This document shows positions 1 to 64,000 of a stretch of DNA of 64,000 nucleotides, one piece after another. This DNA comes from a virus (lineage: Duplodnaviria > Caudoviricetes). The DNA is taken from the IMG/VR virus record IMGVR_UViG_3300037312_001491, positions 24,096 through 88,095 of that record. One strand, 5' to 3'. The notes beneath the pieces are model-generated. The model searched no databases. It worked only from the letters and a program-made list of their open reading frames with translations, and had not been told where the DNA came from. Every line of letters begins with the position of its first letter. Within the stretch, counting starts at the first letter, position 1. The translations under genes and the position numbers were made by a program.

Positions 1-202
1 TGGTAGCGACGTCGGATGGGCAGCAGACGTTGGCGTCAGCGACGAAGAATAGACCGTCGGCGCAGTCAACGAGCACGCCGAGCCTCGGGAAGTGACCAGG
101 CTCGACGTCGCGCGAGTTCTTGATGGGAAGCATCGGCCAGCGCGGCCAGTCGGACGTATTCTGGACGCACCAGGCGAGAGATGGGATGGTCGGGCGGTTC
201 AT
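1..202 (-). CDS. hypothetical protein, partial (runs off window start)
   Basis: ATG at 202 overlaps the upstream stop; the frame MNRPTIPSLAWCVQNTSDWPRWPMLPIK... stays open to base 1; read manually, not in the ORF track. Confidence 0.7.
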   Translation of the reverse strand, partial: MNRPTIPSLAWCVQNTSDWPRWPMLPIKNSRDVEPGHFPRLGVLVDCADGLFFVADANVCCPSDVAT

Positions 203-651
203 GGGGTCTCCTTGAACAGGTCGGTGTAGTACGCGACGTCCTCGTCGGTGACGCTGGCGATGCCGCCCTCCTCGTCGACGCGGGCGATGAAGAAGTCACC
301 GCGGATGCGCCACTCCCCGGGCTCGCCTGGGCGCGCGAGGCGGCCGCCGTCCTCGTCGAACGCGTCAGCGTAGATGACGGTGAAGCCCTCGGGCGGCTCG
401 GGCACCGGCGGCGCAGCGATGATGCGGTTCATCGGCAAGCCGAGCAGGAGCCCCTCCTCGTTGCACCAGAGGTCGGTGCCGCGGCCGTCGAAGCCGCCGA
501 CGCACTCGACCAGGCCGCCGACGATCTTCTGCATTGCGGCGAGGTGGCCGTCGCGGTCGGGGTCGACCGGCAGCTCCTCGACGGTCGGGGGCTGGGCGAT
601 GCCGGTCTCCTTGTCGACGCGGCAGACGATGACGCGGACGGGCTCGCTCAC
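199..651 (-). CDS. DUF3846-like phage protein
   Basis: MQKIVGGLVECV...LWCNEEGLL..LPMNR...IRGDFFI pattern typical of DUF3846; GTGA overlap with the upstream gene. Confidence 0.7.
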   Translation of the reverse strand: MSEPVRVIVCRVDKETGIAQPPTVEELPVDPDRDGHLAAMQKIVGGLVECVGGFDGRGTDLWCNEEGLLLGLPMNRIIAAPPVPEPPEGFTVIYADAFDEDGGRLARPGEPGEWRIRGDFFIARVDEEGGIASVTDEDVAYYTDLFKETP

Positions 652-974
652 TGGGCACCTCGCAGTTCGAGTTCCTTGCGGAGCGCCTCGGGCCGCGGCA
701 CGGGGCCGTGCACGATGGTCGCGCGGTCGATGCCGGCGGTCACGTCGAGCACGAGCCAGTTGCGCTGCTGCCCCCAGCGGCCGCCGGGGTTGCCGTCCTT
801 GTCGGACGGCCAGATGGTGTAGATGCGCTTCGCCGGCGTGATGGTGTATGGCTCGCCGCGGTCAACGTCGGCGATGGCCTTGGCGTCGACGCTGCGTGCC
901 GCCTCGACGACCTCGGCCCGTGAGAAGCGGCGGAGGCGCCCGGCGGCGTCGTTGCGTTTGAGTTGCGGTTTCAC
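648..974 (-). CDS. hypothetical protein (108 aa)
   Basis: GTG start at 974 with GGAGG RBS; coupled stops/starts on both sides. Confidence 0.7.
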   Translation of the reverse strand: MKPQLKRNDAAGRLRRFSRAEVVEAARSVDAKAIADVDRGEPYTITPAKRIYTIWPSDKDGNPGGRWGQQRNWLVLDVTAGIDRATIVHGPVPRPEALRKELELRGAQ

Positions 975-1792
975 GATGCCTCCGAAGGTAGCTCCGCCGC
1001 GGGCGCTTCGCAAGGGGTAATCGTAGTGGTCGGCCCCTCGGGCACGGCGCCGGCCTCGGGACCGAGCCAGCGGCGCACGACCTCGGTGCACGCCTTGTGG
1101 TACTCGAACCGGTCCCCGGTGCAGACGGGCCGCTCGCCGGTGACTTCCTCGACAGCATCGGCGAAGCACGCACGCCAGGCGGGGCCGTGGCCGCGGTCGT
1201 CGGCGGTCGCGACGTGGGCGATCTCGTGGAGGATGGTCGCGAGGGCGTCGGCGTAGTCGGTGCCGGCCGTGACGACGAAGCGGCGCTGGCGGTACCACGC
1301 GTGGCCAGTCGACCACGTCTGGCGCTTGTACTTCGTCGTGACCTCTTCGTAGTACACGTCGCCGAGCACCTGGCCGGGCTTGGGCTTCTCCTCGACGCGC
1401 TGGAGCGTCTTGCGCACGCGCTGCCCGGCGAGCCGGATCTGGAACTGCACCGGACGTAGCCGGATGCCGCGGTCGGTGAACCACGAGCTGTTCAGGCCGT
1501 CCTTGAACGCGTCGAGCTTGAGCCACTCGCGGCACTTCGCTTCGAGCCGACCGCGCTCGGTCTGCTCGTGCGCCGTCGCCTTCGCGGCCGCGCGGTCCTT
1601 CGCCTTGATCTCGGCGGCTTTGCGCTCGGCCTCGCGGCGCTCGCGTTCGGCAGCCGCGCTCGGGCACACGCGTTCGACGAGCTTGCCGGTCTTGCCTGAG
1701 CACGTCAGGCAATAGCGGAGCGCGTTGTCGCGTCGCATGCGCGCGGGCGCGCGCTTGCCGTCATCGCACAGGGGACAGCGCCAGATCTTCAC
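971..1792 (-). CDS. SprT-like HExxH metalloprotease with N-terminal Cys motifs
   Basis: CPLC...CLTC at N-terminus; TILHEIAH...HGPAW..C near C-terminus; GTG start 1792 overlapping the upstream stop. Confidence 0.6.
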   Translation of the reverse strand: MKIWRCPLCDDGKRAPARMRRDNALRYCLTCSGKTGKLVERVCPSAAAERERREAERKAAEIKAKDRAAAKATAHEQTERGRLEAKCREWLKLDAFKDGLNSSWFTDRGIRLRPVQFQIRLAGQRVRKTLQRVEEKPKPGQVLGDVYYEEVTTKYKRQTWSTGHAWYRQRRFVVTAGTDYADALATILHEIAHVATADDRGHGPAWRACFADAVEEVTGERPVCTGDRFEYHKACTEVVRRWLGPEAGAVPEGPTTTITPCEAPAAELPSEAS

Positions 1793-2094
1793 TCCGCCCT
1801 CGCCTTCTCCGCCGCGACGCGAGCCTTCGCGGCGATGCGTTCGAGTACCGGGACGTCGTTGGCCTCGCCGAACTTCTGTGCGACCGCGATGAGGGACTCG
1901 GCCTCCTCGGCGAGGCGGCTTGCGAGGTACGCGAACCACTCGGCATCCGTCTCGCAGTAGCGCGGGCGGATGCTGCCACGGCGGAGCGCGCCGGTGGACG
2001 CGATGGCGTAGAGCATGCTGCTCTGGCCGCCGTGCCACTGCTCGGCGACGGTCAGTTCGTCGGCGTCAAACTCGATAACGTATGGGTCGGTCAT
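1789..2094 (-). CDS. hypothetical protein (101 aa)
   Basis: ATG 2094 preceded by AAGGAGG; GC3-rich codons. Confidence 0.7.
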   Translation of the reverse strand: MTDPYVIEFDADELTVAEQWHGGQSSMLYAIASTGALRRGSIRPRYCETDAEWFAYLASRLAEEAESLIAVAQKFGEANDVPVLERIAAKARVAAEKARAE

Positions 2095-2096
2095 TG

Positions 2097-2459
2097 TCAG
2101 GCCCTCCTTGAGATGCGCGGATAGGCGAGCGCGTAGACGCGATCGTGTTCGGCGACCCCGCCGCGCCGCCACGCGAGCACGAGACACTCGATCTTGGACA
2201 GATTCAGACGCCCCCACGACTTGTCCATCGCATTCTCGCGACGACAGTCGCGAACGCAGGCGCGGATGTTGCCGATGAGCTGGTTGAACTGGTGAACCGG
2301 ATGCCCGTACAGCTGCCAGTTCTCGAACGCCTTTTTGTGGTCGACGGGCGGGCGGCGCGCCTGGAGGTCGAGCACGTCGGCTTCGAGCAGCCCGGCGCGG
2401 ACGGCGAGCGATAGGTGCTCGCGACCGGATTCGGTGATGAGATTGGGGTTTGGATTCAT
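2097..2459 (-). CDS. hypothetical protein (120 aa)
   Basis: ATG 2459 with GGAGGAG RBS. Confidence 0.65.
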   Translation of the reverse strand: MNPNPNLITESGREHLSLAVRAGLLEADVLDLQARRPPVDHKKAFENWQLYGHPVHQFNQLIGNIRACVRDCRRENAMDKSWGRLNLSKIECLVLAWRRGGVAEHDRVYALAYPRISRRA

Positions 2460-2668
2460 CGCTCCTCCACGACTGTTACGACGCGCGGGCAGTGCCCGCT
2501 CTGACAGAGCTTGCGATAGACGGTGTCGAGTTTCGTCGTACAGGACAAGAACAGCTGCGCCCCCGCCAGGCTCCACGCCGTCAGCACGCGGCCGCCCTTG
2601 CCGTGCCGAACGAAGTATCGGTCGCCTACCTTGATGGCGAGGCAGCGGTCGTTTGTCAAGTCCATCAT
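2456..2668 (-). CDS. hypothetical protein (70 aa)
   Basis: ORF track; overlapping start/stop with neighbours. Confidence 0.65.
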   Translation of the reverse strand: MMDLTNDRCLAIKVGDRYFVRHGKGGRVLTAWSLAGAQLFLSCTTKLDTVYRKLCQSGHCPRVVTVVEER

Positions 2669-3000
2669 GTAGCCTCTTTGAGCCTCTTGAGGACAATCTC
2701 ACGCCAGCCGTGGAGGATCTCGTCGCGGACGTCGGAGTCAACGCCGTCGAACAGGCTGCGGCAGTCGGTGTCGCGCTCGATGTCGCCGACGATGTCAGTG
2801 GCGACGCGCGCGACCTTGCCGGCGACGAGTGCGTGGCGCACGTCCCATTCCGGGTCGAGCGTTGCGATGAGCGCCGAGACGTCGGCCCACAGGGCCTTCG
2901 CCGCGGTCGTCATCTCGCCGTGCTCGCACGCCGCGCGCAGCCGCGCCATCGAGCGCCGCGCCTCGTAGAATGCTTCCTGTTGTTCGTGGCTCATCTTCAT
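2665..3000 (-). CDS. hypothetical protein (111 aa)
   Basis: ATG 3000 (MKMSHEQQEAF), GGAGG upstream. Confidence 0.7.
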   Translation of the reverse strand: MKMSHEQQEAFYEARRSMARLRAACEHGEMTTAAKALWADVSALIATLDPEWDVRHALVAGKVARVATDIVGDIERDTDCRSLFDGVDSDVRDEILHGWREIVLKRLKEAT

Positions 3001-3002
3001 GG

Positions 3003-3326
3003 TCAGCCCGCCTCCGGGGGCACGGGGATCGCTTCGCCGTCCTTGATGCCGAGCGCCTTGCGCCACGCGCGGACGGTGCGGCGGACGGCGGACACCTCGG
3101 TCTTGTCCTGGTCGGGCGCCCACGCGGTCGGGCACGACTCCAGGTAGTAGAGCGCGCCGAGCGCGTGCTTGCGATCGATCTCGGTCACGACCTTGTAGTG
3201 CGCGACGCCGCGGTTGTCAGTGCGGACGTAGATGCGGTCGAGGTGATCGATGGCGCCCTGGTGGGCATCCATGCCGGCGGCGACGCACGCGAGGCCGCCG
3301 AGGCGGAGACGGATGGGGGTGCTCAC
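3003..3326 (-). CDS. hypothetical protein (107 aa)
   Basis: ORF track; GTGA coupling with the upstream gene. Confidence 0.7.
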   Translation of the reverse strand: MSTPIRLRLGGLACVAAGMDAHQGAIDHLDRIYVRTDNRGVAHYKVVTEIDRKHALGALYYLESCPTAWAPDQDKTEVSAVRRTVRAWRKALGIKDGEAIPVPPEAG

Positions 3327-4975
3327 GACGCCACCGCCTCACCAGCCGCCTCGGCCTTCGCCGCGTCCTTGAGCAGGTCGCGCTCCAGCTCCTCCCAGAT
3401 CAGCTCGAACCGCTTGACCGTGCCGAGGCCGTCGTCGATGAGGCCGTCCAGCTCCTCGGTGGCCTTGGCGATCTTCGCCTTGACCTCCTTGACCATCGTC
3501 TCGCCGAGCAGGTGGCCGAACGCGAGCGCCTTCGCGCCGTGGTCCTTGAAGCGGCGGAGGTACGTGATGGCCGCCTTCTCGCCGACCTTGCCGCCGACGC
3601 ACTTGCTGCCGTCCTTCGCCAGCTCACGGAGTGTGTCGTCGACCTCGGACGCGAGGCCCTTCGCGATGCCGCGGGCGAGCTGCTCGCTCGTCGCGATCGG
3701 GGTGGGCGGGTCCATCCAGTCGGTGCCCCACGCCGGCGCGAACGCCGCGATGATTTTCTCGGCCGCGCCGCGGGTCGCCACGGGGACGTACCAGCATCCG
3801 CCATACTTCACGCCACCGAGGTGGTCGCGGAGCACGCCGCCGAGCCAGGTCGTGACGTGACCGGCCTGGAGGACCTCGCGGCTGGTCAGGTCCGCGAACA
3901 CCGCGGCAACCTTGGTCGCGATTTCGTCCGAGCCCGCGAACGTCAGCGTGCCCTCGTTCAGGGTGACGACCGTGACGATCGAGCCGGCACTCTCACCGGC
4001 ATCTGTGCCGGCCGTGCTCGGGTCCGCAATGCGCCAGCGGGCGTCGTACGCCGCGCCGGCATCCTTGTGGGTCTTCTTCTCGCGAGTCGCGACAAACTTG
4101 AACTCGCGCGCCACCGCGTTGACCGCGTGGTTGGCCTGGGTCTCGGCGGACTTCGCCTTGGGTAGCCACGCGTCCGGGATCTCGGCGGTCGCCGCCAGCT
4201 CACGGATCTTCGCGAGGGTGAGCGACTTCTCGCCGTTCCAGTGGGTGAGGATGCCGTTGCCCTCGGCGACGGCGCCAGCGACCACGTTGCCGTGCGTCAG
4301 CCGCACGCGGCTGGTGTCGTCATCGGCAATGATCTTGAGGCCATCGGGGGTGCCGTTCGCCTGGCGGGCCTTCGCCGCCTTGATCGCCGCGGAGTGCGCC
4401 TTGATGGCTGCGACGGCCGCATCGGTGTCGCCATCGTGGAGCTGCACGCCCGCGCCGACCGGCAGGGCCGAGCCGACGATGAGGTTGACGGGAAGCTGGT
4501 TGACCGCCTCGCGGGTGTAACCGTAGCTGCTCACCAGGATGTTCTTGTACTGCTCGGCCGTCTCGGCCTTCACACCGTTCGCGAGCGCCTGGACGTAGCC
4601 CTCGGCGCTGTTGAACCCGACGTAGCGCCGGGCGCCCTCGTTCAGGCTGCCACTCGACACCGCGCCAGCGTTGGCCGCGGAGTCCGCGAGCACGCCAGCG
4701 AAGTCCTGCGCCGGCTGGGCCGAGGTCGGGACGACCGCGCGGTCCTCGTAGCAGGCGCGGCAGACGCCCTCGTCGTTGACGGCGCCCTCGGCGCCGCAGT
4801 CGATGCACTTGGGGTGCTTGACGTCGTCGCACAGGTCGAGCTGCGGGGCGGTGTCGTACGGGACCGGCGCGACTGCGGCCTTGGCCGCCGGGCGGTCCAG
4901 GTCGAGTTCGAGCAGGTCAGCGAAACCGGGTTCAGAAGTGGTGTCGGTGGTGTCAGCCATTTGCGTGCCCTCCAT
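3323..4975 (-). CDS. large hypothetical protein with N-terminal Cys cluster; C-terminal half possibly DUF6744-like
   Basis: 550 aa ORF, CIDC...CRAC; start 4975 (leaderless) or 4960 (GGAGG RBS); domain assignment weak. Confidence 0.6.
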   Translation of the reverse strand: MEGTQMADTTDTTSEPGFADLLELDLDRPAAKAAVAPVPYDTAPQLDLCDDVKHPKCIDCGAEGAVNDEGVCRACYEDRAVVPTSAQPAQDFAGVLADSAANAGAVSSGSLNEGARRYVGFNSAEGYVQALANGVKAETAEQYKNILVSSYGYTREAVNQLPVNLIVGSALPVGAGVQLHDGDTDAAVAAIKAHSAAIKAAKARQANGTPDGLKIIADDDTSRVRLTHGNVVAGAVAEGNGILTHWNGEKSLTLAKIRELAATAEIPDAWLPKAKSAETQANHAVNAVAREFKFVATREKKTHKDAGAAYDARWRIADPSTAGTDAGESAGSIVTVVTLNEGTLTFAGSDEIATKVAAVFADLTSREVLQAGHVTTWLGGVLRDHLGGVKYGGCWYVPVATRGAAEKIIAAFAPAWGTDWMDPPTPIATSEQLARGIAKGLASEVDDTLRELAKDGSKCVGGKVGEKAAITYLRRFKDHGAKALAFGHLLGETMVKEVKAKIAKATEELDGLIDDGLGTVKRFELIWEELERDLLKDAAKAEAAGEAVAS

Positions 4976-4981
4976 GCCTTC

Positions 4982-5009
4982 AACCTGCGTACGCAGGGGA
5001 TTTCGTCAA
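4982..5009 (-). promoter_or_regulatory. sigma70-like promoter with 14-bp palindrome
   Basis: TTGACG-16-CAGGTT, ATG 6 nt downstream; perfect palindrome CCTGCGTACGCAGG at 4984-4997. Confidence 0.65.
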
Positions 5010-5016
5010 GGTGTAA

Positions 5017-5343
5017 TCAGAGCATCTCGATGGCAGCGTACCGGGCCGCCTGCTCACGCCCGAGGAGGTCCTCGGCCCGGCCCTCGATGACCTGGCGGAC
5101 GGCCTTGATGGCCGCGTCGCCCTGCTTCGTGCCGGCGACGGCGTAGCCCAGCCAGTCCTCCGCGGTGACGCTGGAGTGGTCCTCGCCGGGGCACATGGTG
5201 TACATCTCGACCTTGCCGGAGGTCGGCAGGTCCTCGCGCCAGAAGCGGCGGAGGCGGTGCGGGATGCCCATGATGACGGTGTCGACGACCGTCATGGTCG
5301 CCTTGCAGCCGTACTGGGCCGAGAGATCGATGTGCTTGTTCAT
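5017..5343 (-). CDS. hypothetical protein (108 aa)
   Basis: ATG 5343 directly downstream of a promoter. Confidence 0.7.
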   Translation of the reverse strand: MNKHIDLSAQYGCKATMTVVDTVIMGIPHRLRRFWREDLPTSGKVEMYTMCPGEDHSSVTAEDWLGYAVAGTKQGDAAIKAVRQVIEGRAEDLLGREQAARYAAIEML

Positions 5344-5350
5344 GGACTCC

Positions 5351-5379
5351 AACCTACGCACGCAGGGGGGTCGTGTCAA
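5351..5379 (-). promoter_or_regulatory. sigma70-like promoter (leftward of divergent pair)
   Basis: TTGACA-17-TAGGTT, ATG 7 nt downstream. Confidence 0.75.
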
Positions 5380-5420
5380 GGGCTATTACAACTAGCTGAT
5401 TCCCTTAGTGCAAATAGCCC

Positions 5421-5449
5421 TTGACGAGGAACCCTAGCATCCTTATGAT
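5421..5449 (+). promoter_or_regulatory. sigma70-like promoter (rightward of divergent pair)
   Basis: TTGACG-17-TATGAT, ATG 7 nt downstream at 5457. Confidence 0.75.
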
Positions 5450-5456
5450 GTTGGGC

Positions 5457-5648
5457 ATGAGGAACTGGATCGTCGAGGTCAAGGACAACGCGGGCCGCTG
5501 GTACCAGACCGGCGCCAGCCGCTACACGCAGGAGGACGCGCGCGAGTACGCGCGCTACTGCCGCCTGCGGATGGTCGGCCGGGTCACGGGTGCCATCCCG
5601 GGCTACGGGGTCGCCGAAGACGTCCGGGCAAAGGAGGTCACATGCTGA
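5457..5648 (+). CDS. hypothetical protein (63 aa)
   Basis: MRNWIVEVKDNAGRWYQTGASRY...; first gene of the rightward early operon. Confidence 0.65.
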   Translation: MRNWIVEVKDNAGRWYQTGASRYTQEDAREYARYCRLRMVGRVTGAIPGYGVAEDVRAKEVTC

Positions 5649-5749
5649 TTCACGGAATTTTCGCCATGGGTTGCGTATTCTTTTCCGGCGTCGCGGCGCT
5701 CGTGGTGGCCGGCTGGGGGACCTTCCGTTCCCCGAAGGAGGATGCATGA
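5642..5749 (+). CDS. small membrane peptide (35 aa)
   Basis: GGAGG RBS, MLIHGIFAMGCVFFSGVAALVVAGWG hydrophobic stretch, ATGA coupling to the next gene; below ORF-track cutoff. Confidence 0.55.
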   Translation: MLIHGIFAMGCVFFSGVAALVVAGWGTFRSPKEDA

Positions 5750-6012
5750 ACAAGACGATGAAGGAACTCGCCAGGGAGGCGCTCGCCGTCCAGGACGCGT
5801 GCAACCTCTCGGGCGTCGCGCACGGGTTCGCCCGCGCGCTCGGCGAGCTGCGCACGCTGCTGCCGAACGCCGGCACGGACGCCATCAACCGCCACCCCGT
5901 GGCCCTGCTGTGGGCCGACAAGATCGCGCACCTGACTGGCACGCAGGACCTCGGCAACAGCGAGGTGATGAAGGCGTACAGCTGGGCGCACGACGAGGTG
6001 AAGAAGTGCTGA
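5746..6012 (+). CDS. hypothetical protein (88 aa)
   Basis: GGAGG RBS; MNKTMKELAREALAVQDACNLSG... Confidence 0.7.
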   Translation: MNKTMKELAREALAVQDACNLSGVAHGFARALGELRTLLPNAGTDAINRHPVALLWADKIAHLTGTQDLGNSEVMKAYSWAHDEVKKC

Positions 6013-6257
6013 CCGGCGAGAACATCACGGATCGGCAGATCCGCGAGCTGCGGATGGCGGCTGTCAGGGCCGACGACTGGCAACTCGTCAGCACCTGCAC
6101 GGCGGCGCTCAAGGTCATGTCGAAGTCGGACCAGCGGTGGCTGCTGGAGCCGTACCGCACGCCGGCGCTCAAGGTCGACGCGCTCGCCAAGGAGGCGCGT
6201 GCCAAGTGCGCTGACGTCTACAACGGGCTCGCCAAAGCCGTCGCGGGGGTCAAGTGA
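6006..6257 (+). CDS. hypothetical protein (83 aa)
   Basis: GTG start at 6006 after GAGG; GC3-rich. Confidence 0.6.
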   Translation: MLTGENITDRQIRELRMAAVRADDWQLVSTCTAALKVMSKSDQRWLLEPYRTPALKVDALAKEARAKCADVYNGLAKAVAGVK

Positions 6258-6574
6258 GACCCGCGCTCCACCCCGTCACCTCGCCGAACTCGCCGGGCTC
6301 CGGCGGGCTGTGGCGCTCGCGCTTCGAGCGTGACGCGCGCCGCGTTGGCGAGGAGCACCCCGCGTCGCAGGCAGCGCTCGGGCGCTGGCATGGGCACACC
6401 CAGGCCGTCGTCCCGGCGTTCAACGCGACCGGGCCGGCTGCGGTTGCGTGGTTCCGCGTCACCGGTGCTCGCGCTGGGTACATGAACCGCCACGAGCGTC
6501 GCGCTCGCCGCCGGCTGGCACAATCCAAAAAGAACTTGACAGATCTCGACCAGGGAATCACCCTGGCTGCGTAG
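6254..6574 (+). CDS. hypothetical protein (106 aa)
   Basis: ORF track; GTGA coupling. Confidence 0.45.
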   Translation: MRPALHPVTSPNSPGSGGLWRSRFERDARRVGEEHPASQAALGRWHGHTQAVVPAFNATGPAAVAWFRVTGARAGYMNRHERRARRRLAQSKKNLTDLDQGITLAA

Positions 6575-6588
6575 GAAGGAACCCACCC

Positions 6589-7059
6589 ATGACCAAGACC
6601 CAGACCACGCGCGTCGCTGACGCGTCCCCCGCCCCGAAGGGCGGCGTGACCATCTTCTCTGCGAAGGACGCGGCCGCGGCCGCGCGTCCGTTCATGCGGC
6701 TCGACGAGCAGGAGACTCTCGTCGTGCTGCACCTCGACGTGCACAACAAGGTGATCGGGGATCCGCGCATCGCGGCCATCGGCACCATGACGAGCGTCGA
6801 GTGTCACCCACGCGACGTGTTCCGTGCCGCCATCGCGACCAACGCGGCCGCTGTCGTCGTGCTCCACAACCACCCGGTCGGCGACCCGACGCCGAGCGAC
6901 GCGGACATCGGCGTCACCCAGCGGCTCCTCGCCGCGGGCATCGCGCTCGGTATTCCGGTCCTCGACCATGTAGTCGTGACGGCCGACAACCACGTGTCGA
7001 TCCGCGAGCAGGGCGGTGGCGGTGTGGCCTACGAGCGCGTGCCGGAGGTGACGCTGTGA
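6589..7059 (+). CDS. radC: RadC-family JAB/MPN domain protein
   Basis: E..VVLHLD..NKVI, HPRDVF, LHNHPVGDPTPSDAD, LDHVVV signature. Confidence 0.9.
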   Translation: MTKTQTTRVADASPAPKGGVTIFSAKDAAAAARPFMRLDEQETLVVLHLDVHNKVIGDPRIAAIGTMTSVECHPRDVFRAAIATNAAAVVVLHNHPVGDPTPSDADIGVTQRLLAAGIALGIPVLDHVVVTADNHVSIREQGGGGVAYERVPEVTL

Positions 7060-9221
7060 AGCCCAACCAGGAAGTTCAGACCGTCGCCACGAGCGCGACA
7101 GCGTCGGCGTCGTTCGGCATCTCGCGCGCGGACGAGGCCCACATCATGGGCATCCTGCGCAGCACCCTCTACTCCGACAAGATCCTCGCGGTCCTGCGCG
7201 AGTACGGCGCGAACGCGTGGGACGCCCACCGCTCCGTCGGCCGCGGCGATGTCCCCATCGAGGTGACGTTGCCGACGTACGACGCGCCCGTCCTGCGCAT
7301 CCGCGACCGCGGCCCCGGCCTGTCGCGCAACGAGGTGTTCACCGTCTACACCCAGTACGGCGCGAGTAGCAAGCGCGACGACGACAACGCGGTCGGCATG
7401 CTCGGTATCGGCTCCAAGTCGGGCTTCTCGTACGCGAGCAGCTTCACGATCACGAGCTGGCACGCCGGCACCAAAGCGATCTACGTCGCGGCGCTCGACC
7501 CGAGCAACCGCGGCCTCATCAACCTCATCCACGAGCAGTGCCTGTGCTGCGAACGCCCCGTCGGCACGAAGAAGGACGAGGCCGACGAGACGGTCTACTG
7601 CGAGTGCACCGCGCGGCTCGCGCCCGAGACCGGCATCGAGATCCAGATCGTCGTGAAGCCGGCCGACGTCGACAAGTTCGAGGAGCGCGCCGAGCGGCTG
7701 TACGTCCACTTCGAGCCGCGTCCGACCATCAACATCCAGCTCCCTCCGCCCCCCGAGGGCGGGCTCACGAACGAGCATGGAACCATCCGTCCAGGTGGCC
7801 ACGGTGACTGGGTTGCGGTGATGGGCTGCGTGCCGTACCGCATCCGCCTGGGCGAGCTGGACCTGTGCGCCGAGCACCAGTGCCTGCACAACCTGTCCGG
7901 CATCATCCGGTTCGGCATCGGCGACGTGCAGATCGCCGCCTCGCGCGAGGACCTCGACTACACCGACGCGACGCGCGCCGCCATCACGGCGAAGTTCACG
8001 GAGCTGGTCGACGCGTTCGTCACGCAGTCGGTCGCCGAGCTGGAGGCGATGAGCCTGTGGGACCGGCGCCTCCGCGCGCAGGTGCTCAGCAACCTTGGTA
8101 TCACCCTGCCGGCCGAGTACGGCGAAATCGCCAAGGGCTGGGTGAAGTTGTTCGAGCCGAGCGACGACGGCGTGCCGTTCCGCATGTGGCACGTCAGCGA
8201 GCAGACCAGCCAGATCCAGGTCGAACCGGACACGCGCATCTACATCGACGACACCGGCAAGCTCCTCAAGGGCTACGCCCGCTCGATGGAGCGGCACTAC
8301 TACGTGGTGCGCGCCAAGACGCGCGGCATGTCGTACGACGACCTCAAGGCCGTCGTCGACGAGCACATCAACGCGTGCCTCGTCACCGGCATCCCCATCC
8401 ATCGGCTCTCCGAGCTGCACTGGGACTCGACCGCCAGCTCGCGTGGCGGCCGCTCGTGGGGTGCCGACAAGAGCAAGCACAAGGCGTCGATGTTCGTCCT
8501 CGACCCCGAGGCGCAGTTCAAGCACCCGTTCTCCAACGCGTGGTCGACGGTGACGCGTGTCCCCGAGGACACCGACGTGTTCGTCATCCTGGAGAACTTC
8601 AAACCCAACGGGGTCGACTCGTTCTTCCTGGAGTACCGCGACGACCGCGTGCTCGCCGAGGCGTTCGGCGTCGAGATGCCGCAGGTCTACGGGTACAAGT
8701 CGACGACGAAGAAGACCGTCCGCCCGTCTGACTGCAAGGGGCTCACGTACGACGCGTGGCGCAAGCAGTTCATCAAGGACCTCGGCACGCCCGAGCGCCT
8801 CGCCGAGATCTCCGAGATGTGGTGGGGGCACGTGCTCCGCTACACGGCCGACAGGTACGACCGCAAGTTTCTGCGCGAGCAGCTCGGCCGCGACCACGCC
8901 GTCGTCCGCCTCGTCTCTCGGTGCGCACACGCCGACAGCATGAAGAACCGGGACGCGCTGCTCGCGCTCGCGACTCGGCTTGGCATCGCGAAGGACACGT
9001 CGGCCGCGCACGCGGCACTCGAAGAGATCCTCAACCGCTACCCGCTGCTCCGGTGCAGCGACTACGGCGTCCGGTCGCTGTGGTTGAACTACACCCGGAA
9101 CCACCGCAACGAGTGGTGCAAGTACGTACGCCTCGTTGACGAAAGCCTAAATCGTACCCAGACTGTCGACACCAAGAAAGGAACCGCCACCGATGCAGCC
9201 GATTCCGTACAGCCTGTCTAA
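7056..9221 (+). CDS. rIIA: rIIA-like protein (GHKL ATPase N-terminus)
   Basis: LYSDKILAVLREYGANAWDAH, IRDRGPGLS, GMLGIGSKSGFSY motifs; followed by an rIIB-like gene; GTG start 7056. Confidence 0.85.
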   Translation: MKPNQEVQTVATSATASASFGISRADEAHIMGILRSTLYSDKILAVLREYGANAWDAHRSVGRGDVPIEVTLPTYDAPVLRIRDRGPGLSRNEVFTVYTQYGASSKRDDDNAVGMLGIGSKSGFSYASSFTITSWHAGTKAIYVAALDPSNRGLINLIHEQCLCCERPVGTKKDEADETVYCECTARLAPETGIEIQIVVKPADVDKFEERAERLYVHFEPRPTINIQLPPPPEGGLTNEHGTIRPGGHGDWVAVMGCVPYRIRLGELDLCAEHQCLHNLSGIIRFGIGDVQIAASREDLDYTDATRAAITAKFTELVDAFVTQSVAELEAMSLWDRRLRAQVLSNLGITLPAEYGEIAKGWVKLFEPSDDGVPFRMWHVSEQTSQIQVEPDTRIYIDDTGKLLKGYARSMERHYYVVRAKTRGMSYDDLKAVVDEHINACLVTGIPIHRLSELHWDSTASSRGGRSWGADKSKHKASMFVLDPEAQFKHPFSNAWSTVTRVPEDTDVFVILENFKPNGVDSFFLEYRDDRVLAEAFGVEMPQVYGYKSTTKKTVRPSDCKGLTYDAWRKQFIKDLGTPERLAEISEMWWGHVLRYTADRYDRKFLREQLGRDHAVVRLVSRCAHADSMKNRDALLALATRLGIAKDTSAAHAALEEILNRYPLLRCSDYGVRSLWLNYTRNHRNEWCKYVRLVDESLNRTQTVDTKKGTATDAADSVQPV

Positions 9222-10491
9222 CGACGTCCTGACCGTCACGGTCGAGGGCTCACCCAAGTTCGTCCGCAAGGGTGCCTCCGAGTTCGAGGCCCTGCGCGCC
9301 GCGCTCATCGCCGAGGACTGGGACACCGCGCACTCCTTGCTCAAGCCGGGAGGGGGCGTCGCGCACTACCTCGCGGCCCACAACACCGTCGCCGGTATCG
9401 CGCAGTTCCAGCTGCGCGACGGCCAGCTCTACTTCAACGACGAGCGGGTCCACCCCAACGTCGCTTCGCGCATCGACCGCATGGCGGCCTCTGGCGAGGA
9501 CCCGACGCCGGTGATCCGCTTCTACGAGCGTCTCCAGCAGAACCCGAGCAAGCGGTCCGTCGACCAGCTGTTCGACTTCCTCCAGCACCTCGGCCTGCCG
9601 TTCGAGGCGGACGGCACGTTCCTCGCGTACAAGGGCGTCAACGACGACCTGTCCGACAAGTACACCGGCCGCATCTTCAACACGCCGGGTGCGGTCATCA
9701 AGATCAACCGCAACCTCGTGTCGGACGACCCGCGCACGCCCTGCCACGAGGGACTCCACGTCGGCGCCCACGCGTACGCGAGCACGTTCGCCTCGACCAC
9801 CATCGCGGTGCGCGTCGACCCCAAGAACGTCGTCTGCGTGCCGTACGACTCTAGCAGCCAGAAGATGCGCGTCTGCGAGTACGAGGTCATCGGCCTCCAC
9901 TCGGGTGAGCTGATGCCGAACAACACGATCCCGGCCGCGGACGTGCCGGCGAAGTCCACCGCAGCGAACCTCGCGCCGTGCGCGAATTGCGGTATCCAGA
10001 CGCACGCGGTGGAGAACTTCTGCCACGGCTGCAAGCAGGTCGTGTGCAACGACTGCGACCAGGACCACGACCGCGCGATGGGCCCGCACGAGCTGAGCGA
10101 CCACCTGACCCTCGACTCGCCGGCGGCCGACAGCCGCAAGGGCGAGATCGACCCGGAGTACGAGAACGTCGCGGAGACGGTCGACGCCGTCACCGTCGCG
10201 AACGAGCCGGCGGTCGAGGCGTTCACCGGCGAGCAGCTCGACCAGGCCGTCACCGAGCACGCGCACGAGGCCGAACAGGCCAAGAAGTTTCGTCAGTTCA
10301 AGAAGTTGACGACGCGCCAGCTCCTGGAGCAGACGCTGACCGACCTCCGCGAGTACGCCCTCAAGCTCAAGATCGTCGGCTCGGGGCACATCAAGGGCGG
10401 CAAGACGGCCCTGGTGCCCCACATCGTCAAGGCACGCAGCCTGGCGAACCGCAAGCGCCTCAAGGTGCGCGGCAAGAAGGCCCGGAAGTAG
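9193..10491 (+). CDS. rIIB: rIIB-like protein with C-terminal extension
   Basis: NPSKRSVDQLFDFL, FLAYKGV, DDP..PCHEGLHVGA..YA, VDPKNVVCVP.D...KMRVCEYEV. Confidence 0.85.
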   Translation: MQPIPYSLSNDVLTVTVEGSPKFVRKGASEFEALRAALIAEDWDTAHSLLKPGGGVAHYLAAHNTVAGIAQFQLRDGQLYFNDERVHPNVASRIDRMAASGEDPTPVIRFYERLQQNPSKRSVDQLFDFLQHLGLPFEADGTFLAYKGVNDDLSDKYTGRIFNTPGAVIKINRNLVSDDPRTPCHEGLHVGAHAYASTFASTTIAVRVDPKNVVCVPYDSSSQKMRVCEYEVIGLHSGELMPNNTIPAADVPAKSTAANLAPCANCGIQTHAVENFCHGCKQVVCNDCDQDHDRAMGPHELSDHLTLDSPAADSRKGEIDPEYENVAETVDAVTVANEPAVEAFTGEQLDQAVTEHAHEAEQAKKFRQFKKLTTRQLLEQTLTDLREYALKLKIVGSGHIKGGKTALVPHIVKARSLANRKRLKVRGKKARK

Positions 10492-10503
10492 TCTGAAAAT
10501 CCC

Positions 10504-10532
10504 TTGACGTCCGTCAGCCCAGGCCCTACAAC
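10504..10532 (+). promoter_or_regulatory. sigma70-like promoter
   Basis: TTGACG-17-TACAAC, ATG 7 nt downstream at 10540. Confidence 0.65.
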
Positions 10533-10539
10533 GTGGAAC

Positions 10540-10704
10540 ATGAGCACCGACAAAACGACCGAGACGACTCCCCAGGAGCCGGCCCAGGCCGCCCCGGCGC
10601 CCAAGCAGTGGGGCCGGTTCCACGCCTGGCTGGATGCGCTGCACGCGCACGCCGCGAAAAAGGCGGAACAACGGCCGGGTCCCGACACGTCTTCCGAGGC
10701 GTGA
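10540..10704 (+). CDS. hypothetical protein (54 aa)
   Basis: MSTDKTTETT...; follows the promoter. Confidence 0.55.
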   Translation: MSTDKTTETTPQEPAQAAPAPKQWGRFHAWLDALHAHAAKKAEQRPGPDTSSEA

Positions 10705-10868
10705 ACGACTTCGACGACGAGGAGCCCACCACGGAGGTGGTGGACATACCGATGGCCGAGCTGGTCACCCAGCCGGTCCCCGCCAGGACCTACACCCGCG
10801 AGCGCCGTGAGACTCGGCGCTACGGTTCGCCCGGGCGGATGGTCCTCTCCGTCGGCGGTGGCTCGTGA
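10701..10868 (+). CDS. hypothetical protein (55 aa)
   Basis: GTGA coupling on both sides. Confidence 0.5.
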   Translation: MNDFDDEEPTTEVVDIPMAELVTQPVPARTYTRERRETRRYGSPGRMVLSVGGGS

Positions 10869-11209
10869 CCGCCGAGATGCAGGTCGCCAACGCGGTAGCG
10901 ACCGCCAGGCTCCGCGCGGCGGCCGAACTGATCGCGCTCGGGTGTCCGGCCGACATGATCTGCTGGTACACCCCGCGCACGCAGGGGGGTAACTGCGGGC
11001 TATTGGTCGGCGGGTTCCTCGTCTGGGAAGCCCACGTCGAGTGGGACCGGTCAGGCGAGGTCCCGGTCGCGACCATCGCGACCTGGTGGTGCGGTGGCAC
11101 TTGGGCCGAGACCGGCACCGCGCGCGACTGGCTGCCGGACGCCGAGGTCCAGGCGCACTGGGCCAAGAACGGGGACCCACGAGTTCCCTGGATGGGCCCG
11201 AACCTGTGA
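10865..11209 (+). CDS. hypothetical protein (114 aa, Trp-rich)
   Basis: ORF track; coupled. Confidence 0.6.
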   Translation: MTAEMQVANAVATARLRAAAELIALGCPADMICWYTPRTQGGNCGLLVGGFLVWEAHVEWDRSGEVPVATIATWWCGGTWAETGTARDWLPDAEVQAHWAKNGDPRVPWMGPNL

Positions 11210-11421
11210 CCCACGCCGAGCTGTCCGCCGCGGTCGAGGCCGCCGTCGATGCCGTCGACTTCACCCCGCCCGTGTCCGCCGCGTACTGCCAGGCGGTGTA
11301 TGACGAGCTGGGTCGCCGCGTGCCTGGTGCCATCCGCGACGTTTGCCATAGGTATCGCGAGGTTTACGTCGAGGTCCGCGTCGGGCAGGTCGTCGTTCGC
11401 CTGGTTCTGCCCTGCTCCTGA
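11206..11421 (+). CDS. hypothetical protein (71 aa)
   Basis: GTGA coupling. Confidence 0.55.
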   Translation: MTHAELSAAVEAAVDAVDFTPPVSAAYCQAVYDELGRRVPGAIRDVCHRYREVYVEVRVGQVVVRLVLPCS

Positions 11422-11423
11422 CC

Positions 11424-11439
11424 TGGTACGCAGGTTGCA
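11424..11439 (+). promoter_or_regulatory. sigma54-like -24/-12 element upstream of portal
   Basis: TGGTACGCAGGTTGCA (GG-N10-GC); a second copy TGGCACAGTGGGTGCA at 11455-11470. Confidence 0.5.
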
Positions 11440-11469
11440 GAGGGACCCGTAGGCTGGCACAGTGGGTGC

Positions 11470-14214
11470 ATGGCCGACGAGAAGTCCGGGCGCACGAAGC
11501 GAGGCACGTTTGCACCTGGCACCTCCGGCAACCCCAGCGGCAGGGCGAAGCCCCGAACCGACGCCGCGCCGGTTACCAGGCTGGACGGCTGGCAGAACTT
11601 CTTCTCCGGCCATGGTGTCTACGGCCGCGACAAGCGCCAGGGGACGAGCTTCAAGGCCGCCACCCTGACGTTCGACCAGCTCGCCGAGCTGTGGCGCGGC
11701 GACGACCTCGCGGCACGCGCCGTCGAGACGCTGCCGAAAGAGTCTCTCCGCGAGGGTTACGATCTGTCGATCCCCGAGGCGGCGCTGGGTGGCGAGGACG
11801 AGGCCGAGCGCATCGCCGAGATCGTCGACGCCCTGTCGACACTGGGGGCGGACGAGACGATCCGTACCGGCCTCTGCTACGAGCGTGGCCTAGGTGGTGG
11901 CGCCGTCCTCATCGGCGCGAACGACGGCCAGGACGACCTGACCAAGCCGCTGCGCCTCGAATCCATCCGTTCGCTCGACTGGCTGACCCCGCTCGAACCG
12001 CGCGAGATCATGCCGGTGTACGGCTACGCCGACCCGCGCGCCCCGAAGTACGGCCAGCCCGAGATCTACCGCATCACGAGCCGCACCATCCTGCCACCGC
12101 AGGATGGCAAGTACGGCAACCAGGTGATGGACATCCACGAGTCGCGGCTCCTGGTGTTCCCCGGCATCCGCGTCAGCCGCTACCAGTACATGGCCTCCCA
12201 GGGCGGTTGGGGTGACTCGGTGCTCATCCGCATGTGGCGCGTGCTCCGCGACTTCAACCTCGCGTGGGGCTCCGCCGGCGCGCTCGTCACCGAGTTCGCC
12301 TCGGCGACGTACAAGATGAAGGACCTGTGGACGGCGCTGTCGACGAAGGGCGGCGCGCAGGCGTTCGCCGAACGCCTCCAGGCGATGGACCTGGCACGGT
12401 CGACCATCAACGCGACTGTCATCGACGGCGACGACGACTTCAAGCGCGAGCAGACGCCGATCTCCGGCCTGCCCGACCTCATGGACAAGTTCTCGACGCG
12501 CCTCGCGGCGGCCGCGGACATGCCGCTCACGCTCCTGTTCGGCACGAGCCCGGCGGGCCTCAACGCCACCGGCGAGTCTGACATTCGCTTCTTCTACGAC
12601 CGCGTCGCCGCGTTCCAGCGCGACAAGGTGCTGCCGCAGCTCAAGACGCTGATCCGGATTCTGTTCCGCACACTCGGCTCAAAGGTGGAGCCCGAGAAGT
12701 GGGACGTCGAGTTCCGTCCACTGTGGCAGGAGAGCGCCAAGGACAAGGCCGCCGCGATGCTCACGCAGGCGCAGGCCGACCACATCTGGGTCACCGACGG
12801 CATGCTGTCGGCCGAGGAGGTGGCGGACGCACACTGGGGCACCGGCAAGTGGGTCCCCGACCTCCGCGTCGACTTCGAGGCGCGCGAGCGCCAGGAGGCT
12901 GCGGCCGCCGCGCCGGTCACGCAAGCTGACTTCGCGGCGATGGGTCGCGGCCCCAACGGCCAGCCGCTCCAGCCAATGCCGGGCCAGCGCCAACTCCAGC
13001 CGGGCCCCGCGCAGTTCGGTCGCCCGCAGCCGCAGCCTGGCTTCGGACAGCCGGTGCAGCGCCAGCTCCAGCCCGGCCCGGCGATGCCAGGTCAGAAGCC
13101 GGTCCCTGGCCAGCAGTCACCCGGTCAGGCGCCAGGCGCGGCCGCCGCTCAGGGTGCCGCCCCCGGCGCAGCTCCGGGCGCGAAGGCGTCGAAGCTCGGC
13201 GCCAGCGGCTACCGCTACGCACCGGACGTCACCCAGCGTGGCCAGGGGGCCGACGACGACATCGACCGCAAGCCGCGCTCGATGGTGCTGTCGAACGACG
13301 CCGACGACCGTCCGCAGCTCAGCGTGGTGCGCGAGGACGTGATCGAGCATGCGTCCGACGGATGGCACGTCTACTCCGAGACCGAGCCGCGCAAGCATCT
13401 CGGCGGCCCGTACCAGACGAAGGAAGGCGCGATTGAACGACTGCGCCAGGTCGAGGGCCACGCCCGTGACGACAGCTTCAACCCGGACCAGCCACGCGCC
13501 GAGAATGGCGAGTGGGGCGAGGGCGGCGCCGGTGGCGCGCACCCGAGCGCACCGACGTCCGGCGAGCACGCCGCAGCGCAGGGCACCTCGTTCGAGCAGG
13601 CCGTCCACGCGGTCTCAGCCGGCGAGAAGCACGGCATGACCGCCGAGCACTTCAAGGCGCTCGTCGAGAGGAAGAAGGCGGAGTCCGACGCGCACAAGAA
13701 CGCGGTCCAGGCGTTCGCCGCCAAGCTCACGCCGATCGAGACGCAGGTCTCCAATGGCTACGGCGTGTTCGGAGAGGTCGTCAACGGTGCACTCCGCGCC
13801 GGTCGCCCGCCCAGCTCGGCCGACGAGAAGGCCGCGATCGGTGCGCTCGATAGTGCCATCAGGAAGTCGAAGGCGCCGGCCGACATGATCGTGTACCGCG
13901 GCATCCACAGTGACCGGGACCCGATGGCCAAGCTCAAGCCCGGTGTCGTCATCCGCGACAAGGGTTACGTGTCGACGACAGGTTCCCGAGACATTGCGGC
14001 CGAGTTCGCGCACCGGGAACACACCGGCAAGCTCGATCCGTCGTCCACGAGCGTCATCGTGAGGATCAAGGTTCCCAAGGGCCACCCAGCCGCGCCGATT
14101 CCGTCGACGTACCGGTTCGAGCACGAGTACCTCCTGCCTCGCGGCAGCAAGTTCAAGATCACCTCGGTCGCGAAAGAGGGCGGGGACACCGTCGTCGAAG
14201 CGGAGGCCCTGTGA
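11470..14214 (+). CDS. portal protein (DUF1073-type) fused to C-terminal ADP-ribosyltransferase
   Basis: aa ~30-470 portal-like (LWRGDDLAARAVETLP, IHESRLL, WGDSVL, GTSPAGLNATGESDIRFFYD, EFRPLWQ); Q/P linker; ART motifs VYRG (13894), STT (13972), EHE (14119). Confidence 0.85.
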   Translation: MADEKSGRTKRGTFAPGTSGNPSGRAKPRTDAAPVTRLDGWQNFFSGHGVYGRDKRQGTSFKAATLTFDQLAELWRGDDLAARAVETLPKESLREGYDLSIPEAALGGEDEAERIAEIVDALSTLGADETIRTGLCYERGLGGGAVLIGANDGQDDLTKPLRLESIRSLDWLTPLEPREIMPVYGYADPRAPKYGQPEIYRITSRTILPPQDGKYGNQVMDIHESRLLVFPGIRVSRYQYMASQGGWGDSVLIRMWRVLRDFNLAWGSAGALVTEFASATYKMKDLWTALSTKGGAQAFAERLQAMDLARSTINATVIDGDDDFKREQTPISGLPDLMDKFSTRLAAAADMPLTLLFGTSPAGLNATGESDIRFFYDRVAAFQRDKVLPQLKTLIRILFRTLGSKVEPEKWDVEFRPLWQESAKDKAAAMLTQAQADHIWVTDGMLSAEEVADAHWGTGKWVPDLRVDFEARERQEAAAAAPVTQADFAAMGRGPNGQPLQPMPGQRQLQPGPAQFGRPQPQPGFGQPVQRQLQPGPAMPGQKPVPGQQSPGQAPGAAAAQGAAPGAAPGAKASKLGASGYRYAPDVTQRGQGADDDIDRKPRSMVLSNDADDRPQLSVVREDVIEHASDGWHVYSETEPRKHLGGPYQTKEGAIERLRQVEGHARDDSFNPDQPRAENGEWGEGGAGGAHPSAPTSGEHAAAQGTSFEQAVHAVSAGEKHGMTAEHFKALVERKKAESDAHKNAVQAFAAKLTPIETQVSNGYGVFGEVVNGALRAGRPPSSADEKAAIGALDSAIRKSKAPADMIVYRGIHSDRDPMAKLKPGVVIRDKGYVSTTGSRDIAAEFAHREHTGKLDPSSTSVIVRIKVPKGHPAAPIPSTYRFEHEYLLPRGSKFKITSVAKEGGDTVVEAEAL

Positions 14215-16205
14215 GCAATAAGCGTTTCACCTGGACCGACGGCGACTTCGAGGTCGTCGAGTCGGGCGACCGCACCGACGACTTCAACCCCGACGAGCCT
14301 CGCGCGGCGGATGGGAAATGGGGCGAGGGCGGCGCCGGCGCCGCACAGAAGACTCCGGCCGCCGGCAAGGCCGGTCCGAAGGGTGAGGCTAAGGAGGCCG
14401 CGGAGTCCAAGGACAAGCCGAAGGCCGAAGACAAGCCGGCCGCGGAGGTGAAGGCGACCACCGCGCACACCGGCGCGTCGTTCGAGGACTGGCACAAGGT
14501 CAACCCGAACGGCAACGGTGAGGTGTTCTCGGACGCGCGCAAGGCGCTCGCGACCGAGACCGTCGGCCAGAACGCGTGGTTCAACTTCTCGAAGGCGAAC
14601 GAGGGCAAGCCGGTCAGCCAGCGCAGCTTCGCCGATCAGAAGGCGTTCCTGCTCGACCCCAAGCTGTACCAGCCGCTCATCGACCGTGCGACGAAGCACG
14701 ACGCCGCGGACGACGAGGACACGGACCTCTACTTCACGTGCCCGTGCCACCGCCGAGCGGCGGCCGCCCGCGCTGACTACGATGAGAGCGAGCCGCGCGA
14801 CGAGAACGGCAAGTGGAGTGGTGGCGGTGGCGGCAGCGCGGCCGCCCCCCACGCACACGGGGGCGAGCACGGCGCACCGCACGGCGGCGCCAAGGAGCTG
14901 GCTGAGAAGGCGAACGCCGGCGGCGGCTTCACCTACGACCCGCACCACGGCAAGTACCCGACGGAAGGCTACGCGGTCTCGATCCACCCGGGCCACGAAG
15001 AGGTCATCCGCTCGAAGGAGCTTTCGCCGGAGGCCGTGAAGGGTTACCTTGACCGGCACGGAGACTACATCCAGAAGCACCCCGGTGCTCACGTCGGCGG
15101 TTGGTATGACGCCGAGGCGGGCAAATGGTACCTGGACGTCAGCCACATCACGCACGACCCACACGAGGCGGAATCCCTCGCGAAGCAGCACAACCAGGAA
15201 GCGTACTACGACCTCGGCAAGCACGAGACCGTCTACGTCAAGTCTGGAAAGGAACGACGACTCGATGAGCGACAAGCCCAAGACACCGCCCGCCGGCGCA
15301 CGAAAGATCTTCTTCGACCCCGCCAAGATGTCCCCCGAGGAGATCGCGGAGGCGATGAAGAAGCACGAGGAGCAGGAGCACGCGCGCCGGGGAATCCCCC
15401 GGAAGCCCGAGTAGACTACTCCCCCGACGAGCCGCGCGCGGCCGATGGGAAGTGGGGCGATGGCGGTGGCGGTGGCCGCGCGGCCGCGTCGTCGCACGTC
15501 GAGCACGCCAAGACCTCGTCGGTCCGCTCGCGCGAGCACGCCGGGAAGGCCGAGACGGAGGCCGACCGCGCGAAGGCGTCGAAGGGCAAGGCGCAGGCCA
15601 AGCACGTCGAGGCGGCGCACGACCACGCCCGCGAGGCCGAGCGTCACGCCCGCGAGGCGAGCGCCGCGGCTGACCGCGCGAAGGAGGCCGGCGGCGAGGA
15701 CTCGCCGTCCGCCAAGGAGGCGTCCAAGCACGCCGTCGAGGCGACCTCCAACGCGAAGGCAGCCCGCACGCAGGCGTCCGGTGCACAGAAGGCCGCGTCG
15801 TCTGGCGGGCAGGCCGGTGCCGCGCGCGCCGCCGCCGACAAGGCGACGAAGGTGGCGGAGAATCTCCACGCCGCCGCGGTTGAGCACCCGACGAAGGCCG
15901 GGCCGACCGCCGAGGAGGCGGACAAACACGCCAAGGCCGCACGCGACCACGCCCGCGCAGCCGCCGGCGCAAAGACGCCCGAGGACGCCGCACAGCACAC
16001 GGCGAAAGCACACGAGCACGCCGCCGCGGCGGAAGAGGCGGCCGCCAAGCTGACCCGCGAGGCCGCGAAGCACGCGCAGCATGAAGGCCACGGCAAGCAC
16101 GCCGAACACGGCGGCCATGGCAAGCACGAGCGCGCCGAGCACAACCACAAGCACGTCGCCGAGAGTTGGCAGGCCCTGCTCAAGATGCTCATGGGTGCCG
16201 GATGA
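14211..16205 (+). CDS. multi-module head-associated protein with three tag repeats
   Basis: 664 aa; three R-x-D..PR...GKW repeats separate distinct modules; Ala/His-rich C-terminus. Confidence 0.7.
   Translation: MSNKRFTWTDGDFEVVESGDRTDDFNPDEPRAADGKWGEGGAGAAQKTPAAGKAGPKGEAKEAAESKDKPKAEDKPAAEVKATTAHTGASFEDWHKVNPNGNGEVFSDARKALATETVGQNAWFNFSKANEGKPVSQRSFADQKAFLLDPKLYQPLIDRATKHDAADDEDTDLYFTCPCHRRAAAARADYDESEPRDENGKWSGGGGGSAAAPHAHGGEHGAPHGGAKELAEKANAGGGFTYDPHHGKYPTEGYAVSIHPGHEEVIRSKELSPEAVKGYLDRHGDYIQKHPGAHVGGWYDAEAGKWYLDVSHITHDPHEAESLAKQHNQEAYYDLGKHETVYVKSGKERRLDERQAQDTARRRTKDLLRPRQDVPRGDRGGDEEARGAGARAPGNPPEARVDYSPDEPRAADGKWGDGGGGGRAAASSHVEHAKTSSVRSREHAGKAETEADRAKASKGKAQAKHVEAAHDHAREAERHAREASAAADRAKEAGGEDSPSAKEASKHAVEATSNAKAARTQASGAQKAASSGGQAGAARAAADKATKVAENLHAAAVEHPTKAGPTAEEADKHAKAARDHARAAAGAKTPEDAAQHTAKAHEHAAAAEEAAAKLTREAAKHAQHEGHGKHAEHGGHGKHERAEHNHKHVAESWQALLKMLMGAG
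15265..15414 (+). CDS. nested out-of-frame small ORF (49 aa)
   Basis: MSDKPKTPPAGARKIFFDPAKMSPEEIAEAM...; G/C-ending codons in this frame while the host frame has many A/T-ending codons; AGGAA upstream. Confidence 0.55.
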   Translation: MSDKPKTPPAGARKIFFDPAKMSPEEIAEAMKKHEEQEHARRGIPRKPE

Positions 16206-17569
16206 GCTGCTGTCGCCTCGACCGCGGGGCGCTGCCGAAGCCGAAGCGGCCGCGTACCCTGCCCATCCAGGTCCCGCCGACAGCGATCGAGGCCCAGTAC
16301 GCCAAGGCGCTCGTCCGGTACGTCATCGGCGCGATGCGCTGGGCGTACGCGCCGCTGCTGCGCGAGGCCCCCAAGCTCGTCAAGGCGCGCGCGGCCGCGC
16401 GGCACGACTCCGCCGACGAGTGCACTACGACGATGTTCGCCGGGCTACCGATCGTAATCGAGAACCCGGCCGGCTCGTTCCGGTACTGGGTCGACACGAC
16501 CGGGCGCGCCGGCACGACGGTGATGCGGTACCCGTACGGCTACGTCCGCGGCGTGCGTGGCGCCGACGGTGACGAGGTCGACGTGTTTATCGGTCCAGAC
16601 GAAGCGGCGCAGTGGGTGTACATCGTGCACCAGCGGTTCGCGCCGAAGTTCGTCGACTTCGACGAGGACAAGGTGATGCTCGGGTTCCCGAGCGCCGACG
16701 CCGCGCGCGCGGCGTACCTCGCGCACTACGACGACCCCCGCTACTTCGGGGGGATGACCCAGGTCCAGCGCGAGGCGTTCGAGCGCGCGGTCGCGGCCGC
16801 TCGCGGCGGCAAGATCACCCACGTCGACTCGCTGACGGCCGTCGCTCGCTACGACTCCCCGGAGTCGCGTCGGGTGCAGAAGCTCATCCGCGAGGCCGCA
16901 CGCCGGCTCCGGCTCAAGCTCAACAAGCGCGAGATCGCGCGGCTGGCGAAAAAGTTCGCCGAGCAGACGAGCACGTACCAGCGCGTGCAGCTCCACCGCC
17001 AGGTCCACGCGGCCCTGGGCATCGCGGCGCCGCTCGCCGCCGAGTACACGCAGAGTCGCATCGCCGACTTCGTTCGCGAGAACGTCGCGCTCATCTCGCG
17101 GATTCCACAGGAGCACCACGGCGAAATCGAGACGATGGTCCACCGTGCGGTCACCAGCGGCCAGCTCACCGACGATCTCGCCGACGACCTGGAGGACGAG
17201 TTCGCGCTCTCCGAACGCCACGCGCGTTTCATCGCTCGTGATCAGATCGGCAAGCTCCAGGCCGACCTCAACCACGCGCGCCAGCGTGACCTCGGCGTCA
17301 AAAAGTTTGTGTGGCGGACGATGCGCGACGAGCGCGTCCGCGGCACGCCCGGCGGCCTGTACCCCAACGCGCAGCCCAGCCACTTCGACCTCGATGGCCA
17401 GGAGTTCTCCTACGACGACCCTCCGCAGCCACCTGGTGCCCAGGGGCCGCTTCTACCCGGGGATGACTACAACTGCCGCTGCTACGCCGAACCAGTTTTT
17501 GATGAGCTGGTGGAGGACCTGCGCGTGGCCGAAGTCGATCCGGACGAAGCGTCGATGGAAGCGGAATAG
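16202..17569 (+). CDS. MuF/SPP1 gp7-like minor head protein with inserted inorganic-pyrophosphatase-like domain
   Basis: ARFIARDQIGKL, KKFVWRTMRDERVR, H..LDG..F, PGDDYNCRC (MuF); insert IENPAGS.R..YPYGY..GADGDEVDVFIG..DEDKVMLGF at ~16400-16855. Confidence 0.85.
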   Translation: MSCCRLDRGALPKPKRPRTLPIQVPPTAIEAQYAKALVRYVIGAMRWAYAPLLREAPKLVKARAAARHDSADECTTTMFAGLPIVIENPAGSFRYWVDTTGRAGTTVMRYPYGYVRGVRGADGDEVDVFIGPDEAAQWVYIVHQRFAPKFVDFDEDKVMLGFPSADAARAAYLAHYDDPRYFGGMTQVQREAFERAVAAARGGKITHVDSLTAVARYDSPESRRVQKLIREAARRLRLKLNKREIARLAKKFAEQTSTYQRVQLHRQVHAALGIAAPLAAEYTQSRIADFVRENVALISRIPQEHHGEIETMVHRAVTSGQLTDDLADDLEDEFALSERHARFIARDQIGKLQADLNHARQRDLGVKKFVWRTMRDERVRGTPGGLYPNAQPSHFDLDGQEFSYDDPPQPPGAQGPLLPGDDYNCRCYAEPVFDELVEDLRVAEVDPDEASMEAE

Positions 17570-17623
17570 CTCCAGAACTTACGCGAGCATGGCGCGATCC
17601 GGAGGGGGTGCCATCCTGACAGG

Positions 17624-17875
17624 ATGAAGTCGCCCCGCCAGTTCACCCCGGTCCGTCCACGCACCGGTGGGCTCACCCATGCGACGACCCTGGACGCCCC
17701 CAGGAAGACCGCCTGCAACCGCCCCTGCGACGGCTGGGTGGTAGTGTCCGGCCGGCTCCAGGGACGTCGGGTGGTGTCACCGGTGCTGACCTGCGAAGAC
17801 TGCAAGGATGCCATCCTCGGCATCGGCGCCGAGGCCGGCGTGCACGCGGCATGCGGAAAGAGGAGGCGCTCGTGA
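17624..17875 (+). CDS. hypothetical Cys-containing protein
   Basis: ORF track; C..PC, CEDC, HAAC. Confidence 0.5.
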   Translation: MKSPRQFTPVRPRTGGLTHATTLDAPRKTACNRPCDGWVVVSGRLQGRRVVSPVLTCEDCKDAILGIGAEAGVHAACGKRRRS

Positions 17876-18132
17876 CCGCCGAGGCGTTCCTCCTGGGCAT
17901 CGTCGTATTCGTCGCGGCCGCGCTGTACGACGCCATCTTCGCGGCGTACGTGCGGTTCGCCGCAGGCGGCCAGGCAACGAAGGCGGCGCTGACCTCCGTC
18001 ATGACCTACGTCGTAGGCGCCGTGGGACTTTTGGCGCTCGTCAAAGTGTCGATCTGGTACAGCCTCCCTGAGGCCGCCGGGCTGTACACCGGCACGCTCG
18101 CTGGGGTATGGGCCGGAAGGGACAAGGATTGA
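17872..18132 (+). CDS. small multi-pass membrane protein (86 aa)
   Basis: GAGGAGG RBS, GTG 17872, about three hydrophobic segments. Confidence 0.65.
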   Translation: MTAEAFLLGIVVFVAAALYDAIFAAYVRFAAGGQATKAALTSVMTYVVGAVGLLALVKVSIWYSLPEAAGLYTGTLAGVWAGRDKD

Positions 18133-18341
18133 TGCTGCTCGGACTGCTCCTCGCTGCCGTCGTTGGATTCGAGGTCGCCAGGACTGGACCAGCATTCGAG
18201 GAGCGGCGACGCGCAAGACTGGAACGGCAGCTCGCCCCGGCAAAAGTCATGTACTTACCGAGCGCTGTAGGGCGCGGGCTCGGCCAAGCCGGCGGCCGGT
18301 GCACGTCTCCCACATGCGCCATCTGCCACGGCCGTTCCTGA
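18132..18341 (+). CDS. hypothetical protein with N-terminal hydrophobic segment
   Basis: TGATG coupling; C-terminal CTSPTCAICH. Confidence 0.45.
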   Translation: MLLGLLLAAVVGFEVARTGPAFEERRRARLERQLAPAKVMYLPSAVGRGLGQAGGRCTSPTCAICHGRS

Positions 18342-18343
18342 AC

Positions 18344-18359
18344 TGGCACGATTCTTGCG
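18344..18359 (+). promoter_or_regulatory. sigma54-like -24/-12 promoter
   Basis: TGGCACGATTCTTGCG, near-consensus; 33 nt upstream of an ATG with GGGGAG RBS. Confidence 0.7.
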
Positions 18360-18392
18360 CTGAGCCCATCCCCCTGTCATCATGGGGGAGTA

Positions 18393-20120
18393 ATGGCGAC
18401 CCATCGCCGGCTCGACCTCGGAGAACTGCGGCCCATGACCCGCCGCGGGGACGGGACCGTCCGCGTCCAGGCGCACCTCACGCGCTGTGGCGTGTTTCCA
18501 TACCTCCAGCCCGACGGCACCATTCGCCGCGAGCTGCGCCCCCGCGACGAGGTGATGGATCCGGAGTCCCTGGCGTCGTTCGCCGGCGTGCCTGTCACCA
18601 ACGACCACCCGCCCGAGATGGTCGACTCGAAGAACGCCCGCAAGTACGCGGTCGGCTCGCTCCAGGGGACGCCGATTCCCGACGACGACCACGTCCGCGG
18701 CGATCTCTCCGTCTACGACGGCGAGACCATCGGCCAGATGGACAGCGGCTCGCGGCGCCAGGTTAGCCTGGGCTACACCTGTGACCTCGAAGAGACGCCA
18801 GGCGTCGATCCGGTCTACGGCCCCTACGATGCCATCCAGCGGAACATCCGCGGCAACCACGTCGCCCTGGTGACGACGGCCCGCGCCGGTGGCACGGCAC
18901 GCGTCCGCCTCGACGCTGCGGAGCAGCTTGATGGCACGGTTCTTGCGCTCTGCACGAACTGTGCCAAGATGCATTTCATGGCGACCAACGCCGCGCACGC
19001 CGACGCAAGCGAGACCGACAAGCCGCAGGGTGGCAAGCCCGAGGCTGGTGACCCGGACACGGGTGACGAGGCTTCGCGCAACGCCGCCGGCGCGAACGAC
19101 GCGCAGGCCGGCGATAAGGCCAAGAAGCCGCCGGCGACCGCCGACGACACCGACACGAAGGTCGAGCGCGACAGCGCCGACGACGACGAGGAAGACGACA
19201 CCCCCACCGATGGCGGCGATGACGACGACACCTCGGACGACGACGACGATGAAGGCGACGACTCGGACGACGACACCGACGCCGGTGACGACGACGAGGA
19301 AGACCGCGACGATGACGGCGAGCAGCTGTCGGACGAGGACCGCCACAAGATGGCGACCAGCTCGTTCGCGGTGCCAGACCGAGAAGGTCTGCCCATCCAC
19401 GACCCCGATCACACGCGGGCCGCGATGGCGCGCTTCAACCAGTACAAGTTCAAGTCGCCCGAAGAGAAGCACGCAGCGTTCAACCGGATCACCCGGCGCG
19501 CGTCGCACTTCGGCATCGACAGCAAGGGTTTCGAGGAGGCGCATCGCGACCGCCTCGACCGCGAGGACGACGAGATGAAGAAGATCGCCCAGCTCCAGAC
19601 TAAGCTCGACGCGGCCGAGAAGAAGCTCGCAACGGCCGAAGGCCAGGTCGCCAGCCTCACCAAGGACCTCGAAGCCGCGAAGAAGACGACCGAGTCGGCC
19701 CGCAAGGACGCCGCCGATCGCTTCGACGCGATGGTCGCCGAGCGCGTCGCGCTCCTGACCGAGGCCGCCGCGACTGGCGCGAAGGTCGACGCGAAGATGT
19801 CGTCGATCGAGATCAAGCGCACCGTCGTCAAGCACGTCGACGGCGAGGACATCCCGGCCGAGAAGCCGGAGCCGTACGTCGACGCGTACTACGAGGGCGC
19901 TCTCAAGCGCGCTCGCAGGGACGCCGAGGACACGAAGAAGGGCGCAGACGCCCTCGCCGCCGCGCGCGCCACCGCCGCGGGTGCGACGCAGCCGGTCCCG
20001 CAGCCGGTCCCGCACAACGACGCCGACGACACCGATGAGCAGGCGGCCTACGCCCGCGCGAACGCCCGCAACGCCGAGGCGTGGACCCACTCGTGGGGCC
20101 GCACTCAGGAGAACAAGTAA
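18393..20120 (+). CDS. DUF2213 prohead protease/scaffold with acidic linker and DUF6582-like insert
   Basis: LTRCGVFPY, RPRDEV..PESLASF.G.PVTNDHP, QVSLGYTCDL, IQRNIRGNHVALV..ARAG; insert FAVP.R..LPIHD..H.RAAMARFNQ; coiled-coil scaffold tail. Confidence 0.85.
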   Translation: MATHRRLDLGELRPMTRRGDGTVRVQAHLTRCGVFPYLQPDGTIRRELRPRDEVMDPESLASFAGVPVTNDHPPEMVDSKNARKYAVGSLQGTPIPDDDHVRGDLSVYDGETIGQMDSGSRRQVSLGYTCDLEETPGVDPVYGPYDAIQRNIRGNHVALVTTARAGGTARVRLDAAEQLDGTVLALCTNCAKMHFMATNAAHADASETDKPQGGKPEAGDPDTGDEASRNAAGANDAQAGDKAKKPPATADDTDTKVERDSADDDEEDDTPTDGGDDDDTSDDDDDEGDDSDDDTDAGDDDEEDRDDDGEQLSDEDRHKMATSSFAVPDREGLPIHDPDHTRAAMARFNQYKFKSPEEKHAAFNRITRRASHFGIDSKGFEEAHRDRLDREDDEMKKIAQLQTKLDAAEKKLATAEGQVASLTKDLEAAKKTTESARKDAADRFDAMVAERVALLTEAAATGAKVDAKMSSIEIKRTVVKHVDGEDIPAEKPEPYVDAYYEGALKRARRDAEDTKKGADALAAARATAAGATQPVPQPVPHNDADDTDEQAAYARANARNAEAWTHSWGRTQENK

Positions 20121-20121
20121 C

Positions 20122-20649
20122 ATGCCCGTCCAGACCTCCGTCTCCGTCGCCCCCGCCATCGCCTTCGCCGGCCAGCTCGCCGACGACGCCGAGAACGATG
20201 CGATCACGCTCCTGAACGCCGAGGCGTCGGCCTCGATGCCGTTCGGCTCGATCGTCGCGTTCAAGACCGCAGCGCCCGTCAGCGAGAAGGACGCGATCCT
20301 GCCCGCCGCTTCAACCGCGAAGATCGCCGGCATCATCATCCACCGTCACAACTACGCCAAGGCGTTCCCGATGAACGGCGTGACGGTCGGTGAGCTGGAT
20401 GACACCGGCCTCCTGGTCGGCATCCCGTTCAGCTGCCTCCGCAGCGGTCGCATCTTCGTCATCTGCGAGGACGGCTGCAACCCGGGCGACCCGCTGTTCG
20501 TTCGCTACGCCGGCGGCACGCTCGGCGCGGCGCGCTCGACGGACGCCGGCAGCTCGACGTGCACCGACCTCACGAACCGCGGCACCTGGCTCTCGAAGGC
20601 CAGCGCCGGCGGCATCGCGAAGCTCGAAGTCGACTTCCGCAACAAGTAA
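20122..20649 (+). CDS. capsid decoration/cement protein
   Basis: Between scaffold and capsid; MPVQTSV...AFAGQLAD; glycine-rich beta pattern. Confidence 0.65.
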   Translation: MPVQTSVSVAPAIAFAGQLADDAENDAITLLNAEASASMPFGSIVAFKTAAPVSEKDAILPAASTAKIAGIIIHRHNYAKAFPMNGVTVGELDDTGLLVGIPFSCLRSGRIFVICEDGCNPGDPLFVRYAGGTLGAARSTDAGSSTCTDLTNRGTWLSKASAGGIAKLEVDFRNK

Positions 20650-20675
20650 CCCCCTCCTGAGGAGCTGAGCACGCC

Positions 20676-21074
20676 ATGAGCGTCACACGCCGTGAGAACA
20701 AGACCCTCCAGGAGAGGGATCGGGTCGAGGCGACCATCGTCGCCGCGGTCGCCGCCACCTCCAGCATCGCGCTGGGCACGATGGACCGCGACTACGTCGT
20801 CGACTCGTTCGAGGTCGAAGCCCCCGGCGGCTACACCGCCGATGACGCCAACCGGTACACCATCACGCTCCAAGCGGGCGCGACGGTGCTGGCGACGCTC
20901 GACCTCACCACCGCAACCGGCAGCCTCGTGGACCTCGTGTTCAAGGCCGCCACGCTCGCCGCGACGCACTACGGCTCGGCCGGGGACACCCTCAAGGCCG
21001 TCCTCACCAAGAACGGCACGGCCGCCAACATCCCCGCCGGTACTCGCCTCGTGGCGAAGTGCCACCTGCTCTAA
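20676..21074 (+). CDS. virion-associated hypothetical protein (132 aa)
   Basis: RBS GAGGAG; position in the head module. Confidence 0.6.
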   Translation: MSVTRRENKTLQERDRVEATIVAAVAATSSIALGTMDRDYVVDSFEVEAPGGYTADDANRYTITLQAGATVLATLDLTTATGSLVDLVFKAATLAATHYGSAGDTLKAVLTKNGTAANIPAGTRLVAKCHLL

Positions 21075-21088
21075 GAGAGGCCACGATC

Positions 21089-22165
21089 ATGTCCTTCAAC
21101 GTCACCGCCCGTTTCTCCCAGGAGCGTCTCGACAAGATGCTCGCCCAGTCGCGTGGGTATGACCCCCGCGCGCCGCGTGCTGCCCGCATCGACAGCCTGA
21201 GTGACAACCAGCGCCACCTGCTCGAAGGCATCTTCCACCGTGACGCCTCGGAGAGCATCTGGTTCGCGCGCCAGCTGGAGTACATCCGCCCCGGCCTGCT
21301 CGACGTCCTCTACCCGGCGCTCAACGGCCGGTCGCTCGTGCCGATCGAGTCGTCGATGGGTCCGGGTGCGTCGATGTGGACCTACCGCTCGTTCGACAAG
21401 GTCGGTAGCGCCGCCCTCGTCGACGACTACGCGATGGACCCGCCGCGCGCCGACGTGAAGGGCCGCGAGGACACGCAGGTCATCAAGCCGTACGGCGTCA
21501 TGTACGGCTACAACTTCCAGGAGCTTCGCGCCGGCATGATGGCGCAGCTGCCCCTGGACACGCGCAAGGCGATGGCCGCGCGCTACGCCATGGAGAGGAA
21601 GATCGACGAGATCATCTTCTACGGCGACACGGCCGGCGGCCTCAAGGGCCTCCTGAACCAGGCGAACACGACCACGTTCAACGTGGCGAACGGCGCCAAG
21701 GGCACCACGTTCTGGAAGGACAAGAGCCCGGACGAGATCGTGCGTGACATGCACGACTTCGTGAACAACGTCGTGTCGACGAGCCTGGGCGTGTACCAGC
21801 CGACGACCCTGGTGCTGCCGCTCCGCGCGCATCAGATCGCGTCGACGACCCGCATGGGCGACGGCTCGAACGAGACGGTCCTCTCGTTCTTCCAGAAGAC
21901 GAACCCGTACATCCAGGAGGTCATCGCCTCCTACCGCCTCAACTACTCGCAGCGCGCGAACTGGGGTGGCTCGTCGGGTCGCATGATGTGCTACGAGAAG
22001 TCGCCGGACCGGCTGGTCATGATCCTGCCGGTCGAGTTCGAGCAGCTCCCCCCGCAGCAGGAAGGCTACGAGTACAAGACGCTCTGCCACATGCGCACGG
22101 GCGGCGTCGTCTCGCTGCACCCGCAGGCGATCTCGTACGGCGACGGCATCACCAACAGCGACTAA
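21089..22165 (+). CDS. major capsid protein (DUF2184-like HK97 fold)
   Basis: FARQLEYI, YGYNFQELRA, ERKIDEIIFYGD...KGLLN, PVEFEQLPPQ, RTGGV...P..I.Y.DGI. Confidence 0.85.
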   Translation: MSFNVTARFSQERLDKMLAQSRGYDPRAPRAARIDSLSDNQRHLLEGIFHRDASESIWFARQLEYIRPGLLDVLYPALNGRSLVPIESSMGPGASMWTYRSFDKVGSAALVDDYAMDPPRADVKGREDTQVIKPYGVMYGYNFQELRAGMMAQLPLDTRKAMAARYAMERKIDEIIFYGDTAGGLKGLLNQANTTTFNVANGAKGTTFWKDKSPDEIVRDMHDFVNNVVSTSLGVYQPTTLVLPLRAHQIASTTRMGDGSNETVLSFFQKTNPYIQEVIASYRLNYSQRANWGGSSGRMMCYEKSPDRLVMILPVEFEQLPPQQEGYEYKTLCHMRTGGVVSLHPQAISYGDGITNSD

Positions 22166-22201
22166 CGTCGCGTAGGGGCGCCTTCCAGGGACATCCCCCG
22201 T

Positions 22202-22240
22202 GGCCCCGCCACCTCCAGGTGCGCGGGGCCTTTCGCTTTT
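22202..22240 (+). terminator. intrinsic terminator after capsid gene
   Basis: GGCCCCGC-CACCT-CC-AGGTG-C-GCGGGGCC hairpin followed by TTTCGCTTTT. Confidence 0.75.
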
Positions 22241-22253
22241 CTAGGAGCCAATC

Positions 22254-22559
22254 GTGTCCGACCTCATCCCCATGACCGCACTCGCCGACGAAGTCGCCGC
22301 AGGCGCCGGCTCCCTCCAGTTCGCCACCCTGGCGATGGACATCACCGGCTCGCGCGGGCAGCACCTGTACCGTTACTGCGCCAACGTCGCCACCTGGATT
22401 GCCCAAGGGGCCAACCCGACGGCCACCGCCGGTGCCGGTTCGATGTACGTGCCGGCAGGATCGCCGGTCCTCCTCGACGGCTTCGACGGCGCAAAGCTCG
22501 CGGTCATCGAAGACGGCTCGGCTGGTAAGGCCAACCTGGTGCCCGTTCTGAGGGTCTAG
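22254..22559 (+). CDS. hypothetical virion protein (101 aa)
   Basis: AGGAG RBS, GTG start. Confidence 0.6.
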   Translation: MSDLIPMTALADEVAAGAGSLQFATLAMDITGSRGQHLYRYCANVATWIAQGANPTATAGAGSMYVPAGSPVLLDGFDGAKLAVIEDGSAGKANLVPVLRV

Positions 22560-22561
22560 CC

Positions 22562-22957
22562 GTGGCCGCCATCACCTGGACCGACGTCACCAACGTGGCG
22601 CCCGAGCTGTCGACCATCGCGTCGACGGTGCAGACCGCACTGCTCCTGTTGGTCAACGACTACCTCGATCCGGACACGTGGGGTGGCGAGGACTCGCAGA
22701 AGCTCCTCAGCGGCCGCGCCTACCTCGCTGCGCACCTCGCGACGCTCGGCAAGCGCAAGGGCGTCAACGGCCAGCTCACCGCGGAGGCCGGAGGCGGACT
22801 CAGCCGTTCGTACGGGATGCTGACCAACCCGACGATGTACTCGATGACGACGTACGGCGAAATCTTCGCGATGCTCGCCAAGACGACCGTGGCGCGTGTC
22901 GGGTTCTCGCTCGCCGCTGGCGCGCAGGTCCCGAGCGACCCTGGCTGGGACGGCTAA
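22562..22957 (+). CDS. head-tail adaptor (DUF4054-like)
   Basis: APEL, YLAAHL, S.SYG, T.YG..F pattern and position. Confidence 0.7.
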   Translation: MAAITWTDVTNVAPELSTIASTVQTALLLLVNDYLDPDTWGGEDSQKLLSGRAYLAAHLATLGKRKGVNGQLTAEAGGGLSRSYGMLTNPTMYSMTTYGEIFAMLAKTTVARVGFSLAAGAQVPSDPGWDG

Positions 22958-23443
22958 GTGGCGCGCCAGGGCAAAGTCGACACCGCGGCCTGGGTCAAGC
23001 TCCGCGAGCGCCTGGGCCAGGTGAAGCACGCCGGTCGCGTCAAGATCGGTGTGCTCGCGTCCGCCGGCCCTGTGCCTGGCGAGTCGTTCACGATGGCCGA
23101 GCTGGCCGCCGTGCATGAGTTCGGCTCGCCCGCCGCGCACATCCCCGAGCGCTCGTTCCTCCGCCGCACGTTCGACCTGCGCCGCCGCGACATCCACAAG
23201 CTCGTCGAGAACGTCACCGAGCACTTCGTCGAGGGGACGTACGACATCGACAAGGCCCTGGGCATCCTCGGCGAGTGGATGGTCGCGGCTGTCCGCAACA
23301 CCATCGTGTCACGCCAGGTCGTGCCGCGCCTCGAAGAGTCCGAGGCTGGGCGGCGCACCATCGCACGCAAGAAGTCGACGCTCACCCTCGTCGATACCGG
23401 GCGCCTCCTGTCCTCCATCGCCTGGGAGAAGGAAAACAAGTGA
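22958..23443 (+). CDS. neck/tail completion (virion morphogenesis) protein
   Basis: VKIGV, LAAVHEFG...IPERSFLR, KKS..TLVDTGRL. Confidence 0.75.
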   Translation: MARQGKVDTAAWVKLRERLGQVKHAGRVKIGVLASAGPVPGESFTMAELAAVHEFGSPAAHIPERSFLRRTFDLRRRDIHKLVENVTEHFVEGTYDIDKALGILGEWMVAAVRNTIVSRQVVPRLEESEAGRRTIARKKSTLTLVDTGRLLSSIAWEKENK

Positions 23444-23799
23444 GCCTCCTCGACTCCCTCGCGGACTTCGTCACCGGGACGTACACGGTCACGCGCACTG
23501 TCACCGGCGGCTACGACGTGCACGGCAAGAATGTCGCCGGCAGCACGAGCACGCTGTCCGTCGACGCGTCGCTCCAGCCGCTGACCGGCCGCGACCTGAT
23601 GGCGCTCCCCGAAGGTCAACGATCCCAGGAGACGCAGTGGTTCTACGCGGCCGTCCAGATGCACGGTCGCGAGCCCGGCTTCGAGCCCGACAAGGTCACC
23701 ATCGACGGTGAGCCGTGGGTCATCACTTCCGTCGAGAAGTGGGTCGACGGCGACGACGTCTGGTACCGCTGCAAGGTCTCGCGGAGGGCTGCACCGTGA
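23440..23799 (+). CDS. head closure/stopper protein
   Basis: ASLQPL...L..LPEGQR; position in the neck module. Confidence 0.65.
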   Translation: MSLLDSLADFVTGTYTVTRTVTGGYDVHGKNVAGSTSTLSVDASLQPLTGRDLMALPEGQRSQETQWFYAAVQMHGREPGFEPDKVTIDGEPWVITSVEKWVDGDDVWYRCKVSRRAAP

Positions 23800-24620
23800 G
23801 CGGCCCAGGCATCGCATGGACGACGGTCGAGGATGCTCTCCACGACTGGATCACGTACGCCACCGGCCTCGCGAACGACCACGTCATCTGGTCCGGGCAG
23901 AACGCCGACCGGCCTTCGACGCCGTTTGTCGAGATGACGCTTGGCGTGGTCCAGCGCGTCGGCCTGGACGGCGTGCAGTTCGTCGACGCGCCGCTCGTGC
24001 TCGCGCCACTCGTGGCGACGCCGACGGTCGCGACGAGCACGTTCCTCTCCGTCGCCCACGGCCGCAACACCGGTGACGGTCCGGTCCGCCCGACCGCGGA
24101 CGGCTACGGTCTGCTCGCCGACACCAACTACTGGTTCATCGTCATCGACGCCGACCACTTCCAGCTGGCGACGTCGTTCCAGCTCGCGATGGCGCTGACG
24201 GCGCTCGCGCTCTCCGCGGGATCGGGCAACGTGACGTTCGCCTCCACCGCGGACACCGTGGCCGCCGGCGCCGAGATGACTGCGAAGTCTTTCGGCATGC
24301 GGAGGGTGCGCGTCACGTTCCAGGCGTTCGCCACCGACGCCTTCGGGAACAACGCCGCCGGGCCGCTGCTCGACTCGGTGGTCACCGCTCTGCCGCGCCG
24401 CGCCAGCACCCTGCGTGCGGCGGGGGTTTGCGTGCTGGACTGCAACGCCGTCACCACGAGCGGCGGGGTCATTGATTCCAGCATCTTCGAGCCACGGGCG
24501 GTCCTGGAGATCGTCCTGTCGCTCGCCAGTGAAGTCGACGAACCGACCACGCGGATCGAACGCGCCCTGGTCACCCCCACCGTCGATGGGGTCGTCAAGC
24601 CGACCACCACGGTGGCCTGA
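23796..24620 (+). CDS. tail terminator/neck protein with internal beta-rich insertion
   Basis: Precedes sheath; VIWSGQNADRP.TPF N-terminus; insert AHG..TGD..V...NTYWF..DADHFQLA. Confidence 0.6.
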   Translation: MSGPGIAWTTVEDALHDWITYATGLANDHVIWSGQNADRPSTPFVEMTLGVVQRVGLDGVQFVDAPLVLAPLVATPTVATSTFLSVAHGRNTGDGPVRPTADGYGLLADTNYWFIVIDADHFQLATSFQLAMALTALALSAGSGNVTFASTADTVAAGAEMTAKSFGMRRVRVTFQAFATDAFGNNAAGPLLDSVVTALPRRASTLRAAGVCVLDCNAVTTSGGVIDSSIFEPRAVLEIVLSLASEVDEPTTRIERALVTPTVDGVVKPTTTVA

Positions 24621-24636
24621 TGCAAAAACTGTGCCA
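24621..24636 (-). promoter_or_regulatory. inverted sigma54-like element upstream of sheath
   Basis: Reverse complement is TGGCACAGTTTTTGCA, identical to 30884-30899. Confidence 0.5.
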
Positions 24637-24653
24637 TAACAGCTAGGAGTCCC

Positions 24654-26003
24654 ATGGCCACGCTGACCGACTACGTCCAGATCACGATTACCCGGGACAC
24701 GGTGGGCATCACCGCGCCTGGCTATGGCACCCCGCTGGTCCTGGGGTACTCGGCCACCTGGGCTGATCGCATTCGCTTCTACGAGGACCTGCCGTCGATG
24801 GTAACGGACGGGTTCGCCACCGACTCGCCCGAGTACCTGGCGGTCCAGGCGATGCTCTCGCAGAACCCCAGGCCAGTCCAGGTCGCGGTCGGCAAGGGCC
24901 TCCTCAAGCCGACGCAGGTCTACGTGGTCGGCGTGAACTCGGTCGCGAACACGACGAACTACGTCGTGACCGTGGCAGGCCACGGCGTGACCACCACGAC
25001 GCTGACGTACACGTCGGACAGCTCGGCCACCAACGACGAGATCGTCGCCGGTCTGGTGACGGCGCTCAACGGTGTCGTTGGCAAGAACTACACGGCGGTG
25101 GCAACCGGTTCGGCAGGCTCACAGGTCGTGACCATCACCGCCTCCTCGGCAGGTGAGTGGTTCTCGATCGCCATCGACGACCCGGCGTTCCTGTCGAACA
25201 AGCAGACCCAGGCGGACCCCGGCATCGCCACCGACCTCGCGGCCATCCTCAACGCGAACCCAGGCTTCTACGGCGTCTACACGACGTTCAACAGCCAGGC
25301 GATCGTCGCGGCGACGGCGGCGTGGGTCGAAGCGAACACGCGCATCTACGTACCGGACGTCCCCGAGACGCTCGCGGTCACGACGACCGGAGGCTCCGGC
25401 GGTTCGGCGGACACGCTCGACGCGCTCCACACGTCGAACTACGCGCGCACGCTCGGCGCCTACCACCCCAGCCCGGTGAACATGCTCGGCGCGGCGTGGC
25501 TCGGCAAGATGCTTCCGCTCGACCCCGGCTCGGCGACGTGGAAGTTCAAGACGCTCGGCGGCGTTGCGTTCACCAAGTACACGACGACTCAGCGCAACAA
25601 CCTGCTGAGCCGCCAGGCGAATGGCTACGAGAACGTCGCCGGTCTGTCGGTGACCTTCGAGGGCACCTCGGCTGACGGTGAGTACCTCGACGCCATCGTC
25701 GGCGACGACTGGGTCACGACGGACATGCAGGTCCGCATCCTGACCGTGATGGCGGCCGCGAACAAGACGGAGTTCGAGGACACCGGCATCGCGCGCGTCG
25801 AGGCGGCTGTCCGCGCGACGCTCAAGGAAGCTGTGCGCCGCAAGATCTACGCGGCGAGCCCGCGCCCGCAGGTCACCGTCCCACTGGCCGCGAACGTCTC
25901 GACGGCTGACAAGTCCACCCGGACCCTGCCCGACATCAAGTGGACCGCGACCCGTAGCGGCGCGATCCACAAGACGAAGGTCCAGGGGACCGTGTCCCTC
26001 TAG
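24654..26003 (+). CDS. tail sheath protein (DUF3383-like)
   Basis: DSPEYLA...SQNPRP, PGSATWKFKTL.GV, G.Y.D.I.G.DW; followed by the tube gene. Confidence 0.85.
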   Translation: MATLTDYVQITITRDTVGITAPGYGTPLVLGYSATWADRIRFYEDLPSMVTDGFATDSPEYLAVQAMLSQNPRPVQVAVGKGLLKPTQVYVVGVNSVANTTNYVVTVAGHGVTTTTLTYTSDSSATNDEIVAGLVTALNGVVGKNYTAVATGSAGSQVVTITASSAGEWFSIAIDDPAFLSNKQTQADPGIATDLAAILNANPGFYGVYTTFNSQAIVAATAAWVEANTRIYVPDVPETLAVTTTGGSGGSADTLDALHTSNYARTLGAYHPSPVNMLGAAWLGKMLPLDPGSATWKFKTLGGVAFTKYTTTQRNNLLSRQANGYENVAGLSVTFEGTSADGEYLDAIVGDDWVTTDMQVRILTVMAAANKTEFEDTGIARVEAAVRATLKEAVRRKIYAASPRPQVTVPLAANVSTADKSTRTLPDIKWTATRSGAIHKTKVQGTVSL

Positions 26004-26018
26004 TGAGGTAGCCCCGCC

Positions 26019-26459
26019 ATGGCCGTCAACCAGTACGACCCGCTCGCCATTCTCGCCAACTTCGGCGAGGTGCAGTTCATTCAGCTCGCGGAGGGCACCT
26101 TCCTGGAGGCCCAGCGCGACGAGGACTCCTTCACGAAGAAGGTCGGCGCCACCGGCGACGTGGTCCGCATCAAGAACCGCAACCGCTCGGGAACCGTCAA
26201 GGTGACGTTCCTCCAGACGTCGCCGACGAACGCCCAGCTGTCGTCGTACCACAAGAAGGGCGAGCTGATTCCGCTCACGACCGCCGACGTCCAGCCGCTC
26301 CAGGTCAAGGACCTGCTCGGCAACGTCCTCATCCACGCGACGAACGCCTGGATCAAGAAGGTCACCAACGTCACCTACGGCAAGGACCTCCAGGGCCGCG
26401 AGTGGACGTTCGACTGCGAAGTCCTCGACTTCGACTACGCGGGCGACGACCTGGAGTAA
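26019..26459 (+). CDS. tail tube protein (DUF3277-like)
   Basis: YDP, KKVGATGDV, G.VKVT..QTSP.N..L, REWTF. Confidence 0.8.
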   Translation: MAVNQYDPLAILANFGEVQFIQLAEGTFLEAQRDEDSFTKKVGATGDVVRIKNRNRSGTVKVTFLQTSPTNAQLSSYHKKGELIPLTTADVQPLQVKDLLGNVLIHATNAWIKKVTNVTYGKDLQGREWTFDCEVLDFDYAGDDLE

Positions 26460-26462
26460 TCC

Positions 26463-26915
26463 ATGCAACGTACAGAAGATCGCACCTTCACCGACGAGCA
26501 GGGCTCGCTGGACGTCAAGACGACCCAGCTCCCTGCCATGCGCGCGTTCCGCCTTCTCAACCGCCTGGCGAAGCTCGTCGGCGGCTCGCTCGGCGCGCTG
26601 CGGGGCGTCGGCTTCAAGGCCGACGTCAAGCACCTGGCGCCCATCCTGGCCGAGCTGTTCGACCGGCTCGACCCGGAGGAGACCGACGCGCTCGCGCTCC
26701 AAATCCTCGGCGGCACACTCGTGGTCGCGAACGGCAAGGCCGTCTCGCTCCACAATGCCGACGCCATCGACGGCGTGTTCGGCGGCCGCCTGATGACGAT
26801 GCTCAAGGTGCTGGCCTTCGCGCTGGAGGTCAACTACAAGGATTTTTTTCACGAGCTGCTCAAGGTCGCGGGCGACGTCAAGCCGCCGGCGATCCCGGAG
26901 CCACCGAGCCCCTAG
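26463..26915 (+). CDS. tail assembly chaperone (G)
   Basis: Between tube and tape measure; EVNYKDFF end motif. Confidence 0.8.
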   Translation: MQRTEDRTFTDEQGSLDVKTTQLPAMRAFRLLNRLAKLVGGSLGALRGVGFKADVKHLAPILAELFDRLDPEETDALALQILGGTLVVANGKAVSLHNADAIDGVFGGRLMTMLKVLAFALEVNYKDFFHELLKVAGDVKPPAIPEPPSP

Positions 26916-27097
26916 ACCTCCCCGAGGAGGTCGCCGAGGCGTTCCCCTGCTACCGCCTATGGCTGGCACAGCGGACGACCTTGACCGAGCTGGAGCACCT
27001 CTCAATCGACGACGTCGACCTGGCGTTCAAGGCGCTGGAGGAGTGGGAGGACGCCGAGCGGCGACTCCACCGGCGCCTCAACCCTCCTAGGAGCTGA
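26841..27097 (+). other. programmed -1 frameshift site and G-T extension
   Basis: GAT TTT TTT slippery run (26843-26849); the -1 frame is open to the stop at 27097 (..LEHLSIDDVDLAFKAL..), immediately before the tape measure gene. Confidence 0.8.
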
Positions 27098-27100
27098 GCC

Positions 27101-28690
27101 ATGGACGTCGCAGAACTCGTCGCATACCTCGGCCTCGCCATTGACGAGGAGGCGTGGAACCGTGGCCAGGAGCTGATCGAGAAGGCGCGCCACGGTGTCG
27201 AGGGCCTGAGCGAGGCGTCGAAGAAGCACCACAAGGAGGCCGACGAGGAGAAGTCGAAGTTCGGCGAGCTGAATGAGGTCCTGGAGAAGGGCCTCGAAAC
27301 GCTGATCGGCTACGAGGGCGTCAAGTCGTTTGGTGAACTACTCGAACACACGTCGAGGATGGTGTTCGAGGCCGGCAAGATGGCCCAGCGCATCGGCATG
27401 AGCGTCGAGTCCCTCCAAGCTCTCCAGTACGCCGCATCGCAGTCGGACGTCGCCGTCGACTCTCTCCAGTACGGCCTCCAGCGCCTCGCCTTCAACCTGT
27501 CGCTGACTGGCGAGCGCGGAAAGTTCGCCGACGAGGCTCTGCGCAAGATCGGGATGACTCAGGCCGGCGTGCAGGCGCAGCTCAAGAGCGGCCACGGCCT
27601 TGACGATGTCCTCGGCGAGATGGCCGACAAGTTCAAAAGCATGCCCGATGGTGCCGAAAAGGCGGCCATTGCGATGCAGCTGTTCGGTCGCACCGCCGGC
27701 CCTGAGATGATCCCCCTGCTCGACAAAGGGCGCGAGGGCCTGGCGCAACTCAAGGAGGAGGCGGAGGACCTCGGCGCGACGATGGGCGAGGAGGACGTCG
27801 AGCAGGTCAACGAGCTGGAAAAGGCGCAGAAGCGCCTGCATGCGCGTTGGGAGGGCCTCAAATTCCAGCTCATCACCGCGGTCATTCCGGCGATTCACGC
27901 GCTGGTCGACGCGTTCGCGTTCGCGTCGAAGGTCATTAGCCACAACACGCCGGTCATGATCGGCATTTTGGCGGCGCTGTCGGCCGCCATGCTCGCAACC
28001 GCGGCATCGGCGGCGATGGCCTGGTACGCGATTGTGGCTCCGTTTCTCGCCGTCATTGCGCCAATCGCGGTAGCCGTCGCCGTCATCGCTACCGCGGTCA
28101 CGTACCTTGTCGAGGCGGTCGAGGGCAAGCTCACCAAGTTCGGGCAGGTGCTCGTCGCGGTGGGTCTGCTCATCATGTACGTATTCGCGCCGTGGATGGC
28201 CGTCGTCACCGCCATCGTCGCGCTCGGCACGCTGCTGTACCGTCACTGGGATGAGGTCGCCGACAAGTTCTCCGAGATCTGGAACAAGCTGACCGGCGGC
28301 ATGGAGGGTGTGCGCGACCTGTTCGACGAGTACGGCCCCGAGATCGCGGCAGCGCTCACCATCGCGTTCGGACCCATCGGTGCCGCGGTCGCTGGCATCG
28401 CCTGGATCATCACGCACTGGGACCAGGTCAAGGACGCGGTCGGCGCATTCGTCGGCGGCATCGACGGTGGTGCAGTCGGCCTCATGGATCGCATGCAGAA
28501 CCCGTCGCGTGCCGGCGATGCGAACGCCATCGGCAAGCCTGCCGACAATGGCACCAACAACAACGTCGAGGTGCACAACAACGTCACCATCAACACCGGA
28601 GCGAGCAAGGACGACGTGAAGCAGGTGGTCAAGGAGCACTTCGACAACACGATGGTTCACACGATGAACGCCGTGAAGAAGGGAGGCTAG
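27101..28690 (+). CDS. tape measure protein (529 aa)
   Basis: Helical, Ala-rich; IGMSVESLQALQYAA, A.AMQLFG; hydrophobic central segment; position. Confidence 0.85.
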   Translation: MDVAELVAYLGLAIDEEAWNRGQELIEKARHGVEGLSEASKKHHKEADEEKSKFGELNEVLEKGLETLIGYEGVKSFGELLEHTSRMVFEAGKMAQRIGMSVESLQALQYAASQSDVAVDSLQYGLQRLAFNLSLTGERGKFADEALRKIGMTQAGVQAQLKSGHGLDDVLGEMADKFKSMPDGAEKAAIAMQLFGRTAGPEMIPLLDKGREGLAQLKEEAEDLGATMGEEDVEQVNELEKAQKRLHARWEGLKFQLITAVIPAIHALVDAFAFASKVISHNTPVMIGILAALSAAMLATAASAAMAWYAIVAPFLAVIAPIAVAVAVIATAVTYLVEAVEGKLTKFGQVLVAVGLLIMYVFAPWMAVVTAIVALGTLLYRHWDEVADKFSEIWNKLTGGMEGVRDLFDEYGPEIAAALTIAFGPIGAAVAGIAWIITHWDQVKDAVGAFVGGIDGGAVGLMDRMQNPSRAGDANAIGKPADNGTNNNVEVHNNVTINTGASKDDVKQVVKEHFDNTMVHTMNAVKKGG

Positions 28691-28694
28691 CACC

Positions 28695-29516
28695 GTGTCC
28701 GACCAGCCCATCATCAACGACTACAAGCTCGCGACCTGCATGATCGACGGGTTTCCGATTGACGCGACCGTCTCAGAGAATCACGAACACGAAGCCGAGG
28801 TCACGGAGTTCCCCGTCGAGAAGGGGGCGGACACGACCGACAACCGCCGGCGCAAAAACCTCCGCGTGACGATGGAAGGCATCGTCAGCGACACGCCGCT
28901 CGGAGCCATCGCGCGGCACCAGACCCGTCAGTCGGGTATCCCGTCGGACACCGCGTACGCCAAGCTCATCGCGCTCGACGGCAGCGACGAGACGGTCACC
29001 ATCGTCTCGTCCAAGGGCGTCTTCAAGAACATGCTCATGACCTCGCTGGAATTCCCGGCCGAGGGCGCGGAACCACACCAGCTCCACTTCCGCGCGCAGT
29101 TCAAGCAGGTCAACTTCGTCACGAACAACCGCACGACGATTCGCGTAGCGACACCGGCCGGCGTACGCGGCCCGCTCGTCACCGGCGCGACCCTGGCGAA
29201 GCTGGGGAACATGCGCATCCTCGTGTTCACGCTCAAGGCGAAGGACCCACGGCGTCCGAGCTATCCGCTCATCCTTGTCGAGAAAAACGGCGACCGCCAC
29301 TACGAGACCTTCCCTGGCGTGTTCGGTACGCCGAAGCCCGACGGCGCCGTAGAGTCCGATGGCTACCACCCGTTCGACGCATTCGGCGCGACGCTCGACG
29401 GTCACACCGGGCAGTGGAACTACAAGGGCAAGCCGGTGACGGCGCGTCCGAACGCCTCCAAGACCGACACCAGCAACGGGTGGCACGAGTTCACCGCGGG
29501 CATGACGAACTTCTAG
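28695..29516 (+). CDS. baseplate/tail-tube initiator-like protein
   Basis: DAT.SE.H..EAEVTEFPVEKGA..TDN pattern. Confidence 0.7.
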   Translation: MSDQPIINDYKLATCMIDGFPIDATVSENHEHEAEVTEFPVEKGADTTDNRRRKNLRVTMEGIVSDTPLGAIARHQTRQSGIPSDTAYAKLIALDGSDETVTIVSSKGVFKNMLMTSLEFPAEGAEPHQLHFRAQFKQVNFVTNNRTTIRVATPAGVRGPLVTGATLAKLGNMRILVFTLKAKDPRRPSYPLILVEKNGDRHYETFPGVFGTPKPDGAVESDGYHPFDAFGATLDGHTGQWNYKGKPVTARPNASKTDTSNGWHEFTAGMTNF

Positions 29517-29526
29517 GAGGACGACG

Positions 29527-29874
29527 ATGGCGGTACACCTCATCCCACTCCTTCCGTCGCAGCCCGACTACCTATTCTCCGTCGTGCTGGAGACGACGCC
29601 GTACGGCATGCACGTGTGCTGGAACGACCGCGATGCGGCCTGGTACTTCGACGTGCTCGATGCCGGCGGCACCATCATCCAGGCCGGCATCAAGATTGTG
29701 CTCGGTGCCTACCTCGGCCGCGCAATGCGTGTGTCGCCGTTCACCGACGGCGTGTTCATCGCGGTCGATACTTCGCGTGCCGGTCTCGACGCGACGTTCA
29801 ACGACCTCGGCACGCGCGTCCTCCTCTACTACGTGCCAGCACTCGACCTGCTCGCCGGCATGATGATCGCATGA
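29527..29874 (+). CDS. small baseplate protein
   Basis: WN.RD.AWYFDV.D, GIKIV.G..L; position. Confidence 0.7.
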   Translation: MAVHLIPLLPSQPDYLFSVVLETTPYGMHVCWNDRDAAWYFDVLDAGGTIIQAGIKIVLGAYLGRAMRVSPFTDGVFIAVDTSRAGLDATFNDLGTRVLLYYVPALDLLAGMMIA

Positions 29875-30881
29875 GCACGCGCCTCTATAAGCGCGGCTGC
29901 AAGGTCACGCTCATCACGCCGAAGCGGCTGCCCAACGCGTTCTTCGACCGCGAGCCGGGCTCACAGAACGCGATCGAGATCACTGACATGCGCGTGCGGT
30001 TCGAGATTGAACGGCACGTCAAGAGTGACCCGAACCACTGCGAGGTCATCATCACGAACCTCGCGGAGCGCACGCGCAGCCTCTGCGAGAAAAAGCCGCT
30101 CCAGGTGTGGATCGACGCTGGCTACGACGGTGTGCTCTACCAGCTGTTCACCGGCGACCTGCGCCTGGGCTACTCGAAGCTGGAGAAGCCAGAGTGGCAC
30201 ACGCACATGAAGCTCGGCGACGGCGACCGCGCGCTGCGCCTGGCGCGCGTGAACCGCTCGTATTCCAGCGGCACGCCGATCCTGACGGCGGTGCGAGACA
30301 CCGCGGCCTCGATGGGGCTGACGATCAACCCGGCGGAGGCGTCGAGGCTCGCCTCGCTCCAGATCCAATTCCTGGCCCCCAAGGCAGTTCAGGGGTCATC
30401 GCGCGATGAGCTGACGCGTCTGCTGTCGCCGTACGGGATTACCTGGTCCATCCAGAACGGCCGGCTCCAGCTCCTCCGCGACACCGACGCGCTCCAGGGC
30501 CAGACGGTACTGGTTAGCCAGGACACCGGTCTCATCGGCTCGCCATCGTTCACCACGCCGACGCAGGGGAGCAGCCTCAACGGCAAGCCATCCCAAATCC
30601 GATTCAAGATGCTGCTCTACCCCCTGCTTACGCCGGGGCAGCTGGTCGAGGTGCATTCGCGCGACGTCGCCGGTCGCACCTTCCGGGTCGAACGCTTGAC
30701 ACATCGCGGAGATACGCATGGCGATGAGTGGTTCACCGAGGTCGAAGCGTCGCCGGCGCAGCCCAGCACCGGTACCAAGCCGTCCGTCGTATCTCCGATT
30801 GCGCCAGATCACCCGTTCACGGACCATGTGAAGGAGTTCGGCCAGCAGCTCACTAAGAAGTTTTCCGGAAAGAAGACCTAA
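29871..30881 (+). CDS. baseplate hub protein
   Basis: F.IE...KS.PN.....I.NL, AGY, GDG, WSIQNG.LQ, GLIGSP, G..HG.EW. Confidence 0.8.
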   Translation: MSTRLYKRGCKVTLITPKRLPNAFFDREPGSQNAIEITDMRVRFEIERHVKSDPNHCEVIITNLAERTRSLCEKKPLQVWIDAGYDGVLYQLFTGDLRLGYSKLEKPEWHTHMKLGDGDRALRLARVNRSYSSGTPILTAVRDTAASMGLTINPAEASRLASLQIQFLAPKAVQGSSRDELTRLLSPYGITWSIQNGRLQLLRDTDALQGQTVLVSQDTGLIGSPSFTTPTQGSSLNGKPSQIRFKMLLYPLLTPGQLVEVHSRDVAGRTFRVERLTHRGDTHGDEWFTEVEASPAQPSTGTKPSVVSPIAPDHPFTDHVKEFGQQLTKKFSGKKT

Positions 30882-30883
30882 GC

Positions 30884-30899
30884 TGGCACAGTTTTTGCA
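30884..30899 (+). promoter_or_regulatory. sigma54-like -24/-12 element upstream of spike gene
   Basis: TGGCACAGTTTTTGCA (GG-N10-GC). Confidence 0.6.
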
Positions 30900-30918
30900 T
30901 TAGGCTAGACTGGGCGGT

Positions 30919-31629
30919 ATGGGCTCGGAGCCGCAGCCGCTACAGACGCCGTCCCTGCCCCAGGTCCTGGCGGCAGCCCTGGACGCCGCCCTGGAGGACG
31001 TACACACGTGCTCCTGGGGGTCGGTTCTGTCATACGACGCCGCCTCCCAGACCTGCTCGGTGCAGATCATCCAGCGGCGGCCGTACACGGACGAGGACGG
31101 CGCGCGCCAGACCGAGCGCCCGGCGCCGCTGCTCGAAGTCCCGGTCCTGTTCATGGGCGCCGGCGCGTACTCGATCACGTGGCCACTCATCCCTGGCGAT
31201 GTCGTGCTCCTGCTGTTCATGGAGCGCGCGATGGACGCGTGGCACGCGAGCGGCCAGACCGACGTCGACGCCGGCGACGACCGCAGGCACTCGCTGTCGG
31301 ACGCCATCGCGGTCCCCGGCCTGCGCAGCCGCAAGAACAAGATCGACACGCCGCCGTCGGACGCGATGGTCCTCACCGGGCCCAAGATCCAACTCGGCAG
31401 CAAGAATGCCTCGAACGGCGTGCTCACCACGAGCGACGGGACCGCGTTCATCGAGGCACTCGCGTACGCGATTGCACAGAGCGCCGCAGTTCCGGCGCAG
31501 GCCCCCGGAACGGCAGCTCTGACGAATCTCTACAACGCCCTGACCAGCGGTGCTTCTCCACCGACGTCTCCTCCGACACCCGGGGGCGCGTGGCCGACCG
31601 GATCATCGAAGGTGAAGGCAGACGACTAA
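30919..31629 (+). CDS. baseplate spike (Gp138-like N-terminal OB domain)
   Basis: VPVLF.G.G...ITWP..PGD..LL.F.ER..D.W, R.HSLSDA..VPG. Confidence 0.8.
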   Translation: MGSEPQPLQTPSLPQVLAAALDAALEDVHTCSWGSVLSYDAASQTCSVQIIQRRPYTDEDGARQTERPAPLLEVPVLFMGAGAYSITWPLIPGDVVLLLFMERAMDAWHASGQTDVDAGDDRRHSLSDAIAVPGLRSRKNKIDTPPSDAMVLTGPKIQLGSKNASNGVLTTSDGTAFIEALAYAIAQSAAVPAQAPGTAALTNLYNALTSGASPPTSPPTPGGAWPTGSSKVKADD

Positions 31630-32036
31630 TGGCGCTGCTCTCGACCGACCCCATTGACCTCCTGCTCGACTCCAGCGGGGACCTCGTCATCCAGGACGGG
31701 GACCTGGTGTTCTCGTCGGGCGCGGCCGGCGTCGCCCAGGCCATCCGCCAGGTCGTGCTCCTGGTGCGCGGCGAGTGGTTCCTCGACCTCGACGCTGGCC
31801 TCCCCTACTTTGAACGCGACGGCGTGCCGGCGTCGGACGCCATCATGGGCCAGCAGTTCAACCAGGTCCATACGGAGTCGGTGTTCCGCGAGGCCATCGA
31901 GACCGCGCCTGGCGTCGGCGAAATCGTCTCGGTCAGCGCCACATACGACAACAGCACGCGCCAGCTGACGGTCGCGTGGGTCGTGGTCGCGACGTTCGGC
32001 GACACCATCTCGGACTCGCTGTCCCGGGGGATTTAG
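31629..32036 (+). CDS. baseplate wedge/sheath initiator (gp25-like)
   Basis: GDLV, GEWFLDL.AGLPY. Confidence 0.75.
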   Translation: MALLSTDPIDLLLDSSGDLVIQDGDLVFSSGAAGVAQAIRQVVLLVRGEWFLDLDAGLPYFERDGVPASDAIMGQQFNQVHTESVFREAIETAPGVGEIVSVSATYDNSTRQLTVAWVVVATFGDTISDSLSRGI

Positions 32037-32037
32037 C

Positions 32038-33393
32038 GTGGCGACCACCTACGGGCTCACCGACCTCGGTCTCGTCATCAAGACGCTGACCATCATCCGC
32101 GCCGACCTCGAAGCGGCGATGCGCGCGGCCTTCGGCGCATCGCTCAAGCTCGGCGATACGACACTGCTTGGCCAGATCTGCGGCATCATGGCGGAGCGGT
32201 ACGCGGAGCTATGGGCACTCCTCGCGGCGGTCTATGCGTCGCAGGACCCGAACGCGGCGACCGGCCTGTCACTCGACAACGTCTCGGCGATCACCGGCAC
32301 GACCCGTCCACCGGCGTCGTACTCGACCGTCACACTGACCGGCACCGGCACCCCGAGCACGGTGGTCCCGGCGTCGACGCAGGTCGAGACGGCGAGCACG
32401 GCCATCAAGTTCACGACGACCGCGGACGAGACGCTGGTCGCTGTGTCGGCGTGGGCGGCCAACCACACGTACGTCATCGGCGACCGCGTGACGAACGGCG
32501 GCAACGTCTACCAGTGCACCATCGCCGGCGTCAGCGCCAGCTCGGGTGGGCCGAGCGGCACCGGCACGGCCATCGTCGACAACTTCGCAACATGGGCGTA
32601 CGTCGGTGCGGGCACCGCGGCTGCGGACATTGCCGCACGCGCCGTCGACACCGGTGACATCGCGGCGGCCGCCGGTGACCTCACGGTCATCGACACACCC
32701 GTCGCCGGCCTGTCGAACATCACGAACCTGCTCGATGCCGCGCGCGGCCGCGACGTCGCCACGGACGAGGAGCTGCGCCTGCTCCGCGAGGCCGAGCTGT
32801 CTGGTGATGGCGTCAGCACCGAGGACGCCATCGAGGCGGCCGTCCTCCAGATCGCCAACGTCGTCGCGTGCACGGTCTACGTCAACGACACCGACACGAC
32901 GAATGTGGACGGCATGCCGCCTCACTCCGTCGAGGTCGTCGTCCTCGGCGGCGCCGATCAGGACATCGCCAACACGCTGTTCGCCGAGGTCGCCGCCGGC
33001 ATCGCGACGCACTCGTCCAGCTCGAACTCGGCCACGGTCGTCGACAGTCAGGGCGTCTCGCACACCATCTACTTCACGCGGCCGGCGCAGATCCTCGTCT
33101 ACGTCGACCTGACACTGACCTACGACGCCGAGCTGTACCCGTCGGACGGCGACGCGGAGATCCAGGCCGCCATCACGGCGTTCGGCGCGAAGTTCCCGTC
33201 CGGCAAGAACGTGACGTCGTCCGGCGTCGGTGCACAGGCGTTCTCGGTGCCCGGTGTGCTCGACGTCACCCCGGTCTACATCGGCACGTCCCCGAGTCCG
33301 GGCTCCAGCGCGACCATCGCCGTGTCCACGCGGCAGCTCGCCGTGTTCGACACCAGCCGCATCAACATCCACTCCAGCGCGGCCACCCCATGA
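32038..33393 (+). CDS. baseplate J-like protein with CBM5/12-like insertion
   Basis: A.G..LD......G..R, GR..ETD.ELR.R-like, PPHSVEVVV.GG; insert AWAANHTYVIGDRVTNGGNVYQC. Confidence 0.85.
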   Translation: MATTYGLTDLGLVIKTLTIIRADLEAAMRAAFGASLKLGDTTLLGQICGIMAERYAELWALLAAVYASQDPNAATGLSLDNVSAITGTTRPPASYSTVTLTGTGTPSTVVPASTQVETASTAIKFTTTADETLVAVSAWAANHTYVIGDRVTNGGNVYQCTIAGVSASSGGPSGTGTAIVDNFATWAYVGAGTAAADIAARAVDTGDIAAAAGDLTVIDTPVAGLSNITNLLDAARGRDVATDEELRLLREAELSGDGVSTEDAIEAAVLQIANVVACTVYVNDTDTTNVDGMPPHSVEVVVLGGADQDIANTLFAEVAAGIATHSSSSNSATVVDSQGVSHTIYFTRPAQILVYVDLTLTYDAELYPSDGDAEIQAAITAFGAKFPSGKNVTSSGVGAQAFSVPGVLDVTPVYIGTSPSPGSSATIAVSTRQLAVFDTSRINIHSSAATP

Positions 33394-36300
33394 ACACTCG
33401 ATACCTCCGATACCTCCTGGCCGCCCTCTTCCTGACGGCGTGGTGCTCGAACGCCGGCTGCGGCACGGGCGACAACGCCACCGCCGACGCAGGGGGCGCT
33501 GGCAACTTCGACCACCCGTCGACTGGCTTCGGGGGACCCATCGCCCCCCAGGGTGGCACCATCACCGGCATCACCGGCACGAGTGGTGTTACCGGCAACT
33601 GCGCCGCCGGCCCGTGCACACTCAGCGCCGACACGACGTTCGTCCAGAAGCGTGTCACCGGCACGTGCGCGAGCGGTCTCGCCATCGGTACCGTGAACGC
33701 GGACGGCACGGTGAGCTGCAACACCGCCGGCATCTCTGGCACGGGCACGACCGGTGACCTCACGGCGTGGGCAACGTCGACGTCGCTCGGCAACTATGCT
33801 GGCTCGTCGCCGGCGCCGTGCACCGTCGGCAACGTGACCACCGGTGTCTCGATCGGCGCGAATGGTGTACTCGCGAACACCTGCACGGCGATCGGCACGC
33901 AGGGCGGTACGACCGGCACGGGCACCGCGAACACGCTCGCCATGTTCACCGGCCCGACGGCGATCGGCAACGGCCCGCTCGTCTACAACGGCACGGACAC
34001 AATTACTGGCCCGCGCGTCTACGCGGTCTCGTCGTCGTCGTCCAACCCGGTCTTCCAGGCCACGCAGAGCGGGGCGACCCCGAGCAACTGGTGGATGGGC
34101 AGCGTGATTGGCACGACAACGTGGTTCCTTGGGAACGACAACGCCGCGACGACCGCAATGACCGCGACCTACGCGGGCGACGTGACGCTGCCGCACAACG
34201 TGACGCTCGGGTCGTCGTCGGGCAACCTCCACACGTTCTTTGGCACGACGCAGACAACCGACGGCGCCGGATACCTTAGGCACACCTCGGCGTCGGGCAT
34301 CAACTACATCGAGAGCGGCACGACCCAGTCGAGCGGTAGCACCGCGCCGCTGCTGTTCACCGATATGCTGGCCGCGCACACGTGGGGGGAGTTCGACGCG
34401 AGCGGCAACTTCCTCGCGTTCAACAACGCGACGATCACCAAAAAGGTCAGCACGTCCAACGACTCGTCCGGCGGCGGTTATCAGATCGATGGCATCGATA
34501 CGCTCTATCGGCATGGCGCGGATGGCCACCTCTACCTCGTCAATCCGTACAGCGTTGGCGGTTCGGGTGCATACAACGTGGTGATCAAGCCGTCGTCGAC
34601 CGGCGGCGCAGACGTGCTCAGCACGAACGGTGGAACGTTCACGCTCGACGCAAGCGCCAACGCGACATTGACCGGCGCACTCGTTACGGGTCTCAACGTC
34701 GATGTCGGCGGGACGAACTGGCACACAATCCTCAACTGGAACGGCTCGACAAACGAGGACAGCTATCTTCGAGCAGGCAAGACAGCCGGTGCTGTTTACG
34801 TCGGTGACGTGAACACGGGCGGCGTCTACCTCGGTGGCGGTGCCAACTACTCGGATGCGACCGGCGGCCTGTACGCCGGCACGGCCGGCGACTTCGCCGA
34901 CGAGCTTCAGGTCTCGAAGGTTCGTAAGAACGCCGCGCCGAATTCGGATGCCGTCGGTGACAACTCGGGCGCCAGCTGCACGGGCGCTCCGAGCTGGACG
35001 GTGTGCAATTACACCGATACGCTTACGTATGCGACAGCCACGACGACATCGCCTCGTGGCCTGTCCGAGACCGTCGGCAAACTCACCGCGAGTGGGACGG
35101 CGGGCAGTGATTATCGCTTCTACGCGAAGTCCGCTAGTCACGGCGTCTCCGATGTTCGGTCGCAGACGTGGACGTTCTCGGTCTGGATGAAGCTCGTCAG
35201 CGGCGGCCCAGCAACGCTGGCCGTCCAACTCGCGCGCAACAACTTCGCGAACGATGTCACCGCCGCCTCCTGCTCCGTCGGCAGTTCAGCGTGGACGCGG
35301 TGCTCGGTCGTCGCCACGTTCAGCGCGACCAGCTACACCGACAACAGTGAGATCGACGCAAGCATCTTCGATGTCACCACTTCGACAGGTGCCGTCTACA
35401 TCTACGGTTCGCAGATCGAACAGCACAACGGCCCGACGCCGTACCAGCGCAACGACGCGACGCTCGACACCACGGTGTCGTCGGGCACGCTTTCGATGCA
35501 CGCGCCGATGGCTCGGTTCGGGCAGTACGAGCAGGATCCCGACGTCTACGTTCGCTACTTCGACGATACCAGCGGCGCCTACTACGGCCTTCTGTCAAGG
35601 GCGCCAGCGAGCGGAGGCACCGTCTGTGTGGATGGCGGCACCTGCACGCCTGCATCGGCCAGCGAGGCGATCACCGGACGCACGCTCGGTGGGGGCGCCA
35701 TTGCAATCCACGGCGATGCGACCGCGGGTGGCACGGCCGGGCAGTTCGACGGCGGCGTGAACGTGACGGGAACGCTGACCGTCCCCACCGTCACCGGATC
35801 TTCGACGCTGGATATCAGTGCATTCGACCAGCTCACGATCTCCACGAGCGACAGCCATGCAGTCGGTATGACACTCGAAGAGTCAGGCTTCGGCTCCCTC
35901 GACATCAAGGCGACCGGCATCGGCAACGCGGTCAATATCTCCAGCGCGTCGGGCCCTGTGACCATTAGCGGCCAGCTCGTGTTCGGTGTGTTCTCGCCAG
36001 CGTCGATCAGCGGCATGCAGAACAACTGGGCGCCGAGCGGCATCGCAAGCGCCATCATCGTCCGCATCGCGACGAGCACGGTCGCCGACATCACGGGCAT
36101 CTCCACATGCACGGTCGATGGCCGCTACCTGATCCTGCGCAACGTCTCCTCGAACGTGGTGCGGCTGTGGGACCACGACAGTCGGAGTTCGGCGGCGAAC
36201 GAGTTCGCGCTCAACAACGATATCGTGTCGCTGCCGCCCGGCGAGGCGATGGCGATCACCTGCTCGACGAATGACAGCAAGTGGCATCAGACCGCGCTCT

Positions 36301-37094
36301 CCTACTCGCCGACAGAGAACAAGTACAAGTCGCAGCACCTGGAGATGAACGAGGAGTTTATCGGCGGTTTTAATAACCCGACGAACGGTATGTTCTTTGA
36401 CGGGTGGTTCAGCGCTGCGTTTTCTGGAGCCTCGGCAACAGTTGGGACAATCAGCGCAACGACCGCCGTGGCTGGGCGACCCGGAGTCTGGACGGTATTT
36501 AGTGGCACAGCCTCTACCGGGTTCTCCTATATCTACACGAGCCGCAGTACATTCAATCTCGCCGACGAGACAGGATGGATTGCCTCTACAGTCGAAGTGC
36601 CGCAACTTAGCAACGGCACCGATGATTTCGTGCTGGTCGATGGCTGGTACGACAACACGAACGCGGCGCCGACGGATGCGATTTACTTCCTGTACGACGG
36701 ACAAAATCATTTGGCTGGTGGTGCAAATCCAAGCAAGCTGGACAAGTGGGAGGCATGTGTGGCCAAGAGCGGTTCGCGGCTGTGCTATCTGCTTGATGGG
36801 ACGACTGCCTGCGACGGTGGATTCACGTCAGTGAACGTTCCGGTTTCAACTACAAGCTACGAACGGTTCATTGTCGTGTACTCGCCGAACGAGGCAGATT
36901 TCTATGTCGACCAGGGCAGTGGCAGGACAAAGGTATGCCAGATCACGACGGCAGCCGACCTACCGATCGGGGGCGTAGGCAACGCGACGGGCGCCGCGTT
37001 TGGAATCCTGAAGGCTACGGGGACAACCGCAGTGCAGGCATTCATCGATCAGATGAACGTCGCGATCGACCTCAACGCCGCAAGGAGCCCGTGA
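33390..37094 (+). CDS. large Gly/Thr/Ser-rich fibre- or adhesin-like protein (1234 aa) with N-terminal signal/lipobox-like sequence
   Basis: ATG 33390; MNTRYLRYLLAALFLTAWCSNAGC; repeats GTGT.G.L..(W/F)T....LGN; carbohydrate-binding-like segment WTFSVWMK...YG.QIEQ..GPTPYQ. Confidence 0.7.
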   Translation: MNTRYLRYLLAALFLTAWCSNAGCGTGDNATADAGGAGNFDHPSTGFGGPIAPQGGTITGITGTSGVTGNCAAGPCTLSADTTFVQKRVTGTCASGLAIGTVNADGTVSCNTAGISGTGTTGDLTAWATSTSLGNYAGSSPAPCTVGNVTTGVSIGANGVLANTCTAIGTQGGTTGTGTANTLAMFTGPTAIGNGPLVYNGTDTITGPRVYAVSSSSSNPVFQATQSGATPSNWWMGSVIGTTTWFLGNDNAATTAMTATYAGDVTLPHNVTLGSSSGNLHTFFGTTQTTDGAGYLRHTSASGINYIESGTTQSSGSTAPLLFTDMLAAHTWGEFDASGNFLAFNNATITKKVSTSNDSSGGGYQIDGIDTLYRHGADGHLYLVNPYSVGGSGAYNVVIKPSSTGGADVLSTNGGTFTLDASANATLTGALVTGLNVDVGGTNWHTILNWNGSTNEDSYLRAGKTAGAVYVGDVNTGGVYLGGGANYSDATGGLYAGTAGDFADELQVSKVRKNAAPNSDAVGDNSGASCTGAPSWTVCNYTDTLTYATATTTSPRGLSETVGKLTASGTAGSDYRFYAKSASHGVSDVRSQTWTFSVWMKLVSGGPATLAVQLARNNFANDVTAASCSVGSSAWTRCSVVATFSATSYTDNSEIDASIFDVTTSTGAVYIYGSQIEQHNGPTPYQRNDATLDTTVSSGTLSMHAPMARFGQYEQDPDVYVRYFDDTSGAYYGLLSRAPASGGTVCVDGGTCTPASASEAITGRTLGGGAIAIHGDATAGGTAGQFDGGVNVTGTLTVPTVTGSSTLDISAFDQLTISTSDSHAVGMTLEESGFGSLDIKATGIGNAVNISSASGPVTISGQLVFGVFSPASISGMQNNWAPSGIASAIIVRIATSTVADITGISTCTVDGRYLILRNVSSNVVRLWDHDSRSSAANEFALNNDIVSLPPGEAMAITCSTNDSKWHQTALSYSPTENKYKSQHLEMNEEFIGGFNNPTNGMFFDGWFSAAFSGASATVGTISATTAVAGRPGVWTVFSGTASTGFSYIYTSRSTFNLADETGWIASTVEVPQLSNGTDDFVLVDGWYDNTNAAPTDAIYFLYDGQNHLAGGANPSKLDKWEACVAKSGSRLCYLLDGTTACDGGFTSVNVPVSTTSYERFIVVYSPNEADFYVDQGSGRTKVCQITTAADLPIGGVGNATGAAFGILKATGTTAVQAFIDQMNVAIDLNAARSP

Positions 37095-37336
37095 TGTCCA
37101 TCGCAGTCACCAAGGTCACGCGCAACAGCGACGGCAAGCAGGGCCGCGCGTTCCAGATCTCGATCGACTTCGCAACGGCGGATGCGACCAGCCTGCTCGT
37201 CGCAATACTGTTCCAGCATCAGGTCGCATTCACGTTCGGCGACTGGATCGTCCTCTACCTCGACGCGGAGGGCACCGCGCAGTGCGACCTCGGCACGCAG
37301 GCGATGCTCCTGACGCGGTGGACGGTGACGCCGTGA
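37094..37336 (+). CDS. hypothetical protein (80 aa)
   Basis: AGGAG RBS, TGATG coupling. Confidence 0.6.
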   Translation: MSIAVTKVTRNSDGKQGRAFQISIDFATADATSLLVAILFQHQVAFTFGDWIVLYLDAEGTAQCDLGTQAMLLTRWTVTP

Positions 37337-38082
37337 TTGCCGCTGGCGAAACCGATCCGACCGCGGCGGAAGTCCCGTTCTTCCTGCCGCTGACGGCCGA
37401 CACCTTCACGGGCCCCGGCCTGACCGGGCATACGTTCGTTCTGGGTGAGGTGCAGATCAAGCTCCCCGGCGCAGGCTGGGTGAACGCCGACCTCTCCGCC
37501 ATCAAGGAGAAGGGCTACGGCCGCTACGTCGTCCAGCTCGACTCCGCGCAGACGACGACGCCTGGCGTGGTCTACATCCGCGCCAACGTCTCGGGCGCAC
37601 AGCCGTACTCAGGCGTCGAGGAAATCGGCACCGCCGGCGGCGACATCATCGAGAACGACGCGACTGCGCGTATCCCGTTCTACCTGGCCAGCCGAACCAA
37701 TCCGGTTAACACCCCCATCACCGGCTGGGGCTTCTCGGCTGGCGAGGTCCGCGTCTGCCTGCCAGGCGGCACGTATGCCGACGCCGTCGTTGCGAACATC
37801 GCCGAGGTCGGATTCGGTGCGTACGAGCTGATCCTCACGACAGCCCAGACCGCGCACCGCGGCAAGATCTTCATCTACGTCCTCACGGCGACAGCACAGC
37901 GCTACGAGGCGGCTGCGACCATCCTGTCACCGGCGGTGGGCATCGGTGGCACGGTCGGCGGCGGCACCGGGACCATCCCGAGCACGGCGGTCACGAGCCC
38001 GCTCTCGACCAACGCGGCCGGCTACGTCGACCACGTCGCGGCGGCGCTCAATCGTCTGCCGATGCAGTACAGGAGCAGCTAG
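37333..38082 (+). CDS. protein with two tandem ~100-aa beta domains and a wedge-like C-terminal tail
   Basis: Internal duplication (VPFFL..GEVQIKLPG..GYGRY / IPFYL..GEVRVCLPG..GFGAY); ends DHVAAALNRLPMQYRSS. Confidence 0.65.
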   Translation: MIAAGETDPTAAEVPFFLPLTADTFTGPGLTGHTFVLGEVQIKLPGAGWVNADLSAIKEKGYGRYVVQLDSAQTTTPGVVYIRANVSGAQPYSGVEEIGTAGGDIIENDATARIPFYLASRTNPVNTPITGWGFSAGEVRVCLPGGTYADAVVANIAEVGFGAYELILTTAQTAHRGKIFIYVLTATAQRYEAAATILSPAVGIGGTVGGGTGTIPSTAVTSPLSTNAAGYVDHVAAALNRLPMQYRSS

Positions 38083-38085
38083 CTC

Positions 38086-38592
38086 ATGGCACAGACCAAA
38101 GTCGAGAAGCTCGTCGCCGCGCTTGCCGCCTCGGCGCAGGACATCGAGAACTGCCTCCAGCAGCTGCTGCTCAATCGCGCCGTCTCCACGGCGACTGGCG
38201 TGCAGCTCGACCTGCTCGGCCGCGTCGTCGGCCAGCTGCGGCTCGGTCTCGTCGACGACGACTACCGCCGGTACATCCGCGCGCGCATCGCGACGAACCG
38301 GTCCGGCGGCGTCACCGAGGACCTGGTCACCGTCATGTCGCTCGTCGTGAACGACGTGACCGCGCAGTACAACGTGGAGCGCAACGGCACCGCGACGGTA
38401 GTCGCGCGCATCGACGGCATCGCGGTCACCGACTCGCTCGGAGCCATCGTGTTCTCGTTCCTCAAGTCGGCAAAGTCCGGCGGCGTCCGCCTGGTCGTTC
38501 AGTGGTCCGAGTCGGTGCCTTCGAGCACGTTCCGTCTCGACGCCGGCCCTGGCCTGGACGTAGGCCACCTCGCCAGCGAGCTGTCGACCTGA
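38086..38592 (+). CDS. baseplate wedge protein (DUF2612-like)
   Basis: A.GVQLDLLGRVVG..R...DDDYR..IRARI..N.S.G. Confidence 0.8.
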   Translation: MAQTKVEKLVAALAASAQDIENCLQQLLLNRAVSTATGVQLDLLGRVVGQLRLGLVDDDYRRYIRARIATNRSGGVTEDLVTVMSLVVNDVTAQYNVERNGTATVVARIDGIAVTDSLGAIVFSFLKSAKSGGVRLVVQWSESVPSSTFRLDAGPGLDVGHLASELST

Positions 38593-38644
38593 GAGTCAAC
38601 CTGAGGCTGGTGCGGTCCACCCGCCGTGCTAGTCTGCAAGAAGC

Positions 38645-39148
38645 ATGCCAGCCCCGACGTCATTCAACGACTGGGATACGAACGGGACGCACACCACGCC
38701 CGTCCTGTCCGGCCATACGACCGACGGGTTCGTCAACAACGAGATCCCCGGGTCGGCCGAGCTGAATCAGTGGATGATGCTCACGGGACAGTGGACCCGT
38801 TATCTGAACAGTCTCGTGGATTTCCGGTGGTACCGCATTCCGCCGACCGCGCAGTCTGCCTCCGACCGAAACGCGGTGTCCATCGGGTTCCTTCCCGCCG
38901 GCGCGATCGTGCGTAGCATCGGGTTGAAGATCTCGGACGCGACCCTGACCACGTCGACGATCAACCTCGCGACAGAGCTGACGGTGATTGCCTCGTTCAG
39001 TGTGACTCCGACCGCCACCGGCACTGAGTACCTGTTCGATCTCACTTCGGACTTCACGATCGATTCCAGGGGCTTCACCCTGCTCTGGGACCCATCTGCC
39101 GGTGGTAGCCCGGTATTCAGCTGGTTCACCATCCAAGCCCACGTCTAG
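38645..39148 (+). CDS. short tail-fibre-like protein
   Basis: N-terminal W........GF...E.P.S.E.NQW....QW..YL resembles fibre baseplate-anchor domains; follows the wedge gene. Confidence 0.55.
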   Translation: MPAPTSFNDWDTNGTHTTPVLSGHTTDGFVNNEIPGSAELNQWMMLTGQWTRYLNSLVDFRWYRIPPTAQSASDRNAVSIGFLPAGAIVRSIGLKISDATLTTSTINLATELTVIASFSVTPTATGTEYLFDLTSDFTIDSRGFTLLWDPSAGGSPVFSWFTIQAHV

Positions 39149-39152
39149 CGCC

Positions 39153-39326
39153 ATGGACTCCGAGAAGAAGAAGAAGCCCAGCATCAAGCAGGACCTGTCG
39201 CGCCTCAAGCGCCTGGCCCGCATCTCGGTCGCCGTGGGGACGCTGCTGGCCATCGCCTGCCACTTCTTGCCGACCCACTACCGCGCGGTGTGCAACGCCG
39301 TCGCCACTCTCTGCACAGGGGGCTGA
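39153..39326 (+). CDS. small membrane protein (57 aa), possible lysis accessory
   Basis: Basic N-terminus followed by one hydrophobic helix. Confidence 0.55.
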   Translation: MDSEKKKKPSIKQDLSRLKRLARISVAVGTLLAIACHFLPTHYRAVCNAVATLCTGG

Positions 39327-39327
39327 T

Positions 39328-39876
39328 ATGTCACCGACCCGCATCCTGCTCGCGCCCATCGTCGCCTTCGCCTCTGGGCTTCTGGCCTTCACCGGCGTCG
39401 CCCACGCGGCCACCGCCGTCGAGCCGACGAACGGCACCCTCCTCGACCTCCTCAAGCCCGTCCTCGCCGCGTTCGGGCACGGCCAGAAACTCTACGCCGG
39501 ATGTCTGGCGCTCGTGCTGCTCGTTGCCCTCGTGCGCCGGCAGTTCGACAAGGACGCCTGGGTCCACACCGACCTCGGCGCGGCTGCGCTGACTCTCGCC
39601 GGCTCGTTCGGAGCAACCCTGGCGGTCTCCCTGGCCGGCGGCGCCGGCGTCACCTGGACGATGGTGTGGCACGCCATTTCGATCGCGTTCGGCGCGGCGG
39701 GCGGCTACACGATGGTCAAGCATCTGCTTGTCGTCCCGTACCTGACCCACCTGGCGGACAAAGGCCCGGCGTGGCTGCACTCCCCGGCCAAGCTGGTGCT
39801 GTGGATCTTCCAGGCGGCCGTCCCCGACGCGCCCCAGGCGACCGGGAATACCCAGGCACCGCCGAGCGCTCAATAG
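39328..39876 (+). CDS. multi-pass membrane protein, holin candidate
   Basis: Signal-like start plus several hydrophobic helices; lies between tail genes and endolysin. Confidence 0.55.
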   Translation: MSPTRILLAPIVAFASGLLAFTGVAHAATAVEPTNGTLLDLLKPVLAAFGHGQKLYAGCLALVLLVALVRRQFDKDAWVHTDLGAAALTLAGSFGATLAVSLAGGAGVTWTMVWHAISIAFGAAGGYTMVKHLLVVPYLTHLADKGPAWLHSPAKLVLWIFQAAVPDAPQATGNTQAPPSAQ

Positions 39877-39890
39877 CTGCGTACCCCAAC

Positions 39891-39951
39891 GGGGCCGCGC
39901 GCCCGAGACCCTCCCCCTCATCACTCGGACGACGCGCGGCCCCATTATTTT
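39891..39951 (+). terminator. long GC hairpin followed by an A/T tract
   Basis: GGGGCCGCGCG...CGCGCGGCCCC stem, inner CCGAG/CTCGG, then ATTATTTT. Confidence 0.55.
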
Positions 39952-39959
39952 CGGAAGGT

Positions 39960-40367
39960 ATGCAGATGAAGAAGCTCACCTCTCTCCTCGTCGTGGTCGC
40001 TCTGGCCGCACCCACCGTCGGCTGCGGCTCGCACGCCGGCACCATCGTCAAGAACGACCTCATCGACTGCGGCAAGCAGGACCTGGGGCAGACGGTCAAG
40101 GAGGCGGGCGTGTCCCTGCTCATGACCGTCATGGGCATCCTCGTCCAGGGCGGCACGAACTGGCGCCAGGACCTGTCGGCGCTCGGCGGCGAGTACGGCT
40201 CGGACGCCGTGTCGTGCGCAGCGAAGATCGCGGCCGACCTGTTCAAGAACGCGACCGGAACGGACACCGGCTCGGGCTCGGGCTCGGACTCGCTGGCCAC
40301 CTCGGCCGAGATCGGCGACCCGTACGCGCGCGCCGTGCTGTTCAACCAGGGCAAGTCGTTCAAGTAG
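39960..40367 (+). CDS. lipoprotein (o-spanin candidate)
   Basis: MKKLTSLLVVVALAAPTVGC lipobox; start 39960 or 39966. Confidence 0.6.
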   Translation: MQMKKLTSLLVVVALAAPTVGCGSHAGTIVKNDLIDCGKQDLGQTVKEAGVSLLMTVMGILVQGGTNWRQDLSALGGEYGSDAVSCAAKIAADLFKNATGTDTGSGSGSDSLATSAEIGDPYARAVLFNQGKSFK

Positions 40368-40375
40368 GCGGCGTC

Positions 40376-40729
40376 ATGGACCCCCGCGCCGAATTGAAGG
40401 TGTGGCTGTCCGGTGTGCTTGAGGGCCTAGACGCCCCCTCGCACCTGCTGGACCGCGTCATGAAGCGCATCGACGCCACGTACGGCGCGGCGCCGGCGCA
40501 GCCGGTCCAGTACAACGCGGACCCGACAGCGGTCGCGTACCGTCAGCCGGAGAGTGCTGCTCCGCACACGACCCCGACCGCACCGCCGGACGAGGTCGCG
40601 CAGAAGTTCCCACCGCGCCGCAAGGGCGCGCTGGCTCAGGCTGCTACGAGGACGCCGGAGACCCGTAAGGGAGACCCGCTCAAGGCCCCGTACAAGCCCG
40701 AGGACCCCGAAGTCCTCTTGATGGAGTAG
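40376..40729 (+). CDS. hypothetical protein (117 aa)
   Basis: ATG 40376; Pro-rich C-terminus. Confidence 0.55.
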   Translation: MDPRAELKVWLSGVLEGLDAPSHLLDRVMKRIDATYGAAPAQPVQYNADPTAVAYRQPESAAPHTTPTAPPDEVAQKFPPRRKGALAQAATRTPETRKGDPLKAPYKPEDPEVLLME

Positions 40730-40730
40730 C

Positions 40731-41483
40731 GTGATCGGCTTCCCCACGTTCGTCGTCGTCGACGTCGATGCCCACACCACCCTGGACGAGCGCACGCGGT
40801 ACGCCGCCGCGCAACAGCTCCAGGTCACCCGCGACTTCGGGCCGCGCTGGGGCCGCAACGCGACCTTCCGCGTCGGCACGCCGGACGCGCTGGCGAAGCC
40901 TGGCGAAATCGAGTGCCGGCTGCTCCAGCAGCCGACGCAGTCGGGTGCCATCGGCTACCACAGCTGCAAGCCCGACGGCACTCCCATCGTCAACGTGTTC
41001 GTGGGCCTGGCCCGCGTGCTCGGCATGCGGTGGGAGACCGTCGGCTCGCACGAGGTCCTGGAGACCTTGGCGGACCCGCTGCTCCGCCGTGCGACCGAGA
41101 TCGACGGCGCGTTCTGGGACACCGAGGTCTGCGACCGCGTCGAGCGCGAGCAGTACCTCGTCGAGGACGGCTTCGGCGGCACGGTGCCGCTGTCCAACTT
41201 CAACTACCCCGAGGCGTTCGAGCCCCCCGCCGACCTGACCGGCGTGAAGTTCGACCACCTGGGGACCTCTACCAAGCCCAACGAGGTTCGGCCGGGTGGC
41301 TATGCCCAGAAGTTCGATCCGAGCAAGGGCTGGGTCCAAGTCGGTGAGATGAGCACGTACCGTTCGATCCTGGCCGAGAACGGCCTGTCCCGCGGCGCCC
41401 GTCGGGCTGCGCGCTATGACCTGCGTCCCTGGTGGACCCGCTTCGCGGCCAAGATCTTCGGATCTCGGCGGCTGGCAGCGTGA
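40731..41483 (+). CDS. putative zinc metallopeptidase-like protein
   Basis: GAIGYH, SHEVLETLADP, EVCD.VE, V.LSNF..P pattern. Confidence 0.55.
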   Translation: MIGFPTFVVVDVDAHTTLDERTRYAAAQQLQVTRDFGPRWGRNATFRVGTPDALAKPGEIECRLLQQPTQSGAIGYHSCKPDGTPIVNVFVGLARVLGMRWETVGSHEVLETLADPLLRRATEIDGAFWDTEVCDRVEREQYLVEDGFGGTVPLSNFNYPEAFEPPADLTGVKFDHLGTSTKPNEVRPGGYAQKFDPSKGWVQVGEMSTYRSILAENGLSRGARRAARYDLRPWWTRFAAKIFGSRRLAA

Positions 41484-42778
41484 ACCGCCGCTGTAAGGGC
41501 CCCTGCGGCCAAGACCTGCCAGAGAGCGCGTTCCTGGAGTACATGCCAGGAAAGCGCCGCGGCGTCTGCAAGACGTGCTTCAACAACGGCCGCACCGCGC
41601 ACGGCAAGATCCGCAGCGAGCGCCCGGCGCCGCTGCCGCTCGCGAAGGGCCCGAACCTCGCCGCGTTCGACGCCCAAGAGACCGGAACGCTCCGAATCCC
41701 CGTGGGGACACCGGCCGCGCCGCCCGAGCCTCGCATCGAGATTGTCGAGGAGGTCATCACCCAGGTCGAGGAGCACCGTCTCAAGAAGCAGCTCAAGGAG
41801 CTGCAAGGCAAGCTCAAGGGCGCGGTCGCCGACCTCTCCGACGCGTCGGAGATGAACGACCTCATCCGCGAGGTCGAGGCGCAGCCGCCCGTCCCAGGCA
41901 TCGAGCCGCGCGAGCGGACCTCGCACCTGGCCGAGGCGACGCCACTCGTGCTCGCGTCGGACTGGCACATCGAGGAACCCGTTCGCCCGGAGGCGGTCGC
42001 CTTCCGCAACCGCTACGACCTCGACATCTCGAAGCGCCGCATGGAGCGCTTCTTCGAGGCGACGCGCTGGGGCATCAACAACCAGCGCCAGGTGTTCAAG
42101 ATCCGGGACCTCGTGCTGTGGCTCGGCGGAGACATCATCACGAACTACCTACACGACGACAACGTCGAGACGAACCTGCTCTCGCCAGTCGAGGCAATCG
42201 CGTACGCGCAGGCGTCGATCAGCGATGGGCTCCGGTTCCTCCTCCAGGACCCCGAGCTGGAGCGCATCGTCGTCCCGTGCAACGACGGCAACCACGGCCG
42301 CCTGACGGACAAGATGCACTGCGCGTCGCGCATCGAGAACTCGATCGAGTGGTTGCTGTACTACCAGCTCCAGCGCGAGTTCAAGGACGAGCCGCGCGTG
42401 CAGTTCATCCTGCCGACCTGCGAGTTTACGTTCTTCGACGTGTACGACCGGACCATCCGGTTCACGCACGGCGACACGATCAACTACCAGGGTGGCGTGG
42501 GTGGCATCCACATCCCGCTCAACAAGGCCATCGCGCGCTGGCAGACGCTCAAGCACGCCGACCTGACGTGCATCGGGCACTTCCACCAGCGCATCTGCCT
42601 CCCGAACCTGATGGTGAACGGTAGCCTCATTGGCTACAACAGCTACGCGATGAGCAAGGGCTTCACGTTCGAGGCCCCGTCGCAGAGCCTCCGCATGCTG
42701 GAGCCGCGGCGCTGGTGCTCCACCGACATCCCTCTCTGGGTCTCGTCCCTCTCGGACGACGACGATAACGCGCTGTGA
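41480..42778 (+). CDS. calcineurin-like metallophosphoesterase with N-terminal zinc finger
   Basis: SDWH, GGD, GNHG, THGD, GHFHQ motifs; CKGPC...CKTC. Confidence 0.85.
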   Translation: MNRRCKGPCGQDLPESAFLEYMPGKRRGVCKTCFNNGRTAHGKIRSERPAPLPLAKGPNLAAFDAQETGTLRIPVGTPAAPPEPRIEIVEEVITQVEEHRLKKQLKELQGKLKGAVADLSDASEMNDLIREVEAQPPVPGIEPRERTSHLAEATPLVLASDWHIEEPVRPEAVAFRNRYDLDISKRRMERFFEATRWGINNQRQVFKIRDLVLWLGGDIITNYLHDDNVETNLLSPVEAIAYAQASISDGLRFLLQDPELERIVVPCNDGNHGRLTDKMHCASRIENSIEWLLYYQLQREFKDEPRVQFILPTCEFTFFDVYDRTIRFTHGDTINYQGGVGGIHIPLNKAIARWQTLKHADLTCIGHFHQRICLPNLMVNGSLIGYNSYAMSKGFTFEAPSQSLRMLEPRRWCSTDIPLWVSSLSDDDDNAL

Positions 42779-43395
42779 CCATCCTCATCGGCCTCCTGGG
42801 CCCAGCCGGTGCCGGCAAGTCGTCGGTCGCCGGTCACCTCGTCGAGAAGTACGGCGCCGTTCGCTACTCGCTCGCTGCTCCGCTCAAGGAGATCGCGATG
42901 CGCGCGTTCGACTTCACCTACGAGCAGTGCTGGGGCACCCAGGCGCAGAAGGAGGCGCCCGACGAGCGCTACGGCGGTCACTCGGCGCGCTGGTTTCTCC
43001 AGCGCCTCGGCACCGAGGGCATCCGCGGCGTGTTCGGCCCCGACGTGTGGACCGATCTCCTCGTGAAGAAGATCAGCGAGGAGCGCCCGGACGTCGCCGT
43101 CATCGAGGACGTCCGCTTCATCGACGAGGCGGTCAAGCTCCGCGAGTTTGGCATCGGCATGGTGCACGGCAACCACATGCAGATGGATCGGAGCGGCTAC
43201 ATCTGGCGCCTGGAGTCCCCGGGCCGCGAGACCCAGGCCGACGCCACCCACGCCAGCGAGGCCGAGTGGTCGAAGGCTCCGTGGGATTACGCCATCGCGC
43301 CGACCGAGCGTGGTCTCGACAAGCTGTTCACGCTCGTCGACGACGCATGCCGGCACTACAAGATCTTCCCCAAGCTCGCGCCGGTGGCGTACTAG
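42775..43395 (+). CDS. deoxynucleoside monophosphate kinase
   Basis: G.AGAGKS P-loop, LA.PLKE, R..LQ.LGTE..R, IEDVRF..E, HASE. Confidence 0.85.
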   Translation: MTILIGLLGPAGAGKSSVAGHLVEKYGAVRYSLAAPLKEIAMRAFDFTYEQCWGTQAQKEAPDERYGGHSARWFLQRLGTEGIRGVFGPDVWTDLLVKKISEERPDVAVIEDVRFIDEAVKLREFGIGMVHGNHMQMDRSGYIWRLESPGRETQADATHASEAEWSKAPWDYAIAPTERGLDKLFTLVDDACRHYKIFPKLAPVAY

Positions 43396-43397
43396 TC

Positions 43398-43640
43398 ATG
43401 GCGCGACCCTTCCACGTGCTCTCGTTCGTCGGGTTCAAGCTCTACACGAGCGCCGAGTTCGACACGCTCGCCGAGGCAGACGCCTACGCGCACGGGATGA
43501 ACCACGGCTACACGCTCGCCGTGACGGGCCGCGACCACCTAATTCTCTACGTCGCGGTCCTGCCCCGCGACGAGGCCGAGATGCGGAGCATGATCTCACC
43601 GGACGAGATCGAGCGCGTGTTCCGCGAGGTGAACCTATGA
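43398..43640 (+). CDS. hypothetical protein (80 aa)
   Basis: ATG 43398; ATGA coupling to the next gene. Confidence 0.6.
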   Translation: MARPFHVLSFVGFKLYTSAEFDTLAEADAYAHGMNHGYTLAVTGRDHLILYVAVLPRDEAEMRSMISPDEIERVFREVNL

Positions 43641-43972
43641 TTCGCAGCAAGCCGGCCAACCAGGCGTACCTCGACAACTGGGACCGCATCTTCGGCGAGG
43701 CCGACGCACCCAAGCCCATCCCCAGCGAGGGGGCCGTCATCCCGATGCCCGCGGACCGCATCCGGTACAACGGCAGCGGCACGCCGTGCGACGTGCTCAA
43801 GGGACCGTGTTCGTGCGGCGCCTGGCACACCGGCGACGAACCGACGGAGGTGGCGGCGCAGGGCGACGTCCGGGTGACCTGCCGGCACTGTGACTGCCAC
43901 GTGTTCGTCGCGAAGCGTGCCGAGATGCTGACCTGCCCGCGCTGCGGTGGGGTGTCGGAGATCAGGCCGTGA
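43637..43972 (+). CDS. hypothetical protein with Cys motifs
   Basis: Y.DNWDRIFG; PC...GPCSCGAWH; CRHC...CPRC. Confidence 0.6.
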   Translation: MIRSKPANQAYLDNWDRIFGEADAPKPIPSEGAVIPMPADRIRYNGSGTPCDVLKGPCSCGAWHTGDEPTEVAAQGDVRVTCRHCDCHVFVAKRAEMLTCPRCGGVSEIRP

Positions 43973-44862
43973 TGCTCGGTCCCGACTACGCCCGCATGGA
44001 TGGCAACAGCGCACCCGACTGGACCGCCGCGTTCAAGATGGGCGCCCGGTTCACCTTCATCCGCAAGGGCCACTGCTACTTCGACGACGCGCACCGGGCC
44101 TGGCGCCTCGCGTTCGACCCGACGTACGCTCGGGACTGCGCCGCTGCCCGCGCCGCCGGCGTCGTCGTCGGCTCGTACATGCTCCCCCGGTATGGCCAGG
44201 GGGCTCCGTCGCCTGCCGAGCAAGTCGCCAACTTCAAGGCAGCACCGGGCGACATCCTCCGCGGCAAGGACCTGCCACCGTGTCTCGACGTCGAGTTCCC
44301 CGGCGGCGCATCGTCGACCGGACTGACGGCGCAGGAACTGCTCAAGCTCGTCGAGGCGACCGTGATCGAGCTAGCGACCCAGTTCAAGTGTCGGCCGATT
44401 GTCTACACGTCGTACAACCAGATGTACGACCTCGGGCTGCCCAAGTCGGACGTCCTCGCGGACTGCGACCTGTGGCTCAAGACCGCCTACATCCACACCG
44501 CGCACGCGCCCGTCGACAGCCCGCCGCACATGCTGCCTCACGTCGGCGAGTCAGAGGACGACAAGCGAAGCTACTACCAGATCCCGCCGTCATGGGACAC
44601 GTGGATGGCCGACCAGTACCAGGGCGACGCCATCGGATTCGGCGGCTTCGACCACCAGGTCGACGTCAGCCGCTGGAACGTGGTCGTCGTCGGCGACAGC
44701 CACTGGACCGCGGACCACACACTCATCGCCAAGCGCATCGGCTCCGGCGCGCTCGACGCTGCCGCCCTGCGACGTGACCTGCTGGCGTTCCAGGCCGCGC
44801 ACGGGCTCGAAGCCGACGCCGTCGTCGGCCCGATGACCCGCGCCGCGATGAGCTGGCTGTAG
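43969..44862 (+). CDS. endolysin, GH25-like muramidase with C-terminal peptidoglycan-binding domain
   Basis: LPPCLDVE, P.VYT, LW, W...QY.GD, VD....; C-terminal FQAAHGLEADAVVGPMT. Confidence 0.85.
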   Translation: MMLGPDYARMDGNSAPDWTAAFKMGARFTFIRKGHCYFDDAHRAWRLAFDPTYARDCAAARAAGVVVGSYMLPRYGQGAPSPAEQVANFKAAPGDILRGKDLPPCLDVEFPGGASSTGLTAQELLKLVEATVIELATQFKCRPIVYTSYNQMYDLGLPKSDVLADCDLWLKTAYIHTAHAPVDSPPHMLPHVGESEDDKRSYYQIPPSWDTWMADQYQGDAIGFGGFDHQVDVSRWNVVVVGDSHWTADHTLIAKRIGSGALDAAALRRDLLAFQAAHGLEADAVVGPMTRAAMSWL

Positions 44863-44943
44863 ATCTCCTAGCGCATCGCGTCGGTCGATTTTCTCGTCGA
44901 AGAAGTTGCGTCACCGCGCTCACGGTGGCATCGTGATTCGCGC

Positions 44944-45318
44944 ATGGGGAGTAAACGCTGGCTTCCTGACCTGCGGGCTCAGGTTCGCGTCAATGCGATT
45001 CGGTTAGCGTACACGACTCCACTGGAATTCGAGCTGGGGGCTCGTGCCGACGATGCGCGCATGCACCGCGCACTCTACGTCGGCATCCAGTTGATGCCGT
45101 CCCTGACCGATTCGCAGATTCTCAAGGTCGCACTGGGCGACGCGACGCTTAGGTACAACCGTGGCCGGTGGACCTTTCACGAGGTACCCTGCCAGATGTG
45201 TCGAGGTCGAGGGAAGCTCCGTGAGGGAGTCATCGTCACACGCGGCGGCCGGCGGAAGCGGACCGACGTCGCGTGCCCGACCTGTGGTGGGGATGGGTTC
45301 TCGCCGCCTGTGAAGTAG
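44944..45318 (+). CDS. hypothetical protein with zinc-finger-like C-terminus
   Basis: CQMCRGRG...CPTCGGDG; A/T-richer codons than neighbours. Confidence 0.55.
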   Translation: MGSKRWLPDLRAQVRVNAIRLAYTTPLEFELGARADDARMHRALYVGIQLMPSLTDSQILKVALGDATLRYNRGRWTFHEVPCQMCRGRGKLREGVIVTRGGRRKRTDVACPTCGGDGFSPPVK

Positions 45319-45337
45319 CTGCCAGGCCGCGTGCCTG

Positions 45338-46060
45338 GTGAGAGGGAGTCAAGTCGTGGTTGCTGTTCCTCGCAGTGTGACCTACTCGTACGCGGACCTC
45401 GTTCCGCAACACAGGCCGGACCTCGTCGCGTTCGCCATCCGTCTCTGCCGATCGCGCTCGCAGGCCGAAGACGTCGTCCAGGCGGCTCTGGTTCGAGCCC
45501 TGGAGGCGTGGCACAGCTTCCGCGGCGGCGACCACGGCCCCGACATCGAGCGGACCGTGCGCGCCTGGCTGTTCACCATCGTCCGCCACGTCCACGCGAC
45601 GCAGTGCCGGCGCAACCACCTCCGCCAGGCGGCCAACGTGGCCAAGCGCGAGGTCGTCGTCGAGGCCACCTACGGCTCGGCAGAGGACGTCTGCGACCCC
45701 TGGGCGGCCCAGCCGGAGACCGAATACAGCGACGAGGTCGCCGACGCCCTAATGGGCCTGGACGACACCCAGCGCGCGGTGGTCGAGCTGTCGACGGAGG
45801 GGCGGTCCTACAAAGAGATTGCCGTCCAGCTCAACATCCCGATCGGCACCGTGATGTCCAGGCTTAACCGCGCGCGCCGGCGTTTGGAGATCAGCCTGGC
45901 CGGCTACGCGCGCGCCGAGTACGGCATCGGGCTGCCAGGCCGCGAGCCTGGGCCTGAGCCCATCGACTCAGCCGGGGACGGCGCCGGGGCGGACATGCTT
46001 GCGGGCGAAGCGGCCGAGAGCGAAGAGGCCGATTCCGATTGCATCGACGCTGTCGTGTGA
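45338..46060 (+). CDS. ECF-type RNA polymerase sigma factor
   Basis: L..FA.RL......AEDVVQ.A...A, ..AWLF.I (region 2); SYKEIA..L.IPIGTVMSRL.RAR (region 4); start uncertain (45338-45377). Confidence 0.9.
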   Translation: MRGSQVVVAVPRSVTYSYADLVPQHRPDLVAFAIRLCRSRSQAEDVVQAALVRALEAWHSFRGGDHGPDIERTVRAWLFTIVRHVHATQCRRNHLRQAANVAKREVVVEATYGSAEDVCDPWAAQPETEYSDEVADALMGLDDTQRAVVELSTEGRSYKEIAVQLNIPIGTVMSRLNRARRRLEISLAGYARAEYGIGLPGREPGPEPIDSAGDGAGADMLAGEAAESEEADSDCIDAVV

Positions 46061-46558
46061 CGGCACGACCGCCGCGCGTTCGGCCTCGCTCAGGCGTCCG
46101 TGCACCCGCTGGCCGCGGGCGGACGCCCAGGGATCACCGGTGGTGGCCTTGGGTAGCTGACCAACCCACTCGGCTGGCGTGTATGACACCAGCATGATGG
46201 CCTGGTCGATGCGCGCTCCGTAGATGTGCAGGAGCGCCGCGAACGCGCCGTCGATGCCGGCGAGGAGGAGGAGGTCGTTGGGGTCGCCCTTGCTCTTGGT
46301 CGCCCTGTACACCTGGGGCCACTCGGCGCACAGGTAGCGCGGCCGTGCGCCCAGGCCGATCGCCCATTCGAGGACGGCGACCCCGACGCGCACGCAGCGG
46401 TCGAGTCGGTCGAGCGCCGGCGGGGCGTCGACGGGGACGCGCTCGGCACGAACCAGCACGCCGCCGCGGTACAGCGCACCGGCAGGGTGCACGACGCCAG
46501 GGTCGAACGCGACCAGATCGCCGACGGGCTGGATCTGGCGCGGCGCCTGGCCGCTCAC
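45968..46558 (-). CDS. RuvC-like Holliday junction resolvase
   Basis: VAFDPG, CAEWPQ, HDSVDAIGI acidic triad. Confidence 0.7.
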   Translation of the reverse strand: MSGQAPRQIQPVGDLVAFDPGVVHPAGALYRGGVLVRAERVPVDAPPALDRLDRCVRVGVAVLEWAIGLGARPRYLCAEWPQVYRATKSKGDPNDLLLLAGIDGAFAALLHIYGARIDQAIMLVSYTPAEWVGQLPKATTGDPWASARGQRVHGRLSEAERAAVVPSHDSVDAIGIGLFALGRFARKHVRPGAVPG

Positions 46559-47214
46559 TGCGGCGTCAGGAGCGTCCCGTCGGCAGGAGCTTGGACAACC
46601 AGACCCACGCCGAGCTTCTCGGCGTAGTGGCGGGCGACGTTGAGCGAGTCCTCGCAGTCGGCCATCGCGCGGTGCGCGGCGGACTGCGGCATGCGCGGCC
46701 GTGCCTCGTAGACCGCCGGCGCGAACCGGCGCGCGAACTCGTTGAGCGAGCTGACGTCGAAGTTGCGGTAGTGCAACTGCGCCTCGGCGTTGGGGAGGTG
46801 CCGCTTCATGAACGCGCGGTCGAACGAGATCGTGTTGCCGGCGAGCGGCGCGCGGTCGAGCTTGACGTACTCGTTGCCCGGCTTCTTCGGGTCGGCGACC
46901 GTCTCACACTTCACCGTGTACTTGATGAGGAACTGCGACAGCAGCTCATCCACCCCATCGACCGAACGGGGACCTTTGTATTCTGTCGCCGAGAATGTGT
47001 CGTAATTGGCTTTCAGCACCGCCCACAGCCCGTTCTTCGTGTGCATGTCGCGCACGAACTCGTCGAGCTGGTAGAACTCGCGCGACGGGGTGACGAGCTG
47101 GTTGAAGCGCGCCACCTCGACGAGCTTGTCGTCGGTGACGATAGCGGCGACTTCGAGGATCTCCTCGCGGTCGGCGTTGAGACCGGTGGTTTCGAGATCG
47201 AGAAAGACGAGCAT
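46555..47214 (-). CDS. orn: oligoribonuclease (DEDDh)
   Basis: DLETTGL....EILEVA.IVTD, MHTKNGL, LAGNTI.FDR.F...H.P......HYR..DVSS..E, HRA..D..DS. Confidence 0.85.
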   Translation of the reverse strand: MLVFLDLETTGLNADREEILEVAAIVTDDKLVEVARFNQLVTPSREFYQLDEFVRDMHTKNGLWAVLKANYDTFSATEYKGPRSVDGVDELLSQFLIKYTVKCETVADPKKPGNEYVKLDRAPLAGNTISFDRAFMKRHLPNAEAQLHYRNFDVSSLNEFARRFAPAVYEARPRMPQSAAHRAMADCEDSLNVARHYAEKLGVGLVVQAPADGTLLTPQ

Positions 47215-47403
47215 GGTTCTATCCTTTGGCGGCCGCGCCGCAGTCGCAGGGGTTCGGGAACATCCCAGGCACGAGCGAGTCGCACTCCGGTCTGCATGTC
47301 TGGCGCTTGGCGAGGTACGCTGCATCGCGCTCGCGGATTTGCTCTCGCATCTCCACGCAGTCCGGATCAGCACACCGCGGATCGTTGCAATAGCGGGATG
47401 GCA

Positions 47404-47925
47404 TCACCCCTCCTTGCCCAGGTGCTTCTTCCACGGCACGTGCTCGCCGTCGACGAAGAAGCCCCAGTCCTTGTTCTCTGGACCGACGACGAACAGCGTC
47501 CACACGTCGCCGTGGAGGCGCGTCACGCGGTGGTAGTCGGTATCGGCGATGAAGTTCGCCCGATGCACGTGCTTGTGCTCGGACAGCAGCTCGTCCTCGG
47601 TGAGCACGCCGAGGCGGCGAAACGTCTTGGTGGCGGAGGCGGTCGCCTCGTCGAGGCGGTCCTCCTCGTACGAGCCCGACAGCAGCAGCGACGCGGCCCA
47701 CTTCCACGGGTGGTTGTGGAGGTGCCGGCCAGCGTCGGGCCGGTGGAAGTGGTGGAGGTAGATCCGGCAGCCGAACAGTCGCGGCGACAGGATGCGCGTC
47801 AGGTACTTCTCGCCGTCGACGACGATGGTGTACGCCCAGCGCGTGTCGTCCTCGCCCCGGTACGGTCCGGGCGGGTTCTGCGCGAGCGCCCAGTCCGCGA
47901 CCTTCGCGAGCAGCCGGCGGATCAC
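47404..47925 (-). CDS. cupin-like protein
   Basis: YLHHF.RPD....HNHPW...S..L.G.Y.E ... HRV, WTLF..GP....WGF. Confidence 0.65.
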   Translation of the reverse strand: MIRRLLAKVADWALAQNPPGPYRGEDDTRWAYTIVVDGEKYLTRILSPRLFGCRIYLHHFHRPDAGRHLHNHPWKWAASLLLSGSYEEDRLDEATASATKTFRRLGVLTEDELLSEHKHVHRANFIADTDYHRVTRLHGDVWTLFVVGPENKDWGFFVDGEHVPWKKHLGKEG

Positions 47926-48194
47926 TTGGCCACCTTGCGCTCGTTCGCAGCGAACGTCGCCTGCTTGAGCGCCTCCATGAGCGGCTTGACGACGTCGCGC
48001 CAGTAGACCTCGCCGTCCTCTTCCTTCCAGTCGTGGACCTGGACCCAGCGCAGCCCACCGAGCGAGTCCGTCTCCGCCTTCTCCAGCAGGTAGACGTCCT
48101 CGTAGCCCGCGGACCACTTGCCGATCGCAACGACACGGTACTCCGCGTCGCCCGACTTCCACTGGTGGACGAGCTTGCCGGTGGGCAGCGCCAT
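47922..48194 (-). CDS. hypothetical protein (90 aa)
   Basis: GAGG RBS, TGATG coupling. Confidence 0.65.
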   Translation of the reverse strand: MALPTGKLVHQWKSGDAEYRVVAIGKWSAGYEDVYLLEKAETDSLGGLRWVQVHDWKEEDGEVYWRDVVKPLMEALKQATFAANERKVAK

Positions 48195-48460
48195 CACACC
48201 ACCTCGGGCGCGGTCGGGATGGCGACGTCGGTGCGGCACTCGATGCCGTAGCGGCGCTCCTTGTTCGTCTCGGAGCACACGAAGATGTGCTCCCAGGCGG
48301 GCGTGGGGGAGGACGGCGCCTCGTCCTTGCTGCTCCTCTGCGACGCCATCGTCGGCCTGGTCTCGAAGTAGACGTGCTTCGTCGCCTTCCGGTAGTCGTA
48401 GCCGGCGGACGGCAGGATGGCGATGCGGGTGCTCGGACGCGGGATCGGTTGCTTGTTCAT
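48194..48460 (-). CDS. hypothetical protein (88 aa)
   Basis: ORF track; EHIF.CSET.KER.YG. Confidence 0.65.
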   Translation of the reverse strand: MNKQPIPRPSTRIAILPSAGYDYRKATKHVYFETRPTMASQRSSKDEAPSSPTPAWEHIFVCSETNKERRYGIECRTDVAIPTAPEVV

Positions 48461-49119
48461 CGCGGAGTAGACGCGCGACCCGCGCGCAACATTCCGACGG
48501 CGGCGCGCCAGCGCTGCCCCTCGTCAGCCAGGGGGCCGTGCGAGATTTGCCCAAGCGGTTTGTACGCGCGCTCGAACAGCTCGGGCCGGGTGCCGACGCC
48601 GATGACGAAGTTCGCGTGCCCAGGACGGTCAGGACGGTCAGGGCGCTTAGCGTCGATGAAGTGGATGCGGTGGCGCAGGTAGCAGACCGAGAAGTCCTGC
48701 GGCACGTAGCAGCCGCGCGCCCACCGCTGCTGGTCGGTCTCCTGCACGCCAGGCACGATCTCCATGTTCGGCTCGGCGAGCACGCAGACCTGCTCCACCG
48801 AGAAGCCCATCCACAGGAGCGCGAAGTGGTGCTTGACGTACTCGTAGCACGACTTGGCCCACGCCCGCTTCGTCGTGCCGCCAGGGTGGTTCTCGAACAC
48901 CGTCGACGCTGCCCAGTCAGCTTTGAAGCCGTCGCGGCGTTCAGGGTCTGGATGGTCGAGGCCGAAGTAATCGGTAGCGCGCACGCGGAGCTGCGCCGAC
49001 GCGCACGAGAACGGATCCAGCTCGATCACGCCGCCGAGTGCGACCCGTGCCGCGTCAAGGTCCGGCTCCGGCGTCTGCCAGTCCGGGTTCTCCTTCGAGT
49101 GTCGGGCGTTCGCGCTCAC
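48457..49119 (-). CDS. phage DNA adenine methyltransferase-like protein (variant motif)
   Basis: DWQTP, IELDP.S, DG...DW..TVF.NHPG where NPPY/F is usual. Confidence 0.55.
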   Translation of the reverse strand: MSANARHSKENPDWQTPEPDLDAARVALGGVIELDPFSCASAQLRVRATDYFGLDHPDPERRDGFKADWAASTVFENHPGGTTKRAWAKSCYEYVKHHFALLWMGFSVEQVCVLAEPNMEIVPGVQETDQQRWARGCYVPQDFSVCYLRHRIHFIDAKRPDRPDRPGHANFVIGVGTRPELFERAYKPLGQISHGPLADEGQRWRAAVGMLRAGRASTPR

Positions 49120-49784
49120 CAGACCCCGCTGAGCAACACGACGCTGGGTGACGCCGGCTGCGGCGAGCGGTCGTCGAAGTGCGAAACGAGCGCGCCGATG
49201 CCCACGCCCACGGCCGCGCCGGCGAGGACGTCGGTCAGGTAGTGCTTGCCGGCGCCCATGCGCAGGTACGCCGTGAGGCCGGCGAGCACGAAGCCCGTCG
49301 GCGACCGCGCCGCAGTGGCGGCAGCGAACGCGATGGCCGTGTGACCCGAGCAGAATGACACGTCGTCGTCATCATCGTGGATGAACAGCCGGCGCAGGTT
49401 GTAGTGCACGAACGGGCGCTCGCGGCCGACGGTGAACTTGATGGCCTGGGTCACCAGCGCTGTCGCGGCGATCGACTCCGCTACCGGCGCGAGGTCGTGC
49501 TGGCGGTCCCAGCCGACGACGCCGAGGTCGAGGGCAAGCGTCGCGTACGACAGCCGGTCCGCGAGCGTCAGGTGGCTACCCCAGACCGCGGCTCGCGCGG
49601 CCGCGTCGTCAAGGTCGTCGGGGTCGCACCAGCGGCACGCTTTGGGGGCGAGCAGCGGCTTGAGCGGGACCTCGGTGGCCACGACGACGGCGCCTTCGCC
49701 GCCCGCGCGCCACCAGGTGGTGGAGTCAGCGGACGCCCCTCGTGCCGTGCACACGAGGAGCGCCGCGATGACGAGGGCCCTCAC
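49116..49784 (-). CDS. PAP2-family phosphatase with signal peptide
   Basis: K.TVGRERP, SFCSGH, RMGAGKHY.TDV; MRALVIAALLVCTARGASA leader. Confidence 0.8.
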   Translation of the reverse strand: MRALVIAALLVCTARGASADSTTWWRAGGEGAVVVATEVPLKPLLAPKACRWCDPDDLDDAAARAAVWGSHLTLADRLSYATLALDLGVVGWDRQHDLAPVAESIAATALVTQAIKFTVGRERPFVHYNLRRLFIHDDDDDVSFCSGHTAIAFAAATAARSPTGFVLAGLTAYLRMGAGKHYLTDVLAGAAVGVGIGALVSHFDDRSPQPASPSVVLLSGVW

Positions 49785-50204
49785 TCAGTCGAGGCCGGAG
49801 CCGGCCGGGCTGTTGCGGAAGATCTCCGCAATCGCCTCGAATGCGCGAGCCATGGCCTCGCGCCGCTCCTTCGACTTCGGCAACCAGAACGTGATGGCGC
49901 TGCGGTCGTCGTCGAACGGCGGGTGGTGCAGCATCGGCGACGAGTGGAGAACGAGCTGAGCGGCGTGGTAGACGACCAGCTCCTCGCGAACATTCCGATA
50001 CGGATTCGTGGCGTCCACGAAGTCGGGGCGGCCGGACTTCTCCCAGATTTCGACGAGGTACTGGGGGAGCACCTCGCGCGAGCGGCCCGGCATCGGCTCT
50101 CCGTTCGGCAGGCACAGCACGCCCGTTACCACGCGGCCGTCGCTCTCCTTCGAGACCCGCCGGACCTCGTCCGTCAGCTCCTGGCTGTAGACGTTGACCC
50201 TCAC
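49785..50204 (-). CDS. hypothetical protein (139 aa)
   Basis: GTG 50204, coupled; LHSSPMLHHPPFDDDRSAITFW. Confidence 0.65.
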   Translation of the reverse strand: MRVNVYSQELTDEVRRVSKESDGRVVTGVLCLPNGEPMPGRSREVLPQYLVEIWEKSGRPDFVDATNPYRNVREELVVYHAAQLVLHSSPMLHHPPFDDDRSAITFWLPKSKERREAMARAFEAIAEIFRNSPAGSGLD

Positions 50205-50575
50205 TTGCGACCGCCAGAGCCGGAGCCGGAGCCGACTCCGGCGTCGGCCGTCGGCGTCGGCGTCGGCGCCGGCGCCGACGCCTTGGCCGCGGTCTGCTTC
50301 TCGACAGGCGTCGCCGGGCGCAGCGGGTACACCTGCCACGGGCCATGGCCATACACGGAGACATACGTCTCTTTGTTCGGCGTCGACGGCAGCGTGCAGA
50401 CCGAGACCTCGATGCCGGCGTGCGAACCGTACTCGGTGCACACAGCATCAGGGGCCTGAGCCTTGACCATGACGGTGGCCTTGCTCTCGCTCCGACCCTC
50501 GATGAGGGCGTGCAGATCCATCCCGAGGAACAGCAGCGCCAGAGCGATGACGATGTATGGCAGCGCCTTCTTCAC
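50201..50575 (-). CDS. membrane-anchored hypothetical protein
   Basis: N-terminal TM helix, P/T/G/S-rich tail. Confidence 0.6.
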   Translation of the reverse strand: MKKALPYIVIALALLFLGMDLHALIEGRSESKATVMVKAQAPDAVCTEYGSHAGIEVSVCTLPSTPNKETYVSVYGHGPWQVYPLRPATPVEKQTAAKASAPAPTPTPTADAGVGSGSGSGGRK

Positions 50576-50907
50576 GACGCCCTCCGCGGCCAGCCCCAGG
50601 TGCCAGGCTGATCCGGTCCGCCCTTGCTCACCGAGGTGCGGGCGTAGAGCTGCCCGTTCTCGTCGAACACGGCGAGGTTGACGCACGCGTTCGGGCCATC
50701 GCCCCACACCTTCACGACGTGGGCGGTGTGCTCGACGATCTCGTCGTTGATGTGCGCGTAGTACATGACCACGCGACCCTTCGACGGGACCTGCGGCGCG
50801 CTCTGCGCGAGGCGCGGCTCCGGCGTGTTCGGCTTGGTCGGGGTGGTGGTTGCCGGGGCGTCCGGCGCGGTTGCCGGCGGGGTGCCGGACTCGTTGGTGT
50901 TGCCCAT
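50572..50907 (-). CDS. hypothetical protein (111 aa)
   Basis: P.KGRVV.Y...A.V..VW....VNL.VFD..G pattern. Confidence 0.65.
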   Translation of the reverse strand: MGNTNESGTPPATAPDAPATTTPTKPNTPEPRLAQSAPQVPSKGRVVMYYAHINDEIVEHTAHVVKVWGDGPNACVNLAVFDENGQLYARTSVSKGGPDQPGTWGWPRRAS

Positions 50908-50945
50908 GCCCGGAGAGACGTCGCGGGGGTGGCGACTTGTTCCGC

Positions 50946-53591
50946 TTACGCAGCCTTCTTCGCAGCTAGGCAGGCTTCGCAGGTCTTCTCGTCGTGCTCG
51001 GGCGTCCACGGCACGAGGCGGCCGTAGTGGTAGACCGGCTCCGCGGCCTTGAACCACTGCCGCATGAGCGCCGGAGGAGCCTTACACTTCGCGGCCATGT
51101 CCGGGCAGACCTCCTGGAACGCGCGCACCATGATTTCGGAGAGGCGCTCTGCGGCCTCGTGCGAGATGTGCTCCGGGAACTCGCCGATGATTTCGTCGTG
51201 CTGGAGGACGATGCAGCGCGAGCCCAGGAGCGGCGACACCTGGCCGGCGTACTTGCTGACCTTGCCACCAGGGCACGCGTCGGTGGGCACGCGCACCGTG
51301 ACGTCGCAACACTCGCGCTGCGCGACGCGGAGGGCGCGCTTACTGGCGACCGCGAGCAAGCTCTGGAAGTAGCCGTTGCTCGCGTCGCAGAACGCCACCC
51401 CGCCACGGATGATGTTCGAGACGTGCTGGATCATCTCGCCGGGTTCGAGCTGGCTGCCCGGCGGCAGGCCGTGGACCGCGCACTGCTCGTCCGTCAGCGG
51501 CTGGCCCTCGTCGACGACCATCGACGTGAACTTGAAGTATTCCTTGGCCTCGGGGAACGTGTCGAAATACTGCTGCTGGAGTCGCTCGGCGCAGACCAGG
51601 CAGCGGCGGCACGTCGGCGAGATGCGACGCTCGAACCCGGGCTTACCCCAGTGCGTCACCTTGTCGACGCCGCATGCCTCAGCGCCATCCATCAGGACGC
51701 AGAAACGCAGACCGCGATAGCCGGGCACCTTGCCGCCCTTGCCGTCGTCGATCATCGCCGGGCCGTTCTTGCACGGCGTGTCGGGGCCCTGCTTGCGCTG
51801 CTGGAGCACGAGCTTGACCGCGCCCATGCCACCCGGCTTGCCGAACACCCACGGCTTGGCGGCCTGGCGCGCGTTGGCGTACGCCGTGACCTTCTTCTTC
51901 TTCGCGAAGAACTCGTCGTAGTCTACGCCGAGCACGGCGGCGCCGAACTCGGAGTGTGGCTCGCGACCGGCGAGCACCATCTCGGCCTGGCGCGAGTACC
52001 CGAGGATCCACAGGCAGCTCTGCGCGTGGGTGATGACCTCGCCCTGGTTGTAGTCGCACGAGCACAGCACGTAGCCCTTGCGCGCGCGGATGCACTCGCG
52101 CAGCGACGGGATCCACCTCTTGGACCCGTCGGGCATGTCGACGAAGTACCCTGGGTCGCGCGGAAACTGCTGGATGGCGTCGGAGTACGAGGTGCGGTCG
52201 GTCTCCAGAAGGACGTTCGGCCACAGGGTCAGTGGCACGCTCGCCCAGCCGCCGCCGGGGAAGTGCTTGCGCGCCTTGCGCAGGTACGGCCCGTAGTTCG
52301 TGACCGTCTTAGCGTCCTCCTTGTAGTCCGCGAGCATGCGGAGCCGGTCGTCGGCAGCCTCGTTGAGCGTGTCGGCGTCGGCCTTGACCTGGCCGGAGGG
52401 GAACTTGTCGCTGGGCTCGGTGCGCGGCAGGTCCGGGCACGTCAATAGATCGAACCCGGTGCCGCAGCAGTCAGTGCAGTTGATGCCGTCCTTCTCCGGG
52501 TCCCACGCCCGGCGCACCGGCATCTTCTTGGACGGCGAGACGACCTTTCCAAAGCCCTTGCACGTCGGACACTGGCCTTCGGCTCCGTACGCCGCGGCGA
52601 CGTCATGAGCGACGCGAGATTTGCTCTCGCCGAGCTTCATCTCGCCCTTCTCGCGCTTCCACTTGAGGTATCCCAGCTCGATCAGCTTGGGGGCGATCTC
52701 CGCTCGAACCTTCTCGACCTGGGCAACCACGACACTGACGGCGTCCTGGTCGACGTCGAAGCCCCACGCCGCGCCGAGGTGCATGGCCCACGCGGTGTAC
52801 GTCTGGTCCGCCATCGAGTGGAGGTTGCGCGCCGGCCGCGGCGCCCAGCACGCGCCGGGGATGTCGGCCTCGTTCGCCTCGTCGAGCTGGTAGCCACAGA
52901 ACTCGCAGTGGAGCGTGTGGTCGTGGTGGCGGGCCCAGCGGTGGCGGCCACACGACGGCCAGTGCCCGACCTGCGCCAGGCAGTCCTCCAGCGTGTTCCG
53001 CACGTCGTCGATCGGGTACTCGCGCGCCGCCGGCGGCCACAGCTCGATGGGGATTCCGTCGAGAGTGGCGTACTTGAGCCGGAACTCGTCGTTCGCCTTC
53101 GCGTCCTTGCGGCCGAGCCGGAGGTCCGTGACGATGGCGAGGGAGTAGTATTTGTTCGGCGCCCCAGAGATCGGGTCGCGCAGGCCACCACCGGTGCGCG
53201 GGTCCTTGCCGAGCGTGCCGTCCGCGATGGCGTTGAGCGCCTCACCGATGAGTACGTCGTAGATCCGCCCCTGCTCGTAGGCGCGGAAGATGAGCGGCAT
53301 GATGTCGCGGCCGCGCTTGGACCACTCCACCGCGCAGACCAGGAGGTCGTACACGATGTTCGCGCCGACGATGACCCGCCGCTCGTCCTCCAGCAGCTCG
53401 ATGAGGACCTGGAGCGCGTGCTCCTTGTCGAGCAGCTCGCCGACGATGTTGCCGTCGGGGCCGACGATGGCAATCGACGCGCAGACCAGCGGCGGAGCCT
53501 TGAGCCCTGGCTGCTCAGGGTCGCCGAGGTGGGTCTCGCAGTCAAACGCGACGGCCCACTTGGGCAGTGACGCGAGCCGCTCGGGTGTCAC
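50946..53591 (-). CDS. polA: family A DNA polymerase with 3'-5' exonuclease domain
   Basis: AFDCETH, GANIVYDL (exo); CDYNQGE (motif A); RQAAKPWVFG (motif B); QHDEI (motif C). Confidence 0.9.
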   Translation of the reverse strand: MTPERLASLPKWAVAFDCETHLGDPEQPGLKAPPLVCASIAIVGPDGNIVGELLDKEHALQVLIELLEDERRVIVGANIVYDLLVCAVEWSKRGRDIMPLIFRAYEQGRIYDVLIGEALNAIADGTLGKDPRTGGGLRDPISGAPNKYYSLAIVTDLRLGRKDAKANDEFRLKYATLDGIPIELWPPAAREYPIDDVRNTLEDCLAQVGHWPSCGRHRWARHHDHTLHCEFCGYQLDEANEADIPGACWAPRPARNLHSMADQTYTAWAMHLGAAWGFDVDQDAVSVVVAQVEKVRAEIAPKLIELGYLKWKREKGEMKLGESKSRVAHDVAAAYGAEGQCPTCKGFGKVVSPSKKMPVRRAWDPEKDGINCTDCCGTGFDLLTCPDLPRTEPSDKFPSGQVKADADTLNEAADDRLRMLADYKEDAKTVTNYGPYLRKARKHFPGGGWASVPLTLWPNVLLETDRTSYSDAIQQFPRDPGYFVDMPDGSKRWIPSLRECIRARKGYVLCSCDYNQGEVITHAQSCLWILGYSRQAEMVLAGREPHSEFGAAVLGVDYDEFFAKKKKVTAYANARQAAKPWVFGKPGGMGAVKLVLQQRKQGPDTPCKNGPAMIDDGKGGKVPGYRGLRFCVLMDGAEACGVDKVTHWGKPGFERRISPTCRRCLVCAERLQQQYFDTFPEAKEYFKFTSMVVDEGQPLTDEQCAVHGLPPGSQLEPGEMIQHVSNIIRGGVAFCDASNGYFQSLLAVASKRALRVAQRECCDVTVRVPTDACPGGKVSKYAGQVSPLLGSRCIVLQHDEIIGEFPEHISHEAAERLSEIMVRAFQEVCPDMAAKCKAPPALMRQWFKAAEPVYHYGRLVPWTPEHDEKTCEACLAAKKAA

Positions 53592-54049
53592 CGTTGCTTG
53601 GCGCGGGGCGGTAGCTCGAACCGCTCGCGGTGCTGGTCGATGTAGTAGTTGTTCGCCCAGGCGCGACCGTACTTCGACTCATCGGCGTCGCCGTGAGTGT
53701 CAATCGTGTTGGCGAACAGCCCCCGGTACAGGTACTTGAACACGACCCCGGCGGCTTTGCTGGTGTCGCGGTCCTTCCAGTCGAGGTCGTAGTCGTCGAA
53801 CAGGAGCCGGTTGCGCTCGCCGGTGTACGGGCAGAGGAACTGCCACTCACCCTCGCGCCAGTAGTCGCCCCCTGTGCAGCCGTGGGGCTCGATGTAGTAG
53901 TGCGTCACGAGCAGGTCGAGCTTCCCGATCGGGTGCATCTTCCCGCACGAGCACAGGATGCGGCGCCGGCGGCGCTCCTCCTGCTGGTCCGCGATGGCCT
54001 CGTCGAGCTGGGCTCGCGCCTTCGCCACCTTCGCCTGCGCTGCGGTCAT
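53588..54049 (-). CDS. hypothetical protein (153 aa)
   Basis: CSCGKMH, HYYIEPHGCTGGDYW..GE..F.CP. Confidence 0.65.
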   Translation of the reverse strand: MTAAQAKVAKARAQLDEAIADQQEERRRRRILCSCGKMHPIGKLDLLVTHYYIEPHGCTGGDYWREGEWQFLCPYTGERNRLLFDDYDLDWKDRDTSKAAGVVFKYLYRGLFANTIDTHGDADESKYGRAWANNYYIDQHRERFELPPRAKQR

Positions 54050-54711
54050 CCTGCCATCCGATACGCCAGCTGGGCGCGCCGGAATTCCAGCTGGGTGTGA
54101 CGCTTGAGCCACCGCCGCTCGGCTTCCTCGGGCGAGTAGCAGTGGATGGTCGCGCCGAGACGCTCGCCGAACTGCGCGCGCACCCGGTTCATGTCGGGGA
54201 ACGCGATGAGCGCCTCGATCTCATCGACCAGGATGCGCGAGTCGACCTCGTCGACCAGCTCGCGCACGCGCTTGTTCGGGCGCAGCTGAAGCGCGTCCTT
54301 GACCACCTTCTCGACGTCGACCTCCGCACGGCGGAATCCGCGGAGCGCGCTCTCGTACTTGAGCGGGCGGATGATGTCGCCGATGTACGCCTCGGTGTCG
54401 TCGTGGTGGTGTCCCCACCGCCCGGCGTCGAGGACCTCCGACGGCGTGAAGCCTCGGCACTCGGCGATGTACTCGGCCCAGCCGCCGACCATGTACGCGT
54501 GCTCGGCGACCGAGTAGAACTGGCCGGGCGCGGCGTCACTGATCTGGCCGGCGTAGCGGCATTCGTTCGAGATGCCGCGCGCGATGTCGTGGACGTGGAC
54601 CTCGTCCGGCCTCGGGTCGAGCGGCCAGAAGTGCTGCCCCGACGAACACCACATCCAGTCGCCGTAGCGGCGGCCGCGCAGGTGCGCCCACGCGCGAGCG
54701 ACGGACCTCAC
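54046..54711 (-). CDS. HD-domain 5'-deoxynucleotidase-like protein
   Basis: DIA..ISN.CRY.G...FYSVAEH, HHDD.EAY.GD...PLK. Confidence 0.8.
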   Translation of the reverse strand: MRSVARAWAHLRGRRYGDWMWCSSGQHFWPLDPRPDEVHVHDIARGISNECRYAGQISDAAPGQFYSVAEHAYMVGGWAEYIAECRGFTPSEVLDAGRWGHHHDDTEAYIGDIIRPLKYESALRGFRRAEVDVEKVVKDALQLRPNKRVRELVDEVDSRILVDEIEALIAFPDMNRVRAQFGERLGATIHCYSPEEAERRWLKRHTQLEFRRAQLAYRMAG

Positions 54712-55364
54712 CAGTCCCCCGCGACGTAGTGCGCCGTGCTGGCGTAGCAGATGCCCTCGTAGCCACAACCCTTGGGACACTTGCCGTCGAGGCGCGGCCA
54801 GCGACGCCGGACCTCGTGGGTGAACACGGCGTTGAGCAGCACCTGGTCGGTCATACCGCGCGTGTCGGCCTTGAACCTCCGGTACGCCTCTTCCCACTGG
54901 CGCTCGTCGAACGTGACGCCGTGGTTGCAGATGTACGTGCGGTGGCGCGTCAGGCGTCGGTAGCGGCCGACCTTGCGAGCGAAGGGCCACGCGAAGCAGA
55001 AGCCCCAACCCGAGATCGTGTTGTCCTTCTCGACGTGGTACGTGAGCCGCACGCCGAGGAACTGGAGCACGAGCGTGTTGAGCCAGCCGACCCACGTCAG
55101 GCCACGCCAGCGGCGCAGCGGCCCCATGTGCTCGGGGGCCTCGCCCTTGCCGACGATGGCGCCGCGCTCGCGGATGACAGCGATGATGACGCTGTCGTCG
55201 CACCGCTTGACGGACCACATGCCGTTGCCTTCGAGGTTGCCGGCGAGCGCGACGCCGAGTTGCATCGTCAGTGCGACGATGGCGCTCTGGGGGTCAGGGT
55301 AGTCGCCGGAGAACTCCCAGTCCTCGCCGGTCTCCCCGGTCTTCATGCCGATTTCCCATGTCAT
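54708..55364 (-). CDS. hypothetical protein (218 aa)
   Basis: AGGAGG RBS, ATG 55364. Confidence 0.65.
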   Translation of the reverse strand: MTWEIGMKTGETGEDWEFSGDYPDPQSAIVALTMQLGVALAGNLEGNGMWSVKRCDDSVIIAVIRERGAIVGKGEAPEHMGPLRRWRGLTWVGWLNTLVLQFLGVRLTYHVEKDNTISGWGFCFAWPFARKVGRYRRLTRHRTYICNHGVTFDERQWEEAYRRFKADTRGMTDQVLLNAVFTHEVRRRWPRLDGKCPKGCGYEGICYASTAHYVAGDW

Positions 55365-55528
55365 CGGGTCCTCCTTGCGAACATCTGCGCGGCGACGACG
55401 TAACCGACGGCCATTCCTACGCCGACCATCATGTCGACTGGCGTCTTGGCGACCACGGCTTGGGCGGCATACGTGAGCGCACACAGCCACAGCAGTCGCA
55501 CGAACCACTTGAGCTGGCCTGCGTTCAC
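55361..55528 (-). CDS. small two-helix membrane protein (55 aa)
   Basis: Read manually: VNAGQLKWFVRLLWLCALTYAAQ...; GTGA and ATGA couplings on both sides. Confidence 0.55.
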   Translation of the reverse strand: MNAGQLKWFVRLLWLCALTYAAQAVVAKTPVDMMVGVGMAVGYVVAAQMFARRTR

Positions 55529-56403
55529 TTGAGACACCGGTTACACGGCCCGCAGCGACGGTTCTCGTCCTTGCCGTGCGCGTCGACCGGGCATACGAGG
55601 CCGCGGTGGAACTGCATGAGCCCCTGCCACCACGGCGACTCGGCGAGCGTCGCGAACTGGCGCGGCCGCAGGTTGTAGTCGGGGAAGACGACGTCGTCGG
55701 CGCGCAGGCCCGGGACCTCGCCGTCGACGGTGAGGTAACAGACGCGCAGCGGCTGACCCGGCTTGCCATGGATGAGTGATGCCTCGACCGCGGCCTGCCA
55801 GTTGTCCTTGTCGGCCGACAGGTTGACGGCGAGGTTGCCGCGCATGAGCGTCGACACCTCGACCAGCGGCGCGAGGAAGTCGAACGAGCGGGTGTAGATC
55901 CAGAGGCGAATCCACGGGCCCTTCTCCTGCACGCGCCGGCAGACGTCGGCGATCCACATCGCGTGGGTGAACGAGACGACGTCACCCGAGACGTGCCAGC
56001 GGAAGCCACCATCGGCGTTCTCGTAGATCCACGTCGCCAGCGCCTCGGCCCACGCGTTGCGGAAGTCGATGGGCGTTGTGTCGTCCCCGTTGAGGATGGC
56101 CCGCAGCGTCGCCGCGTTCTCCTCGTAGAGGGCGTAGAGGTCGGGCTGCGCCGCCTTGAGGTTCTCGACGTAGCACGCCTTGCGGCACGTCTCCGTCGAC
56201 TGCGGGCAGTGCTCCATCCCCGAGATGCCGGCCGACGGCAGCGACAGCGCGTTGGGCTTGGGGTCCTTGAGCGTTCCGTTCCCGGCCGTCACCTTGCCGT
56301 TGCCGTCGAGGTGGAGGACGAGGCCGCCCGGCCCTTCGAGGCGGGCGTGACAGAACGCTGTGGTCTTGGCCGTCGAGCCGACGACCGGCAAATGGGTCTT
56401 CAT
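55525..56403 (-). CDS. GP88-like Cys-rich protein
   Basis: SLP...CP.S...C..ACY, FRWHVSGD, W.YTRSF, NLSAD, CP......C..C..C. Confidence 0.7.
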   Translation of the reverse strand: MKTHLPVVGSTAKTTAFCHARLEGPGGLVLHLDGNGKVTAGNGTLKDPKPNALSLPSAGISGMEHCPQSTETCRKACYVENLKAAQPDLYALYEENAATLRAILNGDDTTPIDFRNAWAEALATWIYENADGGFRWHVSGDVVSFTHAMWIADVCRRVQEKGPWIRLWIYTRSFDFLAPLVEVSTLMRGNLAVNLSADKDNWQAAVEASLIHGKPGQPLRVCYLTVDGEVPGLRADDVVFPDYNLRPRQFATLAESPWWQGLMQFHRGLVCPVDAHGKDENRRCGPCNRCLK

Positions 56404-56412
56404 ACGATCCTC

Positions 56413-56625
56413 TTACTGGGTGAGTCCGTCGGCGATCGACTGGGGCATCCCAGCCAGCTGACGGAGGTGTTCGAGATGCTGCGCGTGCTTGAAGTCGCCG
56501 AGGGCACGGCGCTCCGCTTGGGCAGCCGTCCACTGCTTGTGCAGCCGGCCGCGCGTCCGGTGGTCGAGGCGGGCCCAGAGACGCTTGACGTCCTTGGGGA
56601 TCCGCGACGACTCCTGCCCGGACAC
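56413..56625 (-). CDS. hypothetical protein (70 aa)
   Basis: GTG 56625; start uncertain. Confidence 0.45.
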   Translation of the reverse strand: MSGQESSRIPKDVKRLWARLDHRTRGRLHKQWTAAQAERRALGDFKHAQHLEHLRQLAGMPQSIADGLTQ

Positions 56626-56663
56626 GCGCCGGTCAGCACGACAGGCCCTTGCCGCTCCCTGGT

Positions 56664-56873
56664 TCACGACGCGCGACCTTCCGAGTTCGGGGTCGCCCAC
56701 GCCTTGTGGGTGCGGATGACCTCGCGCGTCTCGGACTGGTGACCATCGACGCGGCGCGGGACTGCGCGCTGGTAGGTGAAGCGGGCATCCCCGGTCTGGG
56801 AGTCCCAGTGGTAGTGGATGAGGTTCCACCCTTGCGAGCCGTGGCGCGGCTCGGTTTCGGTCTCGGTCGTCAT
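56664..56873 (-). CDS. hypothetical protein (69 aa)
   Basis: AAGGAG RBS, ATG 56873. Confidence 0.55.
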   Translation of the reverse strand: MTTETETEPRHGSQGWNLIHYHWDSQTGDARFTYQRAVPRRVDGHQSETREVIRTHKAWATPNSEGRAS

Positions 56874-56886
56874 GTCGGCTCCTTGG

Positions 56887-57756
56887 CTAGAACGGGATGT
56901 CGCCGCCGCCGTTACCCTGCGGCCCACCACCCCAGCCACCACCGCCGCGACGGAGCATGCCGCCGCCTTGCTGGCCGCCCTGCGGCTGGCCCCAACCTCC
57001 GCCCTGGTTCTGCTGGCCCTGCGGAGGGGCCTGGTTCGGCTGCTGGCCCCAGCCCTGCGGCTGACCCTGGAAGCCACCCTGCGGGCCCTGCCCAGAGCCG
57101 TAGCCCTGGCCACCCTGCTGGTAGCCCTGGTTCTGCTGGCCGCCGCCGTAGCCCTGACCGCCCTGGCCACGGTGGTCCTCGACCATCGGGTGGCGCTTGT
57201 CCAGCTCCGCGCGAGCCGTGGCGACGTCCGCCTGCGTCTGAGGCAGCGGGGTCCACGTCTCCGACGTGTACTGGTTGCCCTTCGGGCCCTTCTTCGGGCT
57301 GCCGTCCTCGTTGATGTCGCCGGTGACCTCGACGTCGAGCACGACACCGCGGCCGCGCTGCTCGGGTCCGAGGACGCCGTCGCCAAACGCGGCGGTGTTG
57401 CGCACCTGCTCCGGCAGGTCCGTGATGGACGCCAGGAGTGCGTCGATCAGCTGGCGCGCGCGGTCGTACTCGTATTCCGGGAACTTGCTGCGGTTCACGA
57501 AGAATGCGATCGAGCCACGGGCACCCGGCTGGTACACCGTGCTCTGCTGGACCTCGAAGTCGGCCTGGAGGCGGACCTCGTGTCCCTTGTTGCTCTTGAC
57601 CTCCATGAAGGTCAGGAGGGCGACCCGGTGCTTGCCGATGGCAAGTGCGTTACGGGTCTTCATGCGCTGTGCGTTGGCGATCTTCGCCAACATGCTGTCT
57701 GCGTATCCCACTGCTGCTCGCTTGAACTCGTCTTCACGACGACGATCGGTGGTCAC
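56887..57756 (-). CDS. ssDNA-binding-like protein
   Basis: Beta-rich core and long G/Q-rich tail ending DIPF. Confidence 0.6.
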   Translation of the reverse strand: MTTDRRREDEFKRAAVGYADSMLAKIANAQRMKTRNALAIGKHRVALLTFMEVKSNKGHEVRLQADFEVQQSTVYQPGARGSIAFFVNRSKFPEYEYDRARQLIDALLASITDLPEQVRNTAAFGDGVLGPEQRGRGVVLDVEVTGDINEDGSPKKGPKGNQYTSETWTPLPQTQADVATARAELDKRHPMVEDHRGQGGQGYGGGQQNQGYQQGGQGYGSGQGPQGGFQGQPQGWGQQPNQAPPQGQQNQGGGWGQPQGGQQGGGMLRRGGGGWGGGPQGNGGGDIPF

Positions 57757-57819
57757 TAGACTGTGGCCTACCGTTTACGAGTGGGATTACGCCGCCGGCG
57801 GGATCCGCTATTCCACCAG

Positions 57820-58785
57820 CTATTTCCGCAGGTCAGCCAGCTCCTTCATGATGCGTTCGACCTGCTCGGTCGCCTCCGACGCGGTCAGCTGTGCCTCGGC
57901 CAGGAATGCCTTCGCCCGTGCCTCATGGGCCAGGGCTTCCGCCAGTTGTGTCGCGAGCTTGGCCGCCGACGAGTTGACCGGCGTTGGCGCGGGCGCGGGC
58001 TTGCCGACCGTCAGCAGCGGCGCCGGCGCGGGTACCGGGTTCGCCGACAGCTCACCGACCAGGGAGTCGCGGATCTGCTGGACGACCTGCTGGCTCATGC
58101 CGGTGCCGAACTTGGCCTTGATGAGCGCCTGGAGCCCGTCGGCGCCGCCGTAGCGGATGTTCGGTCGCGTGCGCAGGACCTCCTTCACGTACTCGATGCG
58201 CTCCACCACCGTGCCGCCACGGGCTGGGCCTGGCACCGGCGGCAACTCTGGCAGCACCGGTATGGCCTGCTTACGCGTAGCCGCGATGGGGACGACCGGA
58301 GCCTCCGGCTTGGGCGCCGGGGCGGGTGGCAGTGCCGGCGTCTCCTTCACCGGCCGCACGTTCGCGAGCTTGTCGGCCAGAGGCCGGTTCGGCACCTTCC
58401 AACGACCGTTGGCGTAGTTCGAGGACGCGGACTCGCTCGTCAGGACCGTGACGGCGTACGGCGCGGGCTTGCCTGGGCCGCCGACCACGCGCGGCCGCGG
58501 GTAGCCGCTGGGCTGGTACTGACGCATGACCACCATCGCGGTCTTGCCGTCGCGCGCCGTGACCGGCACGATGCGCGTGTCCTCGTCGGGGGCGTCGGAA
58601 TCGACGATGACGGTGAACTTGCGGTCGAGAATGGCCGCATGGATAAGGTCGTCTAGGTGGTGCCCGAGGTCGGGATCGCTGAGCTTGCGCTTCTCCTCGG
58701 CCACCATGTCGCGGAAGCGGTCAACCGCATTCAGCGACAGCCAATAACGGAACTCCCCAGTAACCTGGGGTGGCTTGTAAGTCAT
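57820..58785 (-). CDS. hypothetical protein (321 aa) with Pro-rich linkers
   Basis: ATG 58785 with GGAGG, downstream of its own promoter. Confidence 0.65.
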   Translation of the reverse strand: MTYKPPQVTGEFRYWLSLNAVDRFRDMVAEEKRKLSDPDLGHHLDDLIHAAILDRKFTVIVDSDAPDEDTRIVPVTARDGKTAMVVMRQYQPSGYPRPRVVGGPGKPAPYAVTVLTSESASSNYANGRWKVPNRPLADKLANVRPVKETPALPPAPAPKPEAPVVPIAATRKQAIPVLPELPPVPGPARGGTVVERIEYVKEVLRTRPNIRYGGADGLQALIKAKFGTGMSQQVVQQIRDSLVGELSANPVPAPAPLLTVGKPAPAPTPVNSSAAKLATQLAEALAHEARAKAFLAEAQLTASEATEQVERIMKELADLRK

Positions 58786-58804
58786 ACAGAAACCTCCGCC
58801 TGGC

Positions 58805-58833
58805 ACCCTAACCATCGATTTTAACCTTGTCAA
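58805..58833 (-). promoter_or_regulatory. sigma70-like promoter
   Basis: TTGACA-17-TAGGGT in an AT-rich island. Confidence 0.7.
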
Positions 58834-58849
58834 TGAGTACGATTTGCCC

Positions 58850-58877
58850 TTGACCGAGGGCCGCCCCTGCGTATGTT
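58850..58877 (+). promoter_or_regulatory. sigma70-like promoter (divergent)
   Basis: TTGACC-16-TATGTT, ATG 6 nt downstream. Confidence 0.65.
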
Positions 58878-58883
58878 GAGGGC

Positions 58884-59057
58884 ATGACCAAGACCAACGA
58901 AACCCTCTCGTTCGCATACGACGGCGTCGCGTACTCTCTCGGTGCGAAGAAGAACGCCCAGTGGAGCCTGGGCATCATGTTCAAGGCGCTGGACCCATTC
59001 CAGAACGCGGAGAACGCCTGGCGACGGGCACTGACTCGCACTGCGACGGCCTACTAG
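58884..59057 (+). CDS. small hypothetical protein (57 aa)
   Basis: MTKTNETLSFAYDGVAYSLGAKKNAQWSLGIMFKALDPFQNAENAWRRALTRTATAY; GC3-rich; below ORF-track cutoff. Confidence 0.6.
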   Translation: MTKTNETLSFAYDGVAYSLGAKKNAQWSLGIMFKALDPFQNAENAWRRALTRTATAY

Positions 59058-60934
59058 GCCGCGACCTTCCACCCGGCGTGGAGCTTCTGGACCGAGCCCA
59101 TCGTCCGCTGCACGTAGAGCGCGCGGCGGAGCGCGTCGTCGGTAGCGGCGCGGACCTCGGGCGTGTGGCGGTACAGCCACGCCGTGATGACCTGCGCCTC
59201 CTGGCCGATGCGCGACAGCCGGCCGAGCAGCTGCTCCCAGCCCACCGCGCTCGCAGGGGGCTGCGTGACGATCTGCGTCTTGAACAGGCGCTGGAGGCCG
59301 TCGCGACCGGTGCCGTGGCTGGCGATCGACGCGATGATGGTGCGGTCGCCGCGTTCCTTCGCGATGCGCTTGCCGGCGTCCGGGCCGCCGCCGTGGAGCG
59401 GGAACCCCGACAGCTCAGCGACCCACGCGCCGAACGCCACCGTCTGGTACCAGATGATGCCGCGCTCCTGCGCACCCCACGCCGCGGCGTCGGCGGCGAG
59501 GAACGGGTCGACGCGGACGGACTCGGTCAGCGGTTTGACGGTGCCGCGCACGGCGGCCCACCGCGGCCACGTCTCGGCCTTCCACATGGGCGCGCTCGGG
59601 TTGACGGCTGCGGACTCGATCGGCGTGCCGTCGTCGTCGTAGTCGAGGATGTTGCCCTGGCTGCCCCACGCGCGCGCGGCCGCGTTGGCGCACAGCAGCG
59701 GCGAGTCCAGATGCGGCTCGCGGCGGGCGAGCTTCTGGCGCAGCTCGCGGCGCCACGCCTTGCGCGCGGCCAGCCACTCATCGATCTGCGAGTCGGTCTC
59801 TCCGTTCTCGAACCGCCAGCGCAGGTAGAGCCCACACGCCAGCTCGCGGGCACACCGCGCCACGGCCAACGCGTCGACCAGTTCCTCACCGTCGGGGCGG
59901 AGCCACAGCGCGCGCAGCTGCGCGAGGTGGTCACGGACGACCACTGGCATGTGCGGTGGCGGCCTCTCCAGGATCTCCATCTCTGCGTCGATCGACGCAC
60001 CCTTGGTTGCGACGAAGCCCGGCGTCCACACGAGCCGGCGGTGGAACGCGTCCTGGATGTGCTCGTCGGGGTCGGCGAGCGCGAGCAGCGCACCCGGCGG
60101 AGCGACGAAGTCCTCCGGGTTGATGGCCGTGCCCCACTCGTCGACGACGTCGGGGTCGCGCGGCAGAGGCGAACCATCGCCGAGCGCGAAGTCGCAGTGG
60201 TGCGCGTAGTCCTGGATCTCGTCGTTGGTCAGCGTGCCGCTCCATACCGCGAACCGGCAGTTCGGGTGCGCCGCGGCGAACCGCAGGTAGCGGCCGGACC
60301 GCGTGCTCGTCATCGAGGCGAGGTTCTGCGCCTCGTCGACGATGAGCAGGTCGGGCTTGAGCACGTCGAGGAACACGGTCGCTTCGGCGAGCTGGAACCG
60401 CGAGTACGGCATCACGTGCACTACCGGAGCGCCGGGGACGACGCGCGTCTTAGGCGCCTTGAGGCCAGCGTGGAACTGCATCATCGGCACGCGGAAGTGC
60501 TCTGCCACGAGGTCGTACTCCAGCGCGAGCTGGTCCACGAGCGTCGACGGCACGAGCAGCACGGCGCACTGGCAGTTCTGGAACGCCATCGCCGCGAGGA
60601 TGTCGAGGAACGTCTTGCCCGAGCCGACGCCGAGCTGGCCGACCAGACCGCCGACCGTCGCCATCTCGTGCATCGCCCACGCCTGCGCGTAGTTCGGCTC
60701 CTTGATGCACGGCTTGGGGATGACGTGGGCGTCGTCCTGGATGCGCCGGCAGCGGCAGGTCCGTGGACCTCGCCCGTACTTCGCGACCACGTGGTCGATC
60801 AGCGCCTGGGCGCGGGCCGTGTTCGGTTCGACCGGCGGCCGCTTGGGCAGCGCCAGGATGCGCGCCAGGTCTGGCGACGGTCGAACCGGAGGCTTTCCGC
60901 CGGTGAACAGCGAGGCGATGGGGCGGGACGACAC
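59054..60934 (-). CDS. SF2 (SNF2-like) helicase
   Basis: GVGSGKT, IVDEAQ, SGT, GTGRDGLQ, EQLLGRLSRIGQ. Confidence 0.85.
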   Translation of the reverse strand: MSSRPIASLFTGGKPPVRPSPDLARILALPKRPPVEPNTARAQALIDHVVAKYGRGPRTCRCRRIQDDAHVIPKPCIKEPNYAQAWAMHEMATVGGLVGQLGVGSGKTFLDILAAMAFQNCQCAVLLVPSTLVDQLALEYDLVAEHFRVPMMQFHAGLKAPKTRVVPGAPVVHVMPYSRFQLAEATVFLDVLKPDLLIVDEAQNLASMTSTRSGRYLRFAAAHPNCRFAVWSGTLTNDEIQDYAHHCDFALGDGSPLPRDPDVVDEWGTAINPEDFVAPPGALLALADPDEHIQDAFHRRLVWTPGFVATKGASIDAEMEILERPPPHMPVVVRDHLAQLRALWLRPDGEELVDALAVARCARELACGLYLRWRFENGETDSQIDEWLAARKAWRRELRQKLARREPHLDSPLLCANAAARAWGSQGNILDYDDDGTPIESAAVNPSAPMWKAETWPRWAAVRGTVKPLTESVRVDPFLAADAAAWGAQERGIIWYQTVAFGAWVAELSGFPLHGGGPDAGKRIAKERGDRTIIASIASHGTGRDGLQRLFKTQIVTQPPASAVGWEQLLGRLSRIGQEAQVITAWLYRHTPEVRAATDDALRRALYVQRTMGSVQKLHAGWKVAA

Positions 60935-60964
60935 TCGGTCAGTTGTACCAGGCGGAGAGCCTGG

Positions 60965-61432
60965 TCACCGGATCGGCGAGGTCTGGATCCGCGAGAACAG
61001 GGAGCCCGGGTTGTCCTCGGTGCTGCTCGCCAGCTCGGCGAGGTACGGGGCGGCCTTGTCCTTGTCTCCGTCGTCGCCATGCTCGTCGGGGTCAACCCAC
61101 TCGGTGACGCGGGCCTCGACCTCGACGTTCTTCATGCCGCCACCGTCGCGCTTCTGGACCACCTGACGCTTGACCTCGGTCCGGCGCTCGCGGATCTCCA
61201 TGTCGGCGTCGCGGAACGCGCGGACGTCGGTGAAGACAGCGCGGAGGTTGTCCTTGCTACCCTCGTAGAACCGCAGGCAGACGCGGCCGTCGGAGCTTCC
61301 GCCCTTGCCGGAGAACGGCACCACCGGTCCGAACGTGAGCTTCCACGTCTCCGGCACCGTGATACGGCGAAGGTCTCCGTTGAGCAGCTCCAGGATGTAC
61401 GTCTTCTGACCCTTCTTCTTCTCGGTCTTCAT
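60965..61432 (-). CDS. hypothetical protein (155 aa)
   Basis: GAGAGG RBS; ITVP..WKLTFGP, LRFYE. Confidence 0.65.
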   Translation of the reverse strand: MKTEKKKGQKTYILELLNGDLRRITVPETWKLTFGPVVPFSGKGGSSDGRVCLRFYEGSKDNLRAVFTDVRAFRDADMEIRERRTEVKRQVVQKRDGGGMKNVEVEARVTEWVDPDEHGDDGDKDKAAPYLAELASSTEDNPGSLFSRIQTSPIR

Positions 61433-61442
61433 AGCTTTCCTC

Positions 61443-61583
61443 TCACTTCTTGGTGACCCGCTTGCCGCGTGAGCGGTACAGCGGTTGCGTGATGACATCG
61501 CGCGCGGCGATGAGCTTCTTCTGCGTCGCTCGCCACCAGCCGTCGGGCTTGCCGAGGTGGTCGTGCGGGTGATCCGGCTTCAC
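61443..61583 (-). CDS. small hypothetical protein (46 aa)
   Basis: GAGG RBS, GTGA coupling. Confidence 0.45.
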   Translation of the reverse strand: MKPDHPHDHLGKPDGWWRATQKKLIAARDVITQPLYRSRGKRVTKK

Positions 61584-61822
61584 AGCGACCTCTGGATCCC
61601 GAACGGCGACGGGAAGTGCATCATCACGAGCCACAGGTAGCCGCGCTTGCGAGCCTCCTGCCACTTGATGGCCTTGCCGACGCGGCGGGCGGCGTCGAAC
61701 GCGTGGCGCGTCGCGCGCGAGAGGTCCTCGCGCTTGAACGGCATCCCGCGCAGGGGGAGCTTGAGCTTGCCGGGGGTCGGCGCCGGTTCCGCCGGCGCGT
61801 CGGGGGCGGTCTCGTCGCTCAC
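61580..61822 (-). CDS. hypothetical protein (80 aa)
   Basis: GTG 61822 overlapping the nuclease stop. Confidence 0.5.
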   Translation of the reverse strand: MSDETAPDAPAEPAPTPGKLKLPLRGMPFKREDLSRATRHAFDAARRVGKAIKWQEARKRGYLWLVMMHFPSPFGIQRSL

Positions 61823-63780
61823 CGCACGCCCCAGATGACCTCGCCGCCCATCTCGCGGACGCGGAGGCTCAGGCCCTCGGCGATGGCGAGCATGACGGAC
61901 GAGAAGCGAGCCGAGAGAGAGTACGCGCCCGGGGGCAGCGGCGAGAGCTTCTCGTCGCGGCACCAGGCCACGAGCGCGCCCTTCCACTTGTCGTAGCCGA
62001 TGGCGCTGTCCTCGGCGCCGCAGCGGATGTCGATCGCTCCCCACTTCTTGGCGAGCTTGTCGGCCTGCTCCTGCGCCCAGTCGTTGAGCGACGCCGTCTT
62101 GCGGTTGGTCGCGCAGTCGATGTAGAGGACGAACTGCTCCGGATCCGAGTCAGCCGTCTGACCGGCGCCGGCGCCCTCGGTCGCCTCGGCGGCTGCCTTC
62201 GCGGCACGCGAGGCGCGGGGCTTCTTCGCGGGCGCGGTGGGCGGCGTGGTCGTGCCGGCAGCCGGCATCTGCTCGGGCTTCGCGGCCGTCATCGGGTCGG
62301 GCGGCGTCGACGCCTTCGGGACGAACGGCGGCATCGTCTCCTGCGCCGCCTGGGTGGTCGTCTCGGCGAACGTGGCGGCCGGTGCACCGACCTGCGCGGC
62401 GAGTGCCGGATCACTGGCCGGGGCATCCGGCGGGATCGGCGACACGCGCGGACCGGCAGCGGCGTCCTTCGCCAGCTCGCCAGCGAGCGCCGACACAGCC
62501 AGCGGGTCGTCGATCTCGACGTACGAGATCTCGCCCTGACCCGGGAACACGGCGTCCGGGGCGACCGCCTGGCCGCCCATCGCCGCGTACGCCTGCGCGG
62601 CCGCGCCGAACAGCTTGGGGAAGCCACGGTTGAACGCGCGGACGGCGCTGCACGCCTGGTCGAAGCCGGCAGGGACCAGGGCCTTGAGCCTGGCGGCGCG
62701 CTCCTCCATCTCCAGGCGCTGACGCTCGGCCGCGATCTCGGCAGCCGACGGGCCCTGCGGAGCGGCCTGGGGCGGGCGGAGCATACTCCCCGTCTGCGCG
62801 GGGGCGGGGGCGGGCTGGGTGTTCTGAGCGGGGGCGCCGGCGTTGGCGCGGTTGAGGAGCGATGCCACGGGGATGATCCTTTGGTCGGGGTTCTTGAGGG
62901 ACTCGGTCGCGGTCACGCCCGCGATAGCGGCGAACGTCTTCTTGCGCGGAGCCGAGCAGTACGGGCGATGCGGGCAGCCACCGAACTTGTCGCAAGCGTC
63001 GGTGTTGGCGTCGACCGTCTCGGGATCCGTGCACTGAGCTGCACGCTGCATAGTACGCGCGACGCCGGTGGCATGTTCCACCTGCGCCTGGATCTGCTCC
63101 CTGGTCACCAGGGTCGTCACCTTGCGGGGGCGGCCGCGCTCTACGAAGTAGCCGTGCGACAGGCGGACGTACGGGGTCTCCGGGCGCACCAGGAACACCC
63201 ACTCGCCGTAGCAGGCCATCTGCGTGGTCTCGCGCAGCTGGTCGGGCGTCTTGAGGTACTTGTCACCGCCGACGAACTTCCAGTCGCACACCTCGATGGT
63301 GCCGTCCGGGTCACGCTGGTCGGTCTCGTAGCCGTCCGCGCCGCGGTTGATGCCGCGGCCGTGCGAGAGGTCGAGCTGCCCGAGCACGCCGACGCCGGCG
63401 AGCTTGAGCGGCGCGTTGGCGAGCAGCGACGGCGAGTGCGCCTCGGTCAGCGGCTCGGGGTACGCGACGCCGGGACGCAGGAGCAGCTCCCACTCGACGA
63501 GCAGGTCCGGTCCCGGGTCGAGCAGCATGTGCGCGCCGCGCGCGACCATCGGCGAGAACGAACGGTCGCCGTACTGCTCGTAGCGAGCGACCTGCGCGTG
63601 CCCCTCGACGCCGCGTGCCTGCCACGGACTCTCGGGCGTCTTGCGGCCGTCGATCTTCTCGTACCACCACTTCCGGCCGCACGTGTCAGCCGACTCGATG
63701 GCCGAGACAGACAGGAACCGCAGCTCGCGCGTCTTGGGGTCAACTGCGCGGCCGTGGATCCACTTCTTGTCGCCAGGCAC
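61819..63780 (-). CDS. PD-(D/E)XK (RecB/Cas4-like) exonuclease with long C-terminal extension
   Basis: LSVSAI...C.RKWW, GQLDL, EVCDWKF, QMACY, C..FGGCP.R..C; Ala/Pro-rich linker. Confidence 0.8.
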   Translation of the reverse strand: MPGDKKWIHGRAVDPKTRELRFLSVSAIESADTCGRKWWYEKIDGRKTPESPWQARGVEGHAQVARYEQYGDRSFSPMVARGAHMLLDPGPDLLVEWELLLRPGVAYPEPLTEAHSPSLLANAPLKLAGVGVLGQLDLSHGRGINRGADGYETDQRDPDGTIEVCDWKFVGGDKYLKTPDQLRETTQMACYGEWVFLVRPETPYVRLSHGYFVERGRPRKVTTLVTREQIQAQVEHATGVARTMQRAAQCTDPETVDANTDACDKFGGCPHRPYCSAPRKKTFAAIAGVTATESLKNPDQRIIPVASLLNRANAGAPAQNTQPAPAPAQTGSMLRPPQAAPQGPSAAEIAAERQRLEMEERAARLKALVPAGFDQACSAVRAFNRGFPKLFGAAAQAYAAMGGQAVAPDAVFPGQGEISYVEIDDPLAVSALAGELAKDAAAGPRVSPIPPDAPASDPALAAQVGAPAATFAETTTQAAQETMPPFVPKASTPPDPMTAAKPEQMPAAGTTTPPTAPAKKPRASRAAKAAAEATEGAGAGQTADSDPEQFVLYIDCATNRKTASLNDWAQEQADKLAKKWGAIDIRCGAEDSAIGYDKWKGALVAWCRDEKLSPLPPGAYSLSARFSSVMLAIAEGLSLRVREMGGEVIWGVR

Positions 63781-63783
63781 CGG

Positions 63784-63939
63784 CTAGCCGCACACCTCGG
63801 TCGAGAACACCCACTGGCGGAGGTCCGGTCGGCCGGGGACGAAGAGGACGCTGGAGATGTGAACCTCCTTGCGCTTGAGCTTGGCCTTCGCGGTCTCGCG
63901 GGCCTCGATGCTGGTCTGTGCGATGACGGTGGTCTTCAT
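63784..63939 (-). CDS. small hypothetical protein (51 aa)
   Basis: Read manually: MKTTVIAQTSIEARETAKAKLK...; GC3-rich. Confidence 0.5.
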   Translation of the reverse strand: MKTTVIAQTSIEARETAKAKLKRKEVHISSVLFVPGRPDLRQWVFSTEVCG

Positions 63940-64000
63940 GTTCGGTTCCAGGTGTGGTGACAGTCGCGGCAGAAGTAGTCGGTGATGGGGGCAGTCGGGT

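What the first reader, a model, noticed from the sequence alone, without database searches (positions are those of the whole stretch)
11424..30899. Late operons marked by sigma54-type -24/-12 elements, one of them inverted
Seen: TGGCACGATTCTTGCG (18344, before protease/capsid), TGGCACAGTTTTTGCA (30884, before spike), TGGTACGCAGGTTGCA (11424) and TGGCACAGTGGGTGCA (11455, before and overlapping the portal start), all GG-N10-GC and all in short intergenic gaps. An identical 16-mer lies on the opposite strand at 24621 before the sheath gene. Established: TGGCAC-N5-TTGC is the RpoN consensus and requires an AAA+ enhancer-binding activator; none is recognisable in this window. Inference: late transcription borrows host RpoN and a host or unseen phage activator. 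Alternatively the 16-mer is an orientation-independent activator site. The inverted copy and a TAGACT box 7 nt before ATG 30919 favour that reading; the 11424 copy also shares GTACGCAGGTTG with an early promoter.
Basis: partly seen in the sequence, partly recalled or inferred. Interest (0 to 1): 0.75.

Follow-up and report, generated by a model that had tools for sequence, protein, structure and literature searches.

The report
Sigma-54 docking sites bordering phage late genes
A soil phage and its relatives keep textbook binding sites for the bacterial sigma-54 RNA polymerase at the borders of their virion-gene blocks, but many point the wrong way to start those genes, so they probably regulate by being occupied rather than by serving as the late promoters.

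Summary
The whole 88-kb phage genome has eight TGGCAC-N5-TTGC-type sites, and all lie in the late arm. They are at 11424+, 11455+, 18344+, 18932+/18951- (a convergent pair), 24621-, 30884+ and 38636-. There are 4 exact matches against 0.11 expected by chance. The match to the sigma-54 consensus extends to positions I did not select for.

The sites recur at the same gene junctions in distant relatives, but orientation is not kept. Across relatives I counted about 16 sense and 29 antisense. Before the sheath gene the split is 15 antisense to 4 sense. In the nearest relative, five of the six mapped sites are antisense, and the only sense site abuts the portal ATG, so none could start a late mRNA.

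No activator (bEBP) and no RpoN is encoded by this phage. It does encode its own ECF-type sigma factor, and its early arm uses ordinary, correctly oriented sigma-70-type promoters.

Close-packed convergent pairs of the same motif occur in more than 120 unrelated viral contigs.

Verdict: these are probably real host sigma-54 docking sites, but "late promoters" is only partly supported. An orientation-tolerant occupancy role is more likely. Earlier runs of this scan noted similar sigma-54 sites, pairs and arrays on other phage DNA.

The parts
11424..11439 (+). Site A1, TGGTAC-N5-TTGCA (1 mismatch). It starts 2 nt after the stop of the preceding ORF. The predicted sigma-54 start site is about 11450. 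This is the only copy that could serve the portal gene.
   Evidence: shares GTACGCAGGTTG with the early promoter at 4982(-)
11455..11470 (+). Site A2, TGGCAC-N5-GTGCA. Its last base is the A of the portal ATG. The predicted start site, about 11481, lies inside the ORF.
   Evidence: the same register is found in relative G001, where the motif abuts the portal ATG
18344..18359 (+). Site B, an exact consensus, 2 nt after the stop of ORF 18108-18341 and 33 nt before the protease ATG at 18393. The predicted start site is about 18370.
   Evidence: the ortholog in L008 (2473) is inverted
18932..18966 (.). Site C, a convergent pair (18932-18947 on + and 18951-18966 on -, with a 5-nt gap between the 15-mers). 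It lies inside the 575-aa protease-scaffold ORF, just upstream of the in-frame internal ATGs at 18969 and 18978, the likely start of a nested scaffold gene.
   Evidence: L008 keeps only the inverted copy, 10 nt before its in-frame internal ATG
24621..24636 (-). Site D, an exact consensus, antisense. It starts directly after the TGA of gene 23715-24620 and ends 17 nt before the sheath ATG at 24654. The predicted start site is about 24610, heading leftward.
   Evidence: before the sheath gene, sites across relatives are 15 antisense to 4 sense
30884..30899 (+). Site E, an exact consensus identical to D, between the hub stop and the spike ATG at 30919. The predicted start site is about 30910.
   Evidence: L008 has the same 15-mer inverted at this junction
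38636..38651 (-). Site F, TGGCAT-N5-TTGCA, antisense. It overlaps ATG 38645 of the gene after the DUF2612 baseplate gene.
   Evidence: L008 has an antisense copy after its homolog of 38086-38592
30907..30912 (+). TAGACT, a -10-like box inside GGCTAGACT, 7 nt before ATG 30919 and 7 nt after site E.
   Evidence: CTAG is rare in this genome (42 against about 260 expected) yet lies beside 3 of the 6 site locations
38630..38635 (+). TAGTCT, a -10-like box inside TGCTAGTCT, abutting site F and 9 nt before ATG 38645.
11450..11455 (+). TAGGCT, a -10-like box between sites A1 and A2.
   Evidence: read from the sequence
45338..46060 (+). Phage-encoded ECF-type sigma-70-family sigma factor (regions 2 and 4). 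It is the last gene of the rightward arm and is preceded by a small zinc-finger ORF at 44944-45318.
   Evidence: also present in 4 of 4 motif-positive relatives and 0 of 5 motif-negative relatives
5351..5379 (-). For contrast: an early sigma-70-type promoter, TTGACA-N17-TAGGTT. It is one of five copies of TTGACR-N6-CCCTGCGTRCRYAGGTT, all co-oriented with the leftward genes.

Best explanation
The eight sites are high-affinity docking sites for the host RNA polymerase carrying sigma-54. They are kept at the 5' borders of the late (virion) gene modules in this family of soil myoviruses.

Their conserved job is not to start the late mRNAs. Sigma-54 polymerase binds such sites as a stable, silent closed complex. 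I propose that this occupancy holds the late modules back, whichever way the site points. It would do so by covering the short junction that carries the sigma-70-type -10-like boxes, the ribosome-binding sites and the start codons.

Release would come late in infection. Either replication multiplies the sites beyond the small sigma-54 pool, or the phage's own ECF-type sigma factor takes over the core polymerase.

The sense copies at 11424, 18344, 18932 and 30884 could additionally fire as enhancer-dependent promoters if a host activator is active.

Shown: the motif, its enrichment, its sigma-54-like information profile, its conservation at junctions, its variable orientation, and the absence of an activator gene.

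Inferred: binding by sigma-54, repression by occupancy, and the manner of release.
For: Motif quality:
- There are 4 exact consensus matches against 0.11 expected.
- Among 309 TGGCA[CT] words in motif-positive loci, TTGC follows at offset +11 in 41 cases. At other offsets it occurs 1-3 times.
- Positions I did not select for follow the sigma-54 consensus: G or A after TGGCAC in 45 of 52 sites, and A or T after TTGC in 44 of 52. The same holds in 118 pairs from unrelated phages.
- The sites resemble sigma-54 sites found by ChIP in Salmonella (the list in PMC3844500).

Universality:
- The same motif occurs in unrelated viral contigs of 28-61% GC. This points to a conserved host factor.
- Only 1 of 5 such phages encodes any sigma factor.

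Local role:
- All 8 copies lie in the late arm.
- Four start 0-2 nt after the upstream stop codon.
- The same junctions carry the motif in relatives whose flanking proteins are 35-75% identical.

Not promoters:
- Orientation is about 16 sense to 29 antisense. In E. coli, 42 of 50 intergenic sigma-54 sites are gene-directed; the difference gives p = 4e-13 (PMC4591121).
- In relative G001, 0 of 6 sites are usable as late promoters.
- Site A2 and its ortholog abut the portal ATG.

Occupancy is a plausible mechanism:
- Sigma-54 polymerase binds in an inactive state and represses when its site overlaps another promoter (PMC4591121).
- TAGNCT boxes resembling the -10 (TAGGTT) of the phage's early promoters adjoin sites A, E and F.
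- A GCTAGnnT box accompanies the site before the sheath gene in most relatives.
- CTAG lies near 21 of 63 sites against 12% expected.

Host:
- A Kofleriaceae MAG holding a motif-positive relative contig has rpoN. An Actinomycetota MAG holding a motif-negative relative has none.
- The cultured distant relatives infect Proteobacteria.
Against: - No binding or transcription data exist. The host is unknown, so the presence of rpoN in it is inferred.
- In E. coli, a direct test found that intragenic sigma-54 binding did not lower expression of the overlapping genes, so there was no roadblock effect (PMC4591121).
- Only occlusion of an overlapping promoter is established, and I could recognise a -10-like box at just three of the six locations here.
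- The bias towards antisense before the sheath gene (15 to 4) may mean that direction does matter. That would favour real antisense firing over pure occupancy.
- The phage's own sigma factor has no identified promoter, so the true late promoters are unknown.
- The titration and release step is pure inference.
Confidence: 0.4

Rival explanations
1. One reading: the sites are the late promoters. Host sigma-54 polymerase, switched on by a host (or unseen) enhancer-binding activator, starts the late operons about 12 nt after the GC.
For: - The consensus is textbook-quality.
- The sites sit at the heads of the portal, protease, scaffold and spike units, and no sigma-70-type consensus promoter is seen in the late arm.
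- There is a precedent: Pseudomonas phage YuA depends on host sigma-54 for some promoters (PMC10914365, citing Ceyssens 2008).
- Activators that lack a DNA-binding domain can act at any sigma-54 promoter (PMC3844500).
Against: - Three of the 8 copies are antisense. The sheath and fibre units have only antisense copies.
- The start site predicted from 11455 falls inside the portal ORF.
- In relative G001, five orthologous sites are antisense and the sixth abuts the portal ATG.
- The family-wide orientation is about 16 sense to 29 antisense.
- No bEBP is encoded in this phage, and none was found in four relatives beyond one weak generic AAA+ hit.
- The phage encodes its own sigma factor.
Confidence: 0.2
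2. The antisense copies are real sigma-54 promoters that fire against the late genes. When a host activator is active (for example under starvation or envelope stress), head-on transcription or antisense RNA from the module borders damps virion-gene expression. The sense copies do the opposite.
For: - Antisense is the predominant and, before the sheath gene, the conserved orientation: 15 to 4, with single sites 12 to 1.
- Sigma-54-transcribed RNAs antisense to genes are discussed for E. coli (PMC4591121).
- The sites are of high quality, as expected for working promoters.
Against: - No gene, terminator or conserved RNA lies downstream in the antisense direction (ORF maps).
- Orientation flips between close relatives at the protease and spike junctions.
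- Convergent pairs and 27-28-bp tandem arrays are too tightly packed for independently firing promoters.
- No activator is known.
Confidence: 0.15
3. The motif is the operator of a phage-encoded (or other non-sigma-54) DNA-binding protein that merely resembles the sigma-54 consensus. This would be a stoperator-like or MotA-box-like system for late control.
For: - Orientation tolerance, arrays, pairs and placement at junctions are typical of regulator sites.
- Within this family the motif co-occurs with a phage sigma gene: 5 of 5 motif-positive genomes against 0 of 5 motif-negative ones.
- Tandem spacing of 27-28 bp is tight for whole holoenzymes.
Against: - The site is strongly asymmetric. TGCCA at the position a dyad would require occurs in 2 of 309 cases, against 41 for TTGC. 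A symmetric dimer operator is therefore excluded.
- The secondary preferences copy the sigma-54 consensus.
- The motif is shared by unrelated phages of 28-61% GC, most of them without a sigma gene.
- The spacing of the two elements (5 nt) does not fit a sigma-70-family promoter.
Confidence: 0.15
4. The copies are a sigma-54 sponge with no local role. They soak up the scarce host sigma-54 to shut down its regulon, and they sit in intergenic gaps only because a 16-bp motif is hard to fit into coding sequence.
For: - Dense arrays and close-packed pairs occur in many phages.
- The sites are near-perfect consensus, orientation does not matter, and no activator is present.
Against: - In this phage all 8 copies lie in the compact late arm. 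None lies in the larger non-coding stretches of the early and tRNA arm.
- The same junctions are used across relatives.
- One copy pair is embedded in coding sequence exactly at the internal scaffold start.
Confidence: 0.08

Closest known systems
Bacterial enhancer-dependent sigma-54 (RpoN) -24/-12 promoters, for example the Salmonella sites listed in PMC3844500 (rpoH, rsr, glnK, pspA)
   Same: GG-N10-GC with TGGCAC and TTGCW, a purine after TGGCAC, and strict spacing. The sites here are at least as close to the consensus as most of the mapped bacterial sites.
   Different: Many of the sites here face away from every gene or overlap start codons. No enhancer-binding activator is encoded. There is no free upstream DNA for an enhancer. 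Pairs and tandem copies occur.
Sigma-54-dependent promoters of Pseudomonas phage YuA (Ceyssens et al. 2008, as cited in PMC10914365)
   Same: A phage with no RNA polymerase and no activator of its own that carries sigma-54-type sites in the region for particle formation.
   Different: The YuA sites were shown by promoter trap and an rpoN mutant to be working sense promoters. Here, orientation is mixed or antisense, and the phage has its own ECF-type sigma factor.
Transcriptionally silent, intragenic or outward-facing sigma-54 binding sites of E. coli and Salmonella (Bonocora et al. 2015, PMC4591121; Samuels et al. 2013, PMC3844500)
   Same: Good sigma-54 motifs, conserved between relatives, in places and orientations where they cannot be promoters of the adjacent gene. 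Binding occurs without transcription.
   Different: In the bacteria most such sites are sense and of lower quality. Here they are near-consensus, lie at gene junctions, and are mostly antisense.
Stoperators of mycobacteriophage L5 and Cluster A phages (from my own knowledge, not checked here)
   Same: Many copies of a short asymmetric site in the tight intergenic gaps of long operons, proposed to act by being occupied.
   Different: Stoperators are bound by the phage repressor and have one orientation relative to transcription. Here the likely binder is a host polymerase and orientation varies.

Membership tests
Enhancer-dependent sigma-54 promoter | -24 GG and -12 GC exactly 10 nt apart, within TGGCAC-N5-TTGCW | tested here: met
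Enhancer-dependent sigma-54 promoter | Points at a gene, with the start site (about 12 nt after the GC) upstream of its start codon | tested here: not met
   The feature fails for 11455, 18951, 24621 and 38636. It is met for 11424, 18344, 18932 and 30884. In relative G001 it is met by 0 of 6 sites.
Enhancer-dependent sigma-54 promoter | A cognate AAA+ enhancer-binding activator (GAFTGA) is available | tested here: inconclusive
   None is encoded in the phage genome, and none was found in four relatives beyond one weak generic AAA+ hit. A host activator cannot be examined because the host is unknown.
Enhancer-dependent sigma-54 promoter | An enhancer (UAS) 80-150 bp upstream | not tested
   The DNA upstream of every site is coding sequence. 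I made no dedicated search.
Enhancer-dependent sigma-54 promoter | The host encodes RpoN and transcription depends on it | not testable with these tools
   There are only indirect hints: a MAG holding a motif-positive relative has rpoN, and a MAG holding a motif-negative relative lacks it.
YuA-type phage sigma-54 late promoters | Sense orientation ahead of the particle-formation genes | tested here: not met
   5 of 8 sites are sense here. The family-wide count is about 16 sense to 29 antisense.
Silent or outward-facing sigma-54 binding sites (as in E. coli and Salmonella) | A good sigma-54 motif, conserved in position among relatives, that cannot serve as promoter of the adjacent gene | tested here: met
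Silent or outward-facing sigma-54 binding sites (as in E. coli and Salmonella) | Occupied by sigma-54 in vivo (ChIP) | not testable with these tools
   No cultured host and no ChIP data are available.
Symmetric operator of a dimeric DNA-binding protein | Dyad symmetry of the two half-sites | tested here: not met
   The right half is TTGC in 41 cases and TGCCA in 2.
RNA or DNA hairpin element (for the convergent pair) | Complementary arms kept by selection | tested here: not met
   In 118 distinct pairs from unrelated contigs, the N5 arms agree at a mean of 1.48 of 5 positions, close to the 1.25 expected from unbiased bases.
Stoperator-type repressor sites | A single orientation relative to transcription, and a cognate phage repressor | tested here: not met
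   Orientation is mixed. I did not search for a repressor.

The most novel reading that the evidence does not exclude
The sigma-54 sites act as a timer that counts genome copies. Early in infection, the few host sigma-54 polymerases sit silently on the junctions and keep the late modules off. As the phage DNA replicates, the sites outnumber the sigma-54 pool, the junctions are freed, and late transcription begins, driven by the phage's own sigma factor or by host sigma-70 at the TAGNCT boxes. The dense pairs and arrays in other phages would be the same device, or a sponge built from it. This would be a general use of sigma-54 by phages that has not, as far as I found, been described.
Probability: 0.15. 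Interest if true: 0.85.

Novelty: new variant of a known kind. Interest (0 to 1): 0.62.

Why it matters
The library holds one studied case of a phage using sigma-54 (YuA), and there the sites are ordinary sense promoters. Here a whole family of soil myoviruses keeps near-perfect sigma-54 sites at fixed gene junctions. The direction is free or mostly antisense, and no activator is encoded. The same motif forms tightly phased pairs and arrays in more than a hundred unrelated viral contigs.

If sigma-54 really binds these sites, phages are using the one bacterial polymerase form that binds stably without transcribing, and using it as a DNA-bound switch. That would be a new kind of late-gene control. 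It is directly testable with gel shifts, in vitro transcription and reporter constructs, even without the natural host.

Tried and rejected
1. Symmetric dimer operator (TGGCA-N7-TGCCA). Rejected: the right half-site is almost always TTGC.

2. Hairpin in RNA or DNA for the 18932/18951 pair. The arms can pair in this phage. Across 118 pairs elsewhere, however, the variable bases are not complementary.

3. Promoter of the phage's ECF-type sigma factor. The two elements are only 5 nt apart. Orientation would be just as much of a problem. Unrelated phages with the motif mostly lack a sigma gene.

4. Reading TGGCACNGT as an extended -10 element that gives leaderless mRNAs. It fits the portal site, but T at the ninth base is not conserved, and the invariant TTGC would be left unexplained.

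5. GTGCCA serving as the -35 of a sense sigma-70 promoter. The 17-nt spacing to a TAnnnT box holds in L081 and L032 but not in the other relatives.

6. Decayed-palindrome remnants next to single sites. None is convincing (read).

7. Soil metatranscriptome run X6. Its contigs cover the scaffold, capsid and sheath genes, but contigs cannot show start sites or strand, so I draw no conclusion.

8. Megablast against phage records found no match. Single-protein scans of viral and metagenome contigs found none either. The alignment-based scans worked.

9. The sigma-70 consensus scan of the late arm was at chance level.

11. The PF00158 hit in G002 (26 bits) is weak. The control for that family also hits genomes without sigma-54, so I do not take it as a bEBP.

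Full report
**What the DNA is.** The window is bases 24096-88095 of an 88,095-bp IMG/VR virus record that CheckV rates as complete. Its GC content is 64-70%.

It is a contractile-tailed phage. The gene assignments come:
- portal fused to an ADP-ribosyltransferase, 11470-14214
- Mu-F-like head protein, 16166-17569
- DUF2213 protease-scaffold ORF, 18393-20120
- major capsid protein, 21059-22165
- sheath, 24654-26003
- tape measure, 27101-28690
- baseplate hub, 29616-30881
- spike, 30919-31629
- baseplate J, 32038-33393

A rough gene map shows a leftward arm of about 48 kb. The rightward arm opens with rIIA/rIIB homologs at 6801-10491. It then runs through the virion genes to an endolysin and, as the last gene, an ECF-type sigma factor at 45338-46060.

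No close relative exists among sequenced phages. The nearest cultured relatives are below 33-38% identity and infect Proteobacteria.

**The observation.** I found three more copies:
- a convergent pair at 18932(+)/18951(-), inside the protease-scaffold ORF
- an antisense copy at 38636 that overlaps ATG 38645

A relaxed pattern finds eight copies in the whole genome. All lie within window 11424-38651, and none lies in the other arm.

Exact TGGCAC-N5-TTGC occurs 4 times against 0.11 expected. With up to 1 mismatch there are 9 against 4.1. The enrichment disappears at 2 mismatches.

Four locations begin 0-2 nt after the stop codon of the upstream gene: 11424, 18344, 24621 and 30884. The junctions are therefore little more than stop codon, motif, ribosome-binding site and start codon.

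**Is it really sigma-54-like?** I tested this without assuming the right half of the motif. I took all 309 TGGCA[CT] words in the motif-positive loci. TTGC follows at offset +11 in 41 cases and at other offsets in 1-3. GTGC follows at +11 in 7. The dyad partner TGCCA follows in only 2.

In 52 aligned sites, positions I had not selected for follow the published consensus:
- The base after TGGCAC is G in 35 and A in 10.
- The base after TTGC is A or T in 44.
- The base before the motif is mostly a pyrimidine.

PMC3844500 describes recognition centred on GG at -24 and TGC at -12. It lists Salmonella sites that look just like these. So the motif is asymmetric, has rigid spacing, and matches sigma-54 in its secondary preferences. 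This rules out a symmetric operator.

**Relatives.** The sheath protein has hundreds of metagenomic homologs. Loci around them were fetched from viral, genome and metagenome collections.

A subset carries the motif far above background, for example with 2-3 exact copies in 13-22 kb. Gene order is conserved and all late genes are on the same strand.

The motif sits at the same junctions as in the window:
- before the portal
- before the protease
- inside the protease-scaffold ORF, about 10 nt before an in-frame internal ATG
- before the sheath
- before the spike
- after the DUF2612 baseplate gene

The internal position looks like the start of a nested scaffold gene.

**Orientation.** Here the promoter reading breaks down.

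In the nearest relative (L008/G001, 60-75% protein identity), the five sites from protease to fibre are all antisense. They include a 15-of-16 identical copy of the window's spike-junction motif, inverted. Its site before the portal is sense, but it abuts the portal ATG just as 11455 does here. A sigma-54 start would therefore fall about 11 nt inside a conserved coding sequence. None of the six sites in that phage can start a late mRNA.

L003 and L005 have only sense copies. Other relatives are mixed.

Over 162 non-redundant relatives, the sheath junction carries 15 antisense and 4 sense copies. Three of the four sense copies belong to pairs. Within the protease ORF the count is 6 antisense and 0 sense.

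My hand count over the family is about 16 sense to 29 antisense. This is compatible with no preference (p = 0.07). It is far from the 42 of 50 gene-directed intergenic sites in E. coli (p = 4e-13, PMC4591121).

By contrast, the five early promoters of this phage are all co-oriented with their genes. They are a sigma-70-type family, TTGACR-N6-CCCTGCGTRCRYAGGTT.

**Activators and sigma factors.** The whole genome has no PF00158 hit, no PF04552 hit, no GAFTGA motif and no RpoN box. Four relatives have none either, apart from one weak generic AAA+ hit.

The phage does encode an ECF-type sigma factor. So do 4 of 4 motif-positive relatives, against 0 of 5 motif-negative ones. That link is probably phylogenetic. 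Of five unrelated phages with the same motif in pairs, only one has a sigma gene. The 5-nt gap between the two elements also does not fit a sigma-70-family promoter.

**A wider phenomenon.** The exact convergent pair TGGCAC-N5-TTGC-N5-GCAA-N5-GTGCCA occurs in 44 viral contigs, where about 0.1 would be expected by my estimate.

The phasing is tight:
- The gap between convergent copies is 3-7 nt in 127 of 145 distinct pairs.
- Tandem copies peak at 27-28 bp apart.
- Divergent copies peak at 25 and 35 bp apart.

These contigs span 28-61% GC. The variable bases of the two arms are not complementary, so this is two protein sites rather than a hairpin. The purine after TGGCAC is kept.

Relative G003 has six tandem copies about 28 bp apart in a non-coding region.

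A factor shared by such different phages is most simply a host factor, and the sigma-54 consensus is conserved across bacterial phyla.

**Host hints.** A Kofleriaceae MAG that holds a motif-positive relative contig has rpoN. An Actinomycetota MAG that holds a motif-negative relative has none. A Bdellovibrionales MAG has rpoN, but its contig lacks the motif. This is compatible with the idea and no more than that.

**What sits next to the sites.** CTAG is strongly avoided in this genome, with 42 copies against about 260 expected. Yet GCTAGNCT-type boxes lie beside three of the six locations:
- TAGGCT at 11450
- TAGACT at 30907, 7 nt before ATG 30919
- TAGTCT at 38630, 9 nt before ATG 38645

They resemble the TAGGTT -10 box of the early promoters.

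A GCTAGnnT box in gene orientation also accompanies the motif before the sheath gene in most relatives. CTAG lies within about 25 nt of 21 of 63 sites, against 12% expected. That control is crude, because intergenic DNA may differ from coding DNA.

So the junctions may hold -35-less sigma-70-type promoters that the sigma-54 site overlaps.

**Mechanism.** Sigma-54 polymerase is the one bacterial holoenzyme that binds its sites stably without transcribing (PMC3844500). It is known to repress when its site overlaps another promoter (PMC4591121).

An occupancy role explains several features together:
- indifference to direction
- overlap with start codons
- the pairs
- restriction to the late arm
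- the lack of an activator

I therefore favour docking sites that hold the late modules back until they are relieved. Relief would come through replication-driven titration of a scarce sigma factor, or through competition from the phage's own sigma factor. That last step is inference.

Against this, the same E. coli study found no roadblock effect of intragenic sites. I also see -10-like boxes at only half of the locations.

The antisense bias before the sheath gene keeps alive the rival in which antisense firing itself matters.

**Transcript evidence.** One soil metatranscriptome holds contigs of a near relative over the scaffold, capsid, sheath and tube genes. Contigs show neither starts nor strand, so I draw no conclusion from them.

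**Earlier notes of this scan.** One search returned earlier reports of sigma-54-type sites in other uncultured phages. They include antisense cassettes, pairs and arrays, also without activators. I used them as leads. I re-derived the pair result independently.

**Verdict.**
- The sigma-54 identity of the motif is well supported by sequence, at about 0.7.
- 'Late promoters' is only partly supported.
- The best reading is orientation-tolerant sigma-54 docking sites at late-module borders, with confidence about 0.4.

Noticed in passing
window 45338-46060 (+), with 44944-45318 (+): The phage encodes an ECF-type sigma-70-family sigma factor (regions 2 and 4_2) as the last gene of the rightward arm. 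It is preceded by a small CxxC zinc-finger ORF that could be its partner. Its promoter specificity is unknown.
   Followed up: partly
window 4982-5009 (-), 5351-5379 (-), and three copies at genome positions 17-20 kb before the window: A family of five early promoters, TTGACR-N6-CCCTGCGTRCRYAGGTT. The spacer is unusually conserved and all copies point with the leftward genes. The conserved spacer suggests that an extra factor binds there.
   Followed up: partly
window 18393-20120: The protease (DUF2213) and the scaffold-like C-terminal part form one ORF with in-frame internal ATGs at 18969 and 18978. Relative L008 has the same layout (ORF 2496-4688, internal ATG 3468). This looks like a nested scaffold gene of the lambda C/Nu3 kind.
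   Followed up: partly
window 6801-10491: rIIA-like (806 aa, with a GHKL ATPase domain) and rIIB-like (432 aa) genes open the rightward arm, just before the first sigma-54-type sites.
   Followed up: no
whole genome; window 24644, 30906, 38629: CTAG is about six-fold under-represented (42 against about 260 expected). The few intergenic copies form GCTAGNNT boxes next to the sigma-54-type sites and at the divergent early control region (5431, minus strand).
   Followed up: partly
L107 (G003 46200-46345): Relative G003 has six tandem copies of a roughly 19-bp unit (ggtactgaacggatgttca) flanked by sigma-54-type sites. These are iteron-like and may mark an origin or control region.
   Followed up: no
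L008, L022, L032, L039, L041 sheath genes: In several relatives the sheath gene carries an insertion of about 90 residues. The insert is similar to residues 96-154 of the window's gene 23715-24620 (the neck or tail-terminator region), which suggests a shared Ig-like module.
   Followed up: no
window 22166-22253: The gap after the major capsid gene holds a GC-rich hairpin followed by a T-run (22223-22236). It looks like the only clear intrinsic terminator on the sense strand of the late arm, and it carries no sigma-54-type site.
   Followed up: no
window 18360-18392: The leader of the protease gene can pair CCCCC (18371) with the GGGGG of its ribosome-binding site (18385). This hairpin could mask translation initiation.
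   Followed up: no
literature / genome outside the window: In Salmonella the rsr (Ro60) operon is listed among sigma-54 sites (PMC3844500). Earlier notes say this phage carries a Ro60/Y-RNA unit and 34 tRNA genes. A link between sigma-54, RNA repair and this phage is conceivable but untested.
   Followed up: no

Follow-up and report, generated by a model that had tools for sequence, protein, structure and literature searches.

The Alt protein of phage T4 is an R-S-E ADP-ribosyltransferase (ART); it is carried inside the head, co-injected with the DNA and modifies arginines. The exotoxins C3, VIP2, iota Ia and CDTa are secreted, with signal peptides or binding components, and act on eukaryotic actin or Rho. 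The same ART family, with the same fold and in the same head-module context as at the locus reported here, also occurs fused to MuF, as in the Enterococcus EFV toxin and in actinophages (e.g. Microbacterium phage Percival); MuF toxins are reported mainly from temperate phages, and for the MuF protein of SPP1, gp7, 1–2 copies per capsid are reported (PMC5576092). Iyer et al. described packaged effectors in which an enzyme is likewise carried by a head-assembly protein within the terminase-portal module; in the portions of this work available to us (PMC5512222, PMC9503650) head packaging is proposed for the portal- and MuF-fused effectors, and encapsidation and injection are predictions there too, this literature being computational throughout. 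Lastly, the gp19 portals of the Pseudomonas PB1-like myoviruses E217 and Pa193 bear, as here, an enzyme-like C-terminal extension. The barrel at their C-terminus extends into the head, while no density is seen for residues 529–765; the extension's domain or fate is not discussed in the parts of the two structure papers at hand (PMC10329688, PMC11456595).

Our window, the whole stretch of 64,000 nucleotides that was analysed, truly encodes a portal with a toxin-like ADP-ribosyltransferase end (Table 1). Enzyme-portal fusions are already known from the comparison of genomes, and this locus is a clear further example, not a new category. The original prediction held that no characterised portal-ART fusion was known: a literature search judged by title and abstract indeed returned nothing relevant on an experimentally characterised one, but the novelty had been overstated, as viral proteins of UniProt/BFVD annotated as portal hold the same ART fold.

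Table 1. Features of the portal-ART locus and of the head genes downstream, in window positions
Feature	Position	Strand	Remark
Whole portal-ART ORF	11470..14214	+	914 aa, 98.6 kDa
Portal module, aa 1-493	11470..12948	+	PF06381, phrog_146, Pam3 portal 8hds match
Pro/Gln/Gly/Ala-rich low-complexity tether and short conserved acidic stretch, aa 494-616	12949..13317	+	composition, alignment
Small variable insert, aa 617-671	13318..13482	+	missing in P0002, P0004
Junction tag, heads ART module	13483..13527	+	single copy in portal-ART ORF
Predicted ART domain, aa 715-914	13612..14211	+	four N-terminal helices and beta core
Predicted catalytic R810	13897-13899	+	
Predicted catalytic S835	13972-13974	+	
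Predicted catalytic E884	14119-14121	+	
Predicted catalytic E886	14125-14127	+	
Modular cargo-like ORF, 664 aa	14211..16205	+	three tags, Ala/His/Lys-rich helical tail
Tags in the 664-aa ORF	14289-14333, 14793-14831, 15423-15470	+	
InPase and MuF head protein	16166..17569	+	Pfam, PHROGs; start provisional
DUF2213 head-maturation protease, acidic region, DUF6582, scaffold-like coiled-coil	18393..20120	+	
Major head protein	21059..22165	+	phrog_264, E 7.8e-86

A portal reading frame with an ART end

The single unbroken frame that had been predicted is borne out by the ORF listing and by the translation, which starts at an ATG and has no internal stop; its TGA stop and the GTG that opens the following ORF share bases (GTGA), and its GC3 of 0.89 is even with the neighbouring genes. 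A 19.4-kb Logan contig from the probable source run covers the ORF end to end. The support of the junctions, whose examination had been advised, comes from Logan contigs, not from raw reads: those of three other soil/rhizosphere runs tile the ORF over every junction with 0 differences (run X3 at 11564-13389 and 13428-14500, X5 at 12833-13449, X4 at 13408-14151). Two apparent gene variants were rejected—a 3-base insertion at 12883-12884, seen on short high-depth contigs of other organisms with about 30 matched bases, and a "joint" of 12298-13628 in run X3, which amounts to 22 flanking letters on an unrelated 42.7-kb contig.

The N-terminal half matches the portal family PF06381 (Phage_portal_3) at aa 70-438 with 281 bits for a Pfam cut-off of 33.8 (E 1.4e-83), over positions 2-356 of the 357 of the profile, and the portal family phrog_146 at aa 33-455 (E 2.6e-104); the DUF1073-type portal announced for this half is thus found. 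The Pam3 portal (PDB 8hds) matches aa 38-453 (E 1.2e-24), and the module is also homologous to the solved portals 9jlf and 9l01, and to E217 gp19 (8fvh) and Pa193 gp19 (9b41), which belong to the same superfamily (E 2.6e-8 and 4.6e-8, aa ~296-453); these portals were solved in virions, as dodecamers. The crown/barrel helix region is part of the module, and a weak DUF5681-like motif lies near its N-terminus (aa 11-31). In the search for this portal family, the 88,095-bp genome gave one strong match.

Judged by profile, modelled fold and catalytic residues, the C-terminal domain is an ADP-ribosyltransferase of the R-S-ExE class, in agreement with the original prediction and by the approaches it had suggested. 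Pfam places PF03496 (ADPrib_exo_Tox) at aa 749-902 with 61.4 bits for a cut-off of 23.4 (E 9e-17); a genome-wide search with this family gave a single match, of 65.2 bits, and two ART families of PHROGs also match (phrog_3895, E 4.3e-9; phrog_802, E 2.1e-5). The AlphaFold (AF2) model of aa 715-914, built on a 32-sequence alignment, adopts the ART fold, with N-terminal helices and a split beta-sandwich core, at a pLDDT of 92.7 and a pTM of 0.86; a single-sequence run on aa 631-914 reached a pLDDT of 44 and was unusable. The top PDB structures retrieved by Foldseek are iota Ia, CDTa, Plx2A, C3bot, Vis and VIP2 (TM 0.65-0.71), with probability 1.00 and E 2.6e-13 to 1e-11 for 4h0v, 2wn4, 5urp, 2c89 and 1qs1, so that the C3/VIP2/iota-Ia/CDTa exotoxins are the nearest solved folds as well as the sequence family, sharing the R, S-T-S-like and E-x-E motifs. 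The motifs VYRG, STT and EHE fall where they had been placed, at aa 808-811, 835-837 and 884-886; R810, E884 and E886 are invariant among 32 homologues, S835 and T836 are kept in at least 90% of them, and the E-x-E aligns with that of CDTa.

In this ART family the E-x-E motif is the basis for inferring arginine specificity, and the domain would transfer ADP-ribose from NAD+ to arginine. Among the BFVD matches are the "ADP-ribosyltransferase domain and MuF-like fusion protein" of Percival and a head morphogenesis protein of Raoultella phage RP180; T4-like structures named "RNA polymerase ADP-ribosylase" appear there only at ranks 21, 33 and 49. Since the Alt-like match, that of phrog_802, is weak, RNA polymerase need not be the target.

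Tether, junction tag and exchangeable modules

The residues P, Q, G or A make up 77% of aa 493-575, in keeping with the Gln/Pro linker first described, and the tether (aa 494-616) has no Pfam family when searched to E 10. The small domain that was said to follow is real as an insert, being missing in two 80%-identical relatives, but belongs to no significant Pfam family: its best match, DUF2188 (E 0.099), is below threshold. In protein P0003 a larger ParB-like insert takes its place; a relationship of the small insert with the protease ORF was considered, and the comparison shows none.

The tag, of about 20 residues, follows the pattern D-aromatic-x-P-D-x-P-R-x3-G-x-W and then a Gly run; it stands at aa 672-682 of the portal-ART protein. 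A tag repeat had been announced within this ORF: the tag is there, but in one copy, the other three of the four being in the next ORF. At the DNA level the four copies are about 78% alike, not near-identical. Among the 120 best portal relatives, the tag is found in 33 of the 61 extended ones and in 0 of the short ones, and shuffled sequences gave none. The remaining 28 extended relatives do without it and show other junction motifs, so that the tag cannot be a universal release signal.

Portal homology stops sharply at aa ~493. Beyond this point the C-terminal domains of homologous portals vary, which is what a survey of DUF1073 homologues was expected to tell: portals 44-72% identical to ours end with an ART, RelA_SpoT, Zeta_toxin, a PI3_PI4_kinase-like domain (below cut-off) or InPase. 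P0006, for example, is 72% identical over aa 4-493, and past it only the tag matches. The compared sequences indicate that the cargo position is polymorphic, other modules occupying the same place on sister portals, and that modules bounded by tags move from portal tail to neighbouring gene or back. The portal-ART layout itself recurs in six proteins from other contigs, whose best local alignments show 57-92% identity (79-92% for P0002-4; for P0007-9, 57-67% over the portal half), and an unrelated portal family, PF04860, likewise bears this ART. Of the 150 best ART relatives, 11 are MuF fusions. When the ART region alone was used in a word-indexed search, 7 proteins came back, too few for a census.

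Neighbouring genes and lifestyle of the phage

The head module runs in the order portal, cargo ORF, MuF, protease, capsid and sheath. The second module of the 664-aa cargo-like ORF is found within the portal ORF of P0009 (37% identity, E 8e-33); its three modules gave nothing significant in Pfam with E up to 10. A frameshift fusion of the portal frame into this ORF was considered: the upstream frame is open, yet it encodes an Arg-rich off-frame sequence, so that such a fusion is unsupported. The following gene carries MuF, which is the customary bearer of effectors, joined to an InPase domain instead of an ART, which agrees with the view that the ART rides on the portal rather than on MuF. Further downstream, the DUF2213 protease is a candidate enzyme for the release of the cargo; a literature search on DUF2213, judged by title and abstract, found nothing relevant.

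At 88,095 bp the genome is rated 100% complete by CheckV. It contains rIIA/rIIB-like genes and no integrase or resolvase, and no prophage relatives were found among 185,579 species genomes. The phage, an uncultured one from soil, is probably a virulent 88-kb high-GC myovirus, and lacks the integrase expected of the temperate phages from which MuF toxins are mainly reported. Neither an ARH nor a Macro domain was found in its genome.

Proposed loading, release and action of the enzyme

The explanation that we favour, and hold with moderate confidence as a whole, is that the ORF is the functional and single portal gene of the phage and that its ART is a 12-copy cargo borne by the portal, which a protease sets free and which leaves the capsid to modify arginines of the host by ADP-ribosylation; of these steps, those of release and injection are inferred. 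An ART cassette of the C3/VIP2/iota-like type would have been joined to the inward-facing C-terminal tail of the portal through a flexible tether of about 120 residues and a conserved junction tag. As the portal dodecamer would nucleate procapsid assembly with its C-terminus pointing into the head, up to twelve ARTs might be enclosed per capsid without a separate targeting signal. An ART still on its tether would be unable to enter the cell unless it is cut off: the DUF2213 prohead protease would cut in the linker/tag region, and the freed enzyme of ~24-30 kDa would leave through portal and tail alongside the DNA. It would then draw on the NAD+ of the host and ADP-ribosylate arginines in its proteins at the onset of infection, like T4 Alt. 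Injected proteins precede phage gene expression, which makes them leading candidates for host take-over and for a first line of counter-defence.

In these respects the predicted cargo resembles T4 Alt, likewise an R-S-E ART and, according to the available part of PMC5512222, head-packaged, injected with DNA and arginine-modifying; Alt, however, is a stand-alone protein whose loading does not depend on the portal and which the gp21 protease processes, whereas here the enzyme is fused to the portal. In the MuF-ART fusions the carrier is MuF, and here it is the dodecameric portal. Unlike the related exotoxins, the enzyme is predicted to be an internal cargo of the phage head. A fusion to the portal is the simplest loading rule imaginable—one cargo per subunit, placed in the head by topology—and this idea has so far been built almost wholly on genome comparison.

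It is also possible, though we put it forward tentatively, that in this soil-phage lineage the tail of the portal and the gene behind it form one polymorphic cargo locus, where the tag would serve both as a recombination joint for exchanging cassettes and as the site of release by DUF2213, and the portal as a 12-copy loading dock for injected enzymes. The effector modules of this proposed locus, mutually unrelated and each with the tag at its head, would be ART, alarmone synthetase, Zeta kinase, InPase, ParB-like and unknown domains. Two of these kinds, InPase and ParB-like, fall within the repertoire of Iyer et al., and the tag-bounded modules and their exchange between portal tail and next gene set this phage apart from the descriptions in the parts of that work at hand.

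The ART might instead stay attached to the portal, uninjected, and act late in the producing cell or in the procapsid, where it would modify host defences directed against portal or terminase, modify phage head proteins, or simply fill head volume. We regard this as rather unlikely, in any of these variants. It agrees with the fact that no cleavage site is demonstrated, and with late expression the enzyme would already be active in the cytoplasm when assembly begins; moreover PMC9503650, in the part available, raises the possibility that ARTs of this kind act against immunity directed at the packaging apparatus. The invisible portal extension of E217 and Pa193 fits equally a domain that is tethered and disordered and one that has been cleaved off. 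On the other hand, the cargo of sister portals (RelA/SpoT, Zeta toxin, InPase) is that of MuF and polyvalent proteins thought to be delivered, the long flexible tether and the conserved tags resemble sites of processing or handling, and the gene of a head protease lies three genes downstream.

A polymorphic toxin of the MuF type, serving competition among bacteria or lysogens (or directed, in the manner of VIP2/iota, at eukaryotes) and not the take-over of the phage's own host, appears quite improbable. The MuF toxins do likewise join an N-terminal carrier, which is conserved, to C-terminal toxin domains that can be swapped (PMC5576092), and the nearest solved folds are those of actin- or Rho-targeting toxins. 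But the portal-ART protein has no MuF domain; the genome has no integrase or resolvase, when MuF toxins are reported almost only from temperate phages (PMC5576092), and a search of it for an ARH/Macro candidate for immunity found none; the next ORF looks like cargo rather than like a small immunity gene; and a component for binding or translocation is absent. Least probable is an artefact of assembly or gene calling (a chimera, a missed stop) or a decayed, inactive ART: the record is metagenome-assembled and contigs, not raw reads, were compared, but the identical overlapping contigs of three other samples, the six proteins of like architecture from other contigs, the uniform GC3 and the catalytic residues conserved across 32 homologues all argue against it.

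For the favoured reading, that of a cargo loaded with the portal and then released, this locus offers a clean test case, with a single ART that looks active, a tether that is well defined, a protease encoded nearby and sister phages carrying other cargo at the same joint. E217 and Pa193 bear on the same question: their cargo is InPase, not ART, and as far as tested they have no such tag. The InPase lies at aa 639-754 of 9b41_L, among the residues without density, and is homologous to the InPase of the soil phage (E 6.9e-18); these cultured phages of solved structure thus carry, at the same portal position, an enzyme left unremarked in the accessible parts of their structure papers, so that the question of release is answerable with existing phage stocks.

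Anatomy of the portal-ART reading frame

Portal-ART joins an N-terminal portal and a C-terminal ADP-ribosyltransferase (ART) in 914 codons, from an ATG start and with zero internal stops; its third-position GC (0.89) is like that of neighbouring genes. Phage_portal_3 (PF06381) matches aa 70-438 (Pfam, 281 bits; cut-off 33.8) and ADPrib_exo_Tox (PF03496) aa 749-902 (61.4 bits; cut-off 23.4), while PHROGs gives the portal family phrog_146 (E 2.6e-104) and two ART families besides. The uninterrupted fusion of the original prediction is thus found, with the motifs where it had placed them: VYRG at aa 808-811 (R810), STT at 835-837 and EHE at 884-886. Two lesser elements hold in part: the "small domain" is a real insert but has no significant family match, and the "tag repeat" exists as a motif but in a single copy here, the other three lying in the next ORF.

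Features of the window, in genome order
Feature	Position	Strand	Remark
rIIA-like (HATPase_c_3) and rIIB-like genes	6801-10491	+	upstream of head module
Sigma-54-like element	11455-11469		TGGCAC-N5-GTGC
Portal-ART	11470-14214	+	
Portal N-terminal motif	11500-11562		portal aa 11-31
Linker of portal-ART	aa 493-575		77% Pro/Gln/Gly/Ala (composition)
Insert between portal-ART domains			~55 residues; no significant Pfam family; missing in closest relatives
Tag copy in portal-ART	13483-13527	+	single copy, ~20 residues
664-aa ORF (downstream ORF)	14211-16205	+	start overlaps portal-ART stop (GTGA)
InPase+MuF	16166-17569	+	InPase N-terminal to MuF core
DUF2213 protease	18393-20120	+	scaffold-like tail
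Major head protein	21059-22165		
Sheath	24654-26003		then tape measure, baseplate hub
1408-aa ORF	32868-37094	+	tail/baseplate region; no PHROG match at E <= 0.001

The source record (88,095 bp) is complete by CheckV. In assembled Logan contigs, as distinct from raw reads, the junction is borne out: overlapping contigs from three other rhizosphere/soil runs tile 11564-14500 with zero differences, and the run that is probably the source has a single 19.4-kb contig spanning the whole stretch. The architecture is repeated in six proteins from other contigs, P0002-4 being 79-92% identical to portal-ART and P0007-9 57-67% (best local alignment, for the latter the portal half). Given these identical contigs and same-architecture proteins, an assembly artefact is very unlikely.

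All relatives keep a weak DUF5681-like N-terminal motif, R-x3-G-x-F-x-x-G-x-S-G-N-P, whose R-x3-G-x-F core is similar to the tag core. For Pa193, a Pseudomonas PB1-like phage, the first 93 portal residues are reported as undetected by LC-MS. The sigma-54-like (-24/-12) element adjoins the portal-ART ATG, near which no obvious Shine-Dalgarno sequence was found; similar elements were noted ahead of other late operons in the original prediction.

Sequence comparison relates the last 224 residues to the exotoxin ARTs CDTa, iota Ia, C3larvin and VIP2 (E 8.5e-6 to 1e-2), and the E-x-E lines up in these matches. An AlphaFold model of aa 715-914, made with an alignment of 32 ART homologues (pLDDT 92.7, pTM 0.86), retrieved from the PDB by Foldseek iota Ia, CDTa, Plx2A, a Listeria ART toxin, C3bot, Vis and VIP2 (E 2.6e-13 to ~1e-11, TM 0.65-0.71). 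Together with PF03496 this gives the domain the ART fold that had been proposed. Every sequence of the alignment keeps the catalytic Arg and the two Glu, at least 90% keep Ser-Thr, and all these residues are invariant across the seven portal-ARTs (query and six relatives). In the R-S-E clade, E-x-E is the arginine-specific configuration. With its catalytic residues and E-x-E conserved, the domain looks enzymatically active. A profile search found it to be the sole ART of the genome, where neither ADP-ribosylhydrolase nor macro domains were found.

Variable cargo and the tag

Among the best 120 portal relatives, 61 are extended (at least 650 aa). The proposed survey of their C-terminal domains (Pfam, precomputed or rescanned) reveals varied cargo: ART in seven proteins, query included, Zeta_toxin in five, RelA_SpoT and InPase in three each, and a PI3_PI4-kinase-like domain, below cut-off, in two. 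P0006, a portal relative 72% identical to portal-ART over aa 4-493, is unrelated beyond, save the tag; since identity ends there, the cargo joint lies directly behind the portal crown. Judged from these sequences, the portal C-terminal end is a polymorphic cargo position, and portal-ART no one-off.

Among the 150 best ART cluster representatives are many giant proteins bearing as many as nine ART copies, as well as ~11 MuF fusions and four portal fusions; two of the portal fusions (P0217, P0265) belong to another portal family, PF04860. The giants P0123-P0127 and P0135, among the closest ART relatives, have 2,200-4,300 aa and 5-9 ART repeats. In BFVD, this ART fold occurs in two viral UniProt entries with a portal annotation (A0A6J5S481, HK97-type portal, and A0A8S5N2S9), and MuF-ART proteins occur in cultured phages, e.g. 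Percival and RP180.

The tag consensus is D-aromatic-x-[P/E]-[D/E]-x-[P/H/E/A]-R-x3-G-x-[W/F], then a Gly run; no Pfam family covers it. Each copy, in portal-ART as in the downstream ORF, heads a different module. It stands after aa 450 in 33 of the 61 extended portals, in none of the short portals among the best 120 and in no shuffled sequence, and flanks the inserted modules of P0003 and P0007-9. It is not universal: another clade of extended portals has other junction motifs and only 10 of 149 ART relatives are tagged. Its candidate roles are those of cleavage site, handling signal and recombination joint. The part of the downstream ORF between tags 2 and 3 (aa 189-420) has a counterpart in P0009 (37% identity, E 8e-33), which there sits within the portal ORF, between portal and ART; this indicates that modules pass from portal tail to next gene or the other way.

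The downstream ORF comprises two globular modules without assigned family, the three tags and an Ala/His/Lys-rich helical tail; a similar tail terminates the portal protein itself in some other extended portals (by eye, unaligned). The untagged sister clade (P0014, P0016, P0018, P0020-22, P0026, P0030, P0033, P0036) repeats R-D-E-R-x-R-F-A-G and D-E-W-S-x-A-A-R-E-A at its junctions. Its modules include InPase and a ParB-like type (DGHHR), and a conserved acidic Gly/Glu tail closes the proteins.

Proposed packaging and release of the enzyme

Solved portals of the superfamily point their C-terminal barrel into the head, and gp19 of E217 and Pa193 (765 aa) is modelled up to residue 528, 529-765 being without density (PMC10329688, PMC11456595). 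This invisible part holds an InPase domain (residues 639-754 of Pa193 gp19, PDB 9b41_L) homologous to the MuF InPase of our phage (E 6.9e-18); the passages searched in the E217 and Pa193 papers make no mention of a domain there. As solved barrels project inwards, the 44-kDa extension would be enclosed by the capsid, with as many as twelve copies per head. Since 130-240 residues of tether are too few to span a myovirus neck and tail, the cargo would have to be cut free before delivery, the DUF2213 protease, three genes downstream, being the obvious candidate enzyme and the conserved junctions the obvious candidate sites; the freed ART would then be ejected and modify host arginines. We regard this full chain, from packaging to modification, as somewhat probable. 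That the enzyme stays tethered and acts in the producer cell or procapsid seems rather unlikely. A related alternative is put forward by Iyer et al. 2022 (PMC9503650), in which such ARTs would counter immunity against the packaging apparatus. The original prediction is confirmed in its observation and supported in part in its interpretation.

Known systems and genomic context

Jamet et al. 2017 (PMC5576092) defined the MuF polymorphic toxins, 14% of them ARTs, in temperate phages. Unlike these, portal-ART has neither a MuF domain nor a temperate context, and thus falls outside the definition; the carrier is indeed the portal, MuF being encoded separately. It matches the class of portal-fused effectors: Iyer et al. 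2017 (PMC5512222) describe portals fused to PBECR, 2H and InPase (e.g. BcepF1) and predict injection. The class is already known from computational descriptions, and our literature search turned up no experimental work on a portal-ART fusion, in line with the earlier claim. The value of portal-ART lies in its clean modular anatomy, and release is testable in existing PB1-like phages.

The phage is a myovirus, its genes running from rIIA/rIIB-like through portal-ART, 664-aa ORF, InPase+MuF, DUF2213 protease, head protein, sheath and tape measure to hub. It is probably virulent, since its genome showed neither integrase nor resolvase and a search of 185,579 bacterial and archaeal species genomes yielded no relatives. 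The closest portals from isolated phages are <37% identical to portal-ART. A ~1 kb gap with one small ORF, without assigned function, separates the rIIA/rIIB-like genes from the portal; we consider such genes beside a head module unusual in a high-GC soil phage. In the protease ORF, DUF2213 stands together with a stretch of ~90 residues (mostly Asp/Glu/Thr/Gly/Ala), DUF6582 and a coiled coil; the ORF is probably a protease-scaffold fusion.

Follow-up and report, generated by a model that had tools for sequence, protein, structure and literature searches.

In phage T4, the internal proteins IPI-III and Alt carry a targeting sequence that is removed by gp21 (as summarised in PMC7411985), and in the giant phages SPN3US and phiKZ the propeptides of ejection proteins are processed at A-x-E sites (PMC7411985). 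Polyvalent proteins, described from phages and conjugative elements (Iyer, Burroughs, Anand, de Souza, Aravind 2017; PMC5512222), and MuF polymorphic toxins (Jamet et al. 2017; PMC5576092) are the other systems closest to the locus described here. This locus carries copies of what is a very widespread and apparently undescribed peptide tag heading enzyme ‘cargo’ modules fused to phage head proteins, with the general form [YF]-x-P-D-Q-P-R-D-x-x-G-[RK]-[WF] with a Gly run behind it, a consensus built on 677 instances. No description of the motif was found in the literature searched, including searches with motif strings; the words motif, linker and cleavage do not occur in the paper on MuF toxins (PMC5576092), and the passages on motif, cleavage, linkers and boundaries in the polyvalent-protein paper (PMC5512222) contain no junction motif.

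The window analysed is a 64-kb stretch of the 88-kb genome of a contractile-tailed phage in which the genes follow the order portal-X-MuF-protease-cement-MCP-sheath-tube. A motif profile run over six frames detects the tag at exactly four sites in the 88,095-base record (E 1.4e-17 to 2.7e-14), and a loose regular expression for the tag gives one extra, unrelated match per strand. An earlier note on this DNA had reported four repeats, and all of them are present, in frame and on the + strand of two adjacent ORFs. Copy 1 (13465..13515; R-D-D-S-F-N-P-D-Q-P-R-A-E-N-G-E-W, a local form of the general motif) lies in the portal-ART ORF, where it is followed by a Gly-rich linker and the ADP-ribosyltransferase (ART), and copies 2 (14271..14321), 3 (14769..14816) and 4 (15408..15455) head modules 2, 3 and 4 of a 664-aa ORF that we call gene X. 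Each copy leads through a Gly-rich stretch into a different module, as the earlier note had described, with two corrections set out below: module 2 is an internally deleted remnant, and aa 352-399 of gene X do not look genuinely coding in their frame.

The portal-ART fusion (11470..14214, + strand, 914 aa; Pfam PF06381 at 1.4e-83, PHROG portal) consists of a Phage_portal_3 domain (aa 70-438), a Gln/Pro linker, a small domain, tag copy 1 and the ART (aa 749-902; PF03496, 9.3e-17), which is the only local tag-headed module with a Pfam match. Gene X (14211..16205, + strand) begins with a GTG that overlaps the portal stop, has the homologues P0002 and P0003, and matches no Pfam family; it comprises a 20-aa leader and three tag-headed modules, each of which has separate homologues. 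Module 2 (14472..14768, + strand) shares 64% identity with aa 471-562 of MuF in the relative L003. It is what remains, after an internal deletion, of a domain of ~270 aa that is whole in the relative P0003; the middle part, about 150 aa, is gone here. Module 3 (14892..15266, + strand), found in the portal gene of L003, is related to ‘internal virion protein’ genes of the cyanopodoviruses P60 and S-CBP42 and to gp68 of Rhodococcus phage E3; an ESM Atlas search yielded no function for module 2 or module 3. Module 4 (15456..16205, + strand) is an Ala/His/Lys-rich helical tail. By eye it resembles a 258-aa gene that stands on its own between portal and MuF in L003, and a BLASTP search gave no match at 1e-3. 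Between module 3 and tag copy 4, aa 352-399 of gene X do not look genuinely coding in the main frame, because GC3 periodicity there tracks a nested 49-codon ORF in the +1 frame (15265..15414, + strand). This nested ORF, flanked in the main frame by R-L-D and R-V-D, is kept downstream of module 3 in L001 and L003, and no stand-alone homologues of its peptide in the range of 26-133 aa were found.

Downstream of gene X, the MuF head protein (16166..17569, + strand; Pfam PF18823 at 1.6e-32 and PF04233 at 9.7e-17) carries an InPase domain inserted in its N-terminal part, ahead of a MuF domain that ends 27 aa short of the stop. The insert is bordered by A-R-H-D (16397-16408) and A-R-Y-D (16844-16855), and the full tag is missing at both borders. 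In related phages whose portals are 67% identical, the same modules occupy different head genes, as module 2 lies in MuF and module 3 in the portal gene in relatives and both in gene X here, and InPase lies in the portal in relatives and in MuF here. The modules therefore move, consistent with the earlier suggestion of a swappable array of head-associated cargo.

This arrangement resembles that of polyvalent proteins, which according to PMC5512222 combine many effector domains in one polypeptide, are encoded beside or fused to MuF and portal genes, include ART, InPase, Zeta and ParB-like domains and are thought to be packaged and injected. Here too, at least two unrelated effector or enzyme domains share a polypeptide (portal with ART, InPase with MuF, and the three modules of gene X) in a head and packaging gene context of portal and MuF. 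The difference lies in processing, for which that paper proposes embedded zincin-like metallopeptidases (PMC5512222): the MPTase-PolyVal/zincin-like metallopeptidase family PF18818 has no match in the 88-kb genome and was rejected as a candidate, and a Pfam scan of the four head proteins found no peptidase family. MuF toxins likewise join a head morphogenesis protein to variable toxin-like domains, and many tag carriers have the tag between MuF and a C-terminal ART (e.g. L110), whereas in the MuF protein of this locus the insert is N-terminal and a C-terminal toxin extension (at least 100 aa) is absent, the cargo being placed on the portal and on a separate gene.

Beyond this genome, where related loci were sought with a DNA pattern scan, the motif profile matches 2085 protein clusters, and a single protein can have as many as 14 copies. 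The proteins that carry the tag belong to three Pfam families of portals, to the MuF proteins or to the head proteases, and they are fused to varied enzymes. Copies are spaced about one domain apart (median 244 aa, never less than 60), and the Pfam domains of the carriers always lie between tags. The first copy sits at a median of aa 51. Copies are often near the N-terminus and never near the C-terminus, most are internal, in 90% of proteins more than 160 aa separate the last one from the C-terminus, and in viral contigs at least 78 aa follow the tag in 95% of copies. With its varied enzymes and domain-sized spacing, this catalogue bears out the claim that the tag heads variable modules. The tag also heads MuF and S78_2 protease domains and follows portals. 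Where a structural domain is absent, as in gene X and P0002, the protein opens with a short leader and then the tag, and some stand-alone proteins start M-F-N-P-D-Q-P-R-D... or M-A-F-N-P-D-Q-P-R-D, with M-A-R-R-K-F-N-P-R-Q-P-R-D starting the stand-alone protein of Nocardia phage P3.1. Junction motifs are also found in other polymorphic toxins, as in VENN of CdiA and the DPxGL region of Rhs, where a short conserved peptide likewise separates a constant delivery part from variable toxin modules, but these have another sequence, serve other delivery machines and occur once per protein rather than once per module.

The tag peptide is conserved in genomes of many phyla and of differing G+C contents, one consensus is common to phages with different scaffolds and proteases, and AF2 models the tag as disordered (pLDDT 64). 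Two candidate partners were rejected. PF04233 (MuF) occurs in 8 of 11 complete carrier records and PF06152 in none of the remaining three, so that MuF, missing from 3/11 complete carrier genomes, is ruled out at Pfam sensitivity as an obligatory partner; a Trypsin_2 protease is present in only 2/30 long tag-bearing records and is not a common one. A Trypsin_2 protease is encoded beside MuF in L001 and also elsewhere in the genome of the window. When a 21-aa consensus was compared by tblastn with 50,697 isolated phages, a single weak match came up, which probably reflects the sensitivity limit of a short query and not absence of the tag. Among solved structures, the sole notable match was a weak one (E 0.33) to a baseplate chain of phage 7-7-1.

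The predicted head protease of this phage is a DUF2213 (Pa193 gp24-like) protease-scaffold protein (18393..20120, + strand). AF2 models its N-terminal domain (aa 19-172) with pLDDT 88 and pTM 0.81, all top Foldseek matches of the model are herpesvirus proteases, and against T4 gp21 (5jbl) it reaches TM 0.50/0.55 with probability 1.00. On this model, the domain has the herpesvirus/T4 gp21 (assemblin) protease fold, a fold common to the S78, S78_2, T4 gp21 and DUF2213 proteases. The conserved Ser and His residues that are putatively catalytic, H72, S125 and H156, are invariant in 88 homologues, the structural comparison being one of fold. Pa193 gp24, a member of the same Pfam family, has been described solely as a putative scaffold (PMC11456595), and our findings favour reading Pa193 gp24-like proteins as protease-scaffold fusions, not as scaffolds alone. 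Under its hexons, Pa193 has an unassigned peptide of about 16 residues (PMC11456595). Directly after the protease domain, a disordered linker contains V-R-L-D-A (18903-18917), in a stretch where A-R-V-R-[ML]-D-[AG]-A is conserved among homologues. The major capsid protein (21089..22165, + strand) contains A-A-R-I-D-S at about 21179-21196, a candidate propeptide cut that aligns with R-x-D-[SG] in four relatives within an otherwise variable N-terminus; in this N-terminus R-x-D-[SG] is conserved across 5 relatives. R-x-D is a short motif, and in total the head proteins have only modestly more occurrences of it than expected.

R-x-D is also what precedes the tag in the lineage of the window, where it is found directly before at least 14 of 16 copies, counted by eye. 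More widely, the residue before the tag aromatic is Asp in every one of the nine internal copies that come from records with DUF2213, and Lys in 17 of the 18 copies that come from records with S78/S78_2 (Fisher 7.6e-7 on unambiguously classed copies, 9 Asp vs 15 Lys, with kinship ignored). A third class of copies has Glu before the tag and could be linked to no protease; for these, the T4 gp21 family PF03420 had no match anywhere, but the controls were silent too, so that this negative carries no information. That the residue before the tag tracks the protease family suggests a cut directly upstream that leaves the tag on the cargo. The tag would then probably sit just downstream of the point where the head protease cuts, at the start of every cargo that is released. 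The covariation could instead mirror lineage or another head partner, because the type of protease is inherited along with those of portal and capsid. A prohead protease that frees mature ejection proteins at a short site with an acidic P1 has its parallel in SPN3US and phiKZ, where, in contrast, long N-terminal propeptides are lost and no universal tag is described.

We propose, and give about an even chance, that a two-part junction hangs cargo enzymes on head proteins. The proposal draws on the observed motif with its positions and spread, on the movement of modules between genes, on the protease fold and on the covariation. Its first part would be a short site specific to the head maturation protease of each phage, here R-x-D for a DUF2213-type serine protease with the assemblin fold, and its second part the universal tag of ~14 residues, [FYW]-x-P-D-[QEH]-P-R-x-x-x-G-[KR]-[WF], behind which come a flexible Gly-rich linker and the cargo domain. 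The portal-ART, gene X and MuF-InPase polyproteins would be taken into the procapsid either within head assembly proteins or alongside them, and the protease would then cut after the Asp, freeing the modules with the tag as their new N-terminus. Unstructured alone, the tag would most likely bind a conserved partner inside the head, or lead the exit with the DNA. We infer the cleavage, the position of the cut and any role of the tag in retention or ejection from sequence. Stand-alone proteins that start at the tag are what the predicted cut would yield, and we count them in favour of this mechanism.

The same stand-alone proteins, together with gene X and P0002, would also suit a T4-like capsid-targeting sequence that binds the scaffold or core for prohead incorporation and is needed mainly for assembly, a reading that we consider unlikely. 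The earlier note had drawn this analogy, and part of it stands: in T4 an N-terminal peptide targets the internal proteins and Alt (PMC7411985), which are packaged in the head and injected, the tag is often a short N-terminal peptide too, on proteins predicted to be packaged, and both systems have an ADP-ribosyltransferase among the cargo and a coupled head protease of the same fold. The rest of the analogy fits less well: the tag comes after portals and ahead of MuF and S78_2 protease domains, all of which are incorporated by their own structure and would need no targeting, and the same consensus serves phages of differing scaffolds and proteases. The T4 peptide is upstream of its cut, discarded, lineage-specific and present once per protein, whereas the tag seems to be downstream of the cut, is repeated along polyproteins and is common to phages with different proteases; since the residue linked to the protease precedes the tag, the cargo would probably retain the tag, unlike in T4.

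It is less probable still that the tag is a recognition element or exosite for assemblin-fold head proteases, cut within or after the tag itself. The single fold of the S78, S78_2, T4 gp21 and DUF2213 proteases would suit such a role, and cleavage could fall at the invariant Arg and Arg/Lys, but 14 conserved residues far exceed known prohead protease sites, those of T4 and SPN3US being x-x-E (PMC7411985). In addition, the candidate sites of this lineage in the major capsid protein and the protease linker have no tag, and stand-alone proteins starting exactly at the tag have nothing upstream to free. We find it very doubtful that the tag acts after injection in the cell, by docking to a universal host structure or by N-end-rule control of the lifetime of toxic cargo. 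The bacterial N-end rule works via the ClpS/ClpAP pathway, and conservation of the tag across hosts of many phyla, with a predicted new N-terminus that is often Phe, Tyr or Trp before a long unstructured stretch, would agree with such a role; however, many DUF2213-type copies would start with Ala or Gly ahead of the aromatic, acidic residues follow close behind, and an N-degron leaves the conserved P-D-Q-P-R-D-x-x-G-R-W unexplained. Least probable of all is the earlier idea of a recombination handle, in which the tag codons act mainly at the DNA level for cassette exchange and the peptide itself is functionless, since, although modules have shifted among portal, gene X and MuF and the DNA of the four copies forms one 59-nt direct-repeat family of 63-85% identity, the invariant Pro and Gly codons differ at synonymous positions among the copies, it is the peptide and not the DNA that is conserved in genomes of many phyla, and the identical stretches are too short for homologous exchange.

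To return to the two-part junction, we speculate, tentatively and leaning against it, that one tag of ~14 residues serves as a common address label that holds cargo in the head or leads its exit with the DNA, a label that would be common to tailed phages of many phyla and independent of portal, protease and capsid type. Only in a few model phages is it understood how proteins are selected for packing and injection. For the DUF2213 head proteases, which are uncharacterised, the association of the pre-tag residue with the protease family gives an initial guess at specificity. If the tag does mark cargo, injected effectors could be catalogued straight from sequence, and those of metagenomes would be listed with their anti-defence enzymes (Acb1, ARTs, alarmone synthetases, nucleases). 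The tag could then also become a portable handle with which to load proteins into the heads of phages, such that any protein might be loaded and delivered by such phages with a protease site and the tag placed in front of it.

All four copies of the peptide tag sit exactly where the earlier note placed them, in the portal gene (13465) and in gene X (14271, 14769 and 15408). Their DNA forms a single 59-nt repeat family of 63–85% identity, and the motif profile, run against the whole genome in six frames, matched these copies alone (E 1e-14 to 1e-17). A Gly-rich stretch comes after every copy, and the module beyond it is different each time. The window copies are a variant form of the tag, in which E replaces Q, A replaces D and R-x-D takes the place of phi-x-K. 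A role as a DNA recombination handle, which the same note had offered, is not supported, because synonymous codons vary among the copies (CCA, CCT and CCG for the invariant Pro; GGC and GGG for the invariant Gly) and it is the peptide that is conserved, across hosts of many phyla.

The record comprises 88,095 bases and is rated complete; the window covers its bases 24096–88095 and has a G+C content of 64–71%. The head-tail module surrounding the tag copies lies on the + strand and encodes a portal (Phage_portal_3) fused to an ADP-ribosyltransferase (ART; 11470–14214), the 664-aa gene X product, which has no Pfam family (14211–16205), a MuF protein with an inserted InPase domain (16166–17569), and a DUF2213/Pa193-gp24-like protein (18393–20120), together with an E217-type cement protein, major capsid protein, neck terminator, sheath (DUF3383), tube protein, tail chaperone, Dit-like protein and hub-like protein. 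From this gene content, the phage has a contractile tail, and its structural genes resemble those of Pbunavirus; the best isolated-phage match to its portal is only 37% identical. By synteny with L003, a tag-bearing locus of another phage, two genes upstream of the portal (6801–10491) appear to be counterparts of a HATPase_c_3 protein and an rIIB-like protein. Outside the window, the early region contains a Trypsin_2-family protease gene that scores above the cut-off (29 bits; G000:C1:13031-13396, − strand), and a Trypsin_2-like gene adjoins MuF in another such locus, L001; across long tag-bearing records, we found no general linkage of this gene with the tag (2 of 30).

The tag is much broader than the earlier note could see. 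A 13-copy profile searched against 1.84 billion representative proteins matched 2085 at E ≤ 1e-3 and 323 at E ≤ 1e-10, with up to 14 copies per protein and carrier lengths up to 3849 aa. The consensus of 677 instances from the top 151 proteins reads phi-x-K-[YF]-[SDN]-P-D-Q-P-R-D-[ED]-x-G-[RK]-[WF]-[TGS]-x-G-G-G, in which D, P and W/F are each conserved at ~90% or above and the invariance of R and G is built in by the instance filter. Among gene X homologues, P0002 (1091 aa) bears five copies, heading a module-3 homologue, a ParB-like domain, a Zeta toxin and other modules, and P0003, the MuF protein of a syntenic relative, bears two, heading an ART and a full-length module 2. When genomes were scanned with a DNA pattern encoding D-Q-P-R-D-x-x-G-R-W, the upstream aromatic was as expected in 114 of 131 among the IMG/VR matches listed, and the GTDB matches listed included Alphaproteobacteria, Actinomycetota, Planctomycetota, Verrucomicrobiota, Chloroflexota, Acidobacteriota, Bacillota, Myxococcota and Spirochaetota. 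Motif-string searches of openly accessible papers found no relevant description. Residues 82–98 of a 454-aa phage 7-7-1 baseplate protein (PDB 9RKU chain Af) read S-Q-P-R-D-A-S-G-R-F followed by a Gly-rich stretch; the profile matches this chain weakly (E 0.33), and if the match is true, the tag would be present in a tail-lumen or baseplate protein too.

Tag copies are spaced by a median of 244 aa (5–95% range 134–542, none below 60 aa). The median position of the first is residue 51, 90% of proteins extend for more than 160 aa past the last, and in viral contigs at least 78 aa follow 95% of copies. In 40 sampled carriers, all Pfam domains fell between tags or beyond the last one. The motif profile and the catalogue of downstream domains bear out an association with varied modules: carriers include portals of PF06381, PF04860 and PF06074, MuF proteins and an S78_2 protease, and cargo includes ART, Zeta toxin, LigT, topoisomerase IB, pesticin-like lysozyme, M23 and M90-like peptidases, Acb1, histidine phosphatase, HNH and GNAT domains, with RelA/SpoT, a PI3/PI4-kinase-like protein and InPase added in the window's own lineage. 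The tag also stands upstream of MuF itself (L010, L104) or of the protease (L085), and some stand-alone head-module proteins start with it (M-F-N-P-D-Q-P-R-D-D-H-G-R-W; M-A-F-N-P-D-Q-P-R-D), as does a basic protein of 236 aa from Nocardia phage P3.1. An AF2 model from 113 aligned instances is all coil (mean pLDDT 64), with one bridge between the invariant Arg and Trp. The modelled tag resembles a short linear motif set within a flexible linker.

The proposal of a swappable array is supported, since modules change host gene between relatives. L003 and the window share 67% identity in their portal cores, 51% in MuF cores and 65% in DUF2213 domains; module 2 is in gene X in the window and in MuF in L003 (64% identity), and module 3 is in gene X in the former and in the portal in the latter. 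Both portals bear an ART, with a second in the L003 MuF; InPase is found in the portal in L250 and in MuF in the window, and the L248 and L249 portals bear RelA/SpoT in its place. In these two loci (1342–6979 and 1357–7857) the portal-RelA/SpoT fusion is followed by a small HD_4 gene, possibly a hydrolase or antidote, and then by the PI3/PI4-kinase-like protein, which has a tag near its N-terminus. Module 2 (14472–14768) is probably a decayed cargo module: it retains ~15 first and ~85 last residues of a ~270-aa parent domain that is intact in P0003 (aa 290–562).

Directly after module 3, a nested small ORF lies in the +1 frame of gene X (15265–15414, + strand), with counterparts in L001 (2035–2226) and L003 (7927–8154). 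All three divergent loci keep M-S-x-K..., then [IVL]-[FV]-F-D-P-x(3-4)-[ST]-P-x-E and M-K; in all three, GC3 periodicity moves to the nested frame while the main frame stays open as Arg/Gly-rich filler, and a purine-rich stretch precedes the nested ATG by 5–11 nt. We sought stand-alone homologues of 26–133 aa and found none. The ORF would be either an overprinted gene that accompanies module 3 or the product of a +1 frameshift.

DUF2213 is a Pfam family now named for Pa193 gp24, which has been described as a putative scaffold (PMC11456595). The N-terminal 185 aa were modelled confidently by AF2 (pLDDT 88, pTM 0.81), and herpesvirus proteases and T4 gp21 rank as the best structural matches, each with probability ~1.0. 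Across 88 homologues, H72, S125 and H156 are invariant, and directly C-terminal of the domain, in a stretch disordered in the model, stands A-R-V-R-[ML]-D-[AG]-A (D 100%, R 94%). A protease fold with a conserved R-[ML]-D-A linker is what a protease-scaffold fusion carrying a putative self-cleavage site would show; the family (window domain 18393–18947) may be such a fusion and not a scaffold only. A long Asp/Glu-rich low-complexity insert (19000–19300, roughly aa 200–300) separates the protease domain from the DUF6582 and coiled-coil part. In five relatives (window 21179–21196; L003, L248, L249, L250) the capsid proteins share an aligned R-x-D-[SG] ~30 residues in from the N-terminus, where the sequence otherwise varies; it is a candidate propeptide cut. 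A-R-x-D flanks the InPase insert of the window's MuF on both sides, and R-L-D and R-V-D flank a non-coding-looking spacer in gene X.

By eye, R-x-D directly precedes the tag in at least 14 of 16 copies of the window lineage (window, L003, L248, L249). We searched whole records of 120 IMG/VR loci for DUF2213, and 33 of those for S78 and S78_2. In DUF2213-bearing records (n = 10), Asp immediately precedes the aromatic, or Ala/Gly plus the aromatic, in 9 of 9 distinct internal copies, typically as R-V-[ML]-D-A-F, echoing the protease's own linker. In S78/S78_2 records (n = 18), Lys is directly before or near the aromatic in 17 of 18 copies and Asp alone in none (Fisher test on unambiguous copies, 9 Asp vs 15 Lys: p = 7.6e-7, uncorrected for phylogeny). 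Such a reversal of charge at one position, while the adjoining tag stays fixed, is consistent with a protease site that is particular to each lineage and abuts a universal element. Because portal and capsid types are inherited together with the protease, the Asp/Lys covariation alone could not separate them from it; the pointers to the protease in particular are the sites in its own linker and in the capsid protein. The predicted cut would leave cargo starting [A/G][FYW]-x-P-D-Q-P-R-D, matching the stand-alone protein starts.

The nearest known system is the T4 capsid-targeting sequence with its gp21 processing (PMC7411985). The earlier note drew an analogy to that sequence, but the analogy is imperfect: the T4 peptide is cut off, is limited to its lineage and is present in a single copy per protein, whereas the tag is repeated, widespread and predicted to be kept. 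The note's interpretation was partly right, in its tag-headed swappable cargo. For polyvalent proteins, embedded zincin peptidases have been proposed (PMC5512222), whereas the window genome has none; no comparable junction motif turned up when that paper and the MuF-toxin paper were searched by term.

We propose that the polyproteins would enter the prohead along with, or as parts of, portal, MuF and protease, and that the protease would cleave at a site preceding each tag. A portal-tethered enzyme would otherwise be unable to exit with the DNA. We lean towards cleavage immediately upstream of the tag as the somewhat more probable case. The tag and Gly linker would then stay on the N-terminus of each cargo. 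More tentatively, and at less than even likelihood, the tag would have a retention or exit role. Its possible actions include binding cargo to a conserved inner surface or to DNA, guiding it out via portal and tail, and working in the host.
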